Source of the DNA: Scyliorhinus canicula
Taxonomy: Eukaryota
Length of the DNA stretch: 64,000 bases
Assembly (NCBI RefSeq): GCF_902713615.1
Contig: NC_052162.1
Location: 130,348,653-130,412,652 of the forward strand
Direction: 5' to 3'
The position numbers were made by a program, and so were the translations under genes. Positions within the stretch are counted from its first letter, which is position 1; each line of letters begins with the position of its first letter. Positions 1 through 64,000 of the stretch are shown in pieces. The notes beneath the pieces were generated by a model. The model was not told the DNA's origin, searched no databases, and saw only the letters and a program-made list of their open reading frames with translations.

Positions 1-339
1 GATGAAAGACCTTTTAAATGCCCGGACTGTGGAAAGTGCTATAAAGGTTCTGGTCAACTGATGTGCCATCAACGTGTTCATACTGGGGAGAGGCCGTTCA
101 GGTGCTCTCATTGTGGGATTGGGTTCAGGGAATCATCACATCTCACTGTACACCAGCGCACTCACACTGGGGAGAGGCCGTTCACCTGCTCAGTGTGTGG
201 GAAGCGATTCAATCATGCATGCACCCTTCGGAGACACCAGCAAGTTCACACTGGGGAGAGGCCGTTCACCTGCACTGAGTGTGGGAAAAGATTCGGTCGC
301 TCATCCACTCTGCTGAGACACCAGAGAGTTCACAAATAA
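1..339 (+). CDS. C2H2 zinc-finger protein, 3' end (last 4 fingers; 5' part outside window), type A subfamily
   Basis: Frame 1 open from base 1: [38 protein letters not shown]...HQRVHK*; TGERPF linkers; AATAAA at 673-678 in a 3'UTR context shared with paralogues. Confidence 0.9.
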
Positions 340-456
340 CTGCAGTGATTGGATTTTGCTGTGAATCACAGCCTGGACAGAACCGTTTTCAATGGTGTCT
401 ACATTTACTCATGTCAAAGTCCAGCCCAATTATGGTGGTTAATATTCTGCATAAAT

Positions 457-652
457 CCTGCTGCCTCACGGCACCGAGGTCCCAGGTTCGATCCCGGCTC
501 TGGGTCACTGTCTGCGTGGAGTTTGCACATTCTCCCTGTGTTTACGTGGGTTTCGTCCCACAACCAAAAGATGGATAGGTGGATTGGCCAGGCTAAATTG
601 CCCCTTAATTGGAAAAAATGAATTGGGTACTCTAAATTTTTAAAGAAAAAAA
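457..652 (+). mobile_element. 5'-truncated A-tailed V-SINE (HE1-related) in the ZNF 3'UTR
   Basis: B-box GGTTCGATCCC, V-domain, A-rich tail, 16-bp TSD AATATTCTGCATAAAT (441-456 / 653-668). Confidence 0.9.
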
Positions 653-734
653 AATATTCTGCATAAATGTCAAATAAATCAGTTTTGTGTTAATACAGTG
701 TTTCAATGCTTTTTAATATCTTTTAACAAGTTGG

Positions 735-1040
735 TACCTTTTGAAATGCTCGCCCTCTCCCCTCCAGCAAGTGTGAGGAGCTCGTGGAGCTTTTTTGTCA
801 CTGCGAGAAAATCCGATCCGCTAGCTCCCTCTCTTCCACATGTGCACCCGACCAAACTATCTCTCAAGTTGCCCCAGCCCTGAAATCGCATCTTTCGCTC
901 CTCCCCCCCCCCCCCCCCCCCCCCCCCCATGTATCCTCACGCTTCCAGAGCTCACCATGTCCATGAGACCCACTTGCTCCCTCGATCCTATTCCCACTAA
1001 ACTGCTGATCACCTAACTTGGCCATGTTCACCGATATTGT
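735..1040 (+). mobile_element. L2 LINE ORF2 relic
   Basis: Encodes TCSLDPIPTKLLIT, a typical L2 pre-RT motif. Confidence 0.6.
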
Positions 1041-1074
1041 TTGTGGTTCTTTCTCCTCAGACACCGGGAACAAA

Positions 1075-1700
1075 AAAACATAGGAGCAGGAGATGTTCAC
1101 TTGGCCCCACCGAGCCTGCTCCACCAGTCAATAAGATCTTGACTGATCTGACCCCCAACTCTGCTTTCCTGGGTGCCCCATAACCCCGGTCGATCAAATT
1201 CAGCCTTGAATATTTTTAAAACACAGCCTCCACTGCTCTTTAGGGCAGAAAATTCCAAAGACTAGTGACTCTGCAAGGGAAGAAATTCCTCTTCAATGGG
1301 ACTGTATTTATTTTGAAACTGTTTCCCCCATGTTCTTGATTTCCCCCAAGAGGGGAAACACCCTCTCAGTACCCATCCTGTCAAGCACCTTCAGAATCCT
1401 GTACGTTTCAATGAGATCGCGGGCTGGAATCTTCGGTCCCGCAGCTGCATATTTCTCGGAGACACGTCGTTTTTGACCAGAGGGATTCTATCTTCCCGCT
1501 GGTTATCAATGGGATTTCCCATTGAAGCCATCGGGAAATCCGTGGACATGGGAGCGCTGCCGGCGGGAACAGGGAATCCCAACAGCCGGAGAATTCTCCA
1601 ATCAGGCAAGCCCGATCTGCTCAACCATTCCTCGCAAGACAACCCCTATTATCCCAGCAATCAGTCCATTGAACCTTGTCTGAACTGTTTCTAATGCGAA
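1075..1700 (-). mobile_element. CR1 (HER1-like) LINE 3' relic, interrupted by a short GC-rich MITE (~1420-1598)
   Basis: Similar to the CR1 3' ends at 15850-16180 and 57030-57480. Confidence 0.65.
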
Positions 1701-2403
1701 TAGGAGCATAGAAATGGGAGTAGACCATTCAGCCCACAGTCTGTTCCATCATTCAATTTAACCCATAGAATCCATACAGTGAGGAGGCCATTCGGCCCAT
1801 CGGGCCTGCACTGACCGTCTGAAAGATCACCCTACCCAGACGCATTCCCTTGCCCTATTCCCAGAACTCCATCCAATCTGCACATCTTTGGACAGTGGGA
1901 GGAAACCACATCAACAGGGGGAGAATGTGCAAACTCCGCACAGTCACCCAAGGCCAGAATTGAACCTAGGTCCCTGGCGCTGTGAGGCAGCAGTGCTAAC
2001 CACTGTGCTGCCCCTTACTCTGCCTGTAACGGACCCACATTTGTCTGAGCCAAACATTTCCTTATCACATACCTAGAGAAACTTTTACACTCATTTTTAA
2101 AAATATTTTTACATTCATATTTTGATCAATTTGGTGCCTTGATCGATGTAAATGCACCCCTAATTACTTACACAACCGTCTCACACTGTCTTAGTCAGAA
2201 ATGCATGACATATTTACGATGTTTCAGGGTGGCACTGCTGCCTTACATTGCCGAGGATCCGGGTTCGATCAGAGCCCCGGGTCATCGTCCGTGTGGAGTT
2301 TGCAACTTCTCCCAGTGTCTGCATGGGTCTCACCCCCACAACCCAAAAATGTGTAGGGTAGGTGGGTTGGCCACCCTGAATTACCACTTAATTTGCAATG
2401 TTT

Positions 2404-2712
2404 CATAGAATAATAGAATTTACAGTGCAGAAGAAGGCCATTCGGCCCATCGAGTCAGCACCGGCTCTTGAAAAGAGGACCCTACTTCAGCCCACACCTC
2501 CACCCTATCCTGTAACCCAGCAACCCAACCTAACCTAAGGGCAATATAACATGGCCAACCCACCTAGCCTGCACATCTTTGAAATGTGGGAGGAAACCGG
2601 AGCACCCGGAGGAAACCCACGCTGGCACGGGAAGAACGTGCAGACTCCGCACAGTGACATAAGCCGGGAATTGAACCTGGGACTTTGGAGCTGTGAATCA
2701 ACTGTGCTACCC
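2404..2712 (-). mobile_element. HE1 V-SINE with CR1-derived tail (degenerate SINE copies also at ~1765-2012 and ~2232-2395)
   Basis: V-domain plus tail GACTCGATGGGCCGAATGGCC..CTGCACTGTAAATTCTA. Confidence 0.85.
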
Positions 2713-2963
2713 TCATATATCCCTTTATTTGATATTATACAATCAAATATTCAGATAATTTTAAATGTTGAGGCTTATCAGAGTTTGAAGGTCTCTCTTG
2801 CCGGTACGTTTATCTTCATTCTTTACCAACACAACAATTAGATTTTACATTTTCATAGCAAATACAACTTGGTCTTTTGCAATAACTACCGATTCATGAA
2901 TTGTAACTCAATTAAGGCTCACGACATATCCAATCATTTATTACTGACTGCTGGCTAATTATT

Positions 2964-3243
2964 ACGGTAGCACAGTGGTTAGCACTGTTGCTTCACAATG
3001 CCAGGGTCCCAAGTTCGATTCGTGGCTTGGATCACTGTGTGGCATTCGCACTTTCTCCCCGTGTCTGCGTGGGTTTCCTCCCACAAGTCCCTAAAACCTG
3101 CTTGTTAGGTGAACTGGACATTCTGAATTCTCTCTGTGTATCCAAACAGGCGCTGGAGTGTGTGCCGGCTAGGGGATTTTCACAGTAACTTCATTGCAGT
3201 GTTAATGTAAGTCTACTTGTGACAATAATAAAGATTATTATTA
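2964..3243 (+). mobile_element. V-SINE with Rex1-like hairpin tail
   Basis: tRNA-like head, V-domain, tail TTTTCACAGTAACTTCATTGCAGTGTTAATGTAAGTCTACTTGTGACAATAATAAAG(ATT)n. Confidence 0.8.
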
Positions 3244-3670
3244 CTAAAAAATCATCTGCAGCATTACTGTTTTATAATACAAGATCAATATATAGTCAAT
3301 AAAAATGCATTACAGAATGTGGAAAAGCTGCAAGAAGCCACATGTTTGAATTTAAAATGACTCCCTTGACCTTGCTATTTATAACAGTGAATACGGTCTG
3401 ATTGTGATTGATTTCAAAAATTAATTTGATTACCCATGTCTGTAGTTTCCAGCATTACAACTGTAATAACACTTTCAAAGTATTTTGTTGGCAGTAAAAC
3501 ACTTGAAGAGGTCCTGTGGTCCTGAGAGGTAACATATAATGCCCTTTTTTCTAGTTGTTCACAAATTTGGATATAGACCTGATCAAAATCATTGGTAAAG
3601 ATTAAATTTTAATTTTGTATTATAACCAGATCTTTGACAGCATTTTAAATATGTGAAAACCCAAACACAT

Positions 3671-4135
3671 GCGCCGGGATTCTCCGAGCCTGCGGCAGGT
3701 CGGAGAATCGCCAGGGGCGCACGAGATTCCCGCCACACCGCTGGGCATCCGATTCTCCGGTGACCGGACAATCGGCGCCAATCGCGCCCGCGCGGTCAGG
3801 GGCCGCTGAAATAGGCTCCCACGGCAATTCTCTGCGGGCGACGGGCTGAACTCCCGCCGGCGTGTTTCAAACCTGGTACCACCCGGCGGGAGCTCAGACC
3901 CGCAGCCGTGATCTGAAGGGAGTCAACCACCTTCCGTGCGGGCCCACTTTAGGTCCCCGACATGTTGCTCCGCGCCGGCGCGGAGGCAGCCGTTGCATGC
4001 ATGTGCGGATCCATGCAGTGCTGCCTTTCGGCGGCAGTGCAGCGCGCAGCACTCCAGCGGCATGCTAGCCCCCTAAAAAACGGACAATTGCTGGGCCAGG
4101 AGGCCCATTGTCGCCAGCATACACCACTCCAGTGA
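3671..4135. mobile_element. GC-rich non-autonomous DNA transposon fragment (PIF/Harbinger-like MITE)
   Basis: Begins GCGCCGGGATTCTCCGAGCC..GGTCGGAGAATC, same terminal motif family as the MITEs at 37464 and 38237. Confidence 0.55.
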
Positions 4136-4719
4136 TATCCAGATTTATTTGTTTTAAAACACTGTGCGTTTATGTGTTTTGGAATTCACTGCTTGAAAAT
4201 GGTGTGAGAAACAGATTTGATTCTATCCTTCAAGAGAGAACTGGGCATTTGAAAGGGAAAGAAAACTGCAGGTCAACTGGATTAATGGGGATGTTTTTTG
4301 AAGAGTCAGCATGGGAATAATAGGCCCAATGGCCTCCTTCTGTGCTGTATGGACCGCCTGGGCATTTAAAAGGAGTGGTAATAGCCAGCAATCCACATCC
4401 TCCGAGTTTGGTAAAAGCAGAGATGATGGAATTATTTCAAAAAGAGATTGGCTGGATACTTGTGGGAAATAAACTAGTAATGTCGGCATGGATCGGGGCA
4501 ATGGAACTAACTGGATTGCTTAACAGAGCTAGCAAGCAATCAATGGGTCAAATGGCCCCATTCCCTATCATAATGATTCTATTATCCAAAGGGAACAATT
4601 ACAGCCGCTCCAGTCTCTCCAATTAAGTCCCTTCTCCCTGGTGCCATTCTCATAAATCTCCTTCGCACCCTCTCTGAGAATTTCACATCTTTCTTAAAGT
4701 GCGGGGCCCATATATAGGG

Positions 4720-5160
4720 TTCCATTGCAGAGGGATAGAATTGAAAAGCACGGAGGAAATGTTCAACTTGTTTAAAACCAGGGTTAGACTACACCGGGAG
4801 CACTGACAACATTGGTGATCTCCATTTAGAAAAAGGAAATAGAGGCACCGGAGAAAGTGCAACAAAGATTCACCAGAATAATACCAGAACTGAGAGCATT
4901 TCACCCTCAGGAAAGGCTGGGGCTGCTTTTCTCTGGAAAAGAGAAAACTGATGGGTGACCTGATGGAAGTCTTTAAGATTATGAATAATTCAATAATCCA
5001 ACAGGAATTTCAGTAGAAACCTCTTTACCCAGCGAGTGGTGAGAATGTGGAGCTCACTACCACAGCGAGTGGTTGAGGTGAACAGCATGAATTCATTGAA
5101 GGGGAAGCTAGATACATACACGAGGGAGAAAGGAATAGAAGATGTTGATGGTGGGAACAT
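4720..5160 (+). mobile_element. CR1 LINE ORF2 C-terminal relic
   Basis: RVVRMWSSLPQRVVE..KLD motif typical of the CR1 C-terminus. Confidence 0.65.
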
Positions 5161-5167
5161 AGGAATT

Positions 5168-5488
5168 CATAGAACATACAGTGCAGAAGGAGACCATTCG
5201 GCCCATCAAGTCTGCACCGACCCACCTAAGCCCCCACCTCCACCCCATCCCTGTAACCTAATAACCCCTCCTAACCTTTTTGGACACTAAGAGCAATTTA
5301 TCATGGCCAATCCACCTACTCTGCACGTCTTTGGACTGTGGGAGGAAACCGGAGCACCCGGAGGAAACCCACGCAGACACGGGGAGAACGTGCAGACTCC
5401 GCACAGACAGCGACCCAGCGGGGAATCAAACCTGGGACCCTGTCGCTGTAAAGCCACAGTGCTAACCACTTGTGCTACCGTACTGCCC
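5168..5488 (-). mobile_element. HE1 V-SINE, near full length
   Basis: Head GGGCAGTACGGTAGCACAAGTGG, V-domain, CR1 tail. Confidence 0.9.
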
Positions 5489-6224
5489 AATGAGGAGCAG
5501 AAGTCGCCAATTCAGCCCTTGGAGCCTGCTCTGCCATTCAATCAGATCACGGCTGATCTTGTCCTGGTCTCAAATCCACCTCCCCACCTGTTCTCCATAT
5601 CTGTTTACCTTGTTTTTTAAAATTGGTAATATATCTCCTTGCAACCATTTAACGATTCAAACTGCACTGCACTATGGGACAGCAAGTTCTACAAATTCCC
5701 CACCCTCTGTGAGAAATAGTTCCTCCTCTCAGAAAAATGCTTTTCACTGTACTTCAGTACATGTGACAATAAATCAAATCTACCGCCTCTCAACCTATGT
5801 CTGTGAGATGAAAAGGAGTGGGGGGGAGGCTCATGTGGAGCATAAATACTGACACAGACCAATTGAGCCAACTGGCCTGGCCCTGTGCTGTGGACTCAAT
5901 GCAATAGAGACAAATGTATTTAATTTAGATCCACCTGTAGTGGTAGGAAAAACACTTATTTAAAATAAATGTCCTTCATCAGCTTTTGTGGATCATTCCA
6001 ATGGAAATGTGCTTTCCCGGGCTCAATGAACATCAGCCCATTGGAAGCAAAGTTGTGAGGCCGGCCAGTCCAGCAGAAAAAAATCCTCTGACCCTCCCAC
6101 TTCACGAAGTGTCAGAATGAACATGGTTCAGTCCTGGATTTGATAACAGCAGGAATAACAGCAGAATCCAATTCCTTGAGAACGTGTTGGTGTCTCAGCA
6201 GCCTGGATAAATGAGTGAATCCCT

Positions 6225-7097
6225 TCATACACTCAGAATAGGTGATGCCCTCTCTCCGCTGTGAATTGACCGGTGTGTCAGCAATTTGTATGAATTACTG
6301 AACCCCTTGCCACACTCGGAGCAGGTGAACGGCCTCTCCCCAGAATGGACTTGCTGGTGTCTTCGCAAGGTGGATGAATGTCCAAATCTCTTCCCACAGT
6401 CACAGCAAATGAACGGCCTTTCCCCAGTGTGAACGCGCTGGTGCGTCAGCAGGTTGGACGAATCACTGAATCCCTTCCCACAGTTAGAGCAGGTGAATGG
6501 CCTCTCCCCTGTGTGAACTCGCTGGTGTCTCAACAGATCAGATAACTGAGTGAATCCCTTCCCACACTCAGAACAGGTGAACGGCCTCTCCCCGGTGTGA
6601 ACTCGCTGGTGTGTCTGCAGGGCGGATGAATGAATGAATCCCTTCCCACACTCAGAGCAGGTAAAAGGCCTCTCACCAGTTTGAACTCGCTGGTGCCTCA
6701 GCAGACTGGATAACTGAGTGAATCCCTTCCCGCACTCGGAGCAGACGAATGGCCTCTCCCCGGTGTGAACTCGCCGGTGCGTCTGCAGGTTGGACAACTG
6801 CGAGAATCCCTTCCCGCACTCAGAGCAGGTGAATGGCCTCTCCTTGGTGTGAACTTGCTGGTGTCTCAGCAGGGCCGACGAACAAATGAACCGCTTCCCA
6901 CAGTCTGAACAGGTGAACGGTTTCTCTCCGGTGTGGCCTTGCCGGTGTGACTGCAGGTTGGACAGGTGTGTGAACGCTTTCCCGCACTCCGAGCAGGTGA
7001 ACGGCCTCTCGCCGGTGTGACTACGGTGATGTGTTCGGAGTGCAGACGGGGACTGGAATCCCTTCCCACAGTACCCGCATTTCCATGGCTCCTTCAT
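6225..7097 (-). CDS. C2H2 zinc-finger protein, 290 aa, 10 fingers (finger 5 has H->Q), type B
   Basis: ATG at 7097 (MKEPWKC); in-frame TGA 39 nt upstream; coding-exon acceptor TTTTACAG|G with exon starting 7455; frameshifted 11th finger overlapping and following the stop. Confidence 0.9.
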
Positions 7098-9089
7098 AGT
7101 GCGGGTGACCTTGTGCCTCTCCAGTTTCAATGATCAATTGAAGACTCCTCCAGGCACAGAACAGGCAGACAGTTTCCACAGACTGTGAATGGTCTCATAT
7201 GTTTGCTGTAATTGATTACAGCTTTCTCCACAGTCAGTGCACTGAAACTCGCTCACGTGAGTTTGTGCGTGTGTCTCTCGGTGCTTTTCCAGTCACACTG
7301 AAGTTGAAAACCTTGTGAAGCAGCTGGAACAGACAAACGTTTCTCCTCATTGCTTCATGACCTCTATTCACATCGTGAGGAATCGAGTGACTCTTGTCGA
7401 CCCAGATGTGACGATTGTTTTGTGATTTGTCTGCAAATCCTCCCCTTCTAATATCCTGTAAAATGAGTTTGCGAAAATCATCAGTCAGTACAGGTTAAAA
7501 ATTCAGAACAGACAATTCTAGTTATTTTGTGGAACCTGTTTGTATTGTGTGAAATATTTTAAGACCAATTATCCCGTCTATTCAAACACTGTTTGTCTCT
7601 CAATACAATGATTCATTTATGTTCATTTTACTTTGATTGTTACAGTAAGTTTTAAAAAGGTGAAACATTGGCCTTCGGTTTATTGGAGTTGCCTGGGAAT
7701 TTGTTCGTTTTCAGCTTATTGGTCTCCACGGGATTTGTAACAACATCCCTAGTGCTGCACATATCCGATCCATAATGAAGCTCATTAAGTATTTCTTGTC
7801 TTGACATAGTACTGAGGATTGTACTCCAGAATTGCTGCATCTTTTTCCCAACCTGACCATGTTAAAATTGCCCCTTAGTGTCCAACGGTTAGATGCGGCT
7901 GCGGGGACAGGTTGGGGCCTAGGTTCAGGTGCCCTTCCAGAGGGTCAGTGCAGACTCGATGAGCCGAATGGCCTCCTTCTGCACTGTAGGGATTCTATGA
8001 TCTATGTTGAGATTTGGGCCACTTGCTTTATTGCTCATCCGTAATTGTCCTTGAGAAGACATAGTCAGCTGACGTCTTGAACCGCTGCAGTCCATATCAT
8101 AGAATTTACATACAGGCCATTCGTCCCATCAAGTCAGCACCCAACATAAGCCCACGCCTCCACCCTATCCCCATAAACCCAGTGACCCAACCTAACCTTT
8201 TTGGACACTAAGGGCAATTTATCATGTCCAATCCACCTAACCTGCACATCTTTGGACGGTGGGAGAAAACCCATGCAGATATGGGGAGAACGTACAAACT
8301 CCGCACAGTCACCCAAGGCCAGAATTGAACCCGGGTCCCTGGTGCTGTGAGGCAGCAGTTCTCACCACTGTGCCACCCATATGATGTTGGTACACCCACA
8401 GTGCTTTTGGGGAAGGATTTGCAGCTTTCTCAACAGTGCTGAAGCTCAGTTTGGGCTCCTCCACAGCTACTCAGCCCCTAAACCCATTACAGACTGTGAG
8501 TCCGAACATGGAAGAAAGAGCTCAACCCAAGGCGGCCCAGCTGCAGCATTCTAATGTGAAACTACTCAACTAATGTGAATGAAGTTTGGGTGGCACAGTG
8601 GTTAGCACTGCTGCCTCACCGATCCAGGTTCAATCCCGGCCTTCATAAGGATTCTATGAACCCTATCTAAATTGAAGTCAATGGGATTGAGGGAGAAAAC
8701 TCTTAACTGGTTCCATCACACCTCCCAAAGGTAAGATGATTGTGGTTGTTGGAGGTCAGTCATCTCAGTTCCAGGATATCGTTGCAGTAGTTCCCCAGGG
8801 TACTGTGCTGGGCCCCCAATCATTTCCAATATTATTCCATGAACACGGTGTGGGTCGTGGGGGGGGGGAAAGAGATGTTCACTGATGATTGTACAAAGTT
8901 CAGCACTATTCATGACTCCTCACTGAGGCAGTCCATGTCCATTTGCAAGACATGGACAATATTCAGGTTTGGGATGATAAGTGATCATAGAATCTCTACA
9001 GTGCACAATGAGGCCATTTGGCCCATCGACCATCTGAAAGAGCACTCTGCCAAGGTCCACTCCCCTGCCCAAACCCCATGCATTGATCA

Positions 9090-9895
9090 AAGCCAATCCA
9101 CCTAACCTGCATATCCGGGCAGCACAGTAGCTTCACAGCTTCAGGGTCCCAGGTTCGATTCCCTCCTTGGGTCACTGTCTGTGCGGAGTCTGCATGCTCT
9201 CCCTGTGCCTGCATGGTCTTCCTCTGGGTGCTCCGGTTTCCTCCCTCAGTCCAAAGATGTGCAGGTTAGGTGGATTGGCCATGATAAATTGCCTTTAGTG
9301 TCCACAATCGTTGGGCTGAGTTACAGGGATAGGGTGGAGGTGTGGTCATAGAATTTACAGTGCAGAAGGAGGCCATTCGGCCCATCGAGTCTGCACTGGC
9401 TATTGGAAAGAGCACCCTACCCAAGGTCAACACCTCCACCCTATCCCCTTAACCCAGTAACTCCACCCAACACTAAGGGCAATTTTGGACACTAAGGGCA
9501 ATTTAGCATGGCCAATCCACCTAACCTGCACATCTTTGGACTGTGGGAGGAAACCGGAGCACCCGGAGGACACCCATGCACACACGGGGAGGATGTGCAG
9601 ACTCCGCACAGACAGTGACCCAAGCCGGAATCGAACCTGGGACCCTGGAGTTGTGAAGCAATTGTGCTAACCACCATGCTACCAATTGAGTATGGTGCTC
9701 TTTCCAAGGGCTGGTGCAGACTCGATGGGCCGAATGACCTCCTTCTGCACTGTAAATTCTATGATCTTTCAACTATGGGAAGAAACTGGAGCACCCAGAG
9801 GAAACCCACGCAGACATGGGGAGACTGTGCAAATTCCACACAGTCACTCACCCAATGTCGGGTCTCTGGGTCAACAGTGCTGACCACCGTGCCAT
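9090..9895. mobile_element. Nest of 3-4 HE1 V-SINE copies in both orientations
   Basis: Plus-strand copy from ~9117 interrupted by a minus-strand copy (~9347-9683); the plus-strand tail resumes ~9693. Confidence 0.8.
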
Positions 9896-10129
9896 CCTCC
9901 AATGTAATATTTGCACCATACAAGTGCCAAACAAGCATCTCCAACAAAAGAAAATCTAATCATTGCCCCTTGACTGAATCGCCCAATCAACAACCTGGGG
10001 TGGGGTTACCATTGACCAGAAACTGAATCGGACCAGGCATGTAAATACTGTGGCTACAGTAATGGGAACCCTGCGGACAGTCACTCACCTCCTGACTCCT
10101 CCCACCAAAGCCTGTCCACCATCTCAGAC

Positions 10130-10570
10130 CCAATGGCTGCGCGTGCGCACTGCAGCACATGGGCCTGGGTGAAGACAGCGAGAGCGCATGCGCGCAGCCG
10201 CATTTTGCCCGCAACAAAGATGGCGGGAGATAATCCGGGCCTTCAACCGGAGAAGAAGCGAAACTGCGGCACACCTATTGCAAATGGGATGCCCATGGCT
10301 TCTTGTTCGCAGTACCGGGCGTATACCGATTTTTAGTGTGTGTGTGTCCCAGAACAACTGTCGTTGCCCGCTCACGTGCGGTCCTTGAATCTGAAGCGCT
10401 GCGCATCTGCAGCCAACCTCACGCCACCGACTCCGCGCGAGTGATTGACGGCAGCTTTGGACCAATGGGGAAAGGGGGCGGGGCTAGAGGACCGAGCGGG
10501 AGCCGCTGGTCCTCCAACCAATCGGAGTGAATGAGGGGCGGGGCTGACCCCGGATCACCCTCATTGGCTG
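10130..10570. promoter_or_regulatory. CpG-island promoter, probably of the minus-strand ZNF at 6225-7455
   Basis: NRF1 motif GCGCATGCGC 10184-10193, YY1 core AAGATGGCG 10217-10225, CCAAT boxes and GGGGCGGGG boxes 10461-10570. Confidence 0.75.
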
Positions 10571-11129
10571 AAACTCTGCATCATTTTGAAGCTGAGTTGT
10601 CTCAAAATCCAGGAGAAAACTGGACCTTTCTGTTTGAGGCTTTAAACAGATGAAACCCTGTGGGTGTGGAGCAGACATTTCAACATTTGTTACTGAAATG
10701 TGGTAACATGAGGGCAAAACCACCAAAACCCCAGCACCTTGCATACCAGACAACTGCTGCCTGAAGGACAAGGGCAGCAAACCCTCCGAAAGAGCACTCA
10801 ACATCGGCCCAATCCACCGACGTACCCCGCAGTCCCGCTCATTGATCATGGCCAATCCACCTAACCCGCACATCTTTGGACTCTCACCCGGAGGAAACCC
10901 ACGCAGACACGAGGGGAACGAGCAAACGCCACACAATCACCCAAAGCCTGGAATTAAATATGGGTTCCTGGGGCATTGAGGCAGCAGTGCTAACCAATTG
11001 CTGGAAATCTGATTTTTAAAAATTATTTCATGGGATGTGGGTGTCACTGAAAAACCCAGCATTAGTTGCCCATCCCTAATTTCCCTTGAAGTGAGTGGCT
11101 CGCTAGTCTATTGCAGAGGGCAGTTAAGA

Positions 11130-11900
11130 GTCACCCCCTCTGGAAGTTCAGTTCAGATTCCAACCACACCCTGGGTGAAAAAATCTTTTTTTCACATCAC
11201 TTCCACTCATTTTGCCGATTATTTTAAATCTGTGCCCCTCTAGTTCTTGATTTATTCTCGAAAGAGAGAATGGTTTCTGATACGAAAGGGAAAATGCTGC
11301 AAAATCTCAGCAAGTCTGGCAGCATCTGTAGGGAGAGAAAAGAGCTAACGTTTCGAGTCCGATGACTCTTTGTCAAAGCTCTGACTATGTAAAGCTCTGA
11401 CAAAGTTTCTGACTATTTACTCTGTCCATACCCCTCAGGATCTTGAATCCCTGCATCAGATCTCCTCTCAGCCTTCTTTTCTCCAAGGAAAACAGACCCA
11501 ATCTCTCCAATCTATCCTCATAGCTACAGTTCTTTCTCCCTGGAATCATCCTTGTGAATTTCCTCTGTACTCTCCAATACCTTCACATCCTTCCTTGAGT
11601 ACGGTGCCCAGAACAGAATGCAGTGCTCCAGGTGAGGCCTAACTTGTGCCTTATACAAGTTCAACATGACCACCTTACCCGATGACCTTATTAATAAAAC
11701 CTAGGATACCATATGCTTTATTTACTGCTCTCCCAACATGGCCTGGGACCTTCAATGACTCAAGTGCACATACACCAAGGTTGCTCTGTTCCTGCACCTC
11801 CTTTAGATTTTCTCTCTTTAAGTTATAGCCTCTCCACATTCTTCCTGCCAAAATGAATCACCCCACACTTCTCTTCATTGAATGTCATCTGCCATTTGTT
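11130..11900 (-). mobile_element. CR1 LINE relic, containing a Penelope-derived insert
   Basis: Minus strand encodes RPHLEHCILFWAPYSRKD, a CR1 ORF2 motif. Confidence 0.7.
11343..11380 (-). ncRNA. Minimal type-I hammerhead ribozyme motif (U3:A8 variant) in a Penelope-like terminal repeat
   Basis: AGCU-UUGACAA-A-GAGUC(AUCG)GACUC-GAA-AC GU-U-AGCU; stem I, stem II and palindromic stem III all present. Confidence 0.6.
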
Positions 11901-12599
11901 GACCAAATATATAAGCACTTAATGAAATGAAGTTTTCAATAAAATTAGTGAAAGTCAAAAGCGAGGACCACAACCATCTTCTTTTTCAATAGAATCCCTA
12001 CGGTGCAGAAGGAGGCTATTCAGCCCATCGAGTCTGTCCGCTATCTAGGCCCACTGCCCTGCCCGATCCCCACAGCCCCATCCAGCCTGCGCGTCTTTGG
12101 ACTGTGGGAGGAAACTGGAGCACCCGGAGGAAACCCACACCGACACGGGGAGAACGTGTAAACTCCACATAGACAGTCAACGAAAACCCGGAATCAAATC
12201 CATGTCCCTGGCGCTGTGCGGAAGCAGTGCTAACCACTGTGCCGCTCGTTTTGTTAATGTAATTTCTACAAATTGTTCAATTTACTTTGATGACTGCAGC
12301 AGATCCCATATTTTACGCAGTAAGGATAAAGTGTTTGACACTGAATATTAGAAAGCGTCTTTATTTGATGGTAGGCTACAATGACTATCAGTGGGTTTGA
12401 TATAAACCCCGTCAAAACCTGTATTTTCAAACCACTGTTCCAAAGAGAGAAAAAACACAGGCAGACAGTCGGCAGCAACTTCAACTTATCTACAGACAGT
12501 GAGAACAGAATGTCAGTCAGTGAGACCACACTTGAGGCAGATCCTGTCGACAATACGTTTATTTTAGATATAGAACTTATAAACCTCCCAAGCACCTAC

Positions 12600-13414
12600 T
12601 GTGATGAATGTAGGAATTTCAGAAATATTGTATTATATGTATTTGGTGGTCAGGGTTAAACGCCTGGGTTAGTTTGACTGCTGCAGTCATGTTTTTCAAA
12701 GAAATCCTAGTTTGAAAGACAACTAGATTTTGGAGCATTGCAGTTAAAGCATTGTTAAAAAGCTTGTACGAATGAAATGACTTTTGGATCAAGGGGATTC
12801 CCTGTGGAGTTAAGTAGATTTCAGCGAGGTAAGATGATCTAGGTACTGGGTGGAGCTAAGGGCTCGGGAATTTTGCAGGAAAGCAGAGTTTCAGTTGAGT
12901 TAGATGGAGCTTTGAGCAGAAGTCAAGCAATTTGCTCTGTCTGCAGTTCAATTAGAGATATGTCTGTAGACAGGTTAGCAGTCTTTCCAAGCAGTTCAGA
13001 CTTGTCTGATTAGGAGGTGTGCTGAAACAAGCTGAGAAGCATCTTCTGGAGAAATACAGCCAGAGTTTCTGCATGGTTCTGGCAGGATTCAGGTCTTCCT
13101 GAGGGCTGAATGTACAATCCAACATTGGATTGAGAACCAAGATTTTTTGTTGTTGTTTGAGTGGAAGTAAAGATAGCAGTTAAGGGTTACTGTGGCACTG
13201 TATTGATTAACATTGTTTAAAGGGTAATTGTAAGTTATTTTGTACTGCATTAGGAATAAAGTTTGCTTTAATATATAGCATATCCTTATTTCTTCAACAA
13301 ATCACTCCTGTAGCGAGACATCCTTTCCTCAGAGTTTTACTAACTTAAAATAAAAGATTGGGGTTTCTGTCCAGTATCTAAGCCACTTTTGGGGTCTGGT
13401 CTGGAATAGTAATA
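12600..13414 (+). mobile_element. Probable solo LTR
   Basis: Starts TGTGATG, non-coding, AATAAA near the end, ends ..GTAATA; TSD not clear. Confidence 0.4.
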
Positions 13415-13730
13415 CCGCCCCTACAAGTACAAGAGATGCAACAGCTGCACTTTCACCTCCTCCCTCCTCACCATCCAGGGGCTGCATTTGTGAATCTCAT
13501 TCGCAATAAGTTACCTTGTGTCAAATAGCTAAGAGTTCTCACTTTGGAAATGGAGTATGGGAGATTTATTTAAAATAAAGTGACAAAAATATCTTATTTG
13601 AGATTCAACATTATAAGATTTAATATATGCAATCTGTGGTAGCTGTGCTATCTTATCTATCGAAAGAAGTAAACCTGAAAAAAAACTCAACATGAATACA
13701 GAAGGTATTGTTGCTAAGTGACTGCACGGT

Positions 13731-14091
13731 GGGCAGCACGGTAGTATTGTGGATAGCACAATTACTTCACAGCTCCAGGGTCCCAGGTTCAATTCCCGGC
13801 TTGGGTCACTGTCAGTGCGGAGTCTGCACATCCTCCCCCTGTGTTTGCGTGGGTTTCCTCCGGGTGCTCCGGTTTCCTCCCACAGTCCAAAGATGTGCAG
13901 GCTAGGTGGATTGGCCATGATAAATTGCCCTTAGTGTCCAAAATTGCCCTTAGTGTTGGGTGGGGTTACTGGGTTATGGGGATAGGGTGGAGGTGCTGAC
14001 CTTGGGTAGGGTGCTCTTTCCAAGAGCCGGTGCAGACTCAATGGGCCGAATGGCCTCCTCCTGCATTGTAAATTCTATGTCTATGTCTATG
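13731..14091 (+). mobile_element. Full-length HE1 V-SINE
   Basis: GGGCAGCACGGTAG head, B-box, V-domain, CR1 tail ending in CTATGT repeats. Confidence 0.92.
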
Positions 14092-14511
14092 ACTGCATCA
14101 TCTAATAAGGGAGTGAGTGAGAATGAAAAAGGAGCCCCATCAACCCAAAGTGTAGTTCCTGAAAATCAAAGAGGAGCCCTGGGGAAAGTCTCAAGACGAG
14201 CCATTGAAAGATATATTTTGACCCCTGGAATTGGACACTGAATTGTCGATTTTGCATCAAACATTAATTTAGGATTAAGCAGGAAGTTCACACTATTATT
14301 GTTGATCAGAGTTCTTGAAATAAGAGGAAAGATGGTGCTTTTAAAAGGGGGCACTGCAGCCCTGGAAATCAGCCACATCTCCAGAATAGTAACTCCAGCT
14401 TGTTATAGAGGTTGTTAACAGCAGAAACAACACAAAGTATTGTCAGACGATTAATACTAAACAAGATTAACAATAGCAATAACAGCAGGATCCAACCCCA
14501 GCAGTCACTTA

Positions 14512-15083
14512 TGGATTGGATTGAATTTGTTTATTGTCACGTGTACCGAGGTACAGTGAAAAGTATTTTTCTGCAAGCAGCTCAACAGATCATTAAGTAC
14601 ATGGGAAGAAAAGGGAATTAAACAAATTTCAAGAAAATACATGAGAATACATAATAGGGCAACACAAGATATACAATGTAACTACATAAGCATTGGCATC
14701 GGTTGAAGCATACAGGGTGTAGTGTTAATGAGGTCAGTCCATAAGAGGGTCATTTAGGAGTCTGGTGACAGCGGGGAAGAAGCTGTTCTTGAGTCTGTTC
14801 GTGCATGTCCTCAGACTTCTGAATCTCCTGCCCGATGGAAGAAGTTGGAAGAGTGAGTAAGCCGGGTGGGAGGGATCCTTGATTATGCTGCCCACTTTCC
14901 CCCGGCAGTGGGAGGTGTAGATGGAGTCCATGGATGGGAGGCAGGTTCGTGTGATGGACTGGGCGGTATTCACGACTCTCTGAAGCTCCTTAAGGTCCTG
15001 GGCCGAGCAGTTGCCATACCAGGCTGTGATGCAGCCCGATAGGATGCTTTCTATAGTGCATCTGTAAAAGTTGGTAAGGGTTA
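14512..15083 (-). mobile_element. Rex1/Babar-clade LINE 3' end
   Basis: LTNFYRCTIESILSGCITAWYGNCS..DPSHP..LLPSGRR..RLKNSFFP; 3' hairpin TTTTCACTGTACCTCGGTACACGTGACAATAAA. Confidence 0.85.
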
Positions 15084-15084
15084 A

Positions 15085-16182
15085 TGGACTTGTTCGATAC
15101 GGCACCGTACAAAAGGCTACTTAATAAGATAAGGGCCCATGGTGTTGGGGTATTATATTACGATTGGCTTTTTGATAGAAGACAGGGACTTGCGATAAGG
15201 GGAGCATTTTCAGTCTGGCAACCTGAGTCCCACAGAGATCCATGCTGTGGCCACAGTTATTTACAATATAAATTAATGACTTGTCAAGGGAAGTGAATGC
15301 ATATTGCCAAGTTTGCAGATGTCACAAAAATAGGTGGGAAGGCAAATGATGAAGATGACACAGAGTCTACAGAGGGACACAGACATGTTAAGTGAGTTGG
15401 CAAAAACTTGGTAGATGGAATACAATGCAGAAATTTTTGAAGTTTTGCACTTTGGTGGGAAGAATAAATGAGCTGAATTTTATTTAAATGGAGACAGACG
15501 GCAGAAAGCTGCAGCTCAGAGTGATTTGGGGCTCCTGGTGCATAAATCACAAAAAGCAAGCGTGCAGGTTCAGCAGGTAATTGGGAAGGAAAATGGGATG
15601 TTGGCCTTTATTTCAAAGTGATTGGAGTTTAAATATAGGGAAGTCCTCAGAAAACTGTGCACGGCACCAGTTAGAACACATCTGGAATACTGTGAACAGT
15701 TTTGGTCCCCTTATCTAAGAAAAGACATACTGGCATTGGAGGCGGTCTGGAGAAGGTTCACCAGATTGATTCCGGGTAGGGAGGGATTTTCTTATGAGGA
15801 GAGGTTGAGTAGGTTGGGGCCTGTCCTCATTGGAGTTTAGAAGAATGAGAGGCGGCCTTATTGAGACAGACAGGATTCTCAGGGGGCTCGACAGGCTCGA
15901 TGCTGAGAGGATGTTTCCTCTTGTGGGAGAGTCTAGGACCAGAGGGCAGAATCTCAGTTACAGAGATGATTCTGTGGAATTCTTTACCGCAGAGAGCTGT
16001 CGGGGCTAGCTCGTTAAGTATGTTCAAAACTGAGACAGACAGATTTTTAATCAGTGAAGAAATCAAGGGTTATGAGGATAAGGCGGGAAAGTGGAGTTGA
16101 GGATTATAACATGATCTCATTGAATAGCAGAGCAGACTCGATGGGCCGAATGGCCTACTTCTGCTCCTACATTTATGGTCTC
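15085..16182 (+). mobile_element. CR1 LINE RT C-terminus and 3' end
   Basis: KFADVTKIGG, VRTHLEYCEQFWSPYLRKD, WNSLPQRAV; 3' tail GCAGACTCGATGGGCCGAATGGCCT. Confidence 0.85.
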
Positions 16183-16184
16183 AA

Positions 16185-16896
<712 letters not shown>

Positions 16897-17635
16897 CTAT
16901 GAAAAAAAGGGTCACAAAGGTCATCACTAAGTCCTTTCCTTCTTTTCTCATCCCACATCTCTTGGCTAGGAGACAAATCAAGTGCTTACATCCGTTTTCA
17001 CAACTATCTTTCCTCAAACTGGTTACAGGCCTGTCGCCAGAGGCTACAGCTTGCGGGGCACCACTCACATCGAGCATGACCGGCCAGGATACTTCCCCAC
17101 TGTAAGAGGTAGCAAATTTAAAACAAATTTGAGGAGAAACTACTTCTCCCAAAGGGTTGCGAATCTGTGGAATTCGCTACCCCAGAGTGCGGTGGATGCA
17201 GGGAAGTGAGTAACTTTAAGGAGTTTGACAGATTTTTAATTGGTAACGGGTTGAAGGGTTATGGAGAACGGGCAGGACGGTGGAATTGAGGCCAGGGTGG
17301 GAACAGCCATGATCACATTGAGGGTGTTAGGCTTGAGAGGCTAAATTGCCCACTCCTGCTCCTAGGTCATGTGTTCTCGGGAGGAGATACTCTGGTTGAT
17401 TTCACAATCCAGCTCTTGGCCTGTAACATTGTAGGCAGTAGTTGAGGAACATATCAGCCATGATAGAATGTTGGAGCAAACTCGATGGGCCGAATGGCCT
17501 AATTTTGCTCCTATATCTTATGACGTTATGATATGGTGGGGAAGTGGAATTGAGGATTGTATCAGATAAGACGTGACCTCATTGAATGGCAGAGCCGAGT
17601 GGCCTACTTCTGCTCCTACGTTTGATGGTCAATGG

Positions 17636-18498
17636 CAGGGTTTTTCGAAGTGCAGGCCATGACCCGCGGGTGGGTTACAAGTGCGAGTCTGGGGGAGGCG
17701 GTGGAACAATTGGTCGCAGTGTTTCTGCAGTGATCCCAATCGCGGGAGAAGCGCCCAACGGCAGCTACCGGCATTTAAATGAAAATGGTTGTGTGCAGTC
17801 GTTTGGCCATAAGCGACAGCAATGAGCAGGTCAGTGCGCTGTGCATGAACGCTGGAGAGAGCTGCTCAGCAGAATCCATGGCAGAACAGATCAGTGCTAT
17901 TGTTAGCTCTGGACAGAGTCTCTGGTGAACAGCCAACAAAGAAGAAACTTCAATCGGGGAAAAAAAGCAGGATAAAGATGATTCTTGAGGTATGGTTTTG
18001 TTAATTGTGTCAATGCAAATCATGATGCAAAGCCCAGGTGTGTTATATACAGGAAAGTGCTGGCGAATGATGGGAGAATTTTAAGATTTTGAAAGAGAAG
18101 TGGTGGGTGAAAAATTCCGTTTGAGATTGAGACCCTAGCGTCAACTGATGACTGTCTCCAAATGAAAAGACTGAGCTGCTTCACCTGTCTTGCAACAGCA
18201 CAATGAAAACACGCAGCATCTTCCAGGAGCATCCAGTGCTGAGTGAAACAAGCATTTTGTTGCTGTGGCCCTTCACATCGACCTACATCCGCGAGGTGGA
18301 TTTTCCATTCTCATGTCGATGAAGACGGCACAAAGGAACTGGCTGAATTCTGCAATGATAGTGCCTCAGTGCCCTCTGCCCCAGCTTGCAGTGAGATCAT
18401 TCGGACCAAGCAAGCTCCCCTTTTGCATGTGTCGGAAAAGTTGGCCCGCGGGGGTCGTGGAGGTTGGCCGGTTGATGAAAGTGGTTTGGAAAACTCTG
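17636..18498 (+). mobile_element. Internally deleted hAT (Charlie/Buster-type) transposon
   Basis: TIRs CAGGGTTTTTCGAAG / GTTTGGAAAACTCTG; transposase C-terminal PFTSTYIREV/GFSILMSMKTAQRNWLN (frameshifted). Confidence 0.7.
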
Positions 18499-18534
18499 GG
18501 CTCTGGCCATCCCCTGTTCACAATGTTCGGCTCC

Positions 18535-19100
18535 TTGATGGCAGTTCCGGAACAACAGGGAAGGCGGCTGGAGGACCGAGCAAGGGGGCGGCTGGAGGAC
18601 CGAGCAAGGGGGCGGCTGGAGGACCGAGCAAGGGGGCGGCTGGAGGACCGAGCAAGGGGGCGGCTGGAGGACCGAGCAAGGGGGCGGCTGGAGGACCGAG
18701 CAAGGATGCAGCTGGTCCTCCAACCAATCCGACTGAATGGAAGGCGGGGCTGATCCCCTCCCCCCCCGAAGCCCGGATGAGTTGCGCATGCGCTTTGCTG
18801 CACATTGCCCCCCGACAAGATGGCGGCCGTGAAGTACGGTCTGTAATCAGGAGGAGCCGCATCAGGTGGGTAAACTGCGGGGATCGACGTTCAGTGGGTT
18901 GGGCTCCATGGTGGGGTGCTTAAGAGGTCTTTCCACCTTCCCATTGCATCCATTAATCCCAGCCCACAACCGCGCCGGCTCGCGGAAGAGACGAACAAAG
19001 CGCCTGCGCATCACCCGCTCTCTCGTTGCGGCGTCTGCGCATGCCGCTCAGCGTCGGCGGGGCTGCGGAAGCGGCGCCTGCGCACTGAATTCACCGCTGC
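18535..19100 (+). promoter_or_regulatory. CpG-island promoter and putative non-coding first exon of the ZNF at 20692
   Basis: CCAAT, GC box, NRF1 18784-18793, YY1 CAAGATGGCGGC 18816-18827, donor CAG|GTGGGT at 18865/6; additional GCGCCTGCGCA motifs ~19000 and ~19074. Confidence 0.8.
18563..18705. repeat. 24-bp minisatellite, 6 copies (GGCGGCTGGAGGACCGAGCAAGGG)
   Basis: Direct reading; five identical units plus a 23-nt last unit. Confidence 0.95.
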
Positions 19101-19207
19101 GAGGCATGCTGGGTGCAAATCCCGCCACTGAAGAGGGCACGTGGCTTTTTAAGGTTTCCTTTGCTGTACCAGGGTGCAGCCTGGTGAGCTGGATTATCAA
19201 TGAAATC

Positions 19208-19710
19208 ACTGAACCCCTGCAGTGCAGAAGGAGGCCATTCGGCCCTTCCGGTCTGCACCAACTCACTGATAGAGCACCCTACCCTTGCTCCCACCCTTTT
19301 CCCGACAACTCTGTAACCCCATCCCCAGACATTAAGGGGCAATTTTAGCATTGCCAATCCACCTATCCTGCACGTCTGGACTGTAGGAGGAAACCGGAGC
19401 ACCCGGAGGAAACCCACACAGACGCAGAGAGAAGGTGCAAACTCCATACACAGTCACCAACGGTCAGAATTCATGGCGCCGATGTCCCTGGTACGATCCC
19501 GGCTCTGTGGGTCACTGTCCGGGTGCAGTTTGCACATTCTCCCCGTGTTTGCGTGGGTTTCGTCCCCACAACATAAAGATGTGTAAGGTAGGTGGATTGA
19601 ACACGCTAAATTGCCCCTTAATTAGAAAAAATTAATTTAAAAAAAGAATTGAACCCAGATCCCTGGCGCTGTGAGGCAGCAATGCTTTAACCACTGTGCC
19701 ACCATGCCGA
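19208..19710 (-). mobile_element. HE1 V-SINE with a nested plus-strand A-tailed SINE (~19472-19645)
   Basis: Host sequence resumes after the A-tail; AGAATT duplicated. Confidence 0.8.
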
Positions 19711-20691
19711 CCAGTTTTCGTCCAAGGGTATTGGAGTAGCAATGAACAAAGACAGGACTACAGAGTCAGAACAGCATTATATTCTTTCTCCCTGTAACAT
19801 GCCTTAGAATTTGCTTTATCAACCAGATCATAAATCTCAGGGTAATTAGCATTTTAAATAATTCCTAAAGGAAAGTAGAGGCTGTGATTATCCAGGAATG
19901 TTCTGTCTTTTACATTATCTCCTACCCAAGGTGGCAGGAAACCAATTACTGTTACAATTTTGTTGTTGCCGCTATCCCAGACATTATTCTCTGGATTTAG
20001 TGGAGTTGGATGGTTAAAAACTGTAGGGCCATGTTTATTTGAATTTCCTGAATATTGTGGTCCCCACAGACTTCAATACCTTATCCCCAGTGTTAGTAAA
20101 ATTGTTTGGTGGTGCCTGTCCGATATCTATGAGCGTGTGTGCTTGCATGCGTATGTGTCTGTGGAGACAATGTGTGTATCTCCTTCATCTTAAGCACTGC
20201 TTAATATCTCATACATTCATTAGCTCAATGTAAAAGTCCTCCCTGGTTAATGGATCTTTGGGAGTTCCTCAGGAGTTGGGGTTAGCTCTCCAGCTCTTCA
20301 AAATAGACACAAATGACCCAGACTTCGGTGTGCGGGGACAATTTTGAAATTTGTGGATAGAGTCTTATGTAGGTCTAGACTGGGTGGCAGATTCCCTTCT
20401 CGCAAGGACATTAATGAACCAGTTGGGTTTTTATGACAATCCAGCAGTTTTCAGGATCACATTTTCCCAGTGCCGGCTCCACAACTGACCAGATTCATTC
20501 AGCTCAATTTCACAATCTGCCTTTGTGTTTTTGTGGGTTCTCTCTCACTCACTTTTTTCTGTTTGAAATCAATTTCAGAGGGCATTAGAAGGGGAGGATT
20601 TTCCATTGGGGGAACTGAAAACCAAACATCACATCGGGATCTGGCAGAGTTGCCAATTTATCGCAATCTGAACATCGTCAGGTTTTTGAAC

Positions 20692-21813
20692 ATGGAAGAA
20701 AAAGGCTCCGTTCAGAGTGAGGAGAAACCGTACACGTGTTTTGTGTGTGGACGAGACTTCAGCGGATCTTCTGATCTGTTGAAACATAAGTGCAATCACA
20801 GCAGGGAGAAGCCGTGGAAATGCGGGGATTGTGGGAAGGGATTTAAATCCCCGTCTGACCTGGAAACGCACCGGCGCAGTCACACCGGGGAGAAACCATT
20901 CACTTGCTTCCGGTGTGGGAAGGGATTCACTCGTTCATCCTACCTGCTGATACACCAGCGACTTCACACCGGGGAGAGGCCGTTCACCTGCTCCAAGTGT
21001 GGGAAGAGGTTCATTCAGTCATCCAACCTGCTGACCCACCAGCGAATTCACACCGAGGAGAGGCCTTTCAAATGCCCAGACTGCGGGAAGTGTTATAAAG
21101 GTTCCATGGAACTGATGCGCCATCGACGTGTTCACACCGATGAGAGACCGTTCAGGTGCTCTCACTGTGGGATCGGGTTCAGGTGGTCATCTCAACTCAC
21201 TGCGCACAAGCACAGCCACACGGGGGAGAGGCCGTACACTTGCTCTGAGTGTGGGAAGGCATTCACTCAGTCATCCCACTTGCTGAGACACCAGCATGGT
21301 CACAGCGATGAGAGGCCGTTCACCTGCTCCATGTGTGGGAAGGGATTCACTCAGCAATCCCATCTGCAGACACACCAGCGGGTTCACACCAATGAGACCC
21401 CTTTTAAATGCCTAGGTTGTGGAAAATGCTTCAAAGGATCCCAGGACCTGATGCTCCATCAACGCCTTCACCTTGCTGAGGGATCGTTCGGGTGCTCTCA
21501 ATGCGGGACTGGGTTCAGGAAGTCATCTCAACTCGATGCACACCAGGAAATTCACACTGGAGAGAGGCCGTTCACCTGTCCTGGGTGTGGGAAGGGATTC
21601 ACTCACCCATCCAACCTTCTGAGACACCAGCGGGTTCACACTGGGGAGAGGCCGTTCACCTGCTCGGAATGTGGGAGGGGATTTACTCAGTCATCCAACC
21701 TGCTGACACACCAGAGAGTTCACACTGGGGAGAGGCCGTTCACCTGCTCTGAATGTGGGAGGGGGTTTGCTTATTTATCTGTACTGCTGACGCACCAGCG
21801 AGTTCACAAGTAA
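20692..21813 (+). CDS. C2H2 zinc-finger protein, 373 aa, 13 fingers, type A
   Basis: [19 protein letters not shown]; acceptor ~20578/20580; ends HK*; AATAAA 21929-21934. Confidence 0.92.
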
Positions 21814-22384
21814 CTACAATGATTGACTTTTGCCGCTAATCACGTTCAAGAATAAACCATGTTAATTGGGGACTGTTTCTGCTGATAAACTGAAGCCCTG
21901 TTGTGCTAATATCATGGATTAAAGGTCAAATAAATCAGCTTTGTGTTGAACGCACAGTGTTGCATCTTTTTAACCCCCAGCCCATCTCTAACCACCCTTT
22001 CCTCTCCAAAAATCCTTGTCATCTCCCAAACTTCTGCCCATTTGCCCTGGAACTCCATGTTTGAATCGCTCCAATGAAATACATTGCATAGTATTGAAAC
22101 AGCTCTGCCAAAATTGCTAATTAGATCCGATATGAATATTGTTACGACGCTCTGGGCTAGTGCACGGTCAATTCCAGCCCCACTTGACCCTGAGCAAAAC
22201 AATTGAAATTAACAAATAATTCTCTGAAAAATACCCAAAGACTTTGGCCTTTGGCAGCCCAATCACTAGTCACCAGATTTGTAGATTTAAACACAATTAA
22301 TTTTATTAATGACAATAACTATAATTGAATATTCTGTAAATAGAACTGGTTAACTATTATCAAATTCCTGACCCCCTCATTAAA

Positions 22385-22723
22385 GGGCGGCACGGTAGCG
22401 CAGTGGTTAGCATAATTGCCTCACAGCTCCAGGGTCCCAGGTTCGATTCCCGGCTTGGGTCACTGTCTGTGCGGAGTCTGCACGTTCTCCCCGTGTCCGC
22501 GTGGGTTTCCTCCGGGTGCTCCGGTTTCCTCCCACAGTCCAAAGATGTGCAGGTTAGGTGGATTGGCCATGCTAAATTGCCCCTTAGTGTCAAAGAAAGG
22601 TTAGATAGGGTTACTGAGTTACGAGGACAGGGTGGAGGCATGGGCTTGCGGAGAGTGCTCTTTCCAAGGGCTGGTGCAGACTCGATGGGCTGAATGGCCT
22701 CCTTTGCACTGTAAATTCTATGA
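22385..22723 (+). mobile_element. Full-length HE1 V-SINE
   Basis: Head, V-domain and CR1 tail intact. Confidence 0.92.
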
Positions 22724-22732
22724 TCCCCCCCC

Positions 22733-22771
22733 AGCTTTGACAAAAAGTCACCCAGACTCGAAACGTAAGCT
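22733..22771 (+). ncRNA. Hammerhead ribozyme motif (U3:A8) at the start of a Penelope-like repeat (to ~22870)
   Basis: AGCU-UUGACAA-A-AAGUC(ACCCA)GACUC-GAAAC GU A-AGCU; one mismatch at the base of stem II. Confidence 0.5.
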
Positions 22772-24509
22772 GCCCTCTCTCTCCGCGGAGGCTGTCAGAC
22801 CTGCTGCGATTGCCCAGTATTTTCCATTTCTGTTTCAGATTCCAGCATCTGCAGTAATTTTCTTTTATCTTCGTGTTTAATATCGAATTGTTGTAACGAT
22901 AAACTCCAATGGAATAATCTTGCTTTCAAGGTTTTAAACTTTCCTATAAATGGAAGTGGATTATGGTCTGTACAAACTGAGCTTTATTTGTTGTCATGCC
23001 AGACACTCACTTCAAAGTGCTGAAAGGCTAGTGCCAATGCTAAGGCTTCCTTTTTAATCGTGGAATACTCTCTTTGGCACGGACTTTGTTTCTTTGAAAA
23101 GTTTCCCACTGGTCTCTCTATTCCTGCATTGTCGTCTTGTAGTAGCACTGCCCCCACCCCCAGGTCCCTGGCATCCTTGGCCATTTTGAATGGTCTGAAA
23201 AAGTCTAGGGTAGCCAGCACCGGTCTGCTTATTAATATGCCCACAGCTTCTCAAGCGCTGCTTGGCAGTCTGCGGACCACACCATTTTTATTTGCTTCCC
23301 CTGCACAATAGTTCATGGCACTGCTATAGTACTGAAGTTCGGGACAAATTTCCGACAGAATCCGAACACGCCCAGGAACTTCTTAATTTCCCGTTTGGTT
23401 TTGGGAACAGGAATGTCCATCAATCCACTGGGCTAAATCGCGGGCTTTGAAAGCAGGTCAGCAGCACGGTTCAATTCCCGTACCAGCCTCCCCGGACAGG
23501 CGGCGGAATGTGGCGACTTGGGGCTTTTCACAGTAACTTCATTGAAGCCTACTCGTGACAATAAGTGATTTTCATTTCATTTCATTTCAGTGCCCTTACT
23601 TTGGCCGTTCTGGGCACCACTTGCCCCTGTCGCACCACATGGCCTGAATAGGCGACCTTTGCCTTGGCAAACCCGCTTCCGGTCAAATTGATTACTAACC
23701 TGGCCAACTCCAGCAGTTTGAAGAACTCTTCCAATTGCCCCATATGCCCTTTCCACGTGTCGCTATACACTACCACATTGTCGAAGTAGACCTCACTGTT
23801 AGGCAGTCCAGTCACTACTTGGTACATGAACTGTTTCATAGAATTTACAGTGCAGAAGGAGGCCATTCGGCCCATCGAGTCTGCACCGGCCCTGACAAAG
23901 AGCAACCCACTCAAGCCCACATATCCACCCTATCCCAGCAACCCCCACTTAGCCTTTTTGGACACTAAGGGCAATTTATCATGGCCAATCCACCTCACCG
24001 CACATCTTTGGACTGTGGGAGGAAACCAGAGCTCCCGGAGGAAACCCACGCGCACACGGGGAGGACGTGCAGACTCCGTACAGACAGTGACCCAGCCGGG
24101 AATTGAACCTGGGACCTGGGACCCTGGAGCTGAGAAGCAATTGTGCTAACCACTATGCTACCGCGCTGCCCTGTTGGAATGTTGCTCGTGCATTTTTGAG
24201 TGCAAAAGGCATCACCTTGCATTGGAACACACGGGGCATTGCAAAGGACTGGGGATAAACGGAACCTGCCAATATCCAACAGATCGATCTTTGTCAGGAA
24301 GGAGGCACTACACATTCTCAATACAATCCTCCAACCTTGGAATTGGATGGGAATCTGTTTTGGTCTTGGCATTTATTTCCCGGTAATCCATGCAGAACTG
24401 GGATGTTCCATCTGGCTTCGACACTAACACTACTGGTGAACTCCAATTACTTCTACTGGGCTCAATTAAGTCATTTGCCAACATATATTGGATCTCTACC
24501 ACTAACTGA

Positions 24510-24690
24510 GGGGCTGGTTTAGCACAGGGCTAAATCGCTGGCTTTGCAAGGCAGGCCAGCAGCATGGTTCAATTCCCGTACCAGCCTCCCCGAACAGACG
24601 CCGGAATGTAGCGACTAGGGGCTTTTCACAGTAACTTCATTTGAAGCCTACTCGTGACAATAAGCGATTTTCATTTCATTTTTTCATTTT
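24510..24690 (+). mobile_element. Short tRNA-derived SINE with Rex1-like tail (other copies ~23425-23589, 26765-26944, 27840-27993, 29748-29926, 33844-34010, 53903-54077)
   Basis: GGGGCTGGTTTAGC head, B-box GGTTCAATTCCC, hairpin tail ending in TTTCA or ATT repeats. Confidence 0.85.
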
Positions 24691-27299
24691 AGTTTTCATG
24701 GATTCAGCCGATACTGGTGTTGCTTTATTGATTCAGAGTTTCCTATGTCTACATCATGAAATCTGTCTATATTTTTCAGTATCTTTATTACATCTTTCAG
24801 CTGTTCTTATAAATAGACAAACTGGGCCTCTAATTGTCCTAAGATGTCTGTATTTGTCAGTCGAACTACCGGAGGGTCATTCTGTGTGTTGTCGACCTCT
24901 TCTCCTGCCTCACGCTTCCTATCACTGTCTTCTCCCAGTGATATGCTTGACCCTTTCTATCCTCCTCTCCACAACATGTTTATATGTCACAACCAGTCCC
25001 TCTTCCGACGGTTGGGAGTATTGATTAAGTAAGTCACCGTACTCTCCTAACCACCTTACAGGGGACCACTGGAATTAGCTATCAGATGTTCGCCCTGCAA
25101 TGGCAACAATACTAATTTCTCATCTCCAGTCTGGGAAGTTCTGGATCTGGCATGTTTGTCTGCCCACAGTTTCATTCTTGCTCCAGAAACCTTTAAATTA
25201 TCTTGGGCTACCTGACAAGCTCCTGTGAGTCTTTCCAGAAACGTGGACACGTAATCCAACATTGAGGATTTGTCCTCTGGTTTTGGAAACCTCTCTTTCA
25301 TCAATTTTAATGGGCCCCTATCTCATGGCCACAAACAAATTCTAATGGGCTAAACCCAGGATATTCGTTCAGAGAATCTCTGGTGGCAAATAATTTTTTA
25401 AAAATCCAATCTCTTCTCCCAATCTCTTGGATACCCATGGCAAAAGGATCAAATCATGGTTTTGAGAGTCTGATGATATTTCTCCAAAGCTCCCTGAATT
25501 TGTGGATGATAAGCAGCTAATTTTAACTGTTTAATAGCCAGACTACAAATTATGTCCTGGAAAAGTTTAGACATGACGTTGAACCCTGGTTAGGTTGTAC
25601 TTCTAAGGGTAGACCATAGCGTGTGAAAATCTGCATCAACTTTTCCATGACTACCTTAGCTGTAATTGCTCTCAAAGATAAAGCTTCCAGAAATTGGGTA
25701 GTTATATCCATAACAGTAAGCATGTACTGATTGCCCTGCCTTTGTTTTAGGCAATGGTCTTACACAATCTATTAATATCCAACTAAATGGTTCTTCAAAC
25801 ACTGGTATGGGTATTAAAGGTGCGGTTTAATCACTTGGTGTGGTTTACCTATTACCTGGCAGGTATGACAGGATCTCCAGAATTGCACTACATCATTATG
25901 GAGTCCTGGCCAGAAACAATGCCCGATGCCTGAGTTTTCCAAATTCCCACATATCCTGCCATTGGTATCTCATCTGCTATCCGCAGTACTTCCCTATAAT
26001 ATTTGGGCGCTACCACTATCTGATGAACAAACATCCATTCCTCATCTGCAAGGCGATGTGGATGTCTCCACGTCCTCATCAGAACTCTGTCCTTAATATA
26101 ATAGCCGTCTGGAACCCCCCTCAGTCTCAATGTCTGTGAGAGCCTAATTTATGTATTGTTACAATACCCTGGGCTAGTCAATTCCAGCCCCACTTAACCT
26201 GGAGTCACATTTCAAGTGAATTAGCCAATAATATTTAGAAAAATATCCAAAGTGTTTGGCCCTTGGTTACCCAATCATTATAGTCACCAGGTTTGTAAAT
26301 GTAAACACAATTACTGTTTATGTATACCAAGAACTGTACTGAAATGTGCAGCAAAAACAACTGGTTAACTCTTAGCTAATTCCCACAGTGAGAGTGAGAA
26401 GTGTTGGATTTTGCTGATCCCATGGGAAAAAAGACTCCAGGATCAGTTCATTGTGACGGTCCACACAGCAACCGGAAGACAAAAGATTCCCTGATGAGGG
26501 TGAAACCCGGGTGGGCAGGAGAGGGAGTGTGAAGAACAGCATGTTTAGTTAAAACAGAGATGGCTTGTTCAGACGATAACGGCGTCCAGTGTGTTTGACT
26601 TGAACATGAAGTGAAAAGTGAGGGCAAATAGTAGCACAAGCTTTTAATTTCCGAGACCCACCAACTTAATCAATGCGGCTCCTCTGAAACTTTCACGGTA
26701 AATATTGATCCTTTATACGGTGCCTTTCATATGTCACAGTACACCTTTGTAAGCAAAATAAAGTGAAAAATGAAAATCGCTTATTGTCACGAGTAGGCTT
26801 CAATGAAGTTACTGTGAAAAGCCCCTAGTCGCCACATTCCAGCGCCTGTCCGGGGAGGCTGGTACGGGAATCAAACCGTGCTGCTGGCCTACTTGGTCTG
26901 CTTTAAAAGCCAGCGATTTAGCTCAGTGAGCTAAACCAGCCCCTTGCCATAGTTGCCATAGTCCCAGATGACGATAGGCTGCTTTCCCCTTTGAGGGGGA
27001 GAGCTGACTGGTGATTATTTAACCTGAGCATCACCACCCCTCAGGTGAGGGGCAAGGTTGAGAAGGCAGGGCCTTCATGAATAATATCAGCCGATACGGG
27101 AATCGAACCCGCGCCGCTGATCTCGCACTTCATCACAAACTAAAGCAGTGCTAAACCGGCCCACCTTTGTACATGATAGAAAACTGAGGCATATCTGTAA
27201 CATTCCCCAACTGAACTATCCTTGAGAAAAGGTATTTTATTCCTAAAACCTCCTAAAACCATGTGAAGTTACCATCTAATGCAATTTTTATTCGCTTAA

Positions 27300-28490
27300 G
27301 AAGTTTACAATAAAAGCCTTCTCACCAGTCGCATGTCAAATCCAATATTTTTATTGAAAATGTGCACATTTTAAGAGTGTTTCCCATTAAAGATATGAAA
27401 TGTTTTAAATTTTTCAAAAGTTTACATTTCTCAGTGCGAAAGTTCGTAAATGAAGGAAATACTGTGAGTAGCCTCTTCCCGACAACATTAATGTGACATT
27501 GGGGTCTGTCTCTGAGATCAGAGACTCTTGATCTGGGGATAAGCTGATGACAGGGCAACTCACAGGTCTTACTCCACCGACAGGCGCTCCCTCCTTTTGT
27601 TTTTTTCTACATAAGCCAGTGTTGAGAACATCAACTCGCACAGGTAGGTTGTGGCCAATGGTAAGAATGCTGCTGTAGCACAATCTGAAAGAGATGAAAC
27701 TTCTTGTCCTGCAAGAAATCAAAATGTGTCCAAACTTTCGTTTCAGCGAATGATCCATCCTAAGCTCTGCAAATTCCTCTTGTTCTTTTAATGACAACGT
27801 TTTTGATGATTTAAAAAAAGGGAGTTAAACGTATCGTTTAGGGGCTGGTTTAGCACAGTAGGCTAAACAGCTGGCTTGTAATGCAGAACAAGGCCAGCAG
27901 CCTCATCGAACAGGCGCCGGAATGTGGCGACTCGGGGCTTTTCACAGTAACTTCATTGAAGCCTACTCGTGACAATAAGCTATTATTATTATTTACCCGG
28001 TCAAAGTCTTCCACACTTATTGAGGGGAAGTAGAATATAGTGTTCTAGGATGTGTGGGCAGCACGGTTGCAAAGTGGTTAGCACTACTACCTCACTGCAC
28101 CAGGGACCCTGGTTCAATTCCAGCCTTGGGTGATTGTGTGGCATTGGCACATTCTCCCTGTGTCTGTGTGAGTTGCCTGCAGTTTCCTCCCACAGTCCAA
28201 AGATGTGCCGTTTAGGTGGATTAGCCATGCTAATCTGCCGTTTAGTGTCCAAAAGTGTGTAGGATAGATGGGGTGCTCTTTCAGAGGGTCGGTGGGGACT
28301 TGATGGGTCAAAGGTCCTCCTTCTGCACTGTAGGAATTCTCTGAAAATGTGTGGAGATTTGACCGAGTATAGTTTTGCCAGCAGGATTCGCTGAAGCCAG
28401 CTTGAACATCTCAATTGACTCATTTGCCACTTTTCCCAGTCAAAAGGCCAGTTTTGATCTGAAATCTTGAAGTTTACCTGTGGCACAGAC
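27300..28490 (-). mobile_element. hAT Charlie/Buster transposase relic, interrupted by SINEs
   Basis: SLKEQEEFAELRMDHSLKRKF and PLATTYLCELMFSTLAYV..RRERLSVE motifs. Confidence 0.7.
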
Positions 28491-28889
28491 AGAATGTTCT
28501 CGTTCCCCCCCCCCCCCCCCCCCCCTGCATTTTAACATTCAGATCGCTCAATATATCTGACAGGTATGCAAGTTAGCACAGCAAGAATCATCCCATATTA
28601 AGAAATGGAGGCGCCAGGGCCTGACCTATGTAAAAAAATTCGAACCACGGATGCACAGCCATTTCCCCTCTCTCTAATGTACTAAGCTCGTCTCTTATTA
28701 ACAAATAAAAATAGGGGTGGCCACTGCTGCCTCACGGCGCCGAGGGCCCGGGTTCGATCCCGGGTCACTGTCTGTGTGGAGTTTGCACATTCTCCCCGTG
28801 TCTGCGTGGGTTTCGCCCCCACAACCCAAAAGATGTGCAGGCTAGGTGGATTGGCCACGCTAAATTGACCCTTAATTTAAAAAAATTGA

Positions 28890-29070
28890 CCAATAAAAAC
28901 AGAAAATGCTGGAAAAAAATCAGCATGTCTAGCAGCATCTGCGGAGAGAGAACATTTGCAGTCCGACATGGACTGTTTTTCCACAGATGCTGCCAGACCT
29001 GCTGTGTTTTTTCCAGTATGTTCTGTTTTTATTTCAGAGTTTCAGCATCTGTGGTATTTTGCTTTTATTT
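28890..29070. mobile_element. Penelope-like terminal-repeat relic arranged as an inverted repeat
   Basis: AAAACAGAAAATGCTGGAAA..GCAGCATCTG / CAGATGCTGCC..TTCCAGTATGTTCTGTTTT. Confidence 0.6.
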
Positions 29071-29099
29071 TTTTTCACTTTTCTTGACAGAGCAACCCC

Positions 29100-29600
29100 A
29101 CCTCCTTCCCCCCTCTGCCCAGCCTTGCTAAATGAAGAATAACCCTGAATATGCAGTTCCCGGTCCTGGGCATCCTGTGTTCTGCGAAAGATGGCCATGG
29201 ATTTGGGAGTCGATAGGGACTTTGGAGAATCTTTTTTGAGAGGGAAGGGTGGCTAGAGATGGGGCAATGGTTTGTTAGGACAGTGGATTACGGATTTGAA
29301 AGACCGAGGGATAGGACCTGACAAGAGAGAACCGTGAACAATGGTGAGTAGCAGTTTAATGGGGAGAGGTTCGATGGAGCAGAAGGTGATTCTCATGGAC
29401 AACATCAGCCCTGAGAGGGAAAGAGATGAGGCAGGAGAAAAACTAAAGAAACTTTGGAGACAGTTTGGCCCGGTGAGCTAGCAGAAGGGAGAGAAGCAGC
29501 AGAGGATATCGATCGGATCGTAGTAACAAAATAACTCCTTGAGCTTCTCACATGTGTTGGAGGTGAGGATGGAGGAGACGGGGAGTGGGAGAGCCCTTCA
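29100..29600 (-). mobile_element. L2 LINE relic
   Basis: Pyrimidine-rich minus strand resembling L2 ORF2; no intact ORF. Confidence 0.45.
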
Positions 29601-30212
29601 AATGGAGCTATTAAAAAGGATCAACGCACTGTATTTAAAATAAAGCTGATTTATTAGATGTTTGATCACAATATTAATTCCTAAAACTGGGCTCGAGTTT
29701 ATTAACATCAGCAGAAACCGACCCCAATGAGACCTTGATGTGGTTAATGAAAATGAAATGAAATGAAAATCGCTTATTGTCACAAGTCGACTTCAAATGA
29801 AGTTACTGTGAAAAGCCCCTAGTCGCCACATTCCGGCGCCTGTTCAGGGAGGCTGGTACGGGAATTGAACTGTGCTGCTGGCCTGCCCTGGTCTGCTTTC
29901 AAAGCCAGCCCTGTGCTAAACCAGCACCAAAATCCCATCACTGCAGTTACTTGTGAATGCGCTGTGTCTCGGCAAATACTTTCCCACATTCAGCGCAGGT
30001 GAATGGCGTCGCCCCACAATGAACTGGCTGGTGTACAGTGAATTGAGATAATTTCCTGAACTGAGTCCCTCAGTGAAAGCACGTGAATGATCTCTTATCA
30101 GTGTGAACATGAGCAAAGGTTCTCAGGCCCTATTACAGCACTTCCCAAAGCCTGGCATTCAAAAGCTCTCCGAGTATGAACCTCCTGATGTGGCAGCAGT
30201 GTGATAAAGCAA

Positions 30213-30869
30213 CTAATCCTTTCCAACACCCAGAGCAGGTGAATGCCCGCTCCCAGTGTGAACCCGTTGGTGTGCCAACAGGTTGGAAAACTGAGTGAAT
30301 CCCTTCCCACACTCTGCGCAGGTGAACGGCCTCTCCCCATTGTGAACCCGCTGGTGTGTCAGCAGGTTAGATGACTGAGTGAATCCCTTCCCACACTCTG
30401 CGCAGGTGAACGGCTTCTCCCCAGTGTGAACCCGCTGGTGTCTCAGTAGGTGGGATGAGGTAGTGAATCCCTTCCCACACTCGGAGCAGGTGAACGGCCT
30501 CCCCCCGGTGTGAACTCGCTGGTGGACAGTGAGTTGAGATGATTGCCTGAACCCAGTCCCGCAGTGGGAGCACCTGAACGGTCTCTCGTCGGTGTGAACG
30601 CGCTGGTGTCTCAGAAGGTGGGATGACTGCGTGAATCCTTCCCCACAGGTCGAGCAGGCGAAAGGCCTCTCCCCAGTGTGTCTGCGATGATGCGTTTCCA
30701 GCTTCGACGGGGAAATGAATATCTTCCCGCAGTCCTCACATTTCCACGGCTTCTCCCTGCTGTGAGTGCTCGCGTGTCTCGACAGGCCATTTGAACGGCT
30801 GAAACCTCGCCCGCACTCAGAACACGTGTATGGTTTCTTTCCACTGTGAGCGGAATCTTTTCCCTCCAT
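30213..30869 (-). CDS. C2H2 zinc-finger protein, 218 aa, 7 fingers, type A, with a frameshift-shortened C-terminus
   Basis: ATG 30869 ([16 protein letters not shown]); acceptor TTTCACAG|G with exon starting 30991; about 4 decayed fingers and the ancestral HK* stop downstream (~29947). Confidence 0.85.
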
Positions 30870-31409
30870 CTTCACAATCCGACGATAAATTGTCGATAAA
30901 TTACGATTACGATAAATTGAGCGCCTCCATCAAATCCTGATGCCACCTTTGGTTTCAATTTCACGATTGCAAATCCTTCCCTGCTAATAGCCTGTGAAAT
31001 TTATTTAAAACAGAAAAAAAAGGAATAACATCAAAAACACAAAGGCAGGTTGTGAAATTGAGCTGAATGATTCTGGCCATTTGTGGGACCGGAACGTGGA
31101 AAAAGGTGACCATTAAAACTGCTGGATTGCCATAAAAACCCAACTTGTTCACCAATGTCCTTCAGGGAAGGGAACCTGTCTCCCGGACTGGGCCTACACA
31201 AGACACTGGTGTCTATGAGAGGAGAGAGAGAGAAGAGGGGATGATTGTGAGAGGCAGGATGTGAAGGTGAGGGCTTTTATATATGTCTACAACTCAAATT
31301 TGACAGAAACTCTTCAACTCTCAACCTCTGCCACCTGGAAGATCTAGGGCAGTGTGTGAGACTCCTTCCTCTCCCAAGTTCCCTCCAACTCACACAGCGG
31401 CCTGACTTA

Positions 31410-31550
31410 ATAAAGGCAAATGACCGCAGATGCTGGAATTTGAGATCAGAAGAGAAAAATGCTGGAAAATCTCAGCAGGTCTGGCAGCATCTGCAGGGAG
31501 AGAAAAGAGCTAACGTTTCGAGTCCAGATGAACAGCTTTGTCAAAGGATC
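31410..31550 (-). mobile_element. Penelope-like repeat with a degenerate hammerhead motif (31508-31546), within L2 relics
   Basis: Homologous to 11283-11380; TTTGACAAA...GACTCGAAACGTTAGCT. Confidence 0.55.
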
Positions 31551-32494
31551 TGACTTGTCTGACACCCAGTAATGGCTGCGCATAAATCTCCTGCATTTAA
31601 ATGTTGGAAAGGCTGAAATCCTCGTCTTCAGTTCCCTCTACAAGCTCCACTCCCGAGGCACCGACTCCGTCCCCTCTCCCTGGTGACTGTCTGAAGCTGA
31701 ATCTGAATCAGACCCCCCTGACTCTTTGTCTTCTCTGCCGGGCTTTTTGAAGGGGGTGCAGAATAGAGAGCTGGAATTTTCCCAATTTGTGATTTACAAG
31801 GACACATTCCTTGGTCCTCAGCAGTTACCTTTCTTCAGTTTTCTATGCCGACTGTTAATTCTGCTATTTCACAGTTTCACAATTATACACATAAACATCA
31901 CAGACAACAATCTATCTAATCTATTCTATTGCTGACTCGAGTTTCAGTTTCTGTAGAGGTTAGTAAGAGACGAACTCTGCAAACTCCAATCAGATCAGGA
32001 GAAAGGTCAATGAGTCAATTCTGTAGAATGGAATGTTTCATCAGTGTTGCCATGGTGGACCCGTCTGTAGCGAAATGCCTGTTTGAGCTTCTAATTCGCA
32101 CTTAAAATTCTCCATCCCATAATACAAAGAAAATAGAAGGAGGATGAGGCCATTTGGCCCTTGGAGCCTGCTCTGCTGTTCATTATAGTCAAAGAACATA
32201 CAGTGCAGAAGGAGGCCATTCGGCCCATCGAGTCTGCACCGACCCACTTAAGCCCTCACTTCCACCCTATCCCCGTAACCCAATAACCCCTCCTAACCTT
32301 TTTGGTCAATAAGGGCAATTTATCATGCCCAATCCACCTAACCTGCACGTCTTTGGACTGTGGGAGGAAACCGGAGCATCCGGAGGAAACGCACATAGAC
32401 ACGGGGAGAACGTGCAGACTCCGCACAGGCAGTGACCCAGCAGGGAATCGAACCCAGGACCCTGGAGCTGTGAAGCCACAGTGCTAATCACTTG

Positions 32495-34019
32495 GTTTTT
32501 TTAAATGGTTTTTATTAAAGCTTTTTTCAAACAAAATTTTTACATAACTAATAACAGAAAAATAAACAACAAATATTCAACAAAACTCGGTGGCTGTTAT
32601 CATTATACAAAAAGAAAATATACATTAAATAGACAGTTCCCCCAGCCGAGCCCCCCGCCGACCCCCCCCCCCCCCCCCCCCCCCGATTGCTGCTGCTGTT
32701 GTTGACATTTTACCGCTCCCCGAGAAAGTCGAGAAAGGGTTGCCACCGCCGGGAGAACCCCATCAAGGACCCTCTCAAGGCAAACTTTATTTGCTCCAGG
32801 CTGAGGAACCCAGCCATGTCACTAACCCAGGTCTCCACACTCGGGGGTTTTGAGTGTCTCCACATTACAAGATCCGTCTCCGGTCTACCAGGGATGCAAA
32901 GGCCAAAACCTCGGCCTCTTTCGCTTCCTGCACTCCAGGATCCTCTGACACCCTAAAGATCGCTATTGTTGGACTCGGCTTCACCTGCGTGTCCAAAATC
33001 CTGGACATAGCCCTCACAAAGAATTCTTTGAGCGCTGGGCATGCCCAGAACATATGGACATTGTTCGCTGGATTCCCTGAACATCTCACACAGCTGTCCT
33101 CCACTCCAAAAGAGCTTGCTCATTCTCACCGTCGACATGTGTGCCCGATGTACCACCTTTAACTGAATTAAGCTGAGCCTGGCACATGATGAGGAAGAAT
33201 TCACCCTGCCCAGGGCATCAGCCCACAGGTCCTCATCCAGCTCCTCACCCAGCTCCTCCTCCCACTTGCCCTTCAGTTCCTCCACTGAGGCTTCCTCCAC
33301 CTCCTGTAGCTCTTGGTAGATGTCCGACACCTTCCCCTCTCCTACCCAGATGCCAGACACTACCCTGTCCTGTATCCTTCGAGGGGGTAGCAACGGAAAT
33401 GTCCCCACCTGTTTTTTGAGAAAGTCGCGGACTTGGAGGTATCTGAAGGCATTTCCAGGGGGCAGGCCGAACTTCTCCTCCAGCGCCTTCAAGCTAGGGA
33501 ATGTCCCATCTATAAACAGGTCTCCCATCCTTCTGATGCCTGCCCTATACCAGCCTTGAACCCCCCCCCCCCCCCCCCCCCCCCCCGTCTATCTTGCTTG
33601 TAGCAAATCTATGGTTGTTCCGTATCAGGGTCCATACTGGGGCCCCCTCCTCCTTCCTGTGCCTCCTCGACTGACCCCAGACCCTCAGTGCCGCCGTCAC
33701 CACCGGGCTTGTGGTATATCGTACCGGCGAGAACGGCAGCGGTGCCGTTACTAGTGCCCCTAGGCTGGTGCCTTTGCATGACGCCGCCTCTAGCCATGCC
33801 TACGCCGACCCTTCCTCCATTACCCATTTCCTACTCATGGCCAGGGGCTGGTTTAGCTCGCTGGGCTAAATCGCTGGCTTTTAAAGCAGCACGGTTCGAT
33901 TCCCGTACCAGCCTCCCCGGACAGGCGCCGGAATGTGGCGACTAGGGGCTTTTTACAGTAACTTAATTGAAGCCTTCTTGTGACAATAAGTGATTTTAAT
34001 TTTCCTTTCATTAGCCACC
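32495..34019 (-). mobile_element. 5'-truncated L1/Tx1-clade LINE, inserted in the head of an HE1 SINE (32193-32494)
   Basis: LIQLKVVHRAHM, CCHC motif CVRC..HMFWACP, AATAAA plus A-tail; the SINE head resumes ~34021. Confidence 0.85.
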
Positions 34020-34074
34020 CAGTGCTTTCCGCTTGTGCTATAGTGCTGTGTATTATGACCATGGCTGATCAAGT

Positions 34075-34573
34075 TCAATTCCCTTGGCAGTGCCAGGTTT
34101 GCACCCAGGTGGCACTGCCATGGTGCCTGGCTGGCACTTCTAGAGTGTCTAGGTGACACTGCCAGGGTACCCAGGTAGCACCAGCAGTGCCAATACACCA
34201 CCCTACCAAAAGGGCATGCAGCTTGGGACCTCTGGTCCCCTGGCAAGCCCCCATGAGTGCCATTCCGTCTGGTCCCTGTTTATGGGAACCAGAGCTGAAC
34301 AGTGCTCGCCCGAGGTATCTGAGCCTCAGGAGCTCGGGAAGCTGCACATTAGAGTGAGGCTTTCTGCCTCGTTCGAACATGCAGATTTGCCAAAGCGTGA
34401 TTCCGCCCATTATGGGCGGGATTTGCATCGCAAAGTCTCCCGAGACTGTGTGGAATCTCGGAGGCGTTGCGAGCCGGGTAAATCCCGAGAACGGGCTCTC
34501 CTGGCTTTCAACGGCCACGCTGCGCCGAAGCGAGCTGCTTTTCAGGTGCAGCGTGGTTGTTGGATCGTGCTCA
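34075..34573. mobile_element. GC-rich Harbinger-like MITE fragment
   Basis: Internal TGGCAC/GTGCCA repeats shared with 43769-44570; terminal TGGATCGTGCTC. Confidence 0.5.
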
Positions 34574-34685
34574 TTTTGTCCTGATCAGATTCTGGCCCTT
34601 GATTTCTCTGCCTTTCAGTTCTCTTATTCTCCTTGTTTTCTTTTTCTCTTCTTGATTTCCCCCTGCTCTGTCACATTAGTTTTAG

Positions 34686-35960
34686 AGCTTCCCCAACTGT
34701 TCCAGCAAGTACCACCCCAAGGACATCAGTCCCGGCCCTGCCCAGGTGTAACCCGCCCAGTTTGTACTGGCCCACCTCCTCCGGAACTGGTCCCAATACC
34801 CCATGAATCTGAAATCTTCCCCCTCACACCATCCTTTCAGCCACATAATCATCCGATATATCCTGCTGTTTCTCCATTGACCAGCACGTTGCACTGGTGG
34901 TTATCCTGAGATCGCTACCGTTGAGGTCCTACTTTTCAACTTGTTTCCAAACTCCCTGTATTCTGCTTATAGGACCTCACCCCTTTTAACCGAATCCATT
35001 TGTATCAATGTGTACCCTGACAACTAGCTGTTCACCCTCCCCTTTCAGAATGTCCTGCAACTGCTCTGAGACACCCTTGACCCTAACACCAGGGAGGCAA
35101 CATACCATGGGGCCACAGAAACGTCCATCGATTCCCCTTCCAATGGAATGCCCTGTGACTATTGCATTTCTACGCCTTTTGCTCCTCCCCTGTGCAGCAG
35201 AGCCAAACGTGGTGCTACAAATTTGGTTGCTGCTATTGTCCCCTGACAGGTCATTACCCTCAATAGTATCCAAAATGGTACATCTGTCTTTCCGAGAATG
35301 GCTACAGGAGATTCCTACACTGCCTACCTAGCTCTCTTGCTCTGCCTGGTGGTCACCCATTCACTTCCTGCCAGTGGAGTCTGAGGCAGCATGGTAGCAC
35401 AGTGGTTAACACTGTTGCTTCACAGCGCCAGGGTCCCAGGTTCGATTCCTGGCTTGGGTCACTGTCTGTGCAGAGTCTGCACGTTCTCCCCGTGTCTGCG
35501 TGGGTTTCCTCCGGGTGCTCCGGTTTCCTCCCACAAGCCCCGAAAGACGTGCTGTTAGGTAATTTGGACATTCTGAATTCTCCCTCTGTGATCCAGACAG
35601 GCGCCGGAATGTGGCGACAAGGCGATTTTCACAATAACTTCCTTGCAGTGTTAATGTCAGCCTACTTGTGACAATAATAAAGATTATTATGACTGAAAAA
35701 TTATCTGTTGATTGAGTGCGGTGTGACAACCTCTCAATACATGCTATCCATGATACTCTCCACTTCCCAGATGTTCCACAGTGTCCCCAGACGCTGCTCC
35801 AGCTCCAGAACCCAGGCTTCCAGGGGATTGGGCTGGAGACAGATCCTGCACACATGCTGGATGTGGGAACTAGAAACATTCCTGGTCTTCCAAGCGGAGC
35901 AAGGAGAGCAGACCACAGCTTGGCACTCTCCTGCCATGTATTACCCCTTTAAGTTGAATT
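34686..35960 (-). mobile_element. CR1 LINE ORF1 relic (zinc-finger plus SGNH esterase), interrupted by a Rex1-tailed V-SINE (35384-35690)
   Basis: MAGECQAVVCSPC..HVCRIC; IVTGHSIGRG..CCLPGVRV..VHIDTN. Confidence 0.8.
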
Positions 35961-35975
35961 AATCCTTTTATAATT

Positions 35976-36972
35976 GTAAGGATCTTCCTGTTAATTCCTG
36001 TATGCCCCTTTCAATTTCTGTTATTCTGCTATTTCAATTCTTACACATGGAGAATTAATGTGCCTGTGCATTTAATATGGACTTCAACCTTTAATTCGAA
36101 TGGCTGGTAAACTGAGGGATGATTTATGACACCTGGGCAGGACCGGGACTGATGTCCTTGGGGTGGTACTTGCTGGAACAGTTGGGGCAGATGCAAAGAG
36201 CTGTTTGTATTTCGGATCAGTAGATTCAAGGGAGATCAATGCTGAAACATTGTGGAGTTGGCTGTCAGCCAATGGAATGTCTGGAATTGCCAGGCCTTAT
36301 CACTGGCCCATGGCGATTGGTGGAGTTTTCTGTGGAATGTTCCTTCCTCTGTGTGACTGTGTTTACTCTTTTACTCTTGTTTTGATCCTTTACAAATCTC
36401 ATGTGGGAAACTCTGTTCTTATCTCCATGAGGCTGTTGGTCATACTGGTGGAATTGGAAACAAGTAAGAATATAACAGGCCTGAGGTGGATCTTTTGAGT
36501 GAATGCCCAGGTTAACAAAAGTTAAAGTGACTCCCCAGAGGGAATCACAAAGCCTGGAAGTACTGACTGAAGAATTCTGTCTAGCAGTCCCACCAGTGGC
36601 TTCAACCCCGAAGCATCCTGGGAGGACAGCCTGCTGCAATACCTTGACATCTGAAGCAAGGACACTCATCTTTCATTTCATTTTTTAATTCCTATTATTT
36701 TACCCGTCACTCTGTGTGTGTCTGCCTTGTGTGTGTTTGGGTAGAGGGTGGGGTGGTAGAAATGGGGGAGATAGTAGATTAGCTGGCCGTTATTCCTTTA
36801 TAATTAATGCATGTTGTTCAACTTACAAACCTGGTGGCTATAACTTCTTTAGCAGTCAAGGGGCGAAGGATTTTGCAAATTTCATATGAATTATTGGTTA
36901 ATTCACTTGCGTTGGGACTCTGGGGTCTGTGGGGCTGGAATTGACCACGCACTATCCCAGGGTGTTGTAACA
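35976..36972 (+). mobile_element. Solo LTR related to the Gmr1-like element LTRs
   Basis: TGTAAG start; the end GGGGCTGGAATTGACC..GTTGTAACA is the reverse complement of the 22140/26158 ends. Confidence 0.65.
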
Positions 36973-37463
36973 GTATCAAACTCTACCAACTAGGGCCCTT
37001 CGTCTCCACTCTTTATTATTATTGAATATACTTCTTACAAACAATGAATCATAGAATGATGTCTTAACAATTATAACCAAAAGCAGTCGTAAATACCTCC
37101 CCAACTGAACTCACCCAAACAGCTGTTCAGCTTTCCTTGGGAGATGTAAACTTGCACTCCACTGTTCCTTAGTCTTTTAACCATCTGGTTCTGCTCTTAG
37201 AATCATTTTTTCTTTCCCCCTTTATTCTCCTCACTTTGTTCCCTAACAGTTATCTTATTAAAGTTAGTTAGGTTTCAGAATTTTAAAGACGGTCCCTAAT
37301 ATCAGTTACTCACCAACCAATCAGCTTAACACATTCCAGTGTCATTCAATCCAGCTGGTTCTCTCCTTACCTTTGTAAAGGTGAATAGTTGGGACATCGC
37401 ATCACCAAACACATCCCAACCTGTTCCATCTGAGAATCCCAGGGTGGGGAACTGTGAAATCCT

Positions 37464-38113
37464 GGGCGGGATTCTCTGATCCTGAGGCTAAGTGTTGACG
37501 CCGTCGCGTTTTACGACGACGTCAACAGGCCCCTCAGAGTAGTGGTCCTGTGCTGCACAGGGGGCCAGCATGGCACTGGAGCACTTCACGCAGCTCCAGC
37601 TGCCGATACCGCCGTCAGAACTGCCGGCGCGAGTTCGTGCATGCGCGCTACGGCCGGCGCGAACTCCCGCATGTGCGCGAGTTGCCTTCTCCGGCCCCGA
37701 CGCAACATGGCGGAGAGCTACAGGGGCCCGGCGTGGAGGAACATAGGCCCCCACCAGGAGAAGCCCGACCGCCGATCGGTAAGCCCCGGACTGCGGGCAG
37801 GGCCACGGTGCAGCCCCCCTCCCCCGGGGTCGGATCGCCCCTCCACCCCACCAGGCCGCCCCCCACAACATGAACGCCGAGGTCCCGTCGGGTAGGACAC
37901 GTGAACGGTGCCGGCGGGACTCGGCCTAAGTCAGTGGGCACTCGGGAAATCGCGCGCGGAGAATCGCCGGAGTGGGCAGACCACGCCAATGGCGCCGATT
38001 TTCCGGTCAACAGAGAATCGGCGGACCAGCATTGGGGCAGCGTCACGTGAATCGCGCCCCCCCCCCCTCCCCCCCACCCCCCCGGTGTTTCTCCGACCCC
38101 GGGCATTCCGCCT
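37464..38113. mobile_element. PIF/Harbinger-like MITE
   Basis: GGGCGGGATTCTC..ATTCCGCCT termini; 3-bp TSD CCT. Confidence 0.7.
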
Positions 38114-38236
38114 CCTGTCTCCAAACACTTCCCATCCTGTTCGTACAGAGAATCCCAGGATGGGGAATTGGGACATCCTGTCTCCAAACATCCATGTTCA
38201 CACAGAGAGTCCCAGTGTGGGGAACTGGGACATCCT

Positions 38237-38777
38237 GGACTGGATTCTCCAAAAATGGGGCTATGTCCCTTTACGCTGGTGTTTCACTCTGAACTTTCCT
38301 TAAGAAAGTCTTGAGCAATTCTTCTACCTGCAGGGGGCTGGCAGGGCCCACGGAGCGCTGGCTGCGGATACGGGGCCCCACACTTCGTCGGGAGTCTGCG
38401 CATGTGCATGGCGGCAGCCTGTGGCGGCCACGCCGTGCGACATGTTGGACTCGCACCGCACACCAGCGTAGGCCGCCCCAAGATTGCGCGAGCACGCAGG
38501 TCCGTGCCGCCTAATCGCTCCCCTGGCCATCCATGAGCCTCCCCGGTGATCGATCCCCTCCACCCCCCCCCAATCAGGGCGGCCGCGGACTGAGACTGCA
38601 GCCGCTACCGGCCGTTCCCGACAGCCGATAGGTGGTTAGAACCACGCAGTCGGGAATTCGGCCAGTTCTGCGCGGAGAATCGTTTCAGCGGTGCTGGTCA
38701 CGATTTCCGGGTGAACAGCCATTCTCCGCCCCCGCGCCGAACGCAATTTTGGCATGGAGGCTGGGAGAATCCAGCCC
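38237..38777. mobile_element. PIF/Harbinger-like MITE
   Basis: TIRs GGACTGGATTCTCC / GGAGAATCCAGCCC; 3-bp TSD CCT. Confidence 0.8.
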
Positions 38778-39785
38778 CCTTTCTCCAAACACATCCCACC
38801 CTGTTCACACTGAGAATCCCAGGGTGGAGAACTGGGACATCCTGTCTCCAAACACATCCCATCCTGTTCACACTGAGAATCCCAGGGTGGAGAACTGGGA
38901 CATCCTGTCTCCAAACACATCCCGCCCTGTACACACTGAGAATGCCAGGATGAATAATTCTCACACACATTCATTCCTGTTAATCTACCTGTGTGCTAAA
39001 ACAGATAGGTGTTCACTGGTTAGTTAAACACACAGAGTATCTGGTAGAGTTTGATCCAATAATTCTACATATTTCACATACCCCAGTGACGTTATTAAGT
39101 ACAGGGTCAATTTAAGGAGTGTCCCCAATGTGATGGAATAGATGGATTATGGGATTACAATGTAAAGATATATGATATAAAATGATAAAAGGAAATGATT
39201 TAGAGAAAATATATGATATAAAAAGAAAGAAAATATGTTGTGGAACCAACCAGGGAGCAGGCTACTCTGGATTTAATATTGTTTAATGAGGAGGGATTAA
39301 TGATGACCTCATAGTGGAGTTGAGACCATAATGAGATCAGCCATGATCGTACTGAACGGTGGAGCAGGTTCAAGAGACTAAATTCCCTGATCCTGGCTCT
39401 GATGTTCGAAGAAATAACTATTCTGTCTGATTTCACATTACAACTTTGTCTGTAGCCTTGTAGGTAACAGCACCTCAAGCACAAATCTGGTGTTCTTGAT
39501 TAATAAGGGGATTTCTTAATTAATATGGATATCAGGCCTTATGGGGGGGTGGGGGTGGGGCAGGCAAATGGGGATGAGGAACACATCAGCCATGATCAAA
39601 CGGCTGGGCAAACTTGATGGGCCAAATGCTGCTCCTATATCTTATGGTCTTGTGCTGCAAGCACTTTGAGTAAAATTTTACCGGCTGGACACGGCCTCAC
39701 ACATTGAGGCCCGTGTCCAGCAAATGCCTTCCCAGTGCACATTACTGGCCTTTTGGTTGAGACGGGGCACATTGACCTGTGAAAA

Positions 39786-40128
39786 ATTAGAATTAGAATT
39801 AGAACAGTACAGCACAGAACAGGCCCTTCGGCCCTCGATGTTGTGCCGAGCAATGATCACCCTACTCAAGCCCACGTATACCTATCCCAGTAACCCAACA
39901 ACCCCCATTAACCTTATTTTTTAGGACACTAAGGGCAATTTAGCCTGGCCAATCCACCTAACCCGCACATCTTTGGACTGTGGGAGGAAACCGGAGCACC
40001 CGGAGGAAACCCACGCACACACGGGGAGGATGTGCAGACTCCGCACAGACAGTGACCCAGCCGGGAATCGAACCTGGGACCCTGGAGCTGTGAAGCATTT
40101 ATGCTAACCACCATGCTACCGTGCTGCC
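39786..40128 (-). mobile_element. Full-length HE1 V-SINE
   Basis: Head, V-domain, CR1 tail with TTCTAA repeats. Confidence 0.9.
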
Positions 40129-40279
40129 CATCTGCCAGTTTGTGCACAAAAGGTGAAATGGGAGTTTTACTTGCAGTTCTGAATCATTTCGTTTGTAATT
40201 TTATTGATTTCCACCGCACCGCATCCCAAATTTCAGACCACAGCAAACAAAAGGCTATTTCCATGATTTGGACTTGCCA

Positions 40280-40740
40280 TGGCGGGCATGTTACCCGTCA
40301 TCCTGCGCGGTGGTGAATGTCCTCCATTCACACCACAGGAGATCACCGCGCAGGCGCAGTACCGCCCAGTATTTGAGCATGCGCTCTGATAGCGATGGCG
40401 AGCCTCTTGTCTGTCGGATCTCCAAACAGGTGAGGATGAGGTAACGCGGAAGGATCGATGGAGCTGGCGGTTGGTCGGGGAGGCTTTCTAAACAGCCGGT
40501 GAAGGCTTTAACCCCCCAATACGAACCTGAGGGTCTATCGTTTGCAGCTCCGGGTGTTTTTTGCGGAGACAGACGCGGACTAATAGCCGCCATCTTTGTT
40601 CAGAGGGTAGCGGTGCGCATGCGCTAGCGGTCTGATGACGTTGCCTAATCGGCGGAGCCTCGGGGGGGTGGGGTCTCTGCTTCCAACCGGGTCCTAGTGA
40701 CCGGCTATACCTTAAGACTTCTGCTGATGTTTTCGGCCTC
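40280..40740. promoter_or_regulatory. CpG-island bidirectional promoter between divergent ZNF genes (30869 minus, 41956 plus)
   Basis: NRF1-like motifs 40348-40358, 40376-40385, 40615-40624; YY1 GCCGCCATCTT 40586-40596; donors CAG|GTGAGG (plus, 40429/30) and CAG|GTTCGT (minus, 40527/6). Confidence 0.75.
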
Positions 40741-41154
40741 AATGAGTATATGGGCTATGTGTGTATATTCAGTGTGATAGGATGTAGCTCCTGTACACTT
40801 TTCTGAAGGAGCTGCTTCTCAATGTTTGGTTACACTTCAGCTGCTGATCTTTGGCTGCCCAGTGTGAGGAGGCTGGGGAAGTCAGAGACGATCTTCCCCT
40901 GAACCTGCACTTGGTCAAAACAGCAATTTGTACCTCCATGATGAGTGAGGGCTGTGGGCCGCTCTGGCTGGCGGCCTCTCTTCTGTGGTCTTGCCCTCGC
41001 CTCAGTGGCCCTGGAGAGCAGCATCCGTGTCTGCCGGTGTACTCAATACCTTCCACAACCATTGGGAACCTCTGAGTACAGGCTATTTCATTGACGCTGG
41101 GAATAACATTCTGCTTTAGAGCCATTTGGTCATTCAGCCCAAAAAGAGGCCATT

Positions 41155-41358
41155 TGGATTGGCTTATTGTTACATGTACCGAGGTACATTGAAAAGTGTT
41201 GTTCTGCGTATAACTCAGACAGATCATTCTGTACATGAAAAGAAAATATATAGTGAAAACATAAAATACCGAATGTAAATACATAGGCATCAGGTGAAGC
41301 ATACAGGAGCGTAGTACTACTCAGTAGAGAATATATGTGAAGAGATCACATCAGTCCA
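41155..41358 (-). mobile_element. Rex1 LINE 3'UTR fragment
   Basis: Homologous to 14512-14740. Confidence 0.75.
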
Positions 41359-41955
41359 CCGTGGCCCACCATGTCTATGCTGACAATCAAATACCAATCA
41401 ATACTTATCCCTTTTACCACCACTTGGTATAGGGTCATAGAGTTGGAAAGGTTCTCTTAACTCTTTTAGGGAGCTTGTTGTTAAAAGTAATTTGTTTGAA
41501 TCACATGTTGGGGGAAACAAGAGAAGGCATGATATCCCATAGAAACTAGAATCGCCTGTTCTGAATTTCTATCCTGGATTGAAAATGTGATACTGACGCT
41601 GTCAACTCCTTTTACAGGTATTAGATTAGGATTTGCCAAACTTTCTACAGATCTGTCCGAGTCATCAGGACCTGAATATCATCGGCCTTTAAAAGTGGAA
41701 GGAGAAATGTTTGTCTGTTCTGTTTGTGGGAAAAGATTTCAAACATCAGTGTGACTGGAAAAGCACCGAGACCCACACAACACACACCCGAGTGAGAGAG
41801 TTCCAGTGAACTGACTGTGAAAAAAGCTTAAACTAATTACATAGCCTGAAAAAACATCAGATCATTCACAGCAAGGAGAGAGAGTGCACATGTTCTGTGT
41901 GTGGACGAGGCTTCACTGATTATCCAACCTGGAGAGACACGAAGACCCCAGCACC

Positions 41956-42882
41956 ATGGAGAAGCCGTGGAAATGTGGGGACTGTGGGAAGGGATTCAGA
42001 ACACCGTCTGTGCTGGAAACGCATCGACGCAGTCACACCGGGGAGAGGCCGTTCGCCTGCTCTCAGTGTGGGAAGGGATTCACACAATCATCTAGCTTAC
42101 GTAAACACCAGACAACTCACACTGGGGTGAGACTCTTCACCTGTTCAGAATGTGGGAATGGGTTCACTCAACTAACGCACCTCACTGCACACCAACTTGT
42201 TCACTCAGACATGAGACCTTTTAAATGTTCCGACTGTGAAAAGAGCTTTAAAAGCAAGAAAAATCTATTGACACACCAGCGAGTTCACACTGGGGAGAGG
42301 CCGTTCACCTGCTCTCAGTGTGGGAAGAGATTCACTCAGTTATCCAGCCTGCTGACCCACCAGCGAGTTCACACCGGGGAGAAACCATTCACCTGCCCTG
42401 AGTGTGGGATGGCATTCATTCAGTTATGCAACCTTTTGGATCACCAGCGGGTTCACACTGGGGAGAGGCCATTCACCTGCTCTGTGTGTGGGAAGGGATT
42501 CGCTCAGTCATCCACCCTGCTGAGACACAAGCGCATTCACACTGGGGTGAAACCATTCACCTGCCTTGAGTGTGGGAAGGGATTCACTCAGTCTGCCCAC
42601 CTCGCTTCACACCAACGTGTTCACTCTGACACGAGACCTTTTACATGTTCCGACTGCGAGAAAAGCTTCAAAGGCAAAATGGATCTGCTGATTCACCAGC
42701 GCAGTCACACTGGAGAGAGGCCGTTCACCTGCTCCGTGTGTGGGAAGGGATTCACTCAGCAGTGTCTCCGGATGAAACACCAGCGCATTCACACCAGGGA
42801 GACATTATTCATCTGCTCCATTTGTGGGAAGGGATTCTCTCATTCATCCACCCTGCTGACACACCAGCGAGTTCACAAGTAA
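41956..42882 (+). CDS. C2H2 zinc-finger protein, 308 aa, 11 fingers, type B
   Basis: Strong Kozak CACCATGG, MEKPWKC...HK*; acceptor TTTTACAG|G with exon starting 41618; ATTAAA 43018-43023. Confidence 0.93.
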   Translation: MEKPWKCGDCGKGFRTPSVLETHRRSHTGERPFACSQCGKGFTQSSSLRKHQTTHTGVRLFTCSECGNGFTQLTHLTAHQLVHSDMRPFKCSDCEKSFKSKKNLLTHQRVHTGERPFTCSQCGKRFTQLSSLLTHQRVHTGEKPFTCPECGMAFIQLCNLLDHQRVHTGERPFTCSVCGKGFAQSSTLLRHKRIHTGVKPFTCLECGKGFTQSAHLASHQRVHSDTRPFTCSDCEKSFKGKMDLLIHQRSHTGERPFTCSVCGKGFTQQCLRMKHQRIHTRETLFICSICGKGFSHSSTLLTHQRVHK

Positions 42883-43137
42883 CAGGAGTTGGATTCTGCT
42901 GTTCTTGCTGCTGTGAATCACATCCAGGACTGAACCACGTTCATTCTGACAGTTAGTTAGTTTCAGTTGATGTTATTAATCCCTGTAACTGGAGTTTAAT
43001 GTTCTGGAAATAGATGAATTAAATCATCTTTGTGTCAGACACACAGTGTTGGAGTCCTTGATTTCTCTAAGATAAGAGGAGACTGATTGATGTCCTGTTA
43101 CTGACTGTTCCATTGTTGGTTCTTTTCTCCTTTGTTA

Positions 43138-43592
43138 ATGCAAGACTTGTATTTATGTAGCGCCTCTCACAACTTCAGGATGTCCCAAAGTGCTTTACAG
43201 CCAATGCGGTTCTTTTGAAGTGTAGTCACTGTTGTAATGTAGGAGATGCAGTCACCAAATGTACACAGCAAGATCCCGCAAACAAATGTGACTGTGACCA
43301 CAGAATCTGTTCAGTGATGTTTGTTGAGGGATGAATACTGTATTAAGCAGTAAACCAGGGAGAACTCCCCTGCTCTTTGGAATAACATCATGGGAACTTT
43401 TACACCCAACTGAGGGCAGATGGGGCCAAGAGTTGAAGATCTGATCTGGAAGACGGGACCTGTGACAGTGCAGTGCTCCCTCAGGACTGCATCAGAATAT
43501 CAACCTGGATTTAATGCTCATGTTCCTGGAGGTGGATTTGAACCCACAACCTCCTGACTCAGAGATACGAATGTAACCACTGAGCCACAACT
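43138..43592 (-). mobile_element. SacSINE1/AmnSINE1-like DeuSINE (3' fragment also at ~3435-3550 on +)
   Basis: tRNA head GTGGCTCAGTGG..GGGTTCAAATCC, Deu-like core, L2-type tail CATTACAACAGTGACTACACTTCAAAAG..GCGCTACATAAATACAAG. Confidence 0.75.
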
Positions 43593-43768
43593 AACACCTC
43601 ATCATTGCTCTGGATTATTTCAGTTCTCACACCTTCTGCTATTCTTATAGACAAGTGTAAAGTTTCAGTCTGGCAGTCACATATTACCCAAAAGGGGTTG
43701 AAGATATTGGTGACCGAAGGAACAGTTTTGATACGATACATAGGCTAAATAAGCAGAAAAGACATACA

Positions 43769-44570
43769 GGGCATGATTTAGCGACTGCCTTGCGGCCAGC
43801 GCTGATCCGGGCACCTTCCAGGTGCGACGGGTGAGTTCCGCGAGAGCCCCAAATCAGGCTCCGTGCCTGGCGCCAGACCGATTGCGAGTCACCCCACGCG
43901 ATCTGGATCACTCCCTTGCTGGGCAAGACCCAGAATTCCCCCAGCGCCCAGGAGTCAAAGGCCGTGCTGGTGAGATCTTGCCAAGGGGCCATTTAGCACT
44001 GGTTTCTACAAACGTAGACCAGACGTGACGGCACCTGGGGGGGGGGGGGGGGGGGGGGGGGGGACTTGCAGGCCATTAGAGAACCCCAGGTGGCTCCTTG
44101 ACGCAAGCAACCTTGCGCACCAACCAAGCACCCTGGCTGTGCCAGCTTGGGTGGCATTGCCAGGAGCACTGTCAGTGTCCAGGTGCCAAGGGTCGGGCCA
44201 GGGTTGACCTTGCCCATTAGAAGGGGGTGAAGGGGAGGTTTCCAAGGGCCTCAAGACAATTGGGGGGTAAAGGGGGTGGTCCTGAAAGCCGGGGCTGGGG
44301 GGGGTGGGGGTGGCAAAAGTGGGTTGGGGGGGTGGTCTAGAGATCATGGGGCAGCCTTCCAAAATGGTGCCCCGATCTTCAAGGAGTCGGTCCTGCTGGC
44401 GAGTTCAGCTCGCCAGTGCAGGATGCCCGCCTAAGTGTAGCCTCGACGAGAAACTCCGAGGCAAAATGCCATTGAATAGAAGGGTTATTCTCAGCACTGC
44501 TGCCACCAGGAAACACCCCACCAAAAGCACATGAAAGTGAACTTTAACCATTTTTCATTGATTAACGCCC
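43769..44570. mobile_element. GC-rich Harbinger-like MITE
   Basis: GGGCATGATTTA / GATTAACGCCC termini; GC-rich interior. Confidence 0.55.
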
Positions 44571-44622
44571 ATGACCCGTAACAGGTGTGAGGATGAATGT
44601 TTTCTTATATTTGGGGGGAATA

Positions 44623-45811
44623 TTGTGCTGTTCTGAAAATAAGGCTGTATGTATGTGTGAGTCTAAATTATTTAATTAAACTGGGGACAATGGAGACAAC
44701 CTGTCTGGGAGAGTTGAGAGATAAAATAGGTAGTAGGTGCTAAATGCATGTATTTGTAATGAAGCTGCAGTAAGGTGCGTTAAAAGTAAATAAGTAGAGT
44801 TTAGAACTTTGCGGTAGGAGAGTGACAGTGGTTTGACTTTTTCATTGCTCAATTTCAAAGGGGAGTAAAAGACTTTTACAGTTTGCAAAAGTTTCAAAAG
44901 TAAACAAGGGAAGACGTTTATTTAACCCAAATGGGGAGGCAATAGGAAAAACAGAAAAGATATTTATATTTTGGAAATGTTAAGTTCAGAGCGGGACTAA
45001 AGACAATGTGATCGAAGATGAAAGAGAAAAGGGATATTTACGGAAATATGTTGAGCTGAGTTGTGTTGGCTGTGTGGGGAAGACCTCGTGGGAAAAGTCC
45101 TCTGCGACGAAAAGGTACAAATTTTGAATCGACCATCCGGTCGAGCCAGAAAAGTCTTGGTTGTATAAAGCAGTCTTGTTTCTTTATACTCTTGGATTTC
45201 TAGAGCAGTGTAGGAGAATGTGAGAAATCGTCTGCTATATCTAGGGTAATATTGCAGAATTTTTAGAGTTACAAATATATACTGAAGTGTTGCCAGGAAA
45301 ATGTTTACTTTTGGTTCTGACCAAGTGTTTCCTTTGGTGATGAATGTTTTGTTAAGAGTATTTTTACTGTGTAACTGTAATCTTTTGTGCTTAAGTTTTC
45401 TTTACATCTTGTTAATAAATCCTTCACTTTTCAAAATCCCCAAAGCGTGACTGGAATTCTATGTTTCTGGGCTCAGTAGGTTTCTCTCATTTTCAGAATA
45501 CGATGAAAAGGGTTATGATTGGTTGGACGGTAGGACAGCACGGTGGCGCAGTGGGTTAGCACTGCGGCCTCACGGCGCCGAGGTCCCAGGTTCGATCCCG
45601 GCTCTGGGTCACTGTCCGTGTGGAGTTTTCACATTCTCCCCGTGTCTGTGTGGGTTTCGCCCCCACAACCCAAAAATGTGCAGGGTAGGTGGATTGGCCA
45701 CGCTAAATTGCCCCTTAATTGGAAAAAATAATTGGGTACTCTAAAAAAAATTTTGGAAATGATTGGTTGGACAAGTTTCTGTCTGGGATTTGGCTTGCTC
45801 GGTGAATAACA
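44623..45811 (+). mobile_element. Probable solo LTR carrying an A-tailed SINE (45529-45758)
   Basis: TGTG..AATAACA ends, AATAAA ~45414; SINE TSD ATGATTGGTTGGAC (45515-45528 / 45759-45772). Confidence 0.5.
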
Positions 45812-45955
45812 TCAGCTGTGATTGTAACACAGCAAAAAGCAGATGACTGGTCCCAGATTGGACAAATGGACAAGGAGAAGCAGGGTGATAGAAATTGACT
45901 TTTCTAGTCAGACATAAGAGGTTTAAATGAGAACTCATTAAGAATAATTAACTAT

Positions 45956-46075
45956 CCCCGTGTCTGCGTGGGTTTCGCCCCCACAACCCAAAAATGTGCA
46001 GAGTAGGTGGATTGGCCACGCTAAATTGCCCCTTAATTGGAAAAAATAATTGGCTAATCTAAATTTAAAAAGAAA
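45956..46075 (+). mobile_element. 5'-truncated A-tailed V-SINE
   Basis: 16-bp TSD AAGAATAATTAACTAT (45940-45955 / 46076-46091). Confidence 0.9.
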
Positions 46076-46698
46076 AAGAATAATTAACTATAATCATATC
46101 AACCATGAGAGTAAGGGAAGCCGAATAACTGGGAACATTTTGCAAGTTGCTTGAGACTGTTAAGAACAGTGACATCAACTAGCTAAAAGGCCCCATTGTT
46201 ATTCAGTAAGAACTGGTAGTTCCGTCTCTATGGAAACAGCCAGTCTAGACTTACTTCTGAACGAAAATTGGCAAGTGTTGGTATGGGAAAATTTGTACCA
46301 AGATATTTAAACAAATATATATTTTAAAATTGATAGACAGACAGTTTGGCCAAAAGTGATTTACAAATTAGTTAAAGCCAATCAGGGGTGAAAAGAAGGC
46401 GAGACCTTTAGATAATTATCTCCTTAAGAATCACTTACCCGGGATGGAAAACTCATTCCGGAATCACCCTATCTAAATTTCTGAAACCTATTTCTTTGCT
46501 GCTTGCGTTTGCTGTCGCCATCTTTCTTTTGTTTAAATCACTTATTTATGTTATTCTGTGTATTATGATTTGAAGAATTACCACGATCTGTATTTTAAAG
46601 CTCAACGACCGTATTCGCTAAAGACAATTAATCTGGCGAGCTTGCTAAAGGGCTAGTCGGAACTTTTTGAATGTTCCATTGAAAATAAAGTTACCAGA

Positions 46699-48455
46699 GA
46701 CTTCCGGTGGCGGCCATGGAGAGGAGTAGGTGGCACATTTGATAGCTCCCGCCTGTAATGGACTTTTGGACCTTTTCCCCTGGTTTTTTTCGGATTTTAT
46801 GGGATAAATCAGTGAAGAGTGAGACAGTGAGGAGAAATCCCCCTCTGGTGTATGGAGAATTGGACCAGAAGTGGCCGTGTGAGAAGACAAACTCCTATAA
46901 GGGAGACGCAATCAGAGCTGGTAACACGGGACAGCATGGCGGAGAGCAAGGGCTGCGAGGAGACGGCACAGTGGTCGACGGAGCAGCTGGTGAAGTTTTT
47001 CGAGGATTGCTTCGCCAAGCTGAAGAAGGACACGCTGGACCCGATTAAGGCTTTGATTGATCAAGTGGTTCAGAATCAGGAAACCCACGGGAGAGCGATC
47101 CAGGAGGTCGAACAAACATTGTCTGAGCACGAGGAATATATAACCGTGCTGGAAAGGTGGGGATGATGAACGACAGCCAGAAAAGAATGCAGGACAAGCT
47201 GGGGGACTTGGAAAATAGGTCCAGGAGGCAGAATCTCAGAATTGTTGGCCTCCCTGAAGACAGTGAGGGATCGGATGCGAGGGCCTATGTGATAGACATG
47301 TTGGAGAGATTGATGGGGGCTGGGGCATTCCCTCGGCCCCTGGAATAGGACAGAGCACACAGAGGAAGCCCAGAACGAACGAGCCGTCTAGGGTCCTGGT
47401 GGTACTTTTTCACCGTTTCATGGACAAGGAACACGTTTTGCGATGGGCCCAAGAAAGAACGAAGCAGCAAGTGGGAGAACTGTGAGTTGCGCATCTGTCA
47501 GGACCTGGGAGCGGATTTGGCCAAGAGGCGAGCTGGGTTCAATCGGGCAAAACCGACCCTCTTTTTAAGAAGGGGATGAAGTTCGGGATGCTGTACCCAG
47601 CCCGCCTGTGGGTCACACATGAGGAACGGGACTTAGAACATAGAACATAGAACAGTACAGCACAGAACAGGCCCTTCGGCCCTCGATGTTGTGCCGAGCA
47701 ATGATCACCCTACTTAAACCCACGTAACCCGTAACCCAACAATCCCCCCCATTAACCTTACACTACGGGCAATTTAGCATGGCCAATCCACCTAACCTGC
47801 ACTTCTACTTTGAAATGCCAGACGAAGTACGGACCTTTATTGAAGAAATGAAGCTGGAGGCGAATTAAAAGACACTTATGCCTTGGAGAAGTTCTGTGGC
47901 AGCGATTTGTGGTGCTGGATTGTATAACTTTAAGTACCTCAATGTGAAATAATGGGCTGTGTGGATGGTTAAAGGTAGATCTGTCTTGCAGGGACCTTGT
48001 TAGAGGGGAGATGGGCTTTGAATTTAGTTCTGCTTTTTGGGTGACTATTTTTCTAAAGTGACTGTTCCTTCACTTTTTTCTGTTGTTTGTTTACTGGGGA
48101 ATGTGATGCATTTGTGAGGGGGAGAGAGGAGAGAACAATAGGGAGACAGACTGCTTGGTGCCAGGGACGGGAGCTATCAAGTCAGCATGGGTCAGCTGAC
48201 TCTCGGAAGTGAGGTGGGGGTGAGCAGGTGTTAAGCTGGAGCTTGACTTGGGGTATTGGGTTTCTAGTATTGTTGCTAGGGGGGTGGGGGAGTGGGGGGG
48301 GGGCTGCTTTGTTGTCGGGGGAGGAACTGTTACTAGGAGACAAATGGGAGGTCGGGAACGGCGACAGCCTGAGTGGGGACTTGAGGAAGCGGAGGGCGCG
48401 AGCTCAAGGCTGGCCTAAAAAGGGTGATAGCTAGTCGGCAGGGGGAGTGGGGGGG
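46699..48455 (+). mobile_element. L1/Tx1-clade LINE 5' half (5'UTR, degenerate ORF1 46936-~47868, inter-ORF region); ORF2 missing
   Basis: Start GACTTCCGGTGGCGGCCATG; ORF1 DLENRSRRQNLRIVGLPE..DRAHR..GMLYPARL; SINE fragment inside (~47635-47800). Confidence 0.85.
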
Positions 48456-49270
48456 TGTTGGAACGGTTTCTCCCCATTCTGAATTAACTGGTGCATCAGC
48501 AGATTGGGAAGCAGGTGAACGGCTTCTCCCCAGTGTGAACTCGCTAATGAGTCTCCAACTAAGAGGGGGATCTGAATGCCTTCCCACAGTCCCCACATTT
48601 CCAAGGTTTCTCCATGATGTGGGAGTTCATAACAATAATAGTCTTTATTATTGTCACAAGTAGGTTTACATGAACTCTGCAATGAAGTTACTGTGAGAAT
48701 CCCCCAGTCGCCACATTCCGGAGCCTGTCCGGGTCACAGAGGGAGAATTCAGAATGTCCAATTCACCCAACAGCACGTCTTTTGGGACTTGTGGGAGGAA
48801 ACCGGAGGAAACCCATGCAGACACGGGGAGAACATGCAGACTCTGCATAGACAGTGACCCAAGCCGGTGATCGAACCTGAGGCCCTGGCGCTGTGGAGAA
48901 ATAGTGCTAACCACTGTGCTGCCGTGCCGCTCTTGAGTTTCGATGATCTGTTGACGTCCCACCAACTGACAGAAAACATATGAGGTTTCTTCTCACTGAG
49001 AATGATCTGATAGTTTTTCAGGCTGTGTAACTGGTTCAAGCTCTTTCCACAGTCAGTTCACTGGAACACTGACTCTAATGTGCATCTGTCTTGGGGCTTA
49101 TCCAGTCGCACTGAAGTTTGAAATTTCTTGCACAGAGAGAACAAACATTTCTCCTTCCACATTTAAGGGATGATGATGATTTATCAGATCTGATCTGATA
49201 AATCAATGAAGATGTTGAGATAATTTTTGATTTACGCTTCCCGCTTGTTAATCCTCCCCTTCTAATTAGC
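48456..49270 (-). pseudogene. Type B zinc-finger pseudogene with a Rex1-tailed V-SINE inserted (~48632-48930)
   Basis: Acceptor TTTTAAG|G with exon starting 49270; ATG 48615 [25 protein letters not shown]; truncated at the L1 junction. Confidence 0.85.
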
Positions 49271-50069
49271 CTTAAAAGTATCTTTTCAATGGAAACAGTC
49301 TAGAAATTCATAACAAGCTATTCTAATTTCTATGGGACAGAATCATATAGAATCGACAGTGCAGAAGGAGGCCATTTGGCCCATCGAGTCTGCACCAGCT
49401 CTTGGAAAGAGCAGCCTACCCAAGCCCACACCTCCACCCTCTCTGTAACCTAGTAACCCAACAAAACCTTTTTGGACACCGAGGGCAATTTAGCATGGCC
49501 AATCCACCTGACCTGCACATCCTTGGACTGTGGGAGGAAACCGGAGCACCCGGAGGAAACCCAAACATGCAAGGGGAGAACGTGCAGACTCCGCACAGAC
49601 AGTCACCCAAGCCGGGAATCGAACCTGGGACCCTGGAGCTGTGAAGTAACAGTGCTAACCACTGTGTTACCATGCCGCCCTTTTTTTCTACTTGTCGCGA
49701 TGCTGTAAATCCCTGCTCCACATGCTCCCTCCTCTGAAACCCATGACAACATCTCCTCCACCTCCACACCCAGTTTTCACCCGCTCTCCAGTCCTGACTG
49801 GATTGAGTTCTTCAGTCGATGTGTGCCAAGAGAGAATAAAATGAATGAATCAATCAATCATTTTCTCTCCTGGTCAACCTGGGGATCTGTTATGAGGGAA
49901 CATTCACCCTGGACCAGCAGAAGCGGGAAATGTCAGTTCTCATTCGGCGTTTGCAGGCTCTTAATGAGGCAAGAGGTAATTTTTTAAGGCGCCAAAGCTC
50001 CCTCAGTCTGTAATGAGCTCCTTCCCTCCAGCCGCTGTCTAAATCCCCCCCCCCCCCCCCCCCCCCCAA

Positions 50070-50510
50070 CATGTGGCATGGGAGCCGCACTGCGCCTGCC
50101 TTTCACCTCGGATCTGCACTGCAACCTGCAGGGGCGGGGCTTGTGGCCCCTGCGCACTGATGCCCTTCTGATGGGTGAGGGTCATATTCCTGGAGGACGG
50201 TGGCGCATTGTGGCCCATTGCCACCTATCCAACCATGAGTGGGAGTATGTCAAAATCATTGAAAAGCAAAATGACATTAAATTAAAATAACATTACCCAA
50301 TCCCCTCTCCAAATGAATAAAACATTACAAATAATTAGATTATGATAATTGCTTTCTTTCATGTTTACCTAATTTCCTTTCCTCAAATTCGTGGCACGTT
50401 CCTCCCAATCCCTGAACTTCACCTGATAAGGTCATGTTGGCGGGTGGAGATTGATTGTCCTGGGAACCAATAGGAAGGGGGGGCGGGGTTTCAGAGGCCG
50501 GAGGGCCAAG
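50070..50510. promoter_or_regulatory. Decayed copy of the ZNF promoter module
   Basis: GATTGATTGTCCTGGGAACCAATAGGAAGGGGGGGCGGGGTTTCAGAGG aligns with 10443-10490; GC box and NRF1-like half sites ~50090-50160. Confidence 0.55.
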
Positions 50511-52604
50511 AGTGAAATGGCTACTCATAGAGTCACAGAATCCAAACACTGCAAAAGCAGGCCATTCGGTCCATCGAGTCTCCACCAGGCCTCCGAAAGA
50601 GCAGCCCACCAAGGCCCACTCCTCCACCCTATCCCCGTAACCCCAACTAACCTGCACATCTTTGGACTGTGGGAGTAAACCAGAGCACCCTGTAGGACCT
50701 CTGTGTCTATTCCTGTACCTGTAACGCCGTACCATATACCAAATAACAGACATTCAAGCATGGCTTCTTGGGTTAAAAGCAATTTGCAACATTTATTTTG
50801 TCAGCTAGTAGTGTCTATTGGTAAGCTTCAATTTTCAAGTACAAAATTTAGGAGGTTCCGATTAGCCCTGCAGCAAGCTAATCAGAATGATTGTCTTTCG
50901 CAAAGACAGATTGTTGAATTCAAAATACAATAACAGCTTGTGGTAATTTTTCCAAATCAAAAGACACAGTACAAAACGACTGCGAAGTTTAAAATAGAAT
51001 AAAATAGTGGTTTTGCAAAGCAAGCAGATAGAATAGGTTTCAGAGATAGGTTGAATTGATTCCAGAATGGCTTTCCCATCCCGATACCCGAACCTTTAAG
51101 GAAATAACTGTCTTTAAAGCGTCATCCTTTTTACAGCTGTGATTGGTTTTAACTAATCTATAATTCATTTAATTCGCCGAAGTGTCTACCTGTCAAATTA
51201 AGAGACAAAAGATTTCTGTGTTTTTCCACTCGGAGAAAACCTTTCTCACCAAAGATTCTTACTACGGGGTGACTTGTTGTTACCATGGACACAGAACTTG
51301 ATCTTAGCCCAGCTCTCTGACACAAAGAGTCTTTCTGCCAGCTTGTCCTAAGCATTTTGCTCATCTGATCAATTCACAAGCAGTTAGCCTTTTCTTACTG
51401 TTACGGTTAATATATATTGATTTAAAATTTTAGTTAATATGATTTCTTTAAATAATTTCGTCCTTTAACCCTTTTTACCTGTAATAAAAGGTTGTTTTTT
51501 ATCAACCCAGAGGAAACCAATGCAGAGCTGGGGAAAACGTGCAAACTCCACACAGTCACCCAAGGTCAAAATTGAACCCCAGTCCCTGGCTCGGTGTGCC
51601 AATATGCTGCCATTCTCTGATGTTTATGAACTCATTGTTCCTCTGGTTCTGATTTCATACTAAAACGCTGCTCATCGGTGTTCAATTTGGCCTCCACCAG
51701 GGCCACGTGGCTTCAGGTCTCATTCCAGCTTTCAGTCGAATGTGGACAAAGAGCTGAATTTCAGAGATGAGGGTGATTGCCCCGATCATCACGGCAGCAT
51801 TTGACTGAGTGCGGATTTGGGAACCACAGTAGAATCGAACTTAATTGGAACCAGTGTGGAAAACTGCCTGGAATCATATCGGCACAAATACAGATAATTA
51901 TGGTTGTTTGGAGCCAATCACCCCAGTCCCCGGGCACCTCTGCAGGGATTCCTCAGGGTCGTGTCCGAGGTTCAACTATCTTCAGCTGCTACATCTGCAA
52001 GAGGCCCTTCCTTCACCATTGCTGCTGGACACCACAGACTGCCATGCTTACTGAAAGCTACCTTCCAAGGGCGTTTCGGGATAGGCAACAAATAGTGGCC
52101 TTGGCAGTGATTCCCTCCTCCAAAATTATAACAAGGAATTAAACTAGAATTGCTTGTTCTGAATGTCTTTCCTCTAAATTGAACGTGGACAGTACTGTGA
52201 GCACATCAATGCCAAAGCTGTTGAATCAAGATGGCACATCTCAGCAAAAAGCATACATACAGCTCCATGTCGCTGACAACATTAGTTGGTCCTAAAAGTC
52301 TTGGAAAATAAGAGACAGGTTTAGATAAAGGATCTGGATCGGCGCAGGCTGGGAGGGCCGAAGGGCCTGTTCCTGTGCTGTAATTTTCTTTGTTCTTTGT
52401 TTGTAAAAGTGAAATCATGAAAGTACACTGTACACTTGGAAGCAATCACAATTTTTCTGTGCTTTCCACTCTGTTCTATAAATAGGCAATCATACATAGC
52501 TTTCTCCTTCTGTCCGTATACATATTGTCCCCTCTAATTTCTCTGAGCTGGTTACAAACCCCCTTGAGCATTCCTATGTTGTCCATGGGCAGTTTACATT
52601 TTAA

Positions 52605-52837
52605 AAAAATTTTAAAAATAAATTTTAGTGTACCCAATTATTTTTTCCAATTAAGGGGCAATTTAGCGTGGCCAATCCACCTACCCTGCACATCTTTTGG
52701 GTTGTGGGGGTGAAACCCACGCAGACACGGGGAGAATGTTCAAACTCCACACGGACAGTGACCCATAGCCGGGATTCGAACCCGGGTCCTCAGCGCCGTA
52801 GGCAGCAATGCTAACCACTGCGCCACCGTGTTGCCCC
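52605..52837 (-). mobile_element. A-tailed V-SINE
   Basis: TSD TGGGCAGTTTACATTTT(AA) (52586-52604 / 52838-52856). Confidence 0.9.
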
Positions 52838-53312
52838 TGGGCAGTTTACATTTTAACCGCCACTGGACTTCCATAAATTTGCGTGGCCTGTTTACTTCAA
52901 TGCACAGTATATTCCAGACACCTCAGAACAAACATTGCTCTCCTTCCATTGTTCCCACTCCCCCTCTCCCCTCCTATTGAAGTCAAAAAATAATTATTTC
53001 ATCCTTTCTAACCTTCTGCTCCTTTTCAAGTCAAATTCTACCCAAGTGCTTTAACTTTGTTACAATGATCAGTCAACATAGGCAGGCAGAAATTTCCTTC
53101 AATACACTGGCTATCCAGTGCCTCAAAAAAATGAACCTGACGAACTTCGCACTGGCCTGAACGTGCACACAGCCTGGGTGTTGGAAGTCCCATCAGTAAA
53201 TTAGTAATCCTTTGTAAACACACTTTAGAGGATAAATGAAGAAGAGAATTTTCCCATCGAAGCTAGAAATTTATCGACAGTCACAGTGGGCGTTATAATC
53301 CGCAACTATCTT

Positions 53313-53519
53313 TTTAAAAATAAATTTGGAATACCCAATTCATTTTCTCCAATTAAGGGGCAATTTAGCATAGCCAATTGACCTACCCTGCACATCTTTG
53401 GGTTGTGGGGGGTGAAACCCACGCAGACACGGGGAGAATGTGCAAACTCCACACGGACAGTGACCCAGAGCCGGGATCGAACCTGGGACCTCGGCGCCGT
53501 GAGGCAGCAGGGCTAGCCT
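53313..53519 (-). mobile_element. A-tailed V-SINE
   Basis: 14-bp TSD TCCGCAACTATCTT (53299-53312 / 53520-53533). Confidence 0.9.
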
Positions 53520-54130
53520 TCCGCAACTATCTTACGGCGATGGAACAATTGACTTCCCAGTGAACCTTGCAGAATATGAGCTGTCCCGTTAAAGGGGCGG
53601 AGGACCTCTAAACAATGTATGGTTGGATGGTATATAAAGCCGGTCAGTTAGGCATCGGCAAAGCAGACTATATAATAGTGATTGTAAATAAACTGAGTTT
53701 GTTTGAACAATTGGGTGTGGACTCCTTCGTAGCCACAGAAAACTGGCGATGTGGGTCAGACTGGATAGCTCTCAATGCTGCTGCATAATCCACGGATAAG
53801 CCACCTCCTGGTCCCTGTTGGATAAAGGTTGGATTTCTCTTTTCATTATGCAGCTGTTTGGAAGGTTAGATGTCTTTGACGGCAGCTTGGAAGACTGGAA
53901 TAGGGGCTGGTTTAGCCCACTGGGCTAACCAGCTGGCTTGTAATGCAGAACAAGGCAGCATCGCAGGTTCAATTCCTGTACCAGCCTCCCCAAACAGGCG
54001 CCGGAATGTGGCGGCTAGGGGCTCTTCACAGTAACTTCACTGAAGCCGACTTGTGACAATAAGCGATTATTATTATTAGTAGTATGTGGCGTGCATGCGC
54101 TACTTTTTCATGGCCAATAATACCACAAAG

Positions 54131-54876
54131 CTCCTTCTCCTCTTGCGCCCAGCTCAGCCTAATTCAGCTGAAGGTGCTGCATAGGGCTCACATGACAGGG
54201 GCAAGGATGAGCCGGTTCTTCGGAGGGGAAGACAGGTGCGGGAGGTGTTTGGGAGGCCCGGCGAACCACACCCATATGTTCTGGGCTTGTCCGGCCTTGG
54301 CGAGGTTTTGGAAGGGGGTGGCGGGGACTTTGTCAGAAGTGGTCGGGTCTAGGGTCAAGCCGGGCTGGGGGCTCGCGATCTTTGGGGTAGCTTCGGAGCC
54401 GGGAGTGCAGGAGGCGAGAGAGGCCGGCATTCTGGCCTTTGCGTCTCTAGTAGCCCGGCACAGGATTCTGTTACAGTGGAGGGATACGCGGCCCCCGAGT
54501 TCGGAGACCTGGATCAACGACATGGCTGGGTTCATCAGGTTGGAGAGGATGAAGTTTGCCCTGAGGGGGTCGGTACAGGGGTTCTTTCGGCGGTGGCAGC
54601 CCTTTCTCGACTTCCTGGCGAAGGGGTAGAGAGTGGTCGGTCTCGCCAGCAACCGGGGGGTGGGGGGGTTTGGGGATGGTTAGGGGGTTTGTTTTTGCGG
54701 CAGTGGGTTTGCTATGTTGTTATTTTCTTCTTGTATTGCTATTGGTTTTTTGTTATTATTTATTTTGGGGGGGTGAGTTCTTTTCTTGTGTTGGTGTGGA
54801 AACACGCCTTGTTTGTTTTAAATTGTGGGGAGAAAATTTGTTATTGAAAAACTTGAATAAAAATTATTTTAAAAAA
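54131..54876 (+). mobile_element. 5'-truncated L1/Tx1-clade LINE
   Basis: Open ORF2 C-terminus CGRC..HMFWACP..WQPFLDF; 15-bp TSD AATAATACCACAAAG (54116-54130 / 54877-54891). Confidence 0.92.
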
Positions 54877-55828
54877 AATAATACCACAAAGAATGACTGC
54901 CAGACAGTCATCTTGTTGACTACCTGTGGCGCACATACATTCAAAGCCTTACCGACCCCAGAGGCGCCCAACACGCAAACCTTCGACCAACTAGTAACTC
55001 CAGTGGGGTAGCACTTTAACCCAACACCATCCATTGTCGTACAGTGGTATCGTTTTAATACCTTGGAGTGAACCCTGGGTGAATCCATCACCGAGTATTT
55101 GTCACAGTTGCGAAAGATTGCCGAGTTGTGCGAATACAGCACCGTCCTGCAGAAAATGCTGCAAGACCGTTTAGTATGCGGCGTTAACAATGCCGGTACC
55201 CAAAGTAAATTCTTGGCCGAATCTTCCCTGAATCTACACCAAGCCATACAAATTTTGCTGTCCCAGGAAAATGCAGAACAAGGGGTGCAGGAAATACAAG
55301 GCCTGGAAGTAAGCAGCTTGGGGCATGTCCCCTCCCGGTGTGGGACCCCCTTCCCAAACAGCTACCCTGCCCTGATCTGAGCGCCCTGTAAAGGCCCAAC
55401 CCGTTGGCTGAAGGCTGAGTTGTCCCAACGAGAAACGTCCCCGGAATCTACTGAGAACGAACCCGGTTCGTTGCGGGACATGTGGCCGCTGGCCCAGGGG
55501 CCCCTGTAGAGGTAGATGTCACTGAGGGTGTGTACCTTCCACTATGGAAGAACCTAACAAAGTTGACTGCATGTAGTTATGGGTGGCTCCCATAAGGATC
55601 ACGGTGCAGGTAAACGGGCATTTGCCGGACATCGAACTGGACACTGGAGCGCCGGCTTCCATTGTAGGATGGAAGACTTTCAACAACATGAGACAGGGCA
55701 CCCAGAACTTGTACCTGACCGATACCAAAGCTAGGTTGGCTGCCGCTACTGGTGAGCCATTGGAGATTGCATGTACCACCATGACTCCGGTGGTCTATGG
55801 TCACCAATTGGCGTACCTCCCACTTATT

Positions 55829-56069
55829 TGTTTTAATTTTTAATATTTTTAAATTTAGAATACCCAATTCATTTTTTCCAATTAAGGGGCAATTTAGTGT
55901 GGCCAATCCACCTACGCTGCACATCTTTGGCTTGTGGGGGCGAAACCCACACAAACACGGGGAGAATGTGCTAACTCCACACAGACAATGACCCAGAGCC
56001 GGGATCGAACCTGGGACCTTGGCGCCGTAGGCAGCAGTGCTAACCACAGCACCGCCATGCTGCCCCTCC
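55829..56069 (-). mobile_element. A-tailed V-SINE in the Gypsy protease region
   Basis: 14-bp TSD ACCTCCCACTTATT (55815-55828 / 56070-56083). Confidence 0.9.
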
Positions 56070-57029
56070 ACCTCCCACTTATTGTGGCCAGAGGGAAGGC
56101 CCCAGCTTGTTGGGCGGTGATTGGCTGAGCCATTTACAACTAAATTGGCAACGCATCCTCCAGATGGTGTCTGGGGCATTAAGCGAAGTATTGGGCAAGT
56201 ACCCCGGAGTATTTCAACCCAGACTGGGGAAGATTAAAGGGGTCATAGCTCGCATTCATGTTGACTCAGGAGCCCAACTTCGGTGTTTCTAGGCACGCCC
56301 AGTTCCCGATGCATTGTTGGAAAAAGTAGATACTGAACTCCGTCAACTAGAAAATCTGAGTATCATCAGGACAGAACCCTTTGAGGATTGGGCAACGCCG
56401 GTGATGCCAGTATTAAAACCAGACAAGACAGTCCGGTTATGCAGGGATGGTAAACTCACTATGAATACAGCTTCAAGGTTGAATTGCTTCCCCATGCCTT
56501 GCAGTGAGGATCTTTACTCAAAGTTGGTGGGTGGACATTCATTTACTAAACTCAATGTGAGACATGCGTATTTACAACATGAGTTGCACACGGCCTCCCA
56601 AAAGTATGTGACAGTAAATATGCATAGAGAACTTCACGAGTACACACAGTTGCCTTTCAGGGTATCCTCTGCCCGTGCTATATTTCAACGAGTAATGGAA
56701 AACATCCTGAGCGAGTTGCCATACGTGGCGATCTATTTTGATCATGTGCTGGTCAATGGAGTGACCGAACAAGAGCTCCCAGAGAACCTTGAGGCAGGAC
56801 TGAAGCATTTCTCTCAATCTGGTGTCTGCTTGTGCTGGAAGAAATGTGTCTTCAGTGCCTCGGTTACCAGAAGGACTGCGATGGCTTCCACCCTGTCGAA
56901 GACAAGGTACACGCCATCCAGCAGGGAACTTCAGAGCTTTGTTCATTTTGAGGACTTGTTAACTAATACGACAACTTCATCCCGAACCTTGCAAACATGT
57001 TGACCTCTTACATCTTCTTTTGAAGAAGA

Positions 57030-58990
57030 ATCATAGAAAGATAGGAAAAAGGTGCAGGAATAGGCCGTTCGGCTTTTTGAGTTTGCACCACCATTGAATA
57101 TGATTACAGCTGATTGTGCAAATTCAGGATCCCACTCCTGCTTTCTCTCCATATCCCTTGATCCCTTTAGCCGCAAGGGCCACGTCCAGCTCCCCCTTGA
57201 GTATATCCAATAACCTGGCCCCAACATCTTTCTGTGGTGGAGAATTCCACAAGTTCACAACTCTCTGAGAGAAGATGTTCTTCCTCATCTCAGTCCTGAA
57301 TGGCTTACCTTATATTCTTAGGCTGTGACCCCTAGTTCTGGACATTCGCAACATCGGGAACATTTTTCCCGCATCTGGCTTGCCCAGTCCAATCAAGATT
57401 TTAAATGTTTCTATGAGATCCCCTCTCATTCTTCTAGACTCCAGTGAGTACAAGCCTAGTTGATCCAGTCTTTCTTCATATCATAGATTATCATAGAACT
57501 TACAGTGCAGAAGGAGGCCATTCGGCCCATCGAGTCTGCACCGGCTCTTGGAAAGAGCACCCTACCCAAGGTCAACACCTCCACCCTATCCCCATAACCC
57601 AGTAACCCCACCCAACACTAAGGGCAATTTTGGACACTAAGGGCAATTTATCATGGCCAATCCACCTAACCTGCACATCTTTGGACTGTGGGAGGAAACC
57701 GGAGCACCCGGAGGAAACCCACGCACACACGGGGAGGATGTGCAGACTCCGCACAGACAGTGACCCAAGCTGGAATCAAACCTGGTACCCTGGGGCTGTG
57801 AAGCAATTGTGCTATCCACAATGCTACCGTGCTGCCCTAAGTCAGGCCTGCCATCCCAGGAATTAGTCTGGTGAACCTTCGCTGGACACCCTCAATAGCA
57901 AGTATGTCCTTCCTCAAACTAGGAGGCTAAAACTGCACAATACTCAAGGTGTGGCCTCATCAAGGCCCTGTATAACTGCAGCAAGACATCCCTACTCATG
58001 TACTCAAATCTTAATGCTATGAAAGCCAGCATGTCATTAGCTTTCCTCACCGCCTGCTGTACCTGCATGCCAACCTTCAGCGACCGTTCCACCATACCTC
58101 GTTGCACTTCCCCTCTTACAAAACAGCCACCATTCTGATAATCTGCCTTCCTGTTTTTGCCACCAAAGTGGAAAACCTCACATTTACCCTCATTATATTG
58201 CATTTGCCAAGTATTTGCCCACTCAACCAGCCTGTCGATGTCACCCTGCAGCCTCTTTGCATCCTCCTCACAGCACACACTGCCACCCAGCTTAGTGTTG
58301 TCTGAAAATTTGGAGATATTGCACGCAATTCCTTCTTCCAAATCATTAATGTATAATGTGATCAGCTGGGGTCCCAGCATTGAACCCTGCGGTACCCCAC
58401 TAGTCACTGCCCGTCACTCTGAAAAGGACCCGTTTATTCCTACTCTCTGCTTCCTGTCTGCCAACCAGTTCTCTATCCTTGCCAATACATTACCCCCAAT
58501 GCCATGAGCTTTAATTTTGCTCACTAATCTCCTGTGTGAGACCTTGTTAAAAGCCTTTTAAAAGTCCAGATATCTGGAAGCTTTTGCAGTCAGTTTTTAT
58601 GTTTTCTACCAGCTTACTCTCATGTCCTATTTTCCCCTTCCGAATTAAACCCTTTGTCCTCCTCTGCTGAATTTTTAATTTCTCCCAGTTCTCAGGCTTG
58701 CTGCTTTGTCTGGCCAATTAATATGCCGTCTTTTTGGCTTTAACACTATCCCTGATTTCCCTTGTTAGCTGTGGTTGAGCCACCTTCCCCATCTTACTCT
58801 TGTACCAGACAGGGATGTATCATTGTTGAAGTTCATCCGTGTGATCTTTAAATGTCTGCCATTGCCTATCCACTGTCAACCCCTTAAGTATCCTTTGCCA
58901 GTGTATCCTAGCCAATGCACATCTCATACCATCAAAGTTAGCTTTCTTTAAGTTCAGGACCCTAGTCTCAGACTTAACTGTGTCACTCTC
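57030..58990 (-). mobile_element. CR1 LINE ORF2 relic with a nested HE1 SINE (57481-57837)
   Basis: SGVPQGSMLGPQL..YINDL..KFSDNTKLGG..RPHLEYC. Confidence 0.88.
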
Positions 58991-59821
58991 CAGGTTCGAT
59001 TCCGGCTTGGGTCACTGTCTGTGCGGAGTCTGCACATCCTCCCCGTGTGTGCATGGGTTCCCTCCGGGTGCTCCGGTTTCCTCCCACAGTCCAAAGATGC
59101 GCAGGTTAGGTGGATTGGCCATGATAAATTGCCCTTAGTGTCCAAAATTGCCCTTAGTGTTGGGTGGGGTTACTGGGTTATGGGGATAGGGTGGTGATGT
59201 TGATCTTGGGTAGGGTGCTCTTTCCAAGAGCCGGTGCAGACTCGATGGGCTGAATGGCCTCCTTCTGCACTGTAAATTCTATGATAAAAAATCTATGATA
59301 ACTATCTATGGTCTTTGCAGCTGGGGGCTGCAGTCTCCACTGAACGTTTAACTGGTGTGAGTCAGGGTGTGGGTGTTGGGCTGAAGACAAGTCACTATTA
59401 AATTGTTTTGCTCTTGAAAACCTGTTTTAATCTTTAGTCAGGTGGCTTATGTATGGGTCACATGATTCAATTGTATGAGGGTTAGACATGTCCTTGGCAG
59501 AGGGAACAGATCTGTTCTGTGTTTGTCACCCAGCAAGATGCTACCGAAGCTTTCTCCCGAAGAAAAAAGGCAGATATTTCAATAATATTCCATAAATCTC
59601 TGAAGATTTTATAAGGTCATTCGGTGGTGATTTCCTACAATCTGTTACTTGGATTGAACGTGTCTCCTTTCCTGTGCCGAGGGGATTTCTGTACCAGACA
59701 GGAGGGGTAACATTTGGAGACTCTCTATTCGTCCCTGAATTCCTGCTGGATAATGGAGGTGTCACTGTGCGGAATGTGCAAGTCGGTCAGAATTGTCAGC
59801 AAGGATTAATCAGCACTTTCT

Positions 59822-59922
59822 TTTTTTTTAAATGTATTTTATTACCAACATGTATCAAAACAGGTTACAACACATTAACACCCCCCCGGGGAACACCCTT
59901 CCCAGCAATCAACTATCGTCTG
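59822..59922 (-). mobile_element. Very short L1-type 3' end insertion
   Basis: AATAAA plus A-tail; 15-bp TSD TAATCAGCACTTTCT (59807-59821 / 59923-59937). Confidence 0.8.
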
Positions 59923-60359
59923 TAATCAGCACTTTCTAATTGGAGATGTCCATCAGTGGGGCCTTTCAGACACTGTATTTATGGAGTTCGTACCGAAAAT
60001 CAACACAATCAGTTATAGATCCAGAATATTAAACTCCAGCCCAGTTACAGGAATTATTAATGTTTTGTGTTGTACTTACAGAATAAAAGAATGGAAATGC
60101 AGAAGCACGTGGTTAAACACAATAAATCAACTGAGGTTTGTTAGATGGTTGTTAACCATATAAAGGCTTGGTCTGGACTGATTCTAAGCCCGCTATATAA
60201 CCGATAATGTCACGGACTATCACGTGACTCAACTCTTAAAAGGACCATGCAACAGCACAACACAATAATATCAACCCACACATATAATATCCCTCCCTGT
60301 TTACTTATAACGACCAACACAACGAATAACTAGTATGTTTATATTGTCATTTACAAGTA

Positions 60360-60591
60360 CAGGTTGAACATCCCTATCTGGAAACCGAGAGATTCTGAAA
60401 TCCACACTTTGGTTTTGAGTGCCAACGTGACACCACGAATCCCTGGGCGATGTGCAGGTCCTAATGTGCCGCACAAGCGGTTCCCAATACAGTGCATAGG
60501 CGCAGTTCCCATCACTCCGCAGATACACATTAAATTCCAAAATCCGATACACACCTGGCCCCAAGCATTTTGGATAAGGGACGCTCAACTG
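60360..60591. mobile_element. Tigger/pogo-type MITE (MER46/Tigger4-like)
   Basis: TIRs CAGGTTGAACATCCCTATC / GATAAGGGACGCTCAACTG; TA on both flanks. Confidence 0.8.
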
Positions 60592-63469
60592 TATATACAA
60601 GGGCAGGCATTCACTTATTACACAATGGTATTCGTCAGTAGGAAAGATGATTTGGTGGTATCTGTTCTGCACTGGTTGCCTGCGGGCTTCAAGGATTTGA
60701 CTGTTCTTGACCTTAGATGTATTTTTAGGTTCTTCTGTGGATGTCTCTACCCGGGAAGGTGTCACAGTCTCTTTTGCAGAAGGGAGACGAGTAGTAGCCG
60801 GGTTCTTCAGCAATCTCTACTTCAGTGGAGTGACCACAAGTCACAGTCACATAATTAGGCTGTGTGGACATTGTTTCCACTTAAGGTAGTTCTGTCATAC
60901 ATGCCACTGGCACATCCACACGTGTAGACAGCAGCTGATCTGAGTGTTCTCTCCACACTAACTCATCTCCAATTTGTACTGTACAAGATATTGGACCAGT
61001 TTGAGCCAAGTTACAGGAACCCATTTCTCACAAGTGGTATGGCTGCGTGCCAACACATGCTCTCTTTGTTTAAACAAGCACCTTCTCGAATTAACTTAGT
61101 TCATTACCTGTACGTGCGACTGCTGATTGTGTCCTACTATGTCAGTCGTCCTCTGTGGTAAGAATAGATAAAAGGTAGTTTTCTAAAGTTGGGAAACTCT
61201 GAGTAGTCATGACTGTGTTGTTGCGATATGTCGCCAAGAAATTGTTTAATTGGCGATGTAATGAACCTTAGATTTCAGTGCATGCTTCAAAGACTGAACA
61301 AACCCTTCACTAAACCATTCGCGGATGGGTGGTAAGGTACTGATTTTATACCTTGAATACCACACATCTTTAAGTTCTCCTCGGCTCCTGACCCATAAAT
61401 TGTGGACCGCTGTCGCTCACGATTTGTCGTGGTTTCCCAAATCTGGCGGAAATCTCATTAAGTTTGTCAATGATTTGTTCTGCAGTCGTTGATTTCCTCA
61501 GGCCACTTGAAATGTGTGCCTACTACGACCATGAACATGTGCCCCTTGTATGGACCACCAAAGTCAATGTCTAGACGATGCCAAGGCATTTTAGGCCACT
61601 CCCATGGATGCAATGGGGGCATTGGCGATGTGTTCCTTGCCCATGCACATGACTGGTACAGTCCAGCCTTTTCCGCTATCTGAGCATCGATTCCTTCATT
61701 CCATCTAAAACTGGGTGTCCTTCATGTAATTATTCCAATACTCTTAGTTGCAAATTTAGAGGAATTATTACTCTTATTCCCCCACAACAGCATCCGCCAG
61801 TTGTACCGTCAACTCGTGTTTCCTGGAAATGTGCAGCTTTAATTCACCCTCCCCTTTAACGCCATTTTCAGTACCTTCCCATCACTGGTAAGTCATTGGG
61901 ACTTGAGCTGCAATCACTGGAACAGGTTCTATCTGCGCACAATGGAAGACATTTCCATTTCTAGGTGTTATTGGACCATTAGGCAGAGGCAAACGTGACA
62001 ACACATCAACATTGGCACGGCGCTCTGTTGGTATTTGATCTGATATGCACGTGCAGATAGAATCAAAGACCACTGTTGGAGTCTATTTGCTGCCATTGAA
62101 ATAATACCTTTATGAGGCCCGAAAATAGCTGCTGAGGGCCTGTTATCTGTCAACAGCGTAAAGTGATGACCATATAGGTATTGGCGACACTTTCTCACAC
62201 CAAAAATACTCAGTGCTTCCTTTTCCAACGCAGCATCACAAGCAAGTCGCAATGGTAACTTTGAGTTGAAATATACCAGCACTTCTGATTCCTACTTCTT
62301 TAGCTGATGGAATACTTTTTTACATTCTGGTTACCATTGCCAAGCTTGTTTCACACTCAATAAAGTACGTAACAGTTTGAGTAGGGTTTCGGGATGAGTT
62401 CCCCGCAGTAGTTAATTAACCCTAGGCATGATCTTAATTGTGTATATTCATTGATCACAGTAATTAACATATCATCAAGGTAACACTGTATCCCCTGTGA
62501 GCCACAGAGGATCTGGTCCATGGACCACTGAAATAAAGCAGGTGCTGACATTATTTCAAAAGGTAAACTCTTATAACAGAAAAGACCTGTATCTGAGATA
62601 ATGGTGAGCAGGTACTGAGATTCAGCTGCAACATTCATTTGCAGGTAGGCTTGAAATAGGTCGACCTTGCTGAACCTCTGTCCTCCTGCTAGGCTGGCAA
62701 ACAAATCCTCAATCAATGGTAGCGGGTGTTGATCCATGCACACAACCAGATTGATGGTTGTTTTAAAATCTCCAAAGGTGCAAATGGTTCCATCTTGCTT
62801 CATTACAGGCACAATAGGGGTTGCCCAGTCACTCGTGGCAATGGGTTCTAAGACTCCTGTATCATCAAGTCTCATTAGTTCAGATTCTACCTTTGGACGT
62901 ATAGTGCAGGGCATTGCTCCAGCCGTGAGACACACTGGCTGGCTATCTGGCTTGATCTTTAACAACACTTGTACTCCTTTCATGGACCCCAATATGCCCC
63001 AAAATACAATGGTCTGTAAATCCAACTTTGAATCAACGAAGCTATTTACTGCACTCCAGTTTAATATGATATTTTCCAGCCAAGAGCAGCCAAGAAAAAG
63101 AGCTGGTAAAACACCAATTTTTACTGTGATGCATCCTTTTAGAGGCATTATTTCCTCAGTGTAGATCCTCAGGATGATATATGTTAGCTTCAGTGGTAGA
63201 TGATTCAGTTTCTGTTCATAGATGGTCTCAGGAATTAATGAGACGGCAGCCCCCATATCAACCTCCAGTTTTACAGGTTGTCTTTTCAGTTTGGATTAAC
63301 CCAGAACCGATGTGATTCACCTTGTGCATATAGTAAATTCAACTTCAGTTACTCATCAGAACCATGTGCTGTATTTTCTTTGTTGTCATTCTTACTTTAT
63401 TGGTTGAAATTGTTTGTTTCTTCTTTTAGAAATGATCTGCATATTTCCTTGAACTTTTAGTTTTAATCG

Positions 63470-63796
63470 TTCATAGGATCTGGGCGTTGCAGGCTGGGCC
63501 AGCATTTATTGCCCATCCCTAAGGGCATTTTAAGAGTCAACAACATTGTTGTGGGTCTGGAGTCACATGAAGGCCAGACCAGGTCAGGGCGACAGATTTC
63601 CTTCATTAGTGAACCAGATTGGTTTTTACGACAATCGACAATGGTTTCACGGTCACCTTTAGACTTTTAATTACAGATTTTTATTCAATTCAAATTTCAC
63701 CAACTGTCCTGGTGGGTGGGATTTGAACCCAGGTCCCCAGAGCATAACCCTGGGTCTCTGGATTACTAGTCCAGTGGCAATACCACTGCCTCCCCT
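63470..63796 (-). mobile_element. tRNA-derived SINE of a different family, inside the Gypsy gag
   Basis: Head GGGGAGGCAGTGGTATTG..GGGTTCAAATCCC; tail GGGATGGGCAATAAATGCTGGCC. Confidence 0.75.
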
Positions 63797-64000
63797 CTGG
63801 AGAGGTGGTTTTATTCCAGCATGCTTTTGATGTGCGGCCAATTCTGCCACAATTTTTGCATTGGCGATCTTTGCTGCAGCAATCAGCCTGTGAATGGCCC
63901 GAAGCCACATATTTCCAGGAAACCTGAGTCGACAGTATAAGGCTGGATAGACTTTTTCTGGGTTGCAACCAGTTTACGGATCCTTGTGTCTGCTCCGTGT

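What the first reader, a model, noticed from the sequence alone, without database searches (positions are those of the whole stretch)
1..49270. Effector-less ('naked') tandem zinc-finger cluster with an invariant N-terminal WKC/PS finger, a candidate KRAB-independent TE-recognition system in sharks
Seen: seven paralogues with the fingers in one exon and translation starting 0-15 aa before the first finger, leaving no room for KRAB, SCAN or BTB. All six genes with a visible N-terminus keep a finger PWKCxxCGKxFxxPSxL(E)TH(R)RxH as finger 1 or 2. The sequences are 7097 [15 protein letters not shown]; 16602 [15 protein letters not shown]; 20815 [15 protein letters not shown]; 30770 [15 protein letters not shown]; 41956 WKCGDC..RTPSVLETH; 48615 WKCGDC..RSPS*LETH. 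Downstream fingers vary in number and in helix residues. Known: canonical KRAB-ZNF/TRIM28 silencing is a sarcopterygian feature, and cyprinids use FiNZ-ZNFs. Inference: the Trp/Pro finger is a protein-interaction module standing in for an effector domain in a birth-and-death family embedded in TE-dense DNA.
Basis: partly seen in the sequence, partly recalled or inferred. Interest (0 to 1): 0.75.

Follow-up and report, generated by a model that had tools for sequence, protein, structure and literature searches.

The report
Fingers-only shark zinc-finger gene cluster
This catshark-type region holds seven members, two of them dead, of a shark-and-skate gene family of about 1,900 copies whose proteins are nothing but DNA-binding zinc fingers. 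Every array starts with one hallmark finger that most likely reads DNA like the others and is not shown to replace a repressor domain.

Summary
The window carries seven C2H2 arrays. Four are open reading frames, one runs off the window's 5' end, and two are wrecks. All six visible N-termini have the PWKCxxCGK..PS..L..H finger.

Transcript contigs from three studies splice a short exon 1 (ends 18865) onto the finger exon (starts 20579). Exon 1 has a TAA in the finger frame, so gene 20692-21813 encodes fingers only. Pfam finds no KRAB, SCAN or BTB in the ORFs, and no KRAB anywhere in the genome.

There are two subtypes. Type A keeps the old ATG and has the WKC finger second. Type B has three fossil fingers in its leader and a new ATG in the linker, so the WKC finger is first.

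The motif PWKCxDCGK occurs 1,901 times in the genome (control 0). It was found only in shark and skate proteins among 238 fetched.

The effector-surrogate idea is not supported. The finger's scaffold is strongly kept (pN/pS 0.18 against about 0.4). Its base-contact positions -1, +3 and +6 vary like those of other fingers, and its linkers are canonical. Gene 20692 has a basking-shark counterpart with the same contact residues, so it is old and stable.

The scan noted this family before on other DNA of this genome. I found no paper on it.

The parts
1..339 (+). Gene 1, 3' end of an array: 4 fingers, then K and a stop. Its WKC finger lies just upstream of the window.
6225..7097 (-). Gene 2, type B coding sequence. 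It starts MKEPWKC and has 9 intact fingers plus one with the second His changed to Gln.
7098..7455 (-). Gene 2 leader inside the finger exon. It holds fossil fingers with stops. The splice acceptor ttttacag ends at 7456.
10487..10551 (+). A second copy (85-86% identity) of the 68-nt CCAAT-containing promoter element.
15900..16896 (-). Gene 3, a type B wreck (MEKLWKC, with frameshifts and stops). It is still transcribed, and its exon starts at the family acceptor at 16896.
18185..18347 (-). Candidate 5' exon of gene 3 (CT..AC joint 16896->18185). It lies head-to-head with exon 1 of gene 4.
   Evidence: one run, side 26 nt
18563..18705 (.). A perfect 24-bp x 6 tandem repeat between the two divergent first exons.
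18690..18757 (+). CCAAT-containing promoter element. At least 46 copies occur on ZNF-rich contigs, some as inverted pairs.
18805..18865 (+). Gene 4 exon 1, non-coding. GCGCATGCGC lies just upstream. It contains AAGATGGCGGC and an 8-codon uORF that ends at TAA 18844-46, in the finger frame. The 5' end is the start of the contigs, not a mapped transcription start.
18866..20578 (+). Gene 4 intron 1 (GT..AG, 1,713 nt). It contains a very abundant repeat at about 19200-19700.
20579..20691 (+). Gene 4 5'UTR inside exon 2.
20692..21813 (+). Gene 4, type A coding sequence: 373 aa, 13 fingers. The WKC finger is finger 2 (20815-20883).
29800..30212 (-). Decayed distal fingers of gene 5, lying beyond a frameshift.
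30213..30869 (-). Gene 5, type A coding sequence: 218 aa, 7 fingers, truncated by a frameshift. The WKC finger is finger 2.
30870..30991 (-). Gene 5 leader, with in-frame stops. The acceptor tttcacag ends at 30992.
41619..41955 (+). Gene 6 leader: three fossil fingers, two short uORFs, and the acceptor ttttacag ending at 41618.
41956..42882 (+). Gene 6, type B coding sequence: 308 aa, 11 fingers. The ATG is in ACCATGG context and the WKC finger is finger 1.
48535..49270 (-). Gene 7, a type B wreck. The WKC finger has two stops and the array is lost after finger 2. An acceptor-like match lies at 49250-49266.

Best explanation
The window is a slice of a very large poly-C2H2 zinc-finger family specific to sharks and skates. 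The genome holds about 1,900 WKC fingers.

**Gene plan.** A short non-coding first exon comes from a CCAAT/GC-rich promoter. It is spliced to one large exon that carries a leader, the ATG and nothing but fingers.

**Two derived N-termini.** Type A kept the ancestral ATG and lost the first two fingers in frame. Type B lost the ATG, let three fingers decay into a leader with uORFs, and starts at a Met in the linker just before the WKC finger.

**How it most likely works.** The proteins are most likely sequence-specific DNA binders. The WKC finger is the retained N-terminal anchor finger of the array. It reads DNA, because its contact residues differ between subfamilies. Its unusual scaffold (W, K, P+1, E+5, HRRSH) has been kept since before the shark-skate split. 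How occupancy becomes regulation is inferred, not shown. It could be steric blocking or recruitment of an unknown partner.
For: - A GT..AG joint 18862->20576 appears in 3 runs of 3 studies. Exon 1 has TAA in the finger frame.
- Paralogues differ by non-3n indels between the acceptor and the ATG, and some have in-frame stops there.
- The type B leader consensus of 32 copies itself carries 3 stops and a frameshift.
- 28 of the 30 type B loci fetched by leader DNA keep the linker Met, and the window's gene 6 has it in ACCATGG context.
- The ORFs hit only finger-type Pfam families. No KRAB was found in the genome.
- Other sharks' gene models start at MEGKS or MEKPWKC.
- Close paralogue pairs have pN/pS of 0.2-0.3.
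- WKC scaffold pN/pS is 0.18 at pS 0.34, against 0.37-0.45 for other fingers. Contact pN is 0.41 against 0.48-0.62.
- Type B contact entropy is 1.69 bits against 1.7-2.2.
- PWKCxDCGK has 1,901 hits against 0 for the control.
- The WKC+PS finger occurs only in elasmobranch proteins among the 238 fetched.
- Gene 4 is 83% identical and colinear with basking-shark P0213.
Against: - Splicing was checked for one gene only, and the runs are RNA only by guess.
- Alternative isoforms or C-terminal splicing were not excluded.
- DNA binding was not tested.
- Comparing fingers by their order in the array mixes non-orthologous fingers, which inflates divergence downstream of the WKC finger.
- The type A sample was picked by similarity to the WKC finger.
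- In type A, positions -1 and +6 of the WKC finger are constant (S, T).
Confidence: 0.75

Rival explanations
1. The WKC/PS finger is a protein-docking module that stands in for KRAB, and the family is a KRAB-independent TE-silencing system.
For: - The scaffold is kept across types A and B and across sharks and a skate.
- The array lost its upstream fingers twice but always kept this finger.
- No KRAB was found in the genome.
- The family is large and lies in TE-rich DNA.
- The conserved residues P+1, E+5 and R+8/R+9 are not the canonical base contacts.
Against: - Positions -1, +3 and +6 vary like those of a DNA-reading finger.
- The linkers on both sides are canonical.
- Other idiosyncratic fingers are also conserved.
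- There is no significant rate difference in close pairs.
- Gene 4 keeps its contact residues between shark orders.
- No partner is known.
Confidence: 0.15
2. A hidden effector exists. Other isoforms splice a coding exon (N- or C-terminal) in frame, so the proteins are not naked.
For: - S. torazame model P0148 has a 220-aa acidic N-terminal extension read through the leader.
- Other notes of this scan report ZNF genes with a Myb-type tail elsewhere in this genome.
Against: - Gene 4 exon 1 has an in-frame TAA.
- The leader has frame-breaking indels and stops among paralogues.
- The P0148 extension has no Pfam domain and maps to a single distant locus.
- No joints leave the array.
Confidence: 0.05
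3. The family is mostly dead weight: segmentally duplicated, transcribed pseudogenes. On this view the conservation of the WKC finger only reflects young copies.
For: - Two of the seven are wrecks and one is truncated.
- The wreck gene 3 is still spliced.
- Type A copies differ by only about 5-10% even in the intron and UTR.
Against: - pN/pS is 0.2-0.3 in independent close pairs.
- Long open arrays persist at about 15% DNA divergence in type B.
- At pS 0.34 between types the scaffold pN is only 0.06.
- Counterparts exist in Lamniformes, a sawshark and a skate.
Confidence: 0.1

Closest known systems
KRAB zinc-finger proteins (KZFPs) of sarcopterygians
   Same: Both are large, clustered, lineage-expanded poly-C2H2 families with all fingers in one 3' exon. 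Both show variable finger number and contact residues, pseudogene turnover and a TE-rich setting.
   Different: This family has no KRAB exon and its upstream exon is non-coding. No KRAB was found in the genome. Its hallmark is a finger, not an effector domain.
FiNZ-ZNFs of cyprinid fish (Wells et al. 2023, PMC10547256)
   Same: Both are independent, lineage-specific expansions of hundreds of ZNF genes with a two-exon plan, outside the KRAB system.
   Different: FiNZ genes encode a 28-aa acidic N-terminal domain on their first exon. Here exon 1 encodes nothing.
Fingers-only Krueppel-type proteins. NCBI labels the nearest non-shark hits 'ZFP2-like', 'OZF-like' or 'gastrula zinc finger protein XlCGF'.
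   Same: The proteins consist solely of tandem C2H2 fingers joined by TGEKP linkers.
   Different: Those hits lack the WKC..PS hallmark finger. They are not known as a family of about 1,900 copies with a shared leader and promoter.

Membership tests
Krueppel-type poly-C2H2 zinc-finger proteins | Tandem C2H2 fingers (PF00096) joined by TGEKP-type linkers | tested here: met
   PF00096 E 1e-49 to 1e-75, with 7-12 stretches per ORF.: finger map.
KRAB-ZFP | An N-terminal KRAB domain (PF01352) encoded by upstream exon(s) | tested here: not met
   no KRAB in the ORFs.: the upstream exon is non-coding with an in-frame stop.: 0 matches in the whole genome. Caveat: KRAB is a short domain split over exons, and no positive control rang.
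KRAB-ZFP | Recruitment of TRIM28/KAP1 | not testable with these tools
   Needs an interaction assay.
SCAN-ZNF / BTB-ZNF | An N-terminal SCAN (PF02023) or BTB domain | tested here: not met
   neither domain is in the ORFs.: SCAN-like hits are dispersed and none lies in the window. BTB was not searched genome-wide.
FiNZ-ZNF | A conserved 28-aa acidic N-terminal domain on its own coding exon | tested here: not met
   exon 1 is non-coding. The type A N-terminus is 15 aa, itself a linker relic. No alignment to a FiNZ sequence was made.
Elasmobranch fingers-only 'WKC-finger' family (defined by this scan, no paper found) | A non-coding exon 1 plus a single coding exon, with the PWKCxxCGK..PS..L..H finger first or second and a shared leader and acceptor | tested here: met

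The most novel reading that the evidence does not exclude
The non-DNA face of the WKC finger (W, K, P+1, E+5, R+8/R+9) has been kept since before the shark-skate split. It could be the docking site for a cartilaginous-fish corepressor. If so, these roughly 1,900 fingers-only genes would be a third, independently evolved vertebrate TE-silencing system, beside KRAB and FiNZ.
Probability: 0.15. Interest if true: 0.75.

Novelty: new variant of a known kind. Interest (0 to 1): 0.5.

Why it matters
Cartilaginous fish lack KRAB-ZNFs, yet they have large, TE-rich genomes. A family of about 1,900 fingers-only ZNF genes with a fixed anchor finger is the obvious candidate for their sequence-specific genome surveillance or regulation. 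It offers a natural test of whether a poly-ZNF family can expand and function without any appended effector domain. The transcript evidence here and the split between a constant scaffold and variable contact residues make that question directly testable.

Tried and rejected
- **Whole-protein and N-terminal homologue searches.** Both were swamped by generic ZNFs, and only a handful of elasmobranch models were usable.
- **Exact look-up of the four window ORFs.** None is in the collection.
- **Fetching 800 kb of flanks for an unbiased census.** Genome-wide pattern counts were used instead.
- **Exon 1 and promoter of gene 4.** Not repeated as a whole. Only a 68-nt CCAAT element recurs.
- **Rfam.** Nothing in the window.
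- **N-terminal extensions of models P0148, P0184 and P0141.** No Pfam domain. The extension tested against the genome (P0148) maps to a single locus.
- **Complex prediction and structure prediction.** Not run. There is no candidate partner, and I make no binding claim.
- **Read laying.** Only one call is allowed, so splicing of type B genes could not be checked. One search shows only that 0.34-0.55 of gene 6's words occur in transcriptome-sized runs.
Full report
**What is in the window**

A six-frame scan finds C2H2 arrays at seven places:

- 1-339 (+)
- 6225-7097 (-)
- about 15900-16602 (-)
- 20692-21813 (+)
- 30213-30869 (-)
- 41956-42882 (+)
- 48535-48615 (-)

All six N-termini inside the window carry the finger PWKCxxCGK..PS..L..H. 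The seventh gene has its copy about 320-440 nt before the window start.

Four arrays are open reading frames with 13, 7, 11 and 9+1 fingers. Pfam reports only finger-type families for them. Two are wrecks with stops and frameshifts. Gene 5 is cut short by a frameshift, with decayed fingers behind it. RT fragments confirm the TE-rich setting.

**Is there an effector exon?**

Both type A genes have a polypyrimidine tract and a CAG acceptor about 113-120 nt upstream of a good-context ATG.

I laid contigs of four transcriptome-sized runs on 16000-21999. Three runs from three studies show a GT..AG joint. It ends exon 1 at 18865 and starts exon 2 at 20579, skipping 1,713 nt.

Exon 1 is GC-rich. GCGCATGCGC lies just upstream of it, and it contains AAGATGGCGGC. 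Its only ATG opens an 8-codon uORF. The TAA of that uORF (18844-46) lies in the finger reading frame. No upstream exon can therefore be fused in frame in this transcript.

Across 29 type A copies, the stretch from the acceptor to the ATG differs by 1-, 2- and 5-nt indels. In some copies it holds in-frame stops. It is therefore a 5'UTR.

Gene models of other sharks begin at MEGKS or at MEKPWKC. Pfam KRAB finds nothing in the whole genome. SCAN-like hits are dispersed and none lies in the window. 'Fingers only' is thus shown for gene 4 and well supported for the family. The runs are RNA by guess only, and other isoforms are not excluded.

**Two subtypes**

Type A covers genes 4 and 5. It reads MEG/EK..(V)HSGEKPYTC, then finger 1, then the WKC finger.

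Type B covers genes 2, 3, 6 and 7. Here the Met of the linker T-M-E-K-P-W-K-C is the start. Upstream lie three fossil fingers.

The majority consensus of 32 genomic type B copies itself carries three stops and a frameshift. The decay therefore predates the amplification.

The homologue of the type A ATG is GTG in type B. In the window's gene 6 the new ATG sits in ACCATGG context behind two weak-context uORFs. 28 of the 30 type B loci fetched by leader DNA keep this Met.

The type A N-terminus ('..VHSGEKPYTC') is itself a linker relic. It is consistent with an in-frame loss of fingers 1-2.

**Size and spread**

- PWKCxDCGK occurs 1,901 times in the 4.22-Gb genome, against 0 for the reversed control.
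- CxDCGKx[FY]xxP occurs 2,459 times.
- Canonical HTGExPFxC linkers occur 19,199 times.

The family is therefore a major part of the ZNF repertoire, but not all of it.

Among the 238 fetched proteins, the combined WKC+PS finger appears only in elasmobranchs: Scyliorhinus torazame, Cetorhinus, Pristiophorus and Rhinoraja. Mustelus starts with MEKPWKC.

**How the WKC finger evolves**

Independent close paralogue pairs show pN/pS of 0.2-0.3 overall, so the genes are under purifying selection. In these pairs the WKC finger is not significantly slower than other fingers: 6 non-synonymous and 9 synonymous changes.

Between types A and B the picture differs. The finger's scaffold has pS 0.34 but pN 0.06, a ratio of 0.18. 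Other fingers give 0.37-0.45. Its contact positions have pN 0.41, close to the 0.48-0.62 of other fingers.

The type B sample was picked mainly by leader DNA. In it, -1 is Y/A/F/S/T, +3 is V/L/Q/E/A and +6 takes eight different residues. That is an entropy of 1.69 bits, against 1.7-2.2 downstream. In type A, -1 and +6 are fixed and only +3 varies, but that sample was chosen by similarity to this finger.

S at +2 is generic to all fingers of the family. The finger is flanked by canonical linkers. Another idiosyncratic finger type (xRCSxCGxGF) occurs in most type A genes and a rarer one (xKCxDCGKx[FY]K) in a few, at shifting ordinal positions. Finger gain and loss therefore happens downstream while the WKC finger stays first.

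**Age**

Gene 4 aligns colinearly with basking-shark P0213 at 83% identity over 155 aa. Out-of-register alignments give 49-56%. The helix contact residues of fingers 2-5 are almost unchanged. This gene is old and has a stable specificity. That argues against an arms race for it.

**Reading**

The best-supported view is a shark-and-skate family of fingers-only DNA binders. Its N-terminal anchor finger reads DNA and has an unusually constrained scaffold.

The scaffold might additionally serve as a backbone clamp or a docking surface. That remains open. TE recognition is untested.

**Comparison and novelty**

The family works like KZFPs or FiNZ-ZNFs in genomic behaviour. It fails their defining feature, a coding N-terminal domain exon.

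I found no paper that describes it. [quoted passage not shown]

The scan has already noted the family on other DNA of this genome. New here are:

- the splice evidence
- the type A and type B derivation
- the copy count
- the split between scaffold and contact residues
- the basking-shark counterpart

Noticed in passing
window 16896-18347 (-) and 18805-18865 (+): The dead gene 3 is still transcribed and spliced at the family acceptor (16896). Its alternative 5' exons lie at about 16990, 18185-18347 and 18943-19145. It therefore sits head-to-head with gene 4, with about 460 bp between the first exons.
   Followed up: partly
window 18563-18705: A perfect 24-bp x 6 tandem repeat (GGCGGCTGGAGGACCGAGCAAGGG) lies inside the divergent promoter, directly before the CCAAT element.
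   Followed up: no
window 18690-18757 and 10487-10551: A 68-nt CCAAT-containing element recurs at 46 or more places on ZNF-rich contigs, at 81-92% identity. Some copies form inverted pairs about 300 bp apart. The rest of the promoter and exon 1 is not repeated.
   Followed up: partly
window 19200-19700: Contig depth is 5,000-73,000 in all four runs. This marks a very abundant transcribed repeat inside intron 1 of gene 4. There is no Rfam match.
   Followed up: no
P0148 (Scyliorhinus torazame); own genome C17:102302376-102402474: A single-copy relative has YKC in place of WKC. Its gene model reads the leader in frame behind a 220-aa acidic Ser/Glu/Asp-rich N-terminus spread over about 100 kb. 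The extension has no Pfam domain. It could be an ancestral form or a chimeric model.
   Followed up: partly
window 56314-57003, 57919-58407, 62357-63256: Reverse-transcriptase fragments (PF00078) of retroelements lie beyond the ZNF cluster.
   Followed up: partly
own genome, e.g. C4:131685361-131844187: Other dense ZNF clusters have different linker codon usage (HTGEKPF[KTR]C) and appear not to belong to the WKC family.
   Followed up: no

What the first reader, a model, noticed from the sequence alone, without database searches (positions are those of the whole stretch)
41618..41958. Fossil zinc fingers retained in the 5'UTR with shared TGA stops, a new ATG born from the linker, and a uORF
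Seen: type B genes have up to three broken fingers between the splice acceptor and the ATG, and the stops are shared between paralogues. (1) A TGA at helix position -1 lies exactly 39 nt upstream of and in frame with the ATG at 41917 and 7136 (38 nt at 16640). (2) GTG-TGA-CTG-GAA-AAG-CAC occurs at 41752 and 7295 (CGA at 49108). (3) TTC-CAG-TGA replaces the first Cys at 41807 and 49060 (TGC in the 7 kb gene). The start codon sits where type A genes have the linker AGC-AGG-GAG (SRE), now ACC-ATG-GAG in strong Kozak context. A u[18 protein letters not shown], lies at 41707-41754. Inference: an ancestral gene was N-terminally truncated (CGA->TGA) and rescued by AGG->ATG, then amplified. The leader may now act in translational control. 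Readthrough or Sec recoding is unlikely given the indels but is testable.
Basis: partly seen in the sequence, partly recalled or inferred. Interest (0 to 1): 0.7.

Follow-up and report, generated by a model that had tools for sequence, protein, structure and literature searches.

The report
Dead zinc fingers in 5' leader
A shark zinc-finger gene has lost its first three fingers to stop codons and frameshifts and now starts at a new ATG in a linker; the dead fingers persist as transcribed, neutrally drifting leader sequence, which is a tidy but unsurprising case of zinc-finger gene turnover.

Summary
The 11-finger ORF at 41956-42882 is preceded, in the same exon, by three decayed C2H2 fingers with 4 stops and 2 frameshifts. 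The ATG replaces the Arg codon of the HSREKPWKC linker in all four "type B" copies in the window. The TGA 39 nt upstream is shared by three copies and by an unrelated public contig (L001).

The ORF is under purifying selection: omega is 0.23-0.35, and neutral simulation gives P(no stop) = 0.012 and P(all 44 Zn ligands kept) < 5e-5. RNA-like contigs from three studies run unbroken from 41615 across the ATG, so the fossils are leader, not intron. Proteins starting MEKPWKC are annotated in four other shark orders, so the architecture is old.

Not supported:
- The order "CGA->TGA, then rescue". The stop nearest the ATG comes from GGA, and stop sharing is incongruent.
- A conserved uORF. The uATG is absent in two copies, and a second uORF was missed.
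- Constraint on the leader. Its differences ignore codon position, it diverges like the flanks, and it has no stable fold.
- Sec recoding. No SECIS was found.

The splice acceptor and upstream exon were not shown. The scan has noted this leader on many other pieces of this genome.

The parts
41540..41617 (+). Sequence just upstream of the exon. It holds a block (about 41540-41584) conserved in type A and type B copies, then a pyrimidine run and CAG (41615-41617), the putative splice acceptor.
   Evidence: Alignments A2 and A3. Sliding-window identity is 24-25/30 at 41540-41569. One RNA-like contig (X15 record 10) starts at 41615. No splice joint was observed.
41618..41706 (+). Pre-finger part of the leader, homologous to the 5' part of the type A coding exon. 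The position of the type A start codon reads GTG at 41695-41697.
   Evidence: Of the sampled words of 41618-41760, 0.7-0.9 are held by transcriptome-sized runs of two studies.
41707..41754 (+). uORF 1 (15 codons, [15 protein letters not shown]). It ends on the F1' TGA and is in frame with the main ORF. Its ATG is present only in the 41 kb and 49 kb copies.
41716..41778 (+). Fossil finger F1'. All four Zn ligands are kept, with TGA at helix position 3 (41752-41754). The stop is shared with the 7 kb copy; the 49 kb copy has CGA.
41807..41869 (+). Fossil finger F2', read in the +1 frame. The first Cys codon is TGA (41807-41809, shared with the 49 kb copy; TGC in the 7 kb and 16 kb copies). It also has a private TAA at 41834-41836.
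41890..41919 (+). uORF 2 (9 codons, MFCVWTRLH) in weak Kozak context. It ends on the 41917 TGA. A homologous ATG is present in the 16 kb and 49 kb copies.
41891..41952 (+). Fossil finger F3', homologous to the intact first finger of type A. It has a 1-nt deletion at 41914/41915 and TGA at helix position -1 (41917-41919, from GGA). The final His is replaced by Ser (AGC, 41950-41952).
41956..42882 (+). Main ORF of 308 codons, starting at ATG 41956 in the context ACC-ATG-G. It has 11 intact C2H2 fingers and no other domain. It contains an internal 5-finger tandem duplication (42033-42457 versus 42453-42877).
42883..43098 (+). 3' UTR, at least to 43098, with ATTAAA at 43018.
   Evidence: RNA-like contig X1 record 8 covers 42922-43098 with 0 differences. 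The signal was listed.
6225..7451 (-). Paralogue B7k.
- The leader (7451-7098) has the three fossil fingers still in one frame, two in-frame TGAs (7295, 7136) and 4 uATGs.
- The ORF runs 7097-6225 with 10 fingers, one of them with His->Gln.
16354..16878 (-). Paralogue B16k, a dead copy. It has TGA at 16640, ATG at 16602, a partly deleted F1'/F2' block, and stops and frameshifts in the body.
48535..49262 (-). Paralogue B49k, a dead copy.
- The leader has CGA at 49108, TGA at 49060 and AGA at the -39 codon.
- A SINE is inserted at 48930-48635.
- The ATG is at 48615-48613, and the first finger has two stops.
20692..21813 (+). Type A reference gene A20k. Its ATG at 20692 (MEEKG) is followed by an intact first finger, the linker HSREKPWKC (AGG at 20803-20805) and 13 fingers.
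30213..30869 (-). Type A reference gene A30k. Its ATG is at 30869 (MEGKD). The linker HSREKPWKC has AGG at 30758-30756. The C-terminus is frameshifted after 7 fingers.

Best explanation
The gene at 41618-43100 (+) is a transcribed, selectively maintained C2H2 poly-zinc-finger gene with no effector domain. It belongs to an old shark-specific subfamily ("type B"). In an ancestor of this subfamily, the Arg codon of the linker before the KPWKC finger became ATG in good Kozak context. The fingers upstream of it were disabled; at least the GGA->TGA change 39 nt upstream is ancestral.

Translation of the 11-finger protein now starts at 41956 (inferred). The 338 nt between the exon start and the ATG are the relic of the former 5' end plus three dead fingers. 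This relic is carried in the mRNA as 5' leader and evolves essentially neutrally. Each copy has gone on collecting its own stops, frameshifts and uATGs.

The uORFs are by-products of this decay. They probably lower translation of the main ORF through scanning interference (inferred, not tested). They are not a conserved control device.

Some family members stay functional (41 kb; largely 7 kb). Others die (16 kb, 49 kb). This is ordinary birth-and-death evolution of a zinc-finger cluster.
For: Anatomy and homology of the fossils.

The ATG is at the same column in all four type B copies and in the outside contig L001, which also has TGA exactly 39 nt upstream.

Type A and type B split with 97/97 support, with long terminal branches of 0.14-0.35. 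Copies 41k and 7k are only 72.5% identical over 1268 nt.

Proteins starting MEKPWKC, MEKPWEC or MGKPWKC are annotated in Pristiophorus, Mustelus, Chiloscyllium and Cetorhinus. Type A N-termini are annotated in Scyliorhinus torazame and Cetorhinus.

Selection on the ORF:
- All 11 fingers have all 44 Zn ligands.
- Omega is 0.23 for the one clearly orthologous finger (41k versus 7k) and 0.35 between the two halves of the internal duplication.
- Neutral simulation at d = 0.14 gives P(no stop) = 0.012 and P(all ligands kept) < 5e-5.
- There are 6 breaking lesions in the 249-nt fossil part and 0 in the 924-nt ORF.

Neutrality of the leader:
- Differences between 41k and 7k fall 19:20:24 on the old codon positions (p = 0.73).
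- K2P is 0.29-0.32, against 0.33 for the intron tail and 0.23 for the 3' flank.
- uATGs are not positionally conserved.
- The fold z-score is +1.23.

Transcription:
- Contigs of three studies match at 99-100% over 41615-41724, 41751-41823, 41781-41984, 41883-41984 and on to 43098.
- All four runs show zero depth over 40300-41099.
- Stranded RNA reads are in the sense orientation.
- The 5' leader words are held by runs of several studies.

Only C2H2 domains were found.
Against: - There is no protein-level or ribosome evidence that 41956 is the start.
- The splice acceptor at 41617/41618 and the upstream exon were not observed. No joint was listed, and one contig simply begins at 41615.
- The contig runs are RNA only by inference.
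- Most raw reads at 95-99% likeness come from paralogues.
- In run X20, depth falls to about 0.3 upstream of 41700, so the 5' boundary is uncertain.
- Synonymous divergence in the one orthologous finger (dS about 0.68, on only 22 sites) exceeds the leader's 0.32. Read literally, this would mean some constraint on the leader.
- A 26-nt run identical between 41k and 7k (41744-41769, permutation p = 0.014) spans the F1' TGA.
- Two to four uATGs are unusual for an efficiently translated mRNA.
Confidence: 0.7

Rival explanations
1. The fossil-finger leader is a selected translational-control module. Conserved TGA-terminated uORFs, or a conserved RNA or protein-binding block, would set the output of the main ORF. 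That would explain why the leader is retained across the family.
For: - Both uORFs of the 41 kb copy end on TGAs shared with paralogues.
- The uATG at 41890 has homologues in the 16 kb and 49 kb copies.
- A 26-nt identical run spans the F1' TGA (p = 0.014).
- The leader's K2P (0.32) is below dS of the orthologous finger (0.68).
- An earlier follow-up note on another window (s1-195939) reports a constrained block of about 120 nt.
Against: - uATG number, position and frame differ in every copy: 2, 4 and 3 uATGs. The 41707 ATG is ACG or CTA elsewhere.
- Indels and frameshifts accumulate.
- Substitutions ignore codon position, and the rate equals that of adjacent non-coding DNA.
- There is no stable structure (z = +1.23).
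- Keeping the -39 TGA in 3 of 4 copies is within neutral expectation for branch lengths of 0.14-0.35 (my estimate: P about 0.2).
- The dS estimate rests on 22 sites.
Confidence: 0.12
2. The 41 kb copy is a transcribed pseudogene like its 16 kb and 49 kb neighbours. Its long ORF has survived by chance and makes no functional protein.
For: - Two of the four type B copies in the window are clearly dead.
- The 7 kb copy has a His->Gln finger and a frameshifted last finger.
- Several uATGs precede the ORF.
- Locus-specific RNA depth is low.
Against: - The neutral simulation gives P = 0.012 for no stop and < 5e-5 for keeping all 44 ligands, even on the shortest branch.
- Omega is 0.23-0.35.
- There are 0 lesions in 924 nt against 6 in the adjacent 249 nt.
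- Finger contact positions vary while the scaffold is kept.
Confidence: 0.08
3. The real coding sequence begins in an unseen upstream exon, and some or all mRNAs bypass or read through the leader. Routes could be an alternative acceptor near the ATG, or UGA readthrough or selenocysteine recoding that gives an N-terminal extension.
For: - The upstream exon and the acceptor were not observed.
- In the 7 kb copy the whole 243-nt fossil region is still one frame, with only two stops, both TGA.
- Both uORFs of the 41 kb copy are in frame with the main ORF.
- Gene models in other sharks read the homologous type A region as coding from upstream exons (P0123, P0146).
Against: - RNA-like contigs are contiguous from 41781 to 41984 across the ATG in three studies.
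- The 41 kb leader has two frameshifts and a TAA.
- The fossil fingers have lost ligands.
- There is no SECIS or other Rfam match at E <= 10 in 41400-45000, and none at gathering score in the window.
Confidence: 0.05

Closest known systems
Human ZNF252 (8q24.3 cluster; Lorenz et al. 2010, PMC2865497)
   Same: This is a transcribed zinc-finger gene whose longest ORF is preceded by a dead domain, a KRAB-B box broken by a stop. Its 3' UTR holds eleven complete or degenerate fingers after the stop codon. Fossil domains of a ZNF gene carried in untranslated mRNA are therefore known.
   Different: In ZNF252 the dead 5' domain is KRAB, not fingers. It is a single decaying locus, not an amplified and selectively maintained family. 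No new start codon created inside a finger linker is described there.
Finger loss and degenerate fingers in Krueppel-type ZNF arrays (reviewed for KRAB-ZNFs; cited as ref. 52 in PMC2865497; also primate surveys, PMC3126818)
   Same: This is birth-and-death turnover of fingers at array edges by in-frame stops, frameshifts and ligand loss. The 7 kb copy here also shows the classical 3' version: its last finger is frameshifted into the 3' UTR.
   Different: The described cases are mostly truncations at the 3' end, or internal degenerate fingers that stay translated. Here the loss is at the 5' end and needs a relocated start codon.
Effector-less poly-C2H2 proteins (annotated shark relatives are named 'ZNF239-like', 'ZFP2-like', 'OZF-like')
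   Same: The protein consists only of tandem C2H2 fingers with TGEKP-type linkers. The closest named hits are such proteins.
   Different: These names come from automatic annotation. Orthology to the mammalian genes was not shown and is unlikely for a lineage-specific expansion.
uORF-controlled mRNAs (GCN4/ATF4 type)
   Same: Short uORFs lie upstream of the main ATG, with the last one ending 36 nt before it.
   Different: uORF position, number and frame are not conserved among paralogues. No function was tested. The resemblance is only formal.

Membership tests
C2H2 (Krueppel-type) poly-zinc-finger gene | Tandem C-x2-C-x12-H-x3-H units joined by TGEKP-like linkers | tested here: met
   There are 11 units at 41974-42876. 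Pfam zf-C2H2 scores 1.2e-67 and zf-H2C2_2 scores 1.4e-71.
C2H2 (Krueppel-type) poly-zinc-finger gene | An effector domain (KRAB, SCAN, BTB) defining a subfamily | tested here: not met
   No non-finger Pfam domain was found in the ORFs of the 41 kb and 7 kb copies. Upstream exons were not identified, so a separate exon cannot be fully excluded.
ZNF gene with fossil domains in untranslated mRNA (ZNF252-like situation) | Recognisable domain-coding sequence, broken by stops or frameshifts, inside the transcript but outside the longest ORF | tested here: met
   Three fossil fingers lie at 41716-41952. RNA-like contigs run contiguously across them into the ORF.
Transcribed pseudogene | Disabling lesions in the main ORF and omega near 1 | tested here: not met
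   For the 41 kb copy there are 0 lesions, omega is 0.23-0.35 and the neutral simulation gives P <= 0.012. The feature is met for the 16 kb and 49 kb copies.
uORF-mediated translational control leader | uORFs conserved in position, frame or peptide among homologues | tested here: not met
   The 41707 ATG is ACG (7 kb) and CTA (16 kb). The copies have 2, 4 and 3 uATGs in different frames.
uORF-mediated translational control leader | Ribosome occupancy of uORFs and an effect on main-ORF output | not testable with these tools
   This needs Ribo-seq or reporter assays.
Selenoprotein mRNA (UGA recoding) | SECIS element in the 3' UTR | tested here: not met
   There was no Rfam match at gathering score in the window, and none of any SECIS family at E <= 10 in 41400-45000.
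Selenoprotein mRNA (UGA recoding) | In-frame UGA inside an otherwise intact, conserved coding frame | tested here: not met
   The 41 kb leader has two frameshifts and a TAA. The fossil fingers have lost ligands.

The most novel reading that the evidence does not exclude
The fossil-finger leader would be kept across a large shark ZNF subfamily because part of it has been co-opted as a shared cis-regulatory RNA element. The candidate is the block around the F1' TGA at 41735-41779 and the segment after it. It might act as a translational or stability switch common to dozens of effector-less ZNF genes. In that case the shared UGAs would be functional uORF terminators rather than scars.
Probability: 0.08. 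Interest if true: 0.6.

Novelty: new variant of a known kind. Interest (0 to 1): 0.3.

Why it matters
The finding is a clean, datable example of how a tandem zinc-finger array loses fingers from its 5' end. An internal Met codon in a linker takes over as the start, and the disabled fingers stay in the mRNA as leader.

It has three practical uses:
- Gene predictors will mis-annotate these genes. Models in other sharks either start at MEKPWKC or read through the leader.
- The shared lesions are good cladistic markers for sorting a very large shark-specific ZNF expansion.
- The fossils give an internal neutral yardstick beside a selected ORF.

It does not change what is known about ZNF evolution or translation.

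Tried and rejected
- **Whole-ORF homology search.** It was swamped by generic ZNFs and was uninformative.
- **Exact-sequence look-ups of window ORFs.** None is in the collection. The A20k query began 9 nt before the true ATG (20692), so that look-up says nothing.
- **Fetching the loci of the shark proteins.** P0122, P0135, P0063 and P0145 gave no DNA: the files were too large or not on record. The cross-species leader comparison could therefore not be done.
- **IUPAC pattern scans.** Scans for the KPWKC finger in metagenome contigs (twice) and genome contigs gave 0 hits. Even L001's own sequence is not in that collection.
- **SECIS or other RNA family.** Nothing was found.
- **Stable leader structure.** z = +1.23, so this was rejected.
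- **Search for the first exon.**
  - No paralogue-conserved block lies upstream beyond about 41535.
  - The CpG-rich stretch at 37500-39000 reads as a GC-rich repeat with 63-nt tandem units, and its RNA signal is cross-mapped.
  - A loose end at 38074 in run X15 does not continue anywhere in the window.
- **Finger-by-finger orthology of the 41 kb and 7 kb arrays.** Only finger 1 is orthologous, so whole-ORF dN/dS and third-position divergence between the two genes were rejected as a neutral yardstick.
- **Read laying joints inside the ORF.** They are chimeric matches between similar fingers of paralogues, not introns.

Full report
**What is there**

The window is a cluster of C2H2 zinc-finger genes in a shark. 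The best protein matches are shark proteins.

A six-frame finger scan and translations give seven loci:
- two "type A" genes: 20692-21813 (+) and 30869-30213 (-);
- four "type B" copies: 41618-42882 (+), 7451-6225 (-), about 16878-16354 (-) and 49262-48535 (-);
- the 3' end of a further gene at 1-333.

**The observation**

In the 41 kb copy, the 338 nt between the presumed exon start (41618) and ATG 41956 contain three decayed fingers.
- F1' (41716-41778) keeps all four Zn ligands but has TGA at 41752.
- F2' (41807-41869) is read in another frame. It has TGA in place of the first Cys (41807) and a private TAA (41834).
- F3' (41891-41952) has a 1-nt deletion and TGA at 41917. Its last His is replaced by Ser.

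Alignment A1 puts F3' on the intact first finger of type A. Type A reads CAC-AGC-AGG-GAG (HSRE KPWKC). The four type B copies read ACC-, ACT-, ACT- and ATC-ATG at the same place. The 49 kb copy has a SINE inserted just upstream of its ATG (48930-48635).

- The stop 39 nt upstream derives from GGA, the Gly at helix position -1 in type A.
- There is a second uORF at 41890-41919.
- The position of the type A start codon reads GTG in the 41, 16 and 49 kb copies. The 7 kb copy keeps ATG followed by a 2-nt deletion.

**Are the shared lesions inherited?**

A tree of the alignable parts splits type A from type B with 97/97 support. The type B copies are star-like, with terminal branches of 0.14-0.35. 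The 41 kb and 7 kb copies are only 72.5% identical over 1268 nt. These are old paralogues.

The lesions group the copies in conflicting ways:

| Lesion | Copies that have it | Other copies |
|---|---|---|
| -39 TGA | 41k, 7k, 16k | 49k has AGA |
| F1' TGA | 41k, 7k | 49k has CGA; 16k deleted |
| F2' TGA | 41k, 49k | 7k and 16k have TGC |
| GTG at the old start | 41k, 16k, 49k | 7k keeps ATG |

A tree (((41k,49k),16k),7k) explains all of these with one homoplasy. That homoplasy is at the CGA/TGA site, which is a CpG (inference). The founder therefore certainly had the new ATG and most probably the -39 TGA. The other stops came later.

The order "truncation, then rescue" cannot be read from the data. 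An internal Met that pre-existed and made upstream damage harmless is equally consistent.

**Evidence from outside the window**

A public contig (L001, a JGI sample, 1304 nt) carries a further type B copy. It has TGA exactly 39 nt before ATG-GAG-AAA-CCG-TGG.

Annotated proteins that begin MEKPWKC, MEKPWEC or MGKPWKC exist in Pristiophorus, Mustelus, Chiloscyllium and Cetorhinus. Type A N-termini (MEGKS...HSGEK.YTC...KPWKC) exist in Scyliorhinus torazame and Cetorhinus. The start at this codon therefore predates the split of several shark orders, or arose more than once. I could not fetch the DNA of those loci.

First-reader notes on at least eight other pieces of this genome describe the same leader. 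These notes are unchecked and are not counted as evidence.

**Is the ORF alive?**

Yes, for the 41 kb copy.
- All 11 fingers keep all 44 ligands.
- Only finger 1 is orthologous between the 41 kb and 7 kb copies. For it, omega = 0.23.
- The 41 kb array contains an internal 5-finger duplication whose halves give dS 0.61, dN 0.21 and omega 0.35.
- Neutral simulation on the shortest branch (d = 0.14) leaves the frame open in 1.2% of runs. It keeps all ligands in fewer than 1 in 20,000 runs.
- The adjacent 249 nt of fossils carry 6 frame-breaking lesions. The 924-nt ORF carries none.

The 7 kb copy is largely intact, with one His->Gln and a frameshifted last finger. The 16 kb and 49 kb copies are dead. 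Pfam finds only C2H2 fingers.

**Is the leader in the mRNA?**

Transcriptome-sized contig sets of three studies match the locus at 99-100% over:
- 41615-41724;
- 41751-41823;
- 41781-41984 and 41796-41984;
- 41883-41984;
- onward to 43098.

All four runs have zero depth over 40300-41099. This is why I read the contig sets as RNA.

Stranded raw reads lie in the sense orientation. Most are 95-99% alike and so come from paralogues. At 41964, for example, 116 of 136 reads carry another base.

Words of 41618-41760 are held at 0.7-0.9 by runs of two studies and at about 0.5 by four more.

However, no splice joint at 41617/41618 was listed, and the first exon was not found. The acceptor is inferred from two things: conservation of Y-rich-CAG|G in type A and type B, and a contig that begins at 41615.

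**Is the leader constrained?**

I find no good sign of constraint.
- Between 41k and 7k, the fossil part differs at 19, 20 and 24 sites on old codon positions 1, 2 and 3 (p = 0.73). It has been non-coding for essentially the whole divergence.
- Its K2P distance (0.29-0.32) equals that of the intron tail (0.33). It is above that of the 3' flank (0.23).
- uATGs number 2, 4 and 3 in the three copies, in different frames.
- The leader folds no better than shuffles (z = +1.23).
- Keeping the -39 TGA in 3 of 4 copies is within neutral expectation for these branch lengths (my estimate: P about 0.2).

Two weak hints point the other way:
- A 26-nt run is identical between 41k and 7k (41744-41769). It spans the F1' TGA and has permutation p = 0.014 for one pair.
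- dS of finger 1 is 0.68, but it rests on only 22 sites.

An earlier follow-up on another window (s1-195939) reached the same view of the uORF and proposed a constrained block. My data neither confirm nor exclude a short conserved block.

**Recoding**

No SECIS or any other Rfam family was found. Two frameshifts and a TAA in the 41 kb leader make readthrough or Sec recoding very unlikely.

**Comparison with what is known**

Dead ZNF domains inside untranslated mRNA are documented. Human ZNF252 has a stop-broken KRAB-B ahead of its longest ORF and eleven fingers in its 3' UTR. Degenerate fingers after in-frame stops are described as a general feature (PMC2865497).

The present case is the 5'-end counterpart. 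It adds a start codon born in a linker and inherited by a whole, partly functional subfamily. I rate it a new variant of a known kind, of modest interest.

Noticed in passing
window 48635-48930 (-), and about 30 other copies such as 39800-40130 and 35385-35690: A tRNA-derived SINE is inserted between fossil finger F3' and the ATG of the dead 49 kb copy. The same SINE family is very abundant in the window. It dominates the RNA runs, with summed contig depth up to about 1.9 million.
   Followed up: partly
window 42033-42457 versus 42453-42877: This is an internal tandem duplication of a 5-finger (420 nt) block inside the 41 kb ORF. The halves are 76.5% identical, with omega 0.35 between them. 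Outside finger 1, the arrays of the 41 kb and 7 kb genes are not orthologous finger by finger.
   Followed up: yes
window 6180-6250 (-): The 7 kb gene has lost its last finger to a frameshift. A fossil finger therefore also sits in its 3' UTR, which is the classical 3' form of finger loss. Finger 5 of the same gene has His->Gln at the last ligand.
   Followed up: partly
window 41540-41584 (+), 7523-7480 (-), 49337-49295 (-), with weaker matches upstream of 20580 and 30985: A block 35-80 nt upstream of the putative acceptor is about 80% conserved among type B copies and recognisable in type A. It is better conserved than the first part of the leader. It could be a branch-site or splicing element, or part of a promoter if the exon is not spliced.
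   Followed up: partly
window 37390-38950: This is a GC-rich stretch (GC 0.58-0.69, CpG o/e 0.7-1.0) with 63-nt tandem units. It looks like a CpG island, but it reads as repeat sequence and its RNA signal is cross-mapped.
   Followed up: partly
window 18500-18700: This is a tandem repeat of a 24-nt unit. It gives GPSKGAAG-type repeats in ORFs on both strands. It lies in the GC-rich region between the head-to-head 16 kb and 20 kb ZNF loci.
   Followed up: no
window 30166-30215 (-): The type A gene at 30 kb is frameshifted after 7 fingers; its ORF ends ...[15 protein letters not shown]. Finger-like DNA continues beyond its stop.
   Followed up: no
window 56314-57003 (+), 57919-58407 (-), 62357-63256 (-), 32953-33528 (-), 54084-54629 (+): ORFs here look like fragments of retroelement reverse transcriptase and related proteins, that is, transposon debris between the ZNF genes.
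   Followed up: no
L001 1-420: A 1304-nt contig filed under a JGI metagenome sample carries a shark-type ZNF copy. It has the TGA-39-ATG arrangement and a frameshift after about 2.5 fingers. It is presumably host DNA or RNA in that sample.
   Followed up: partly
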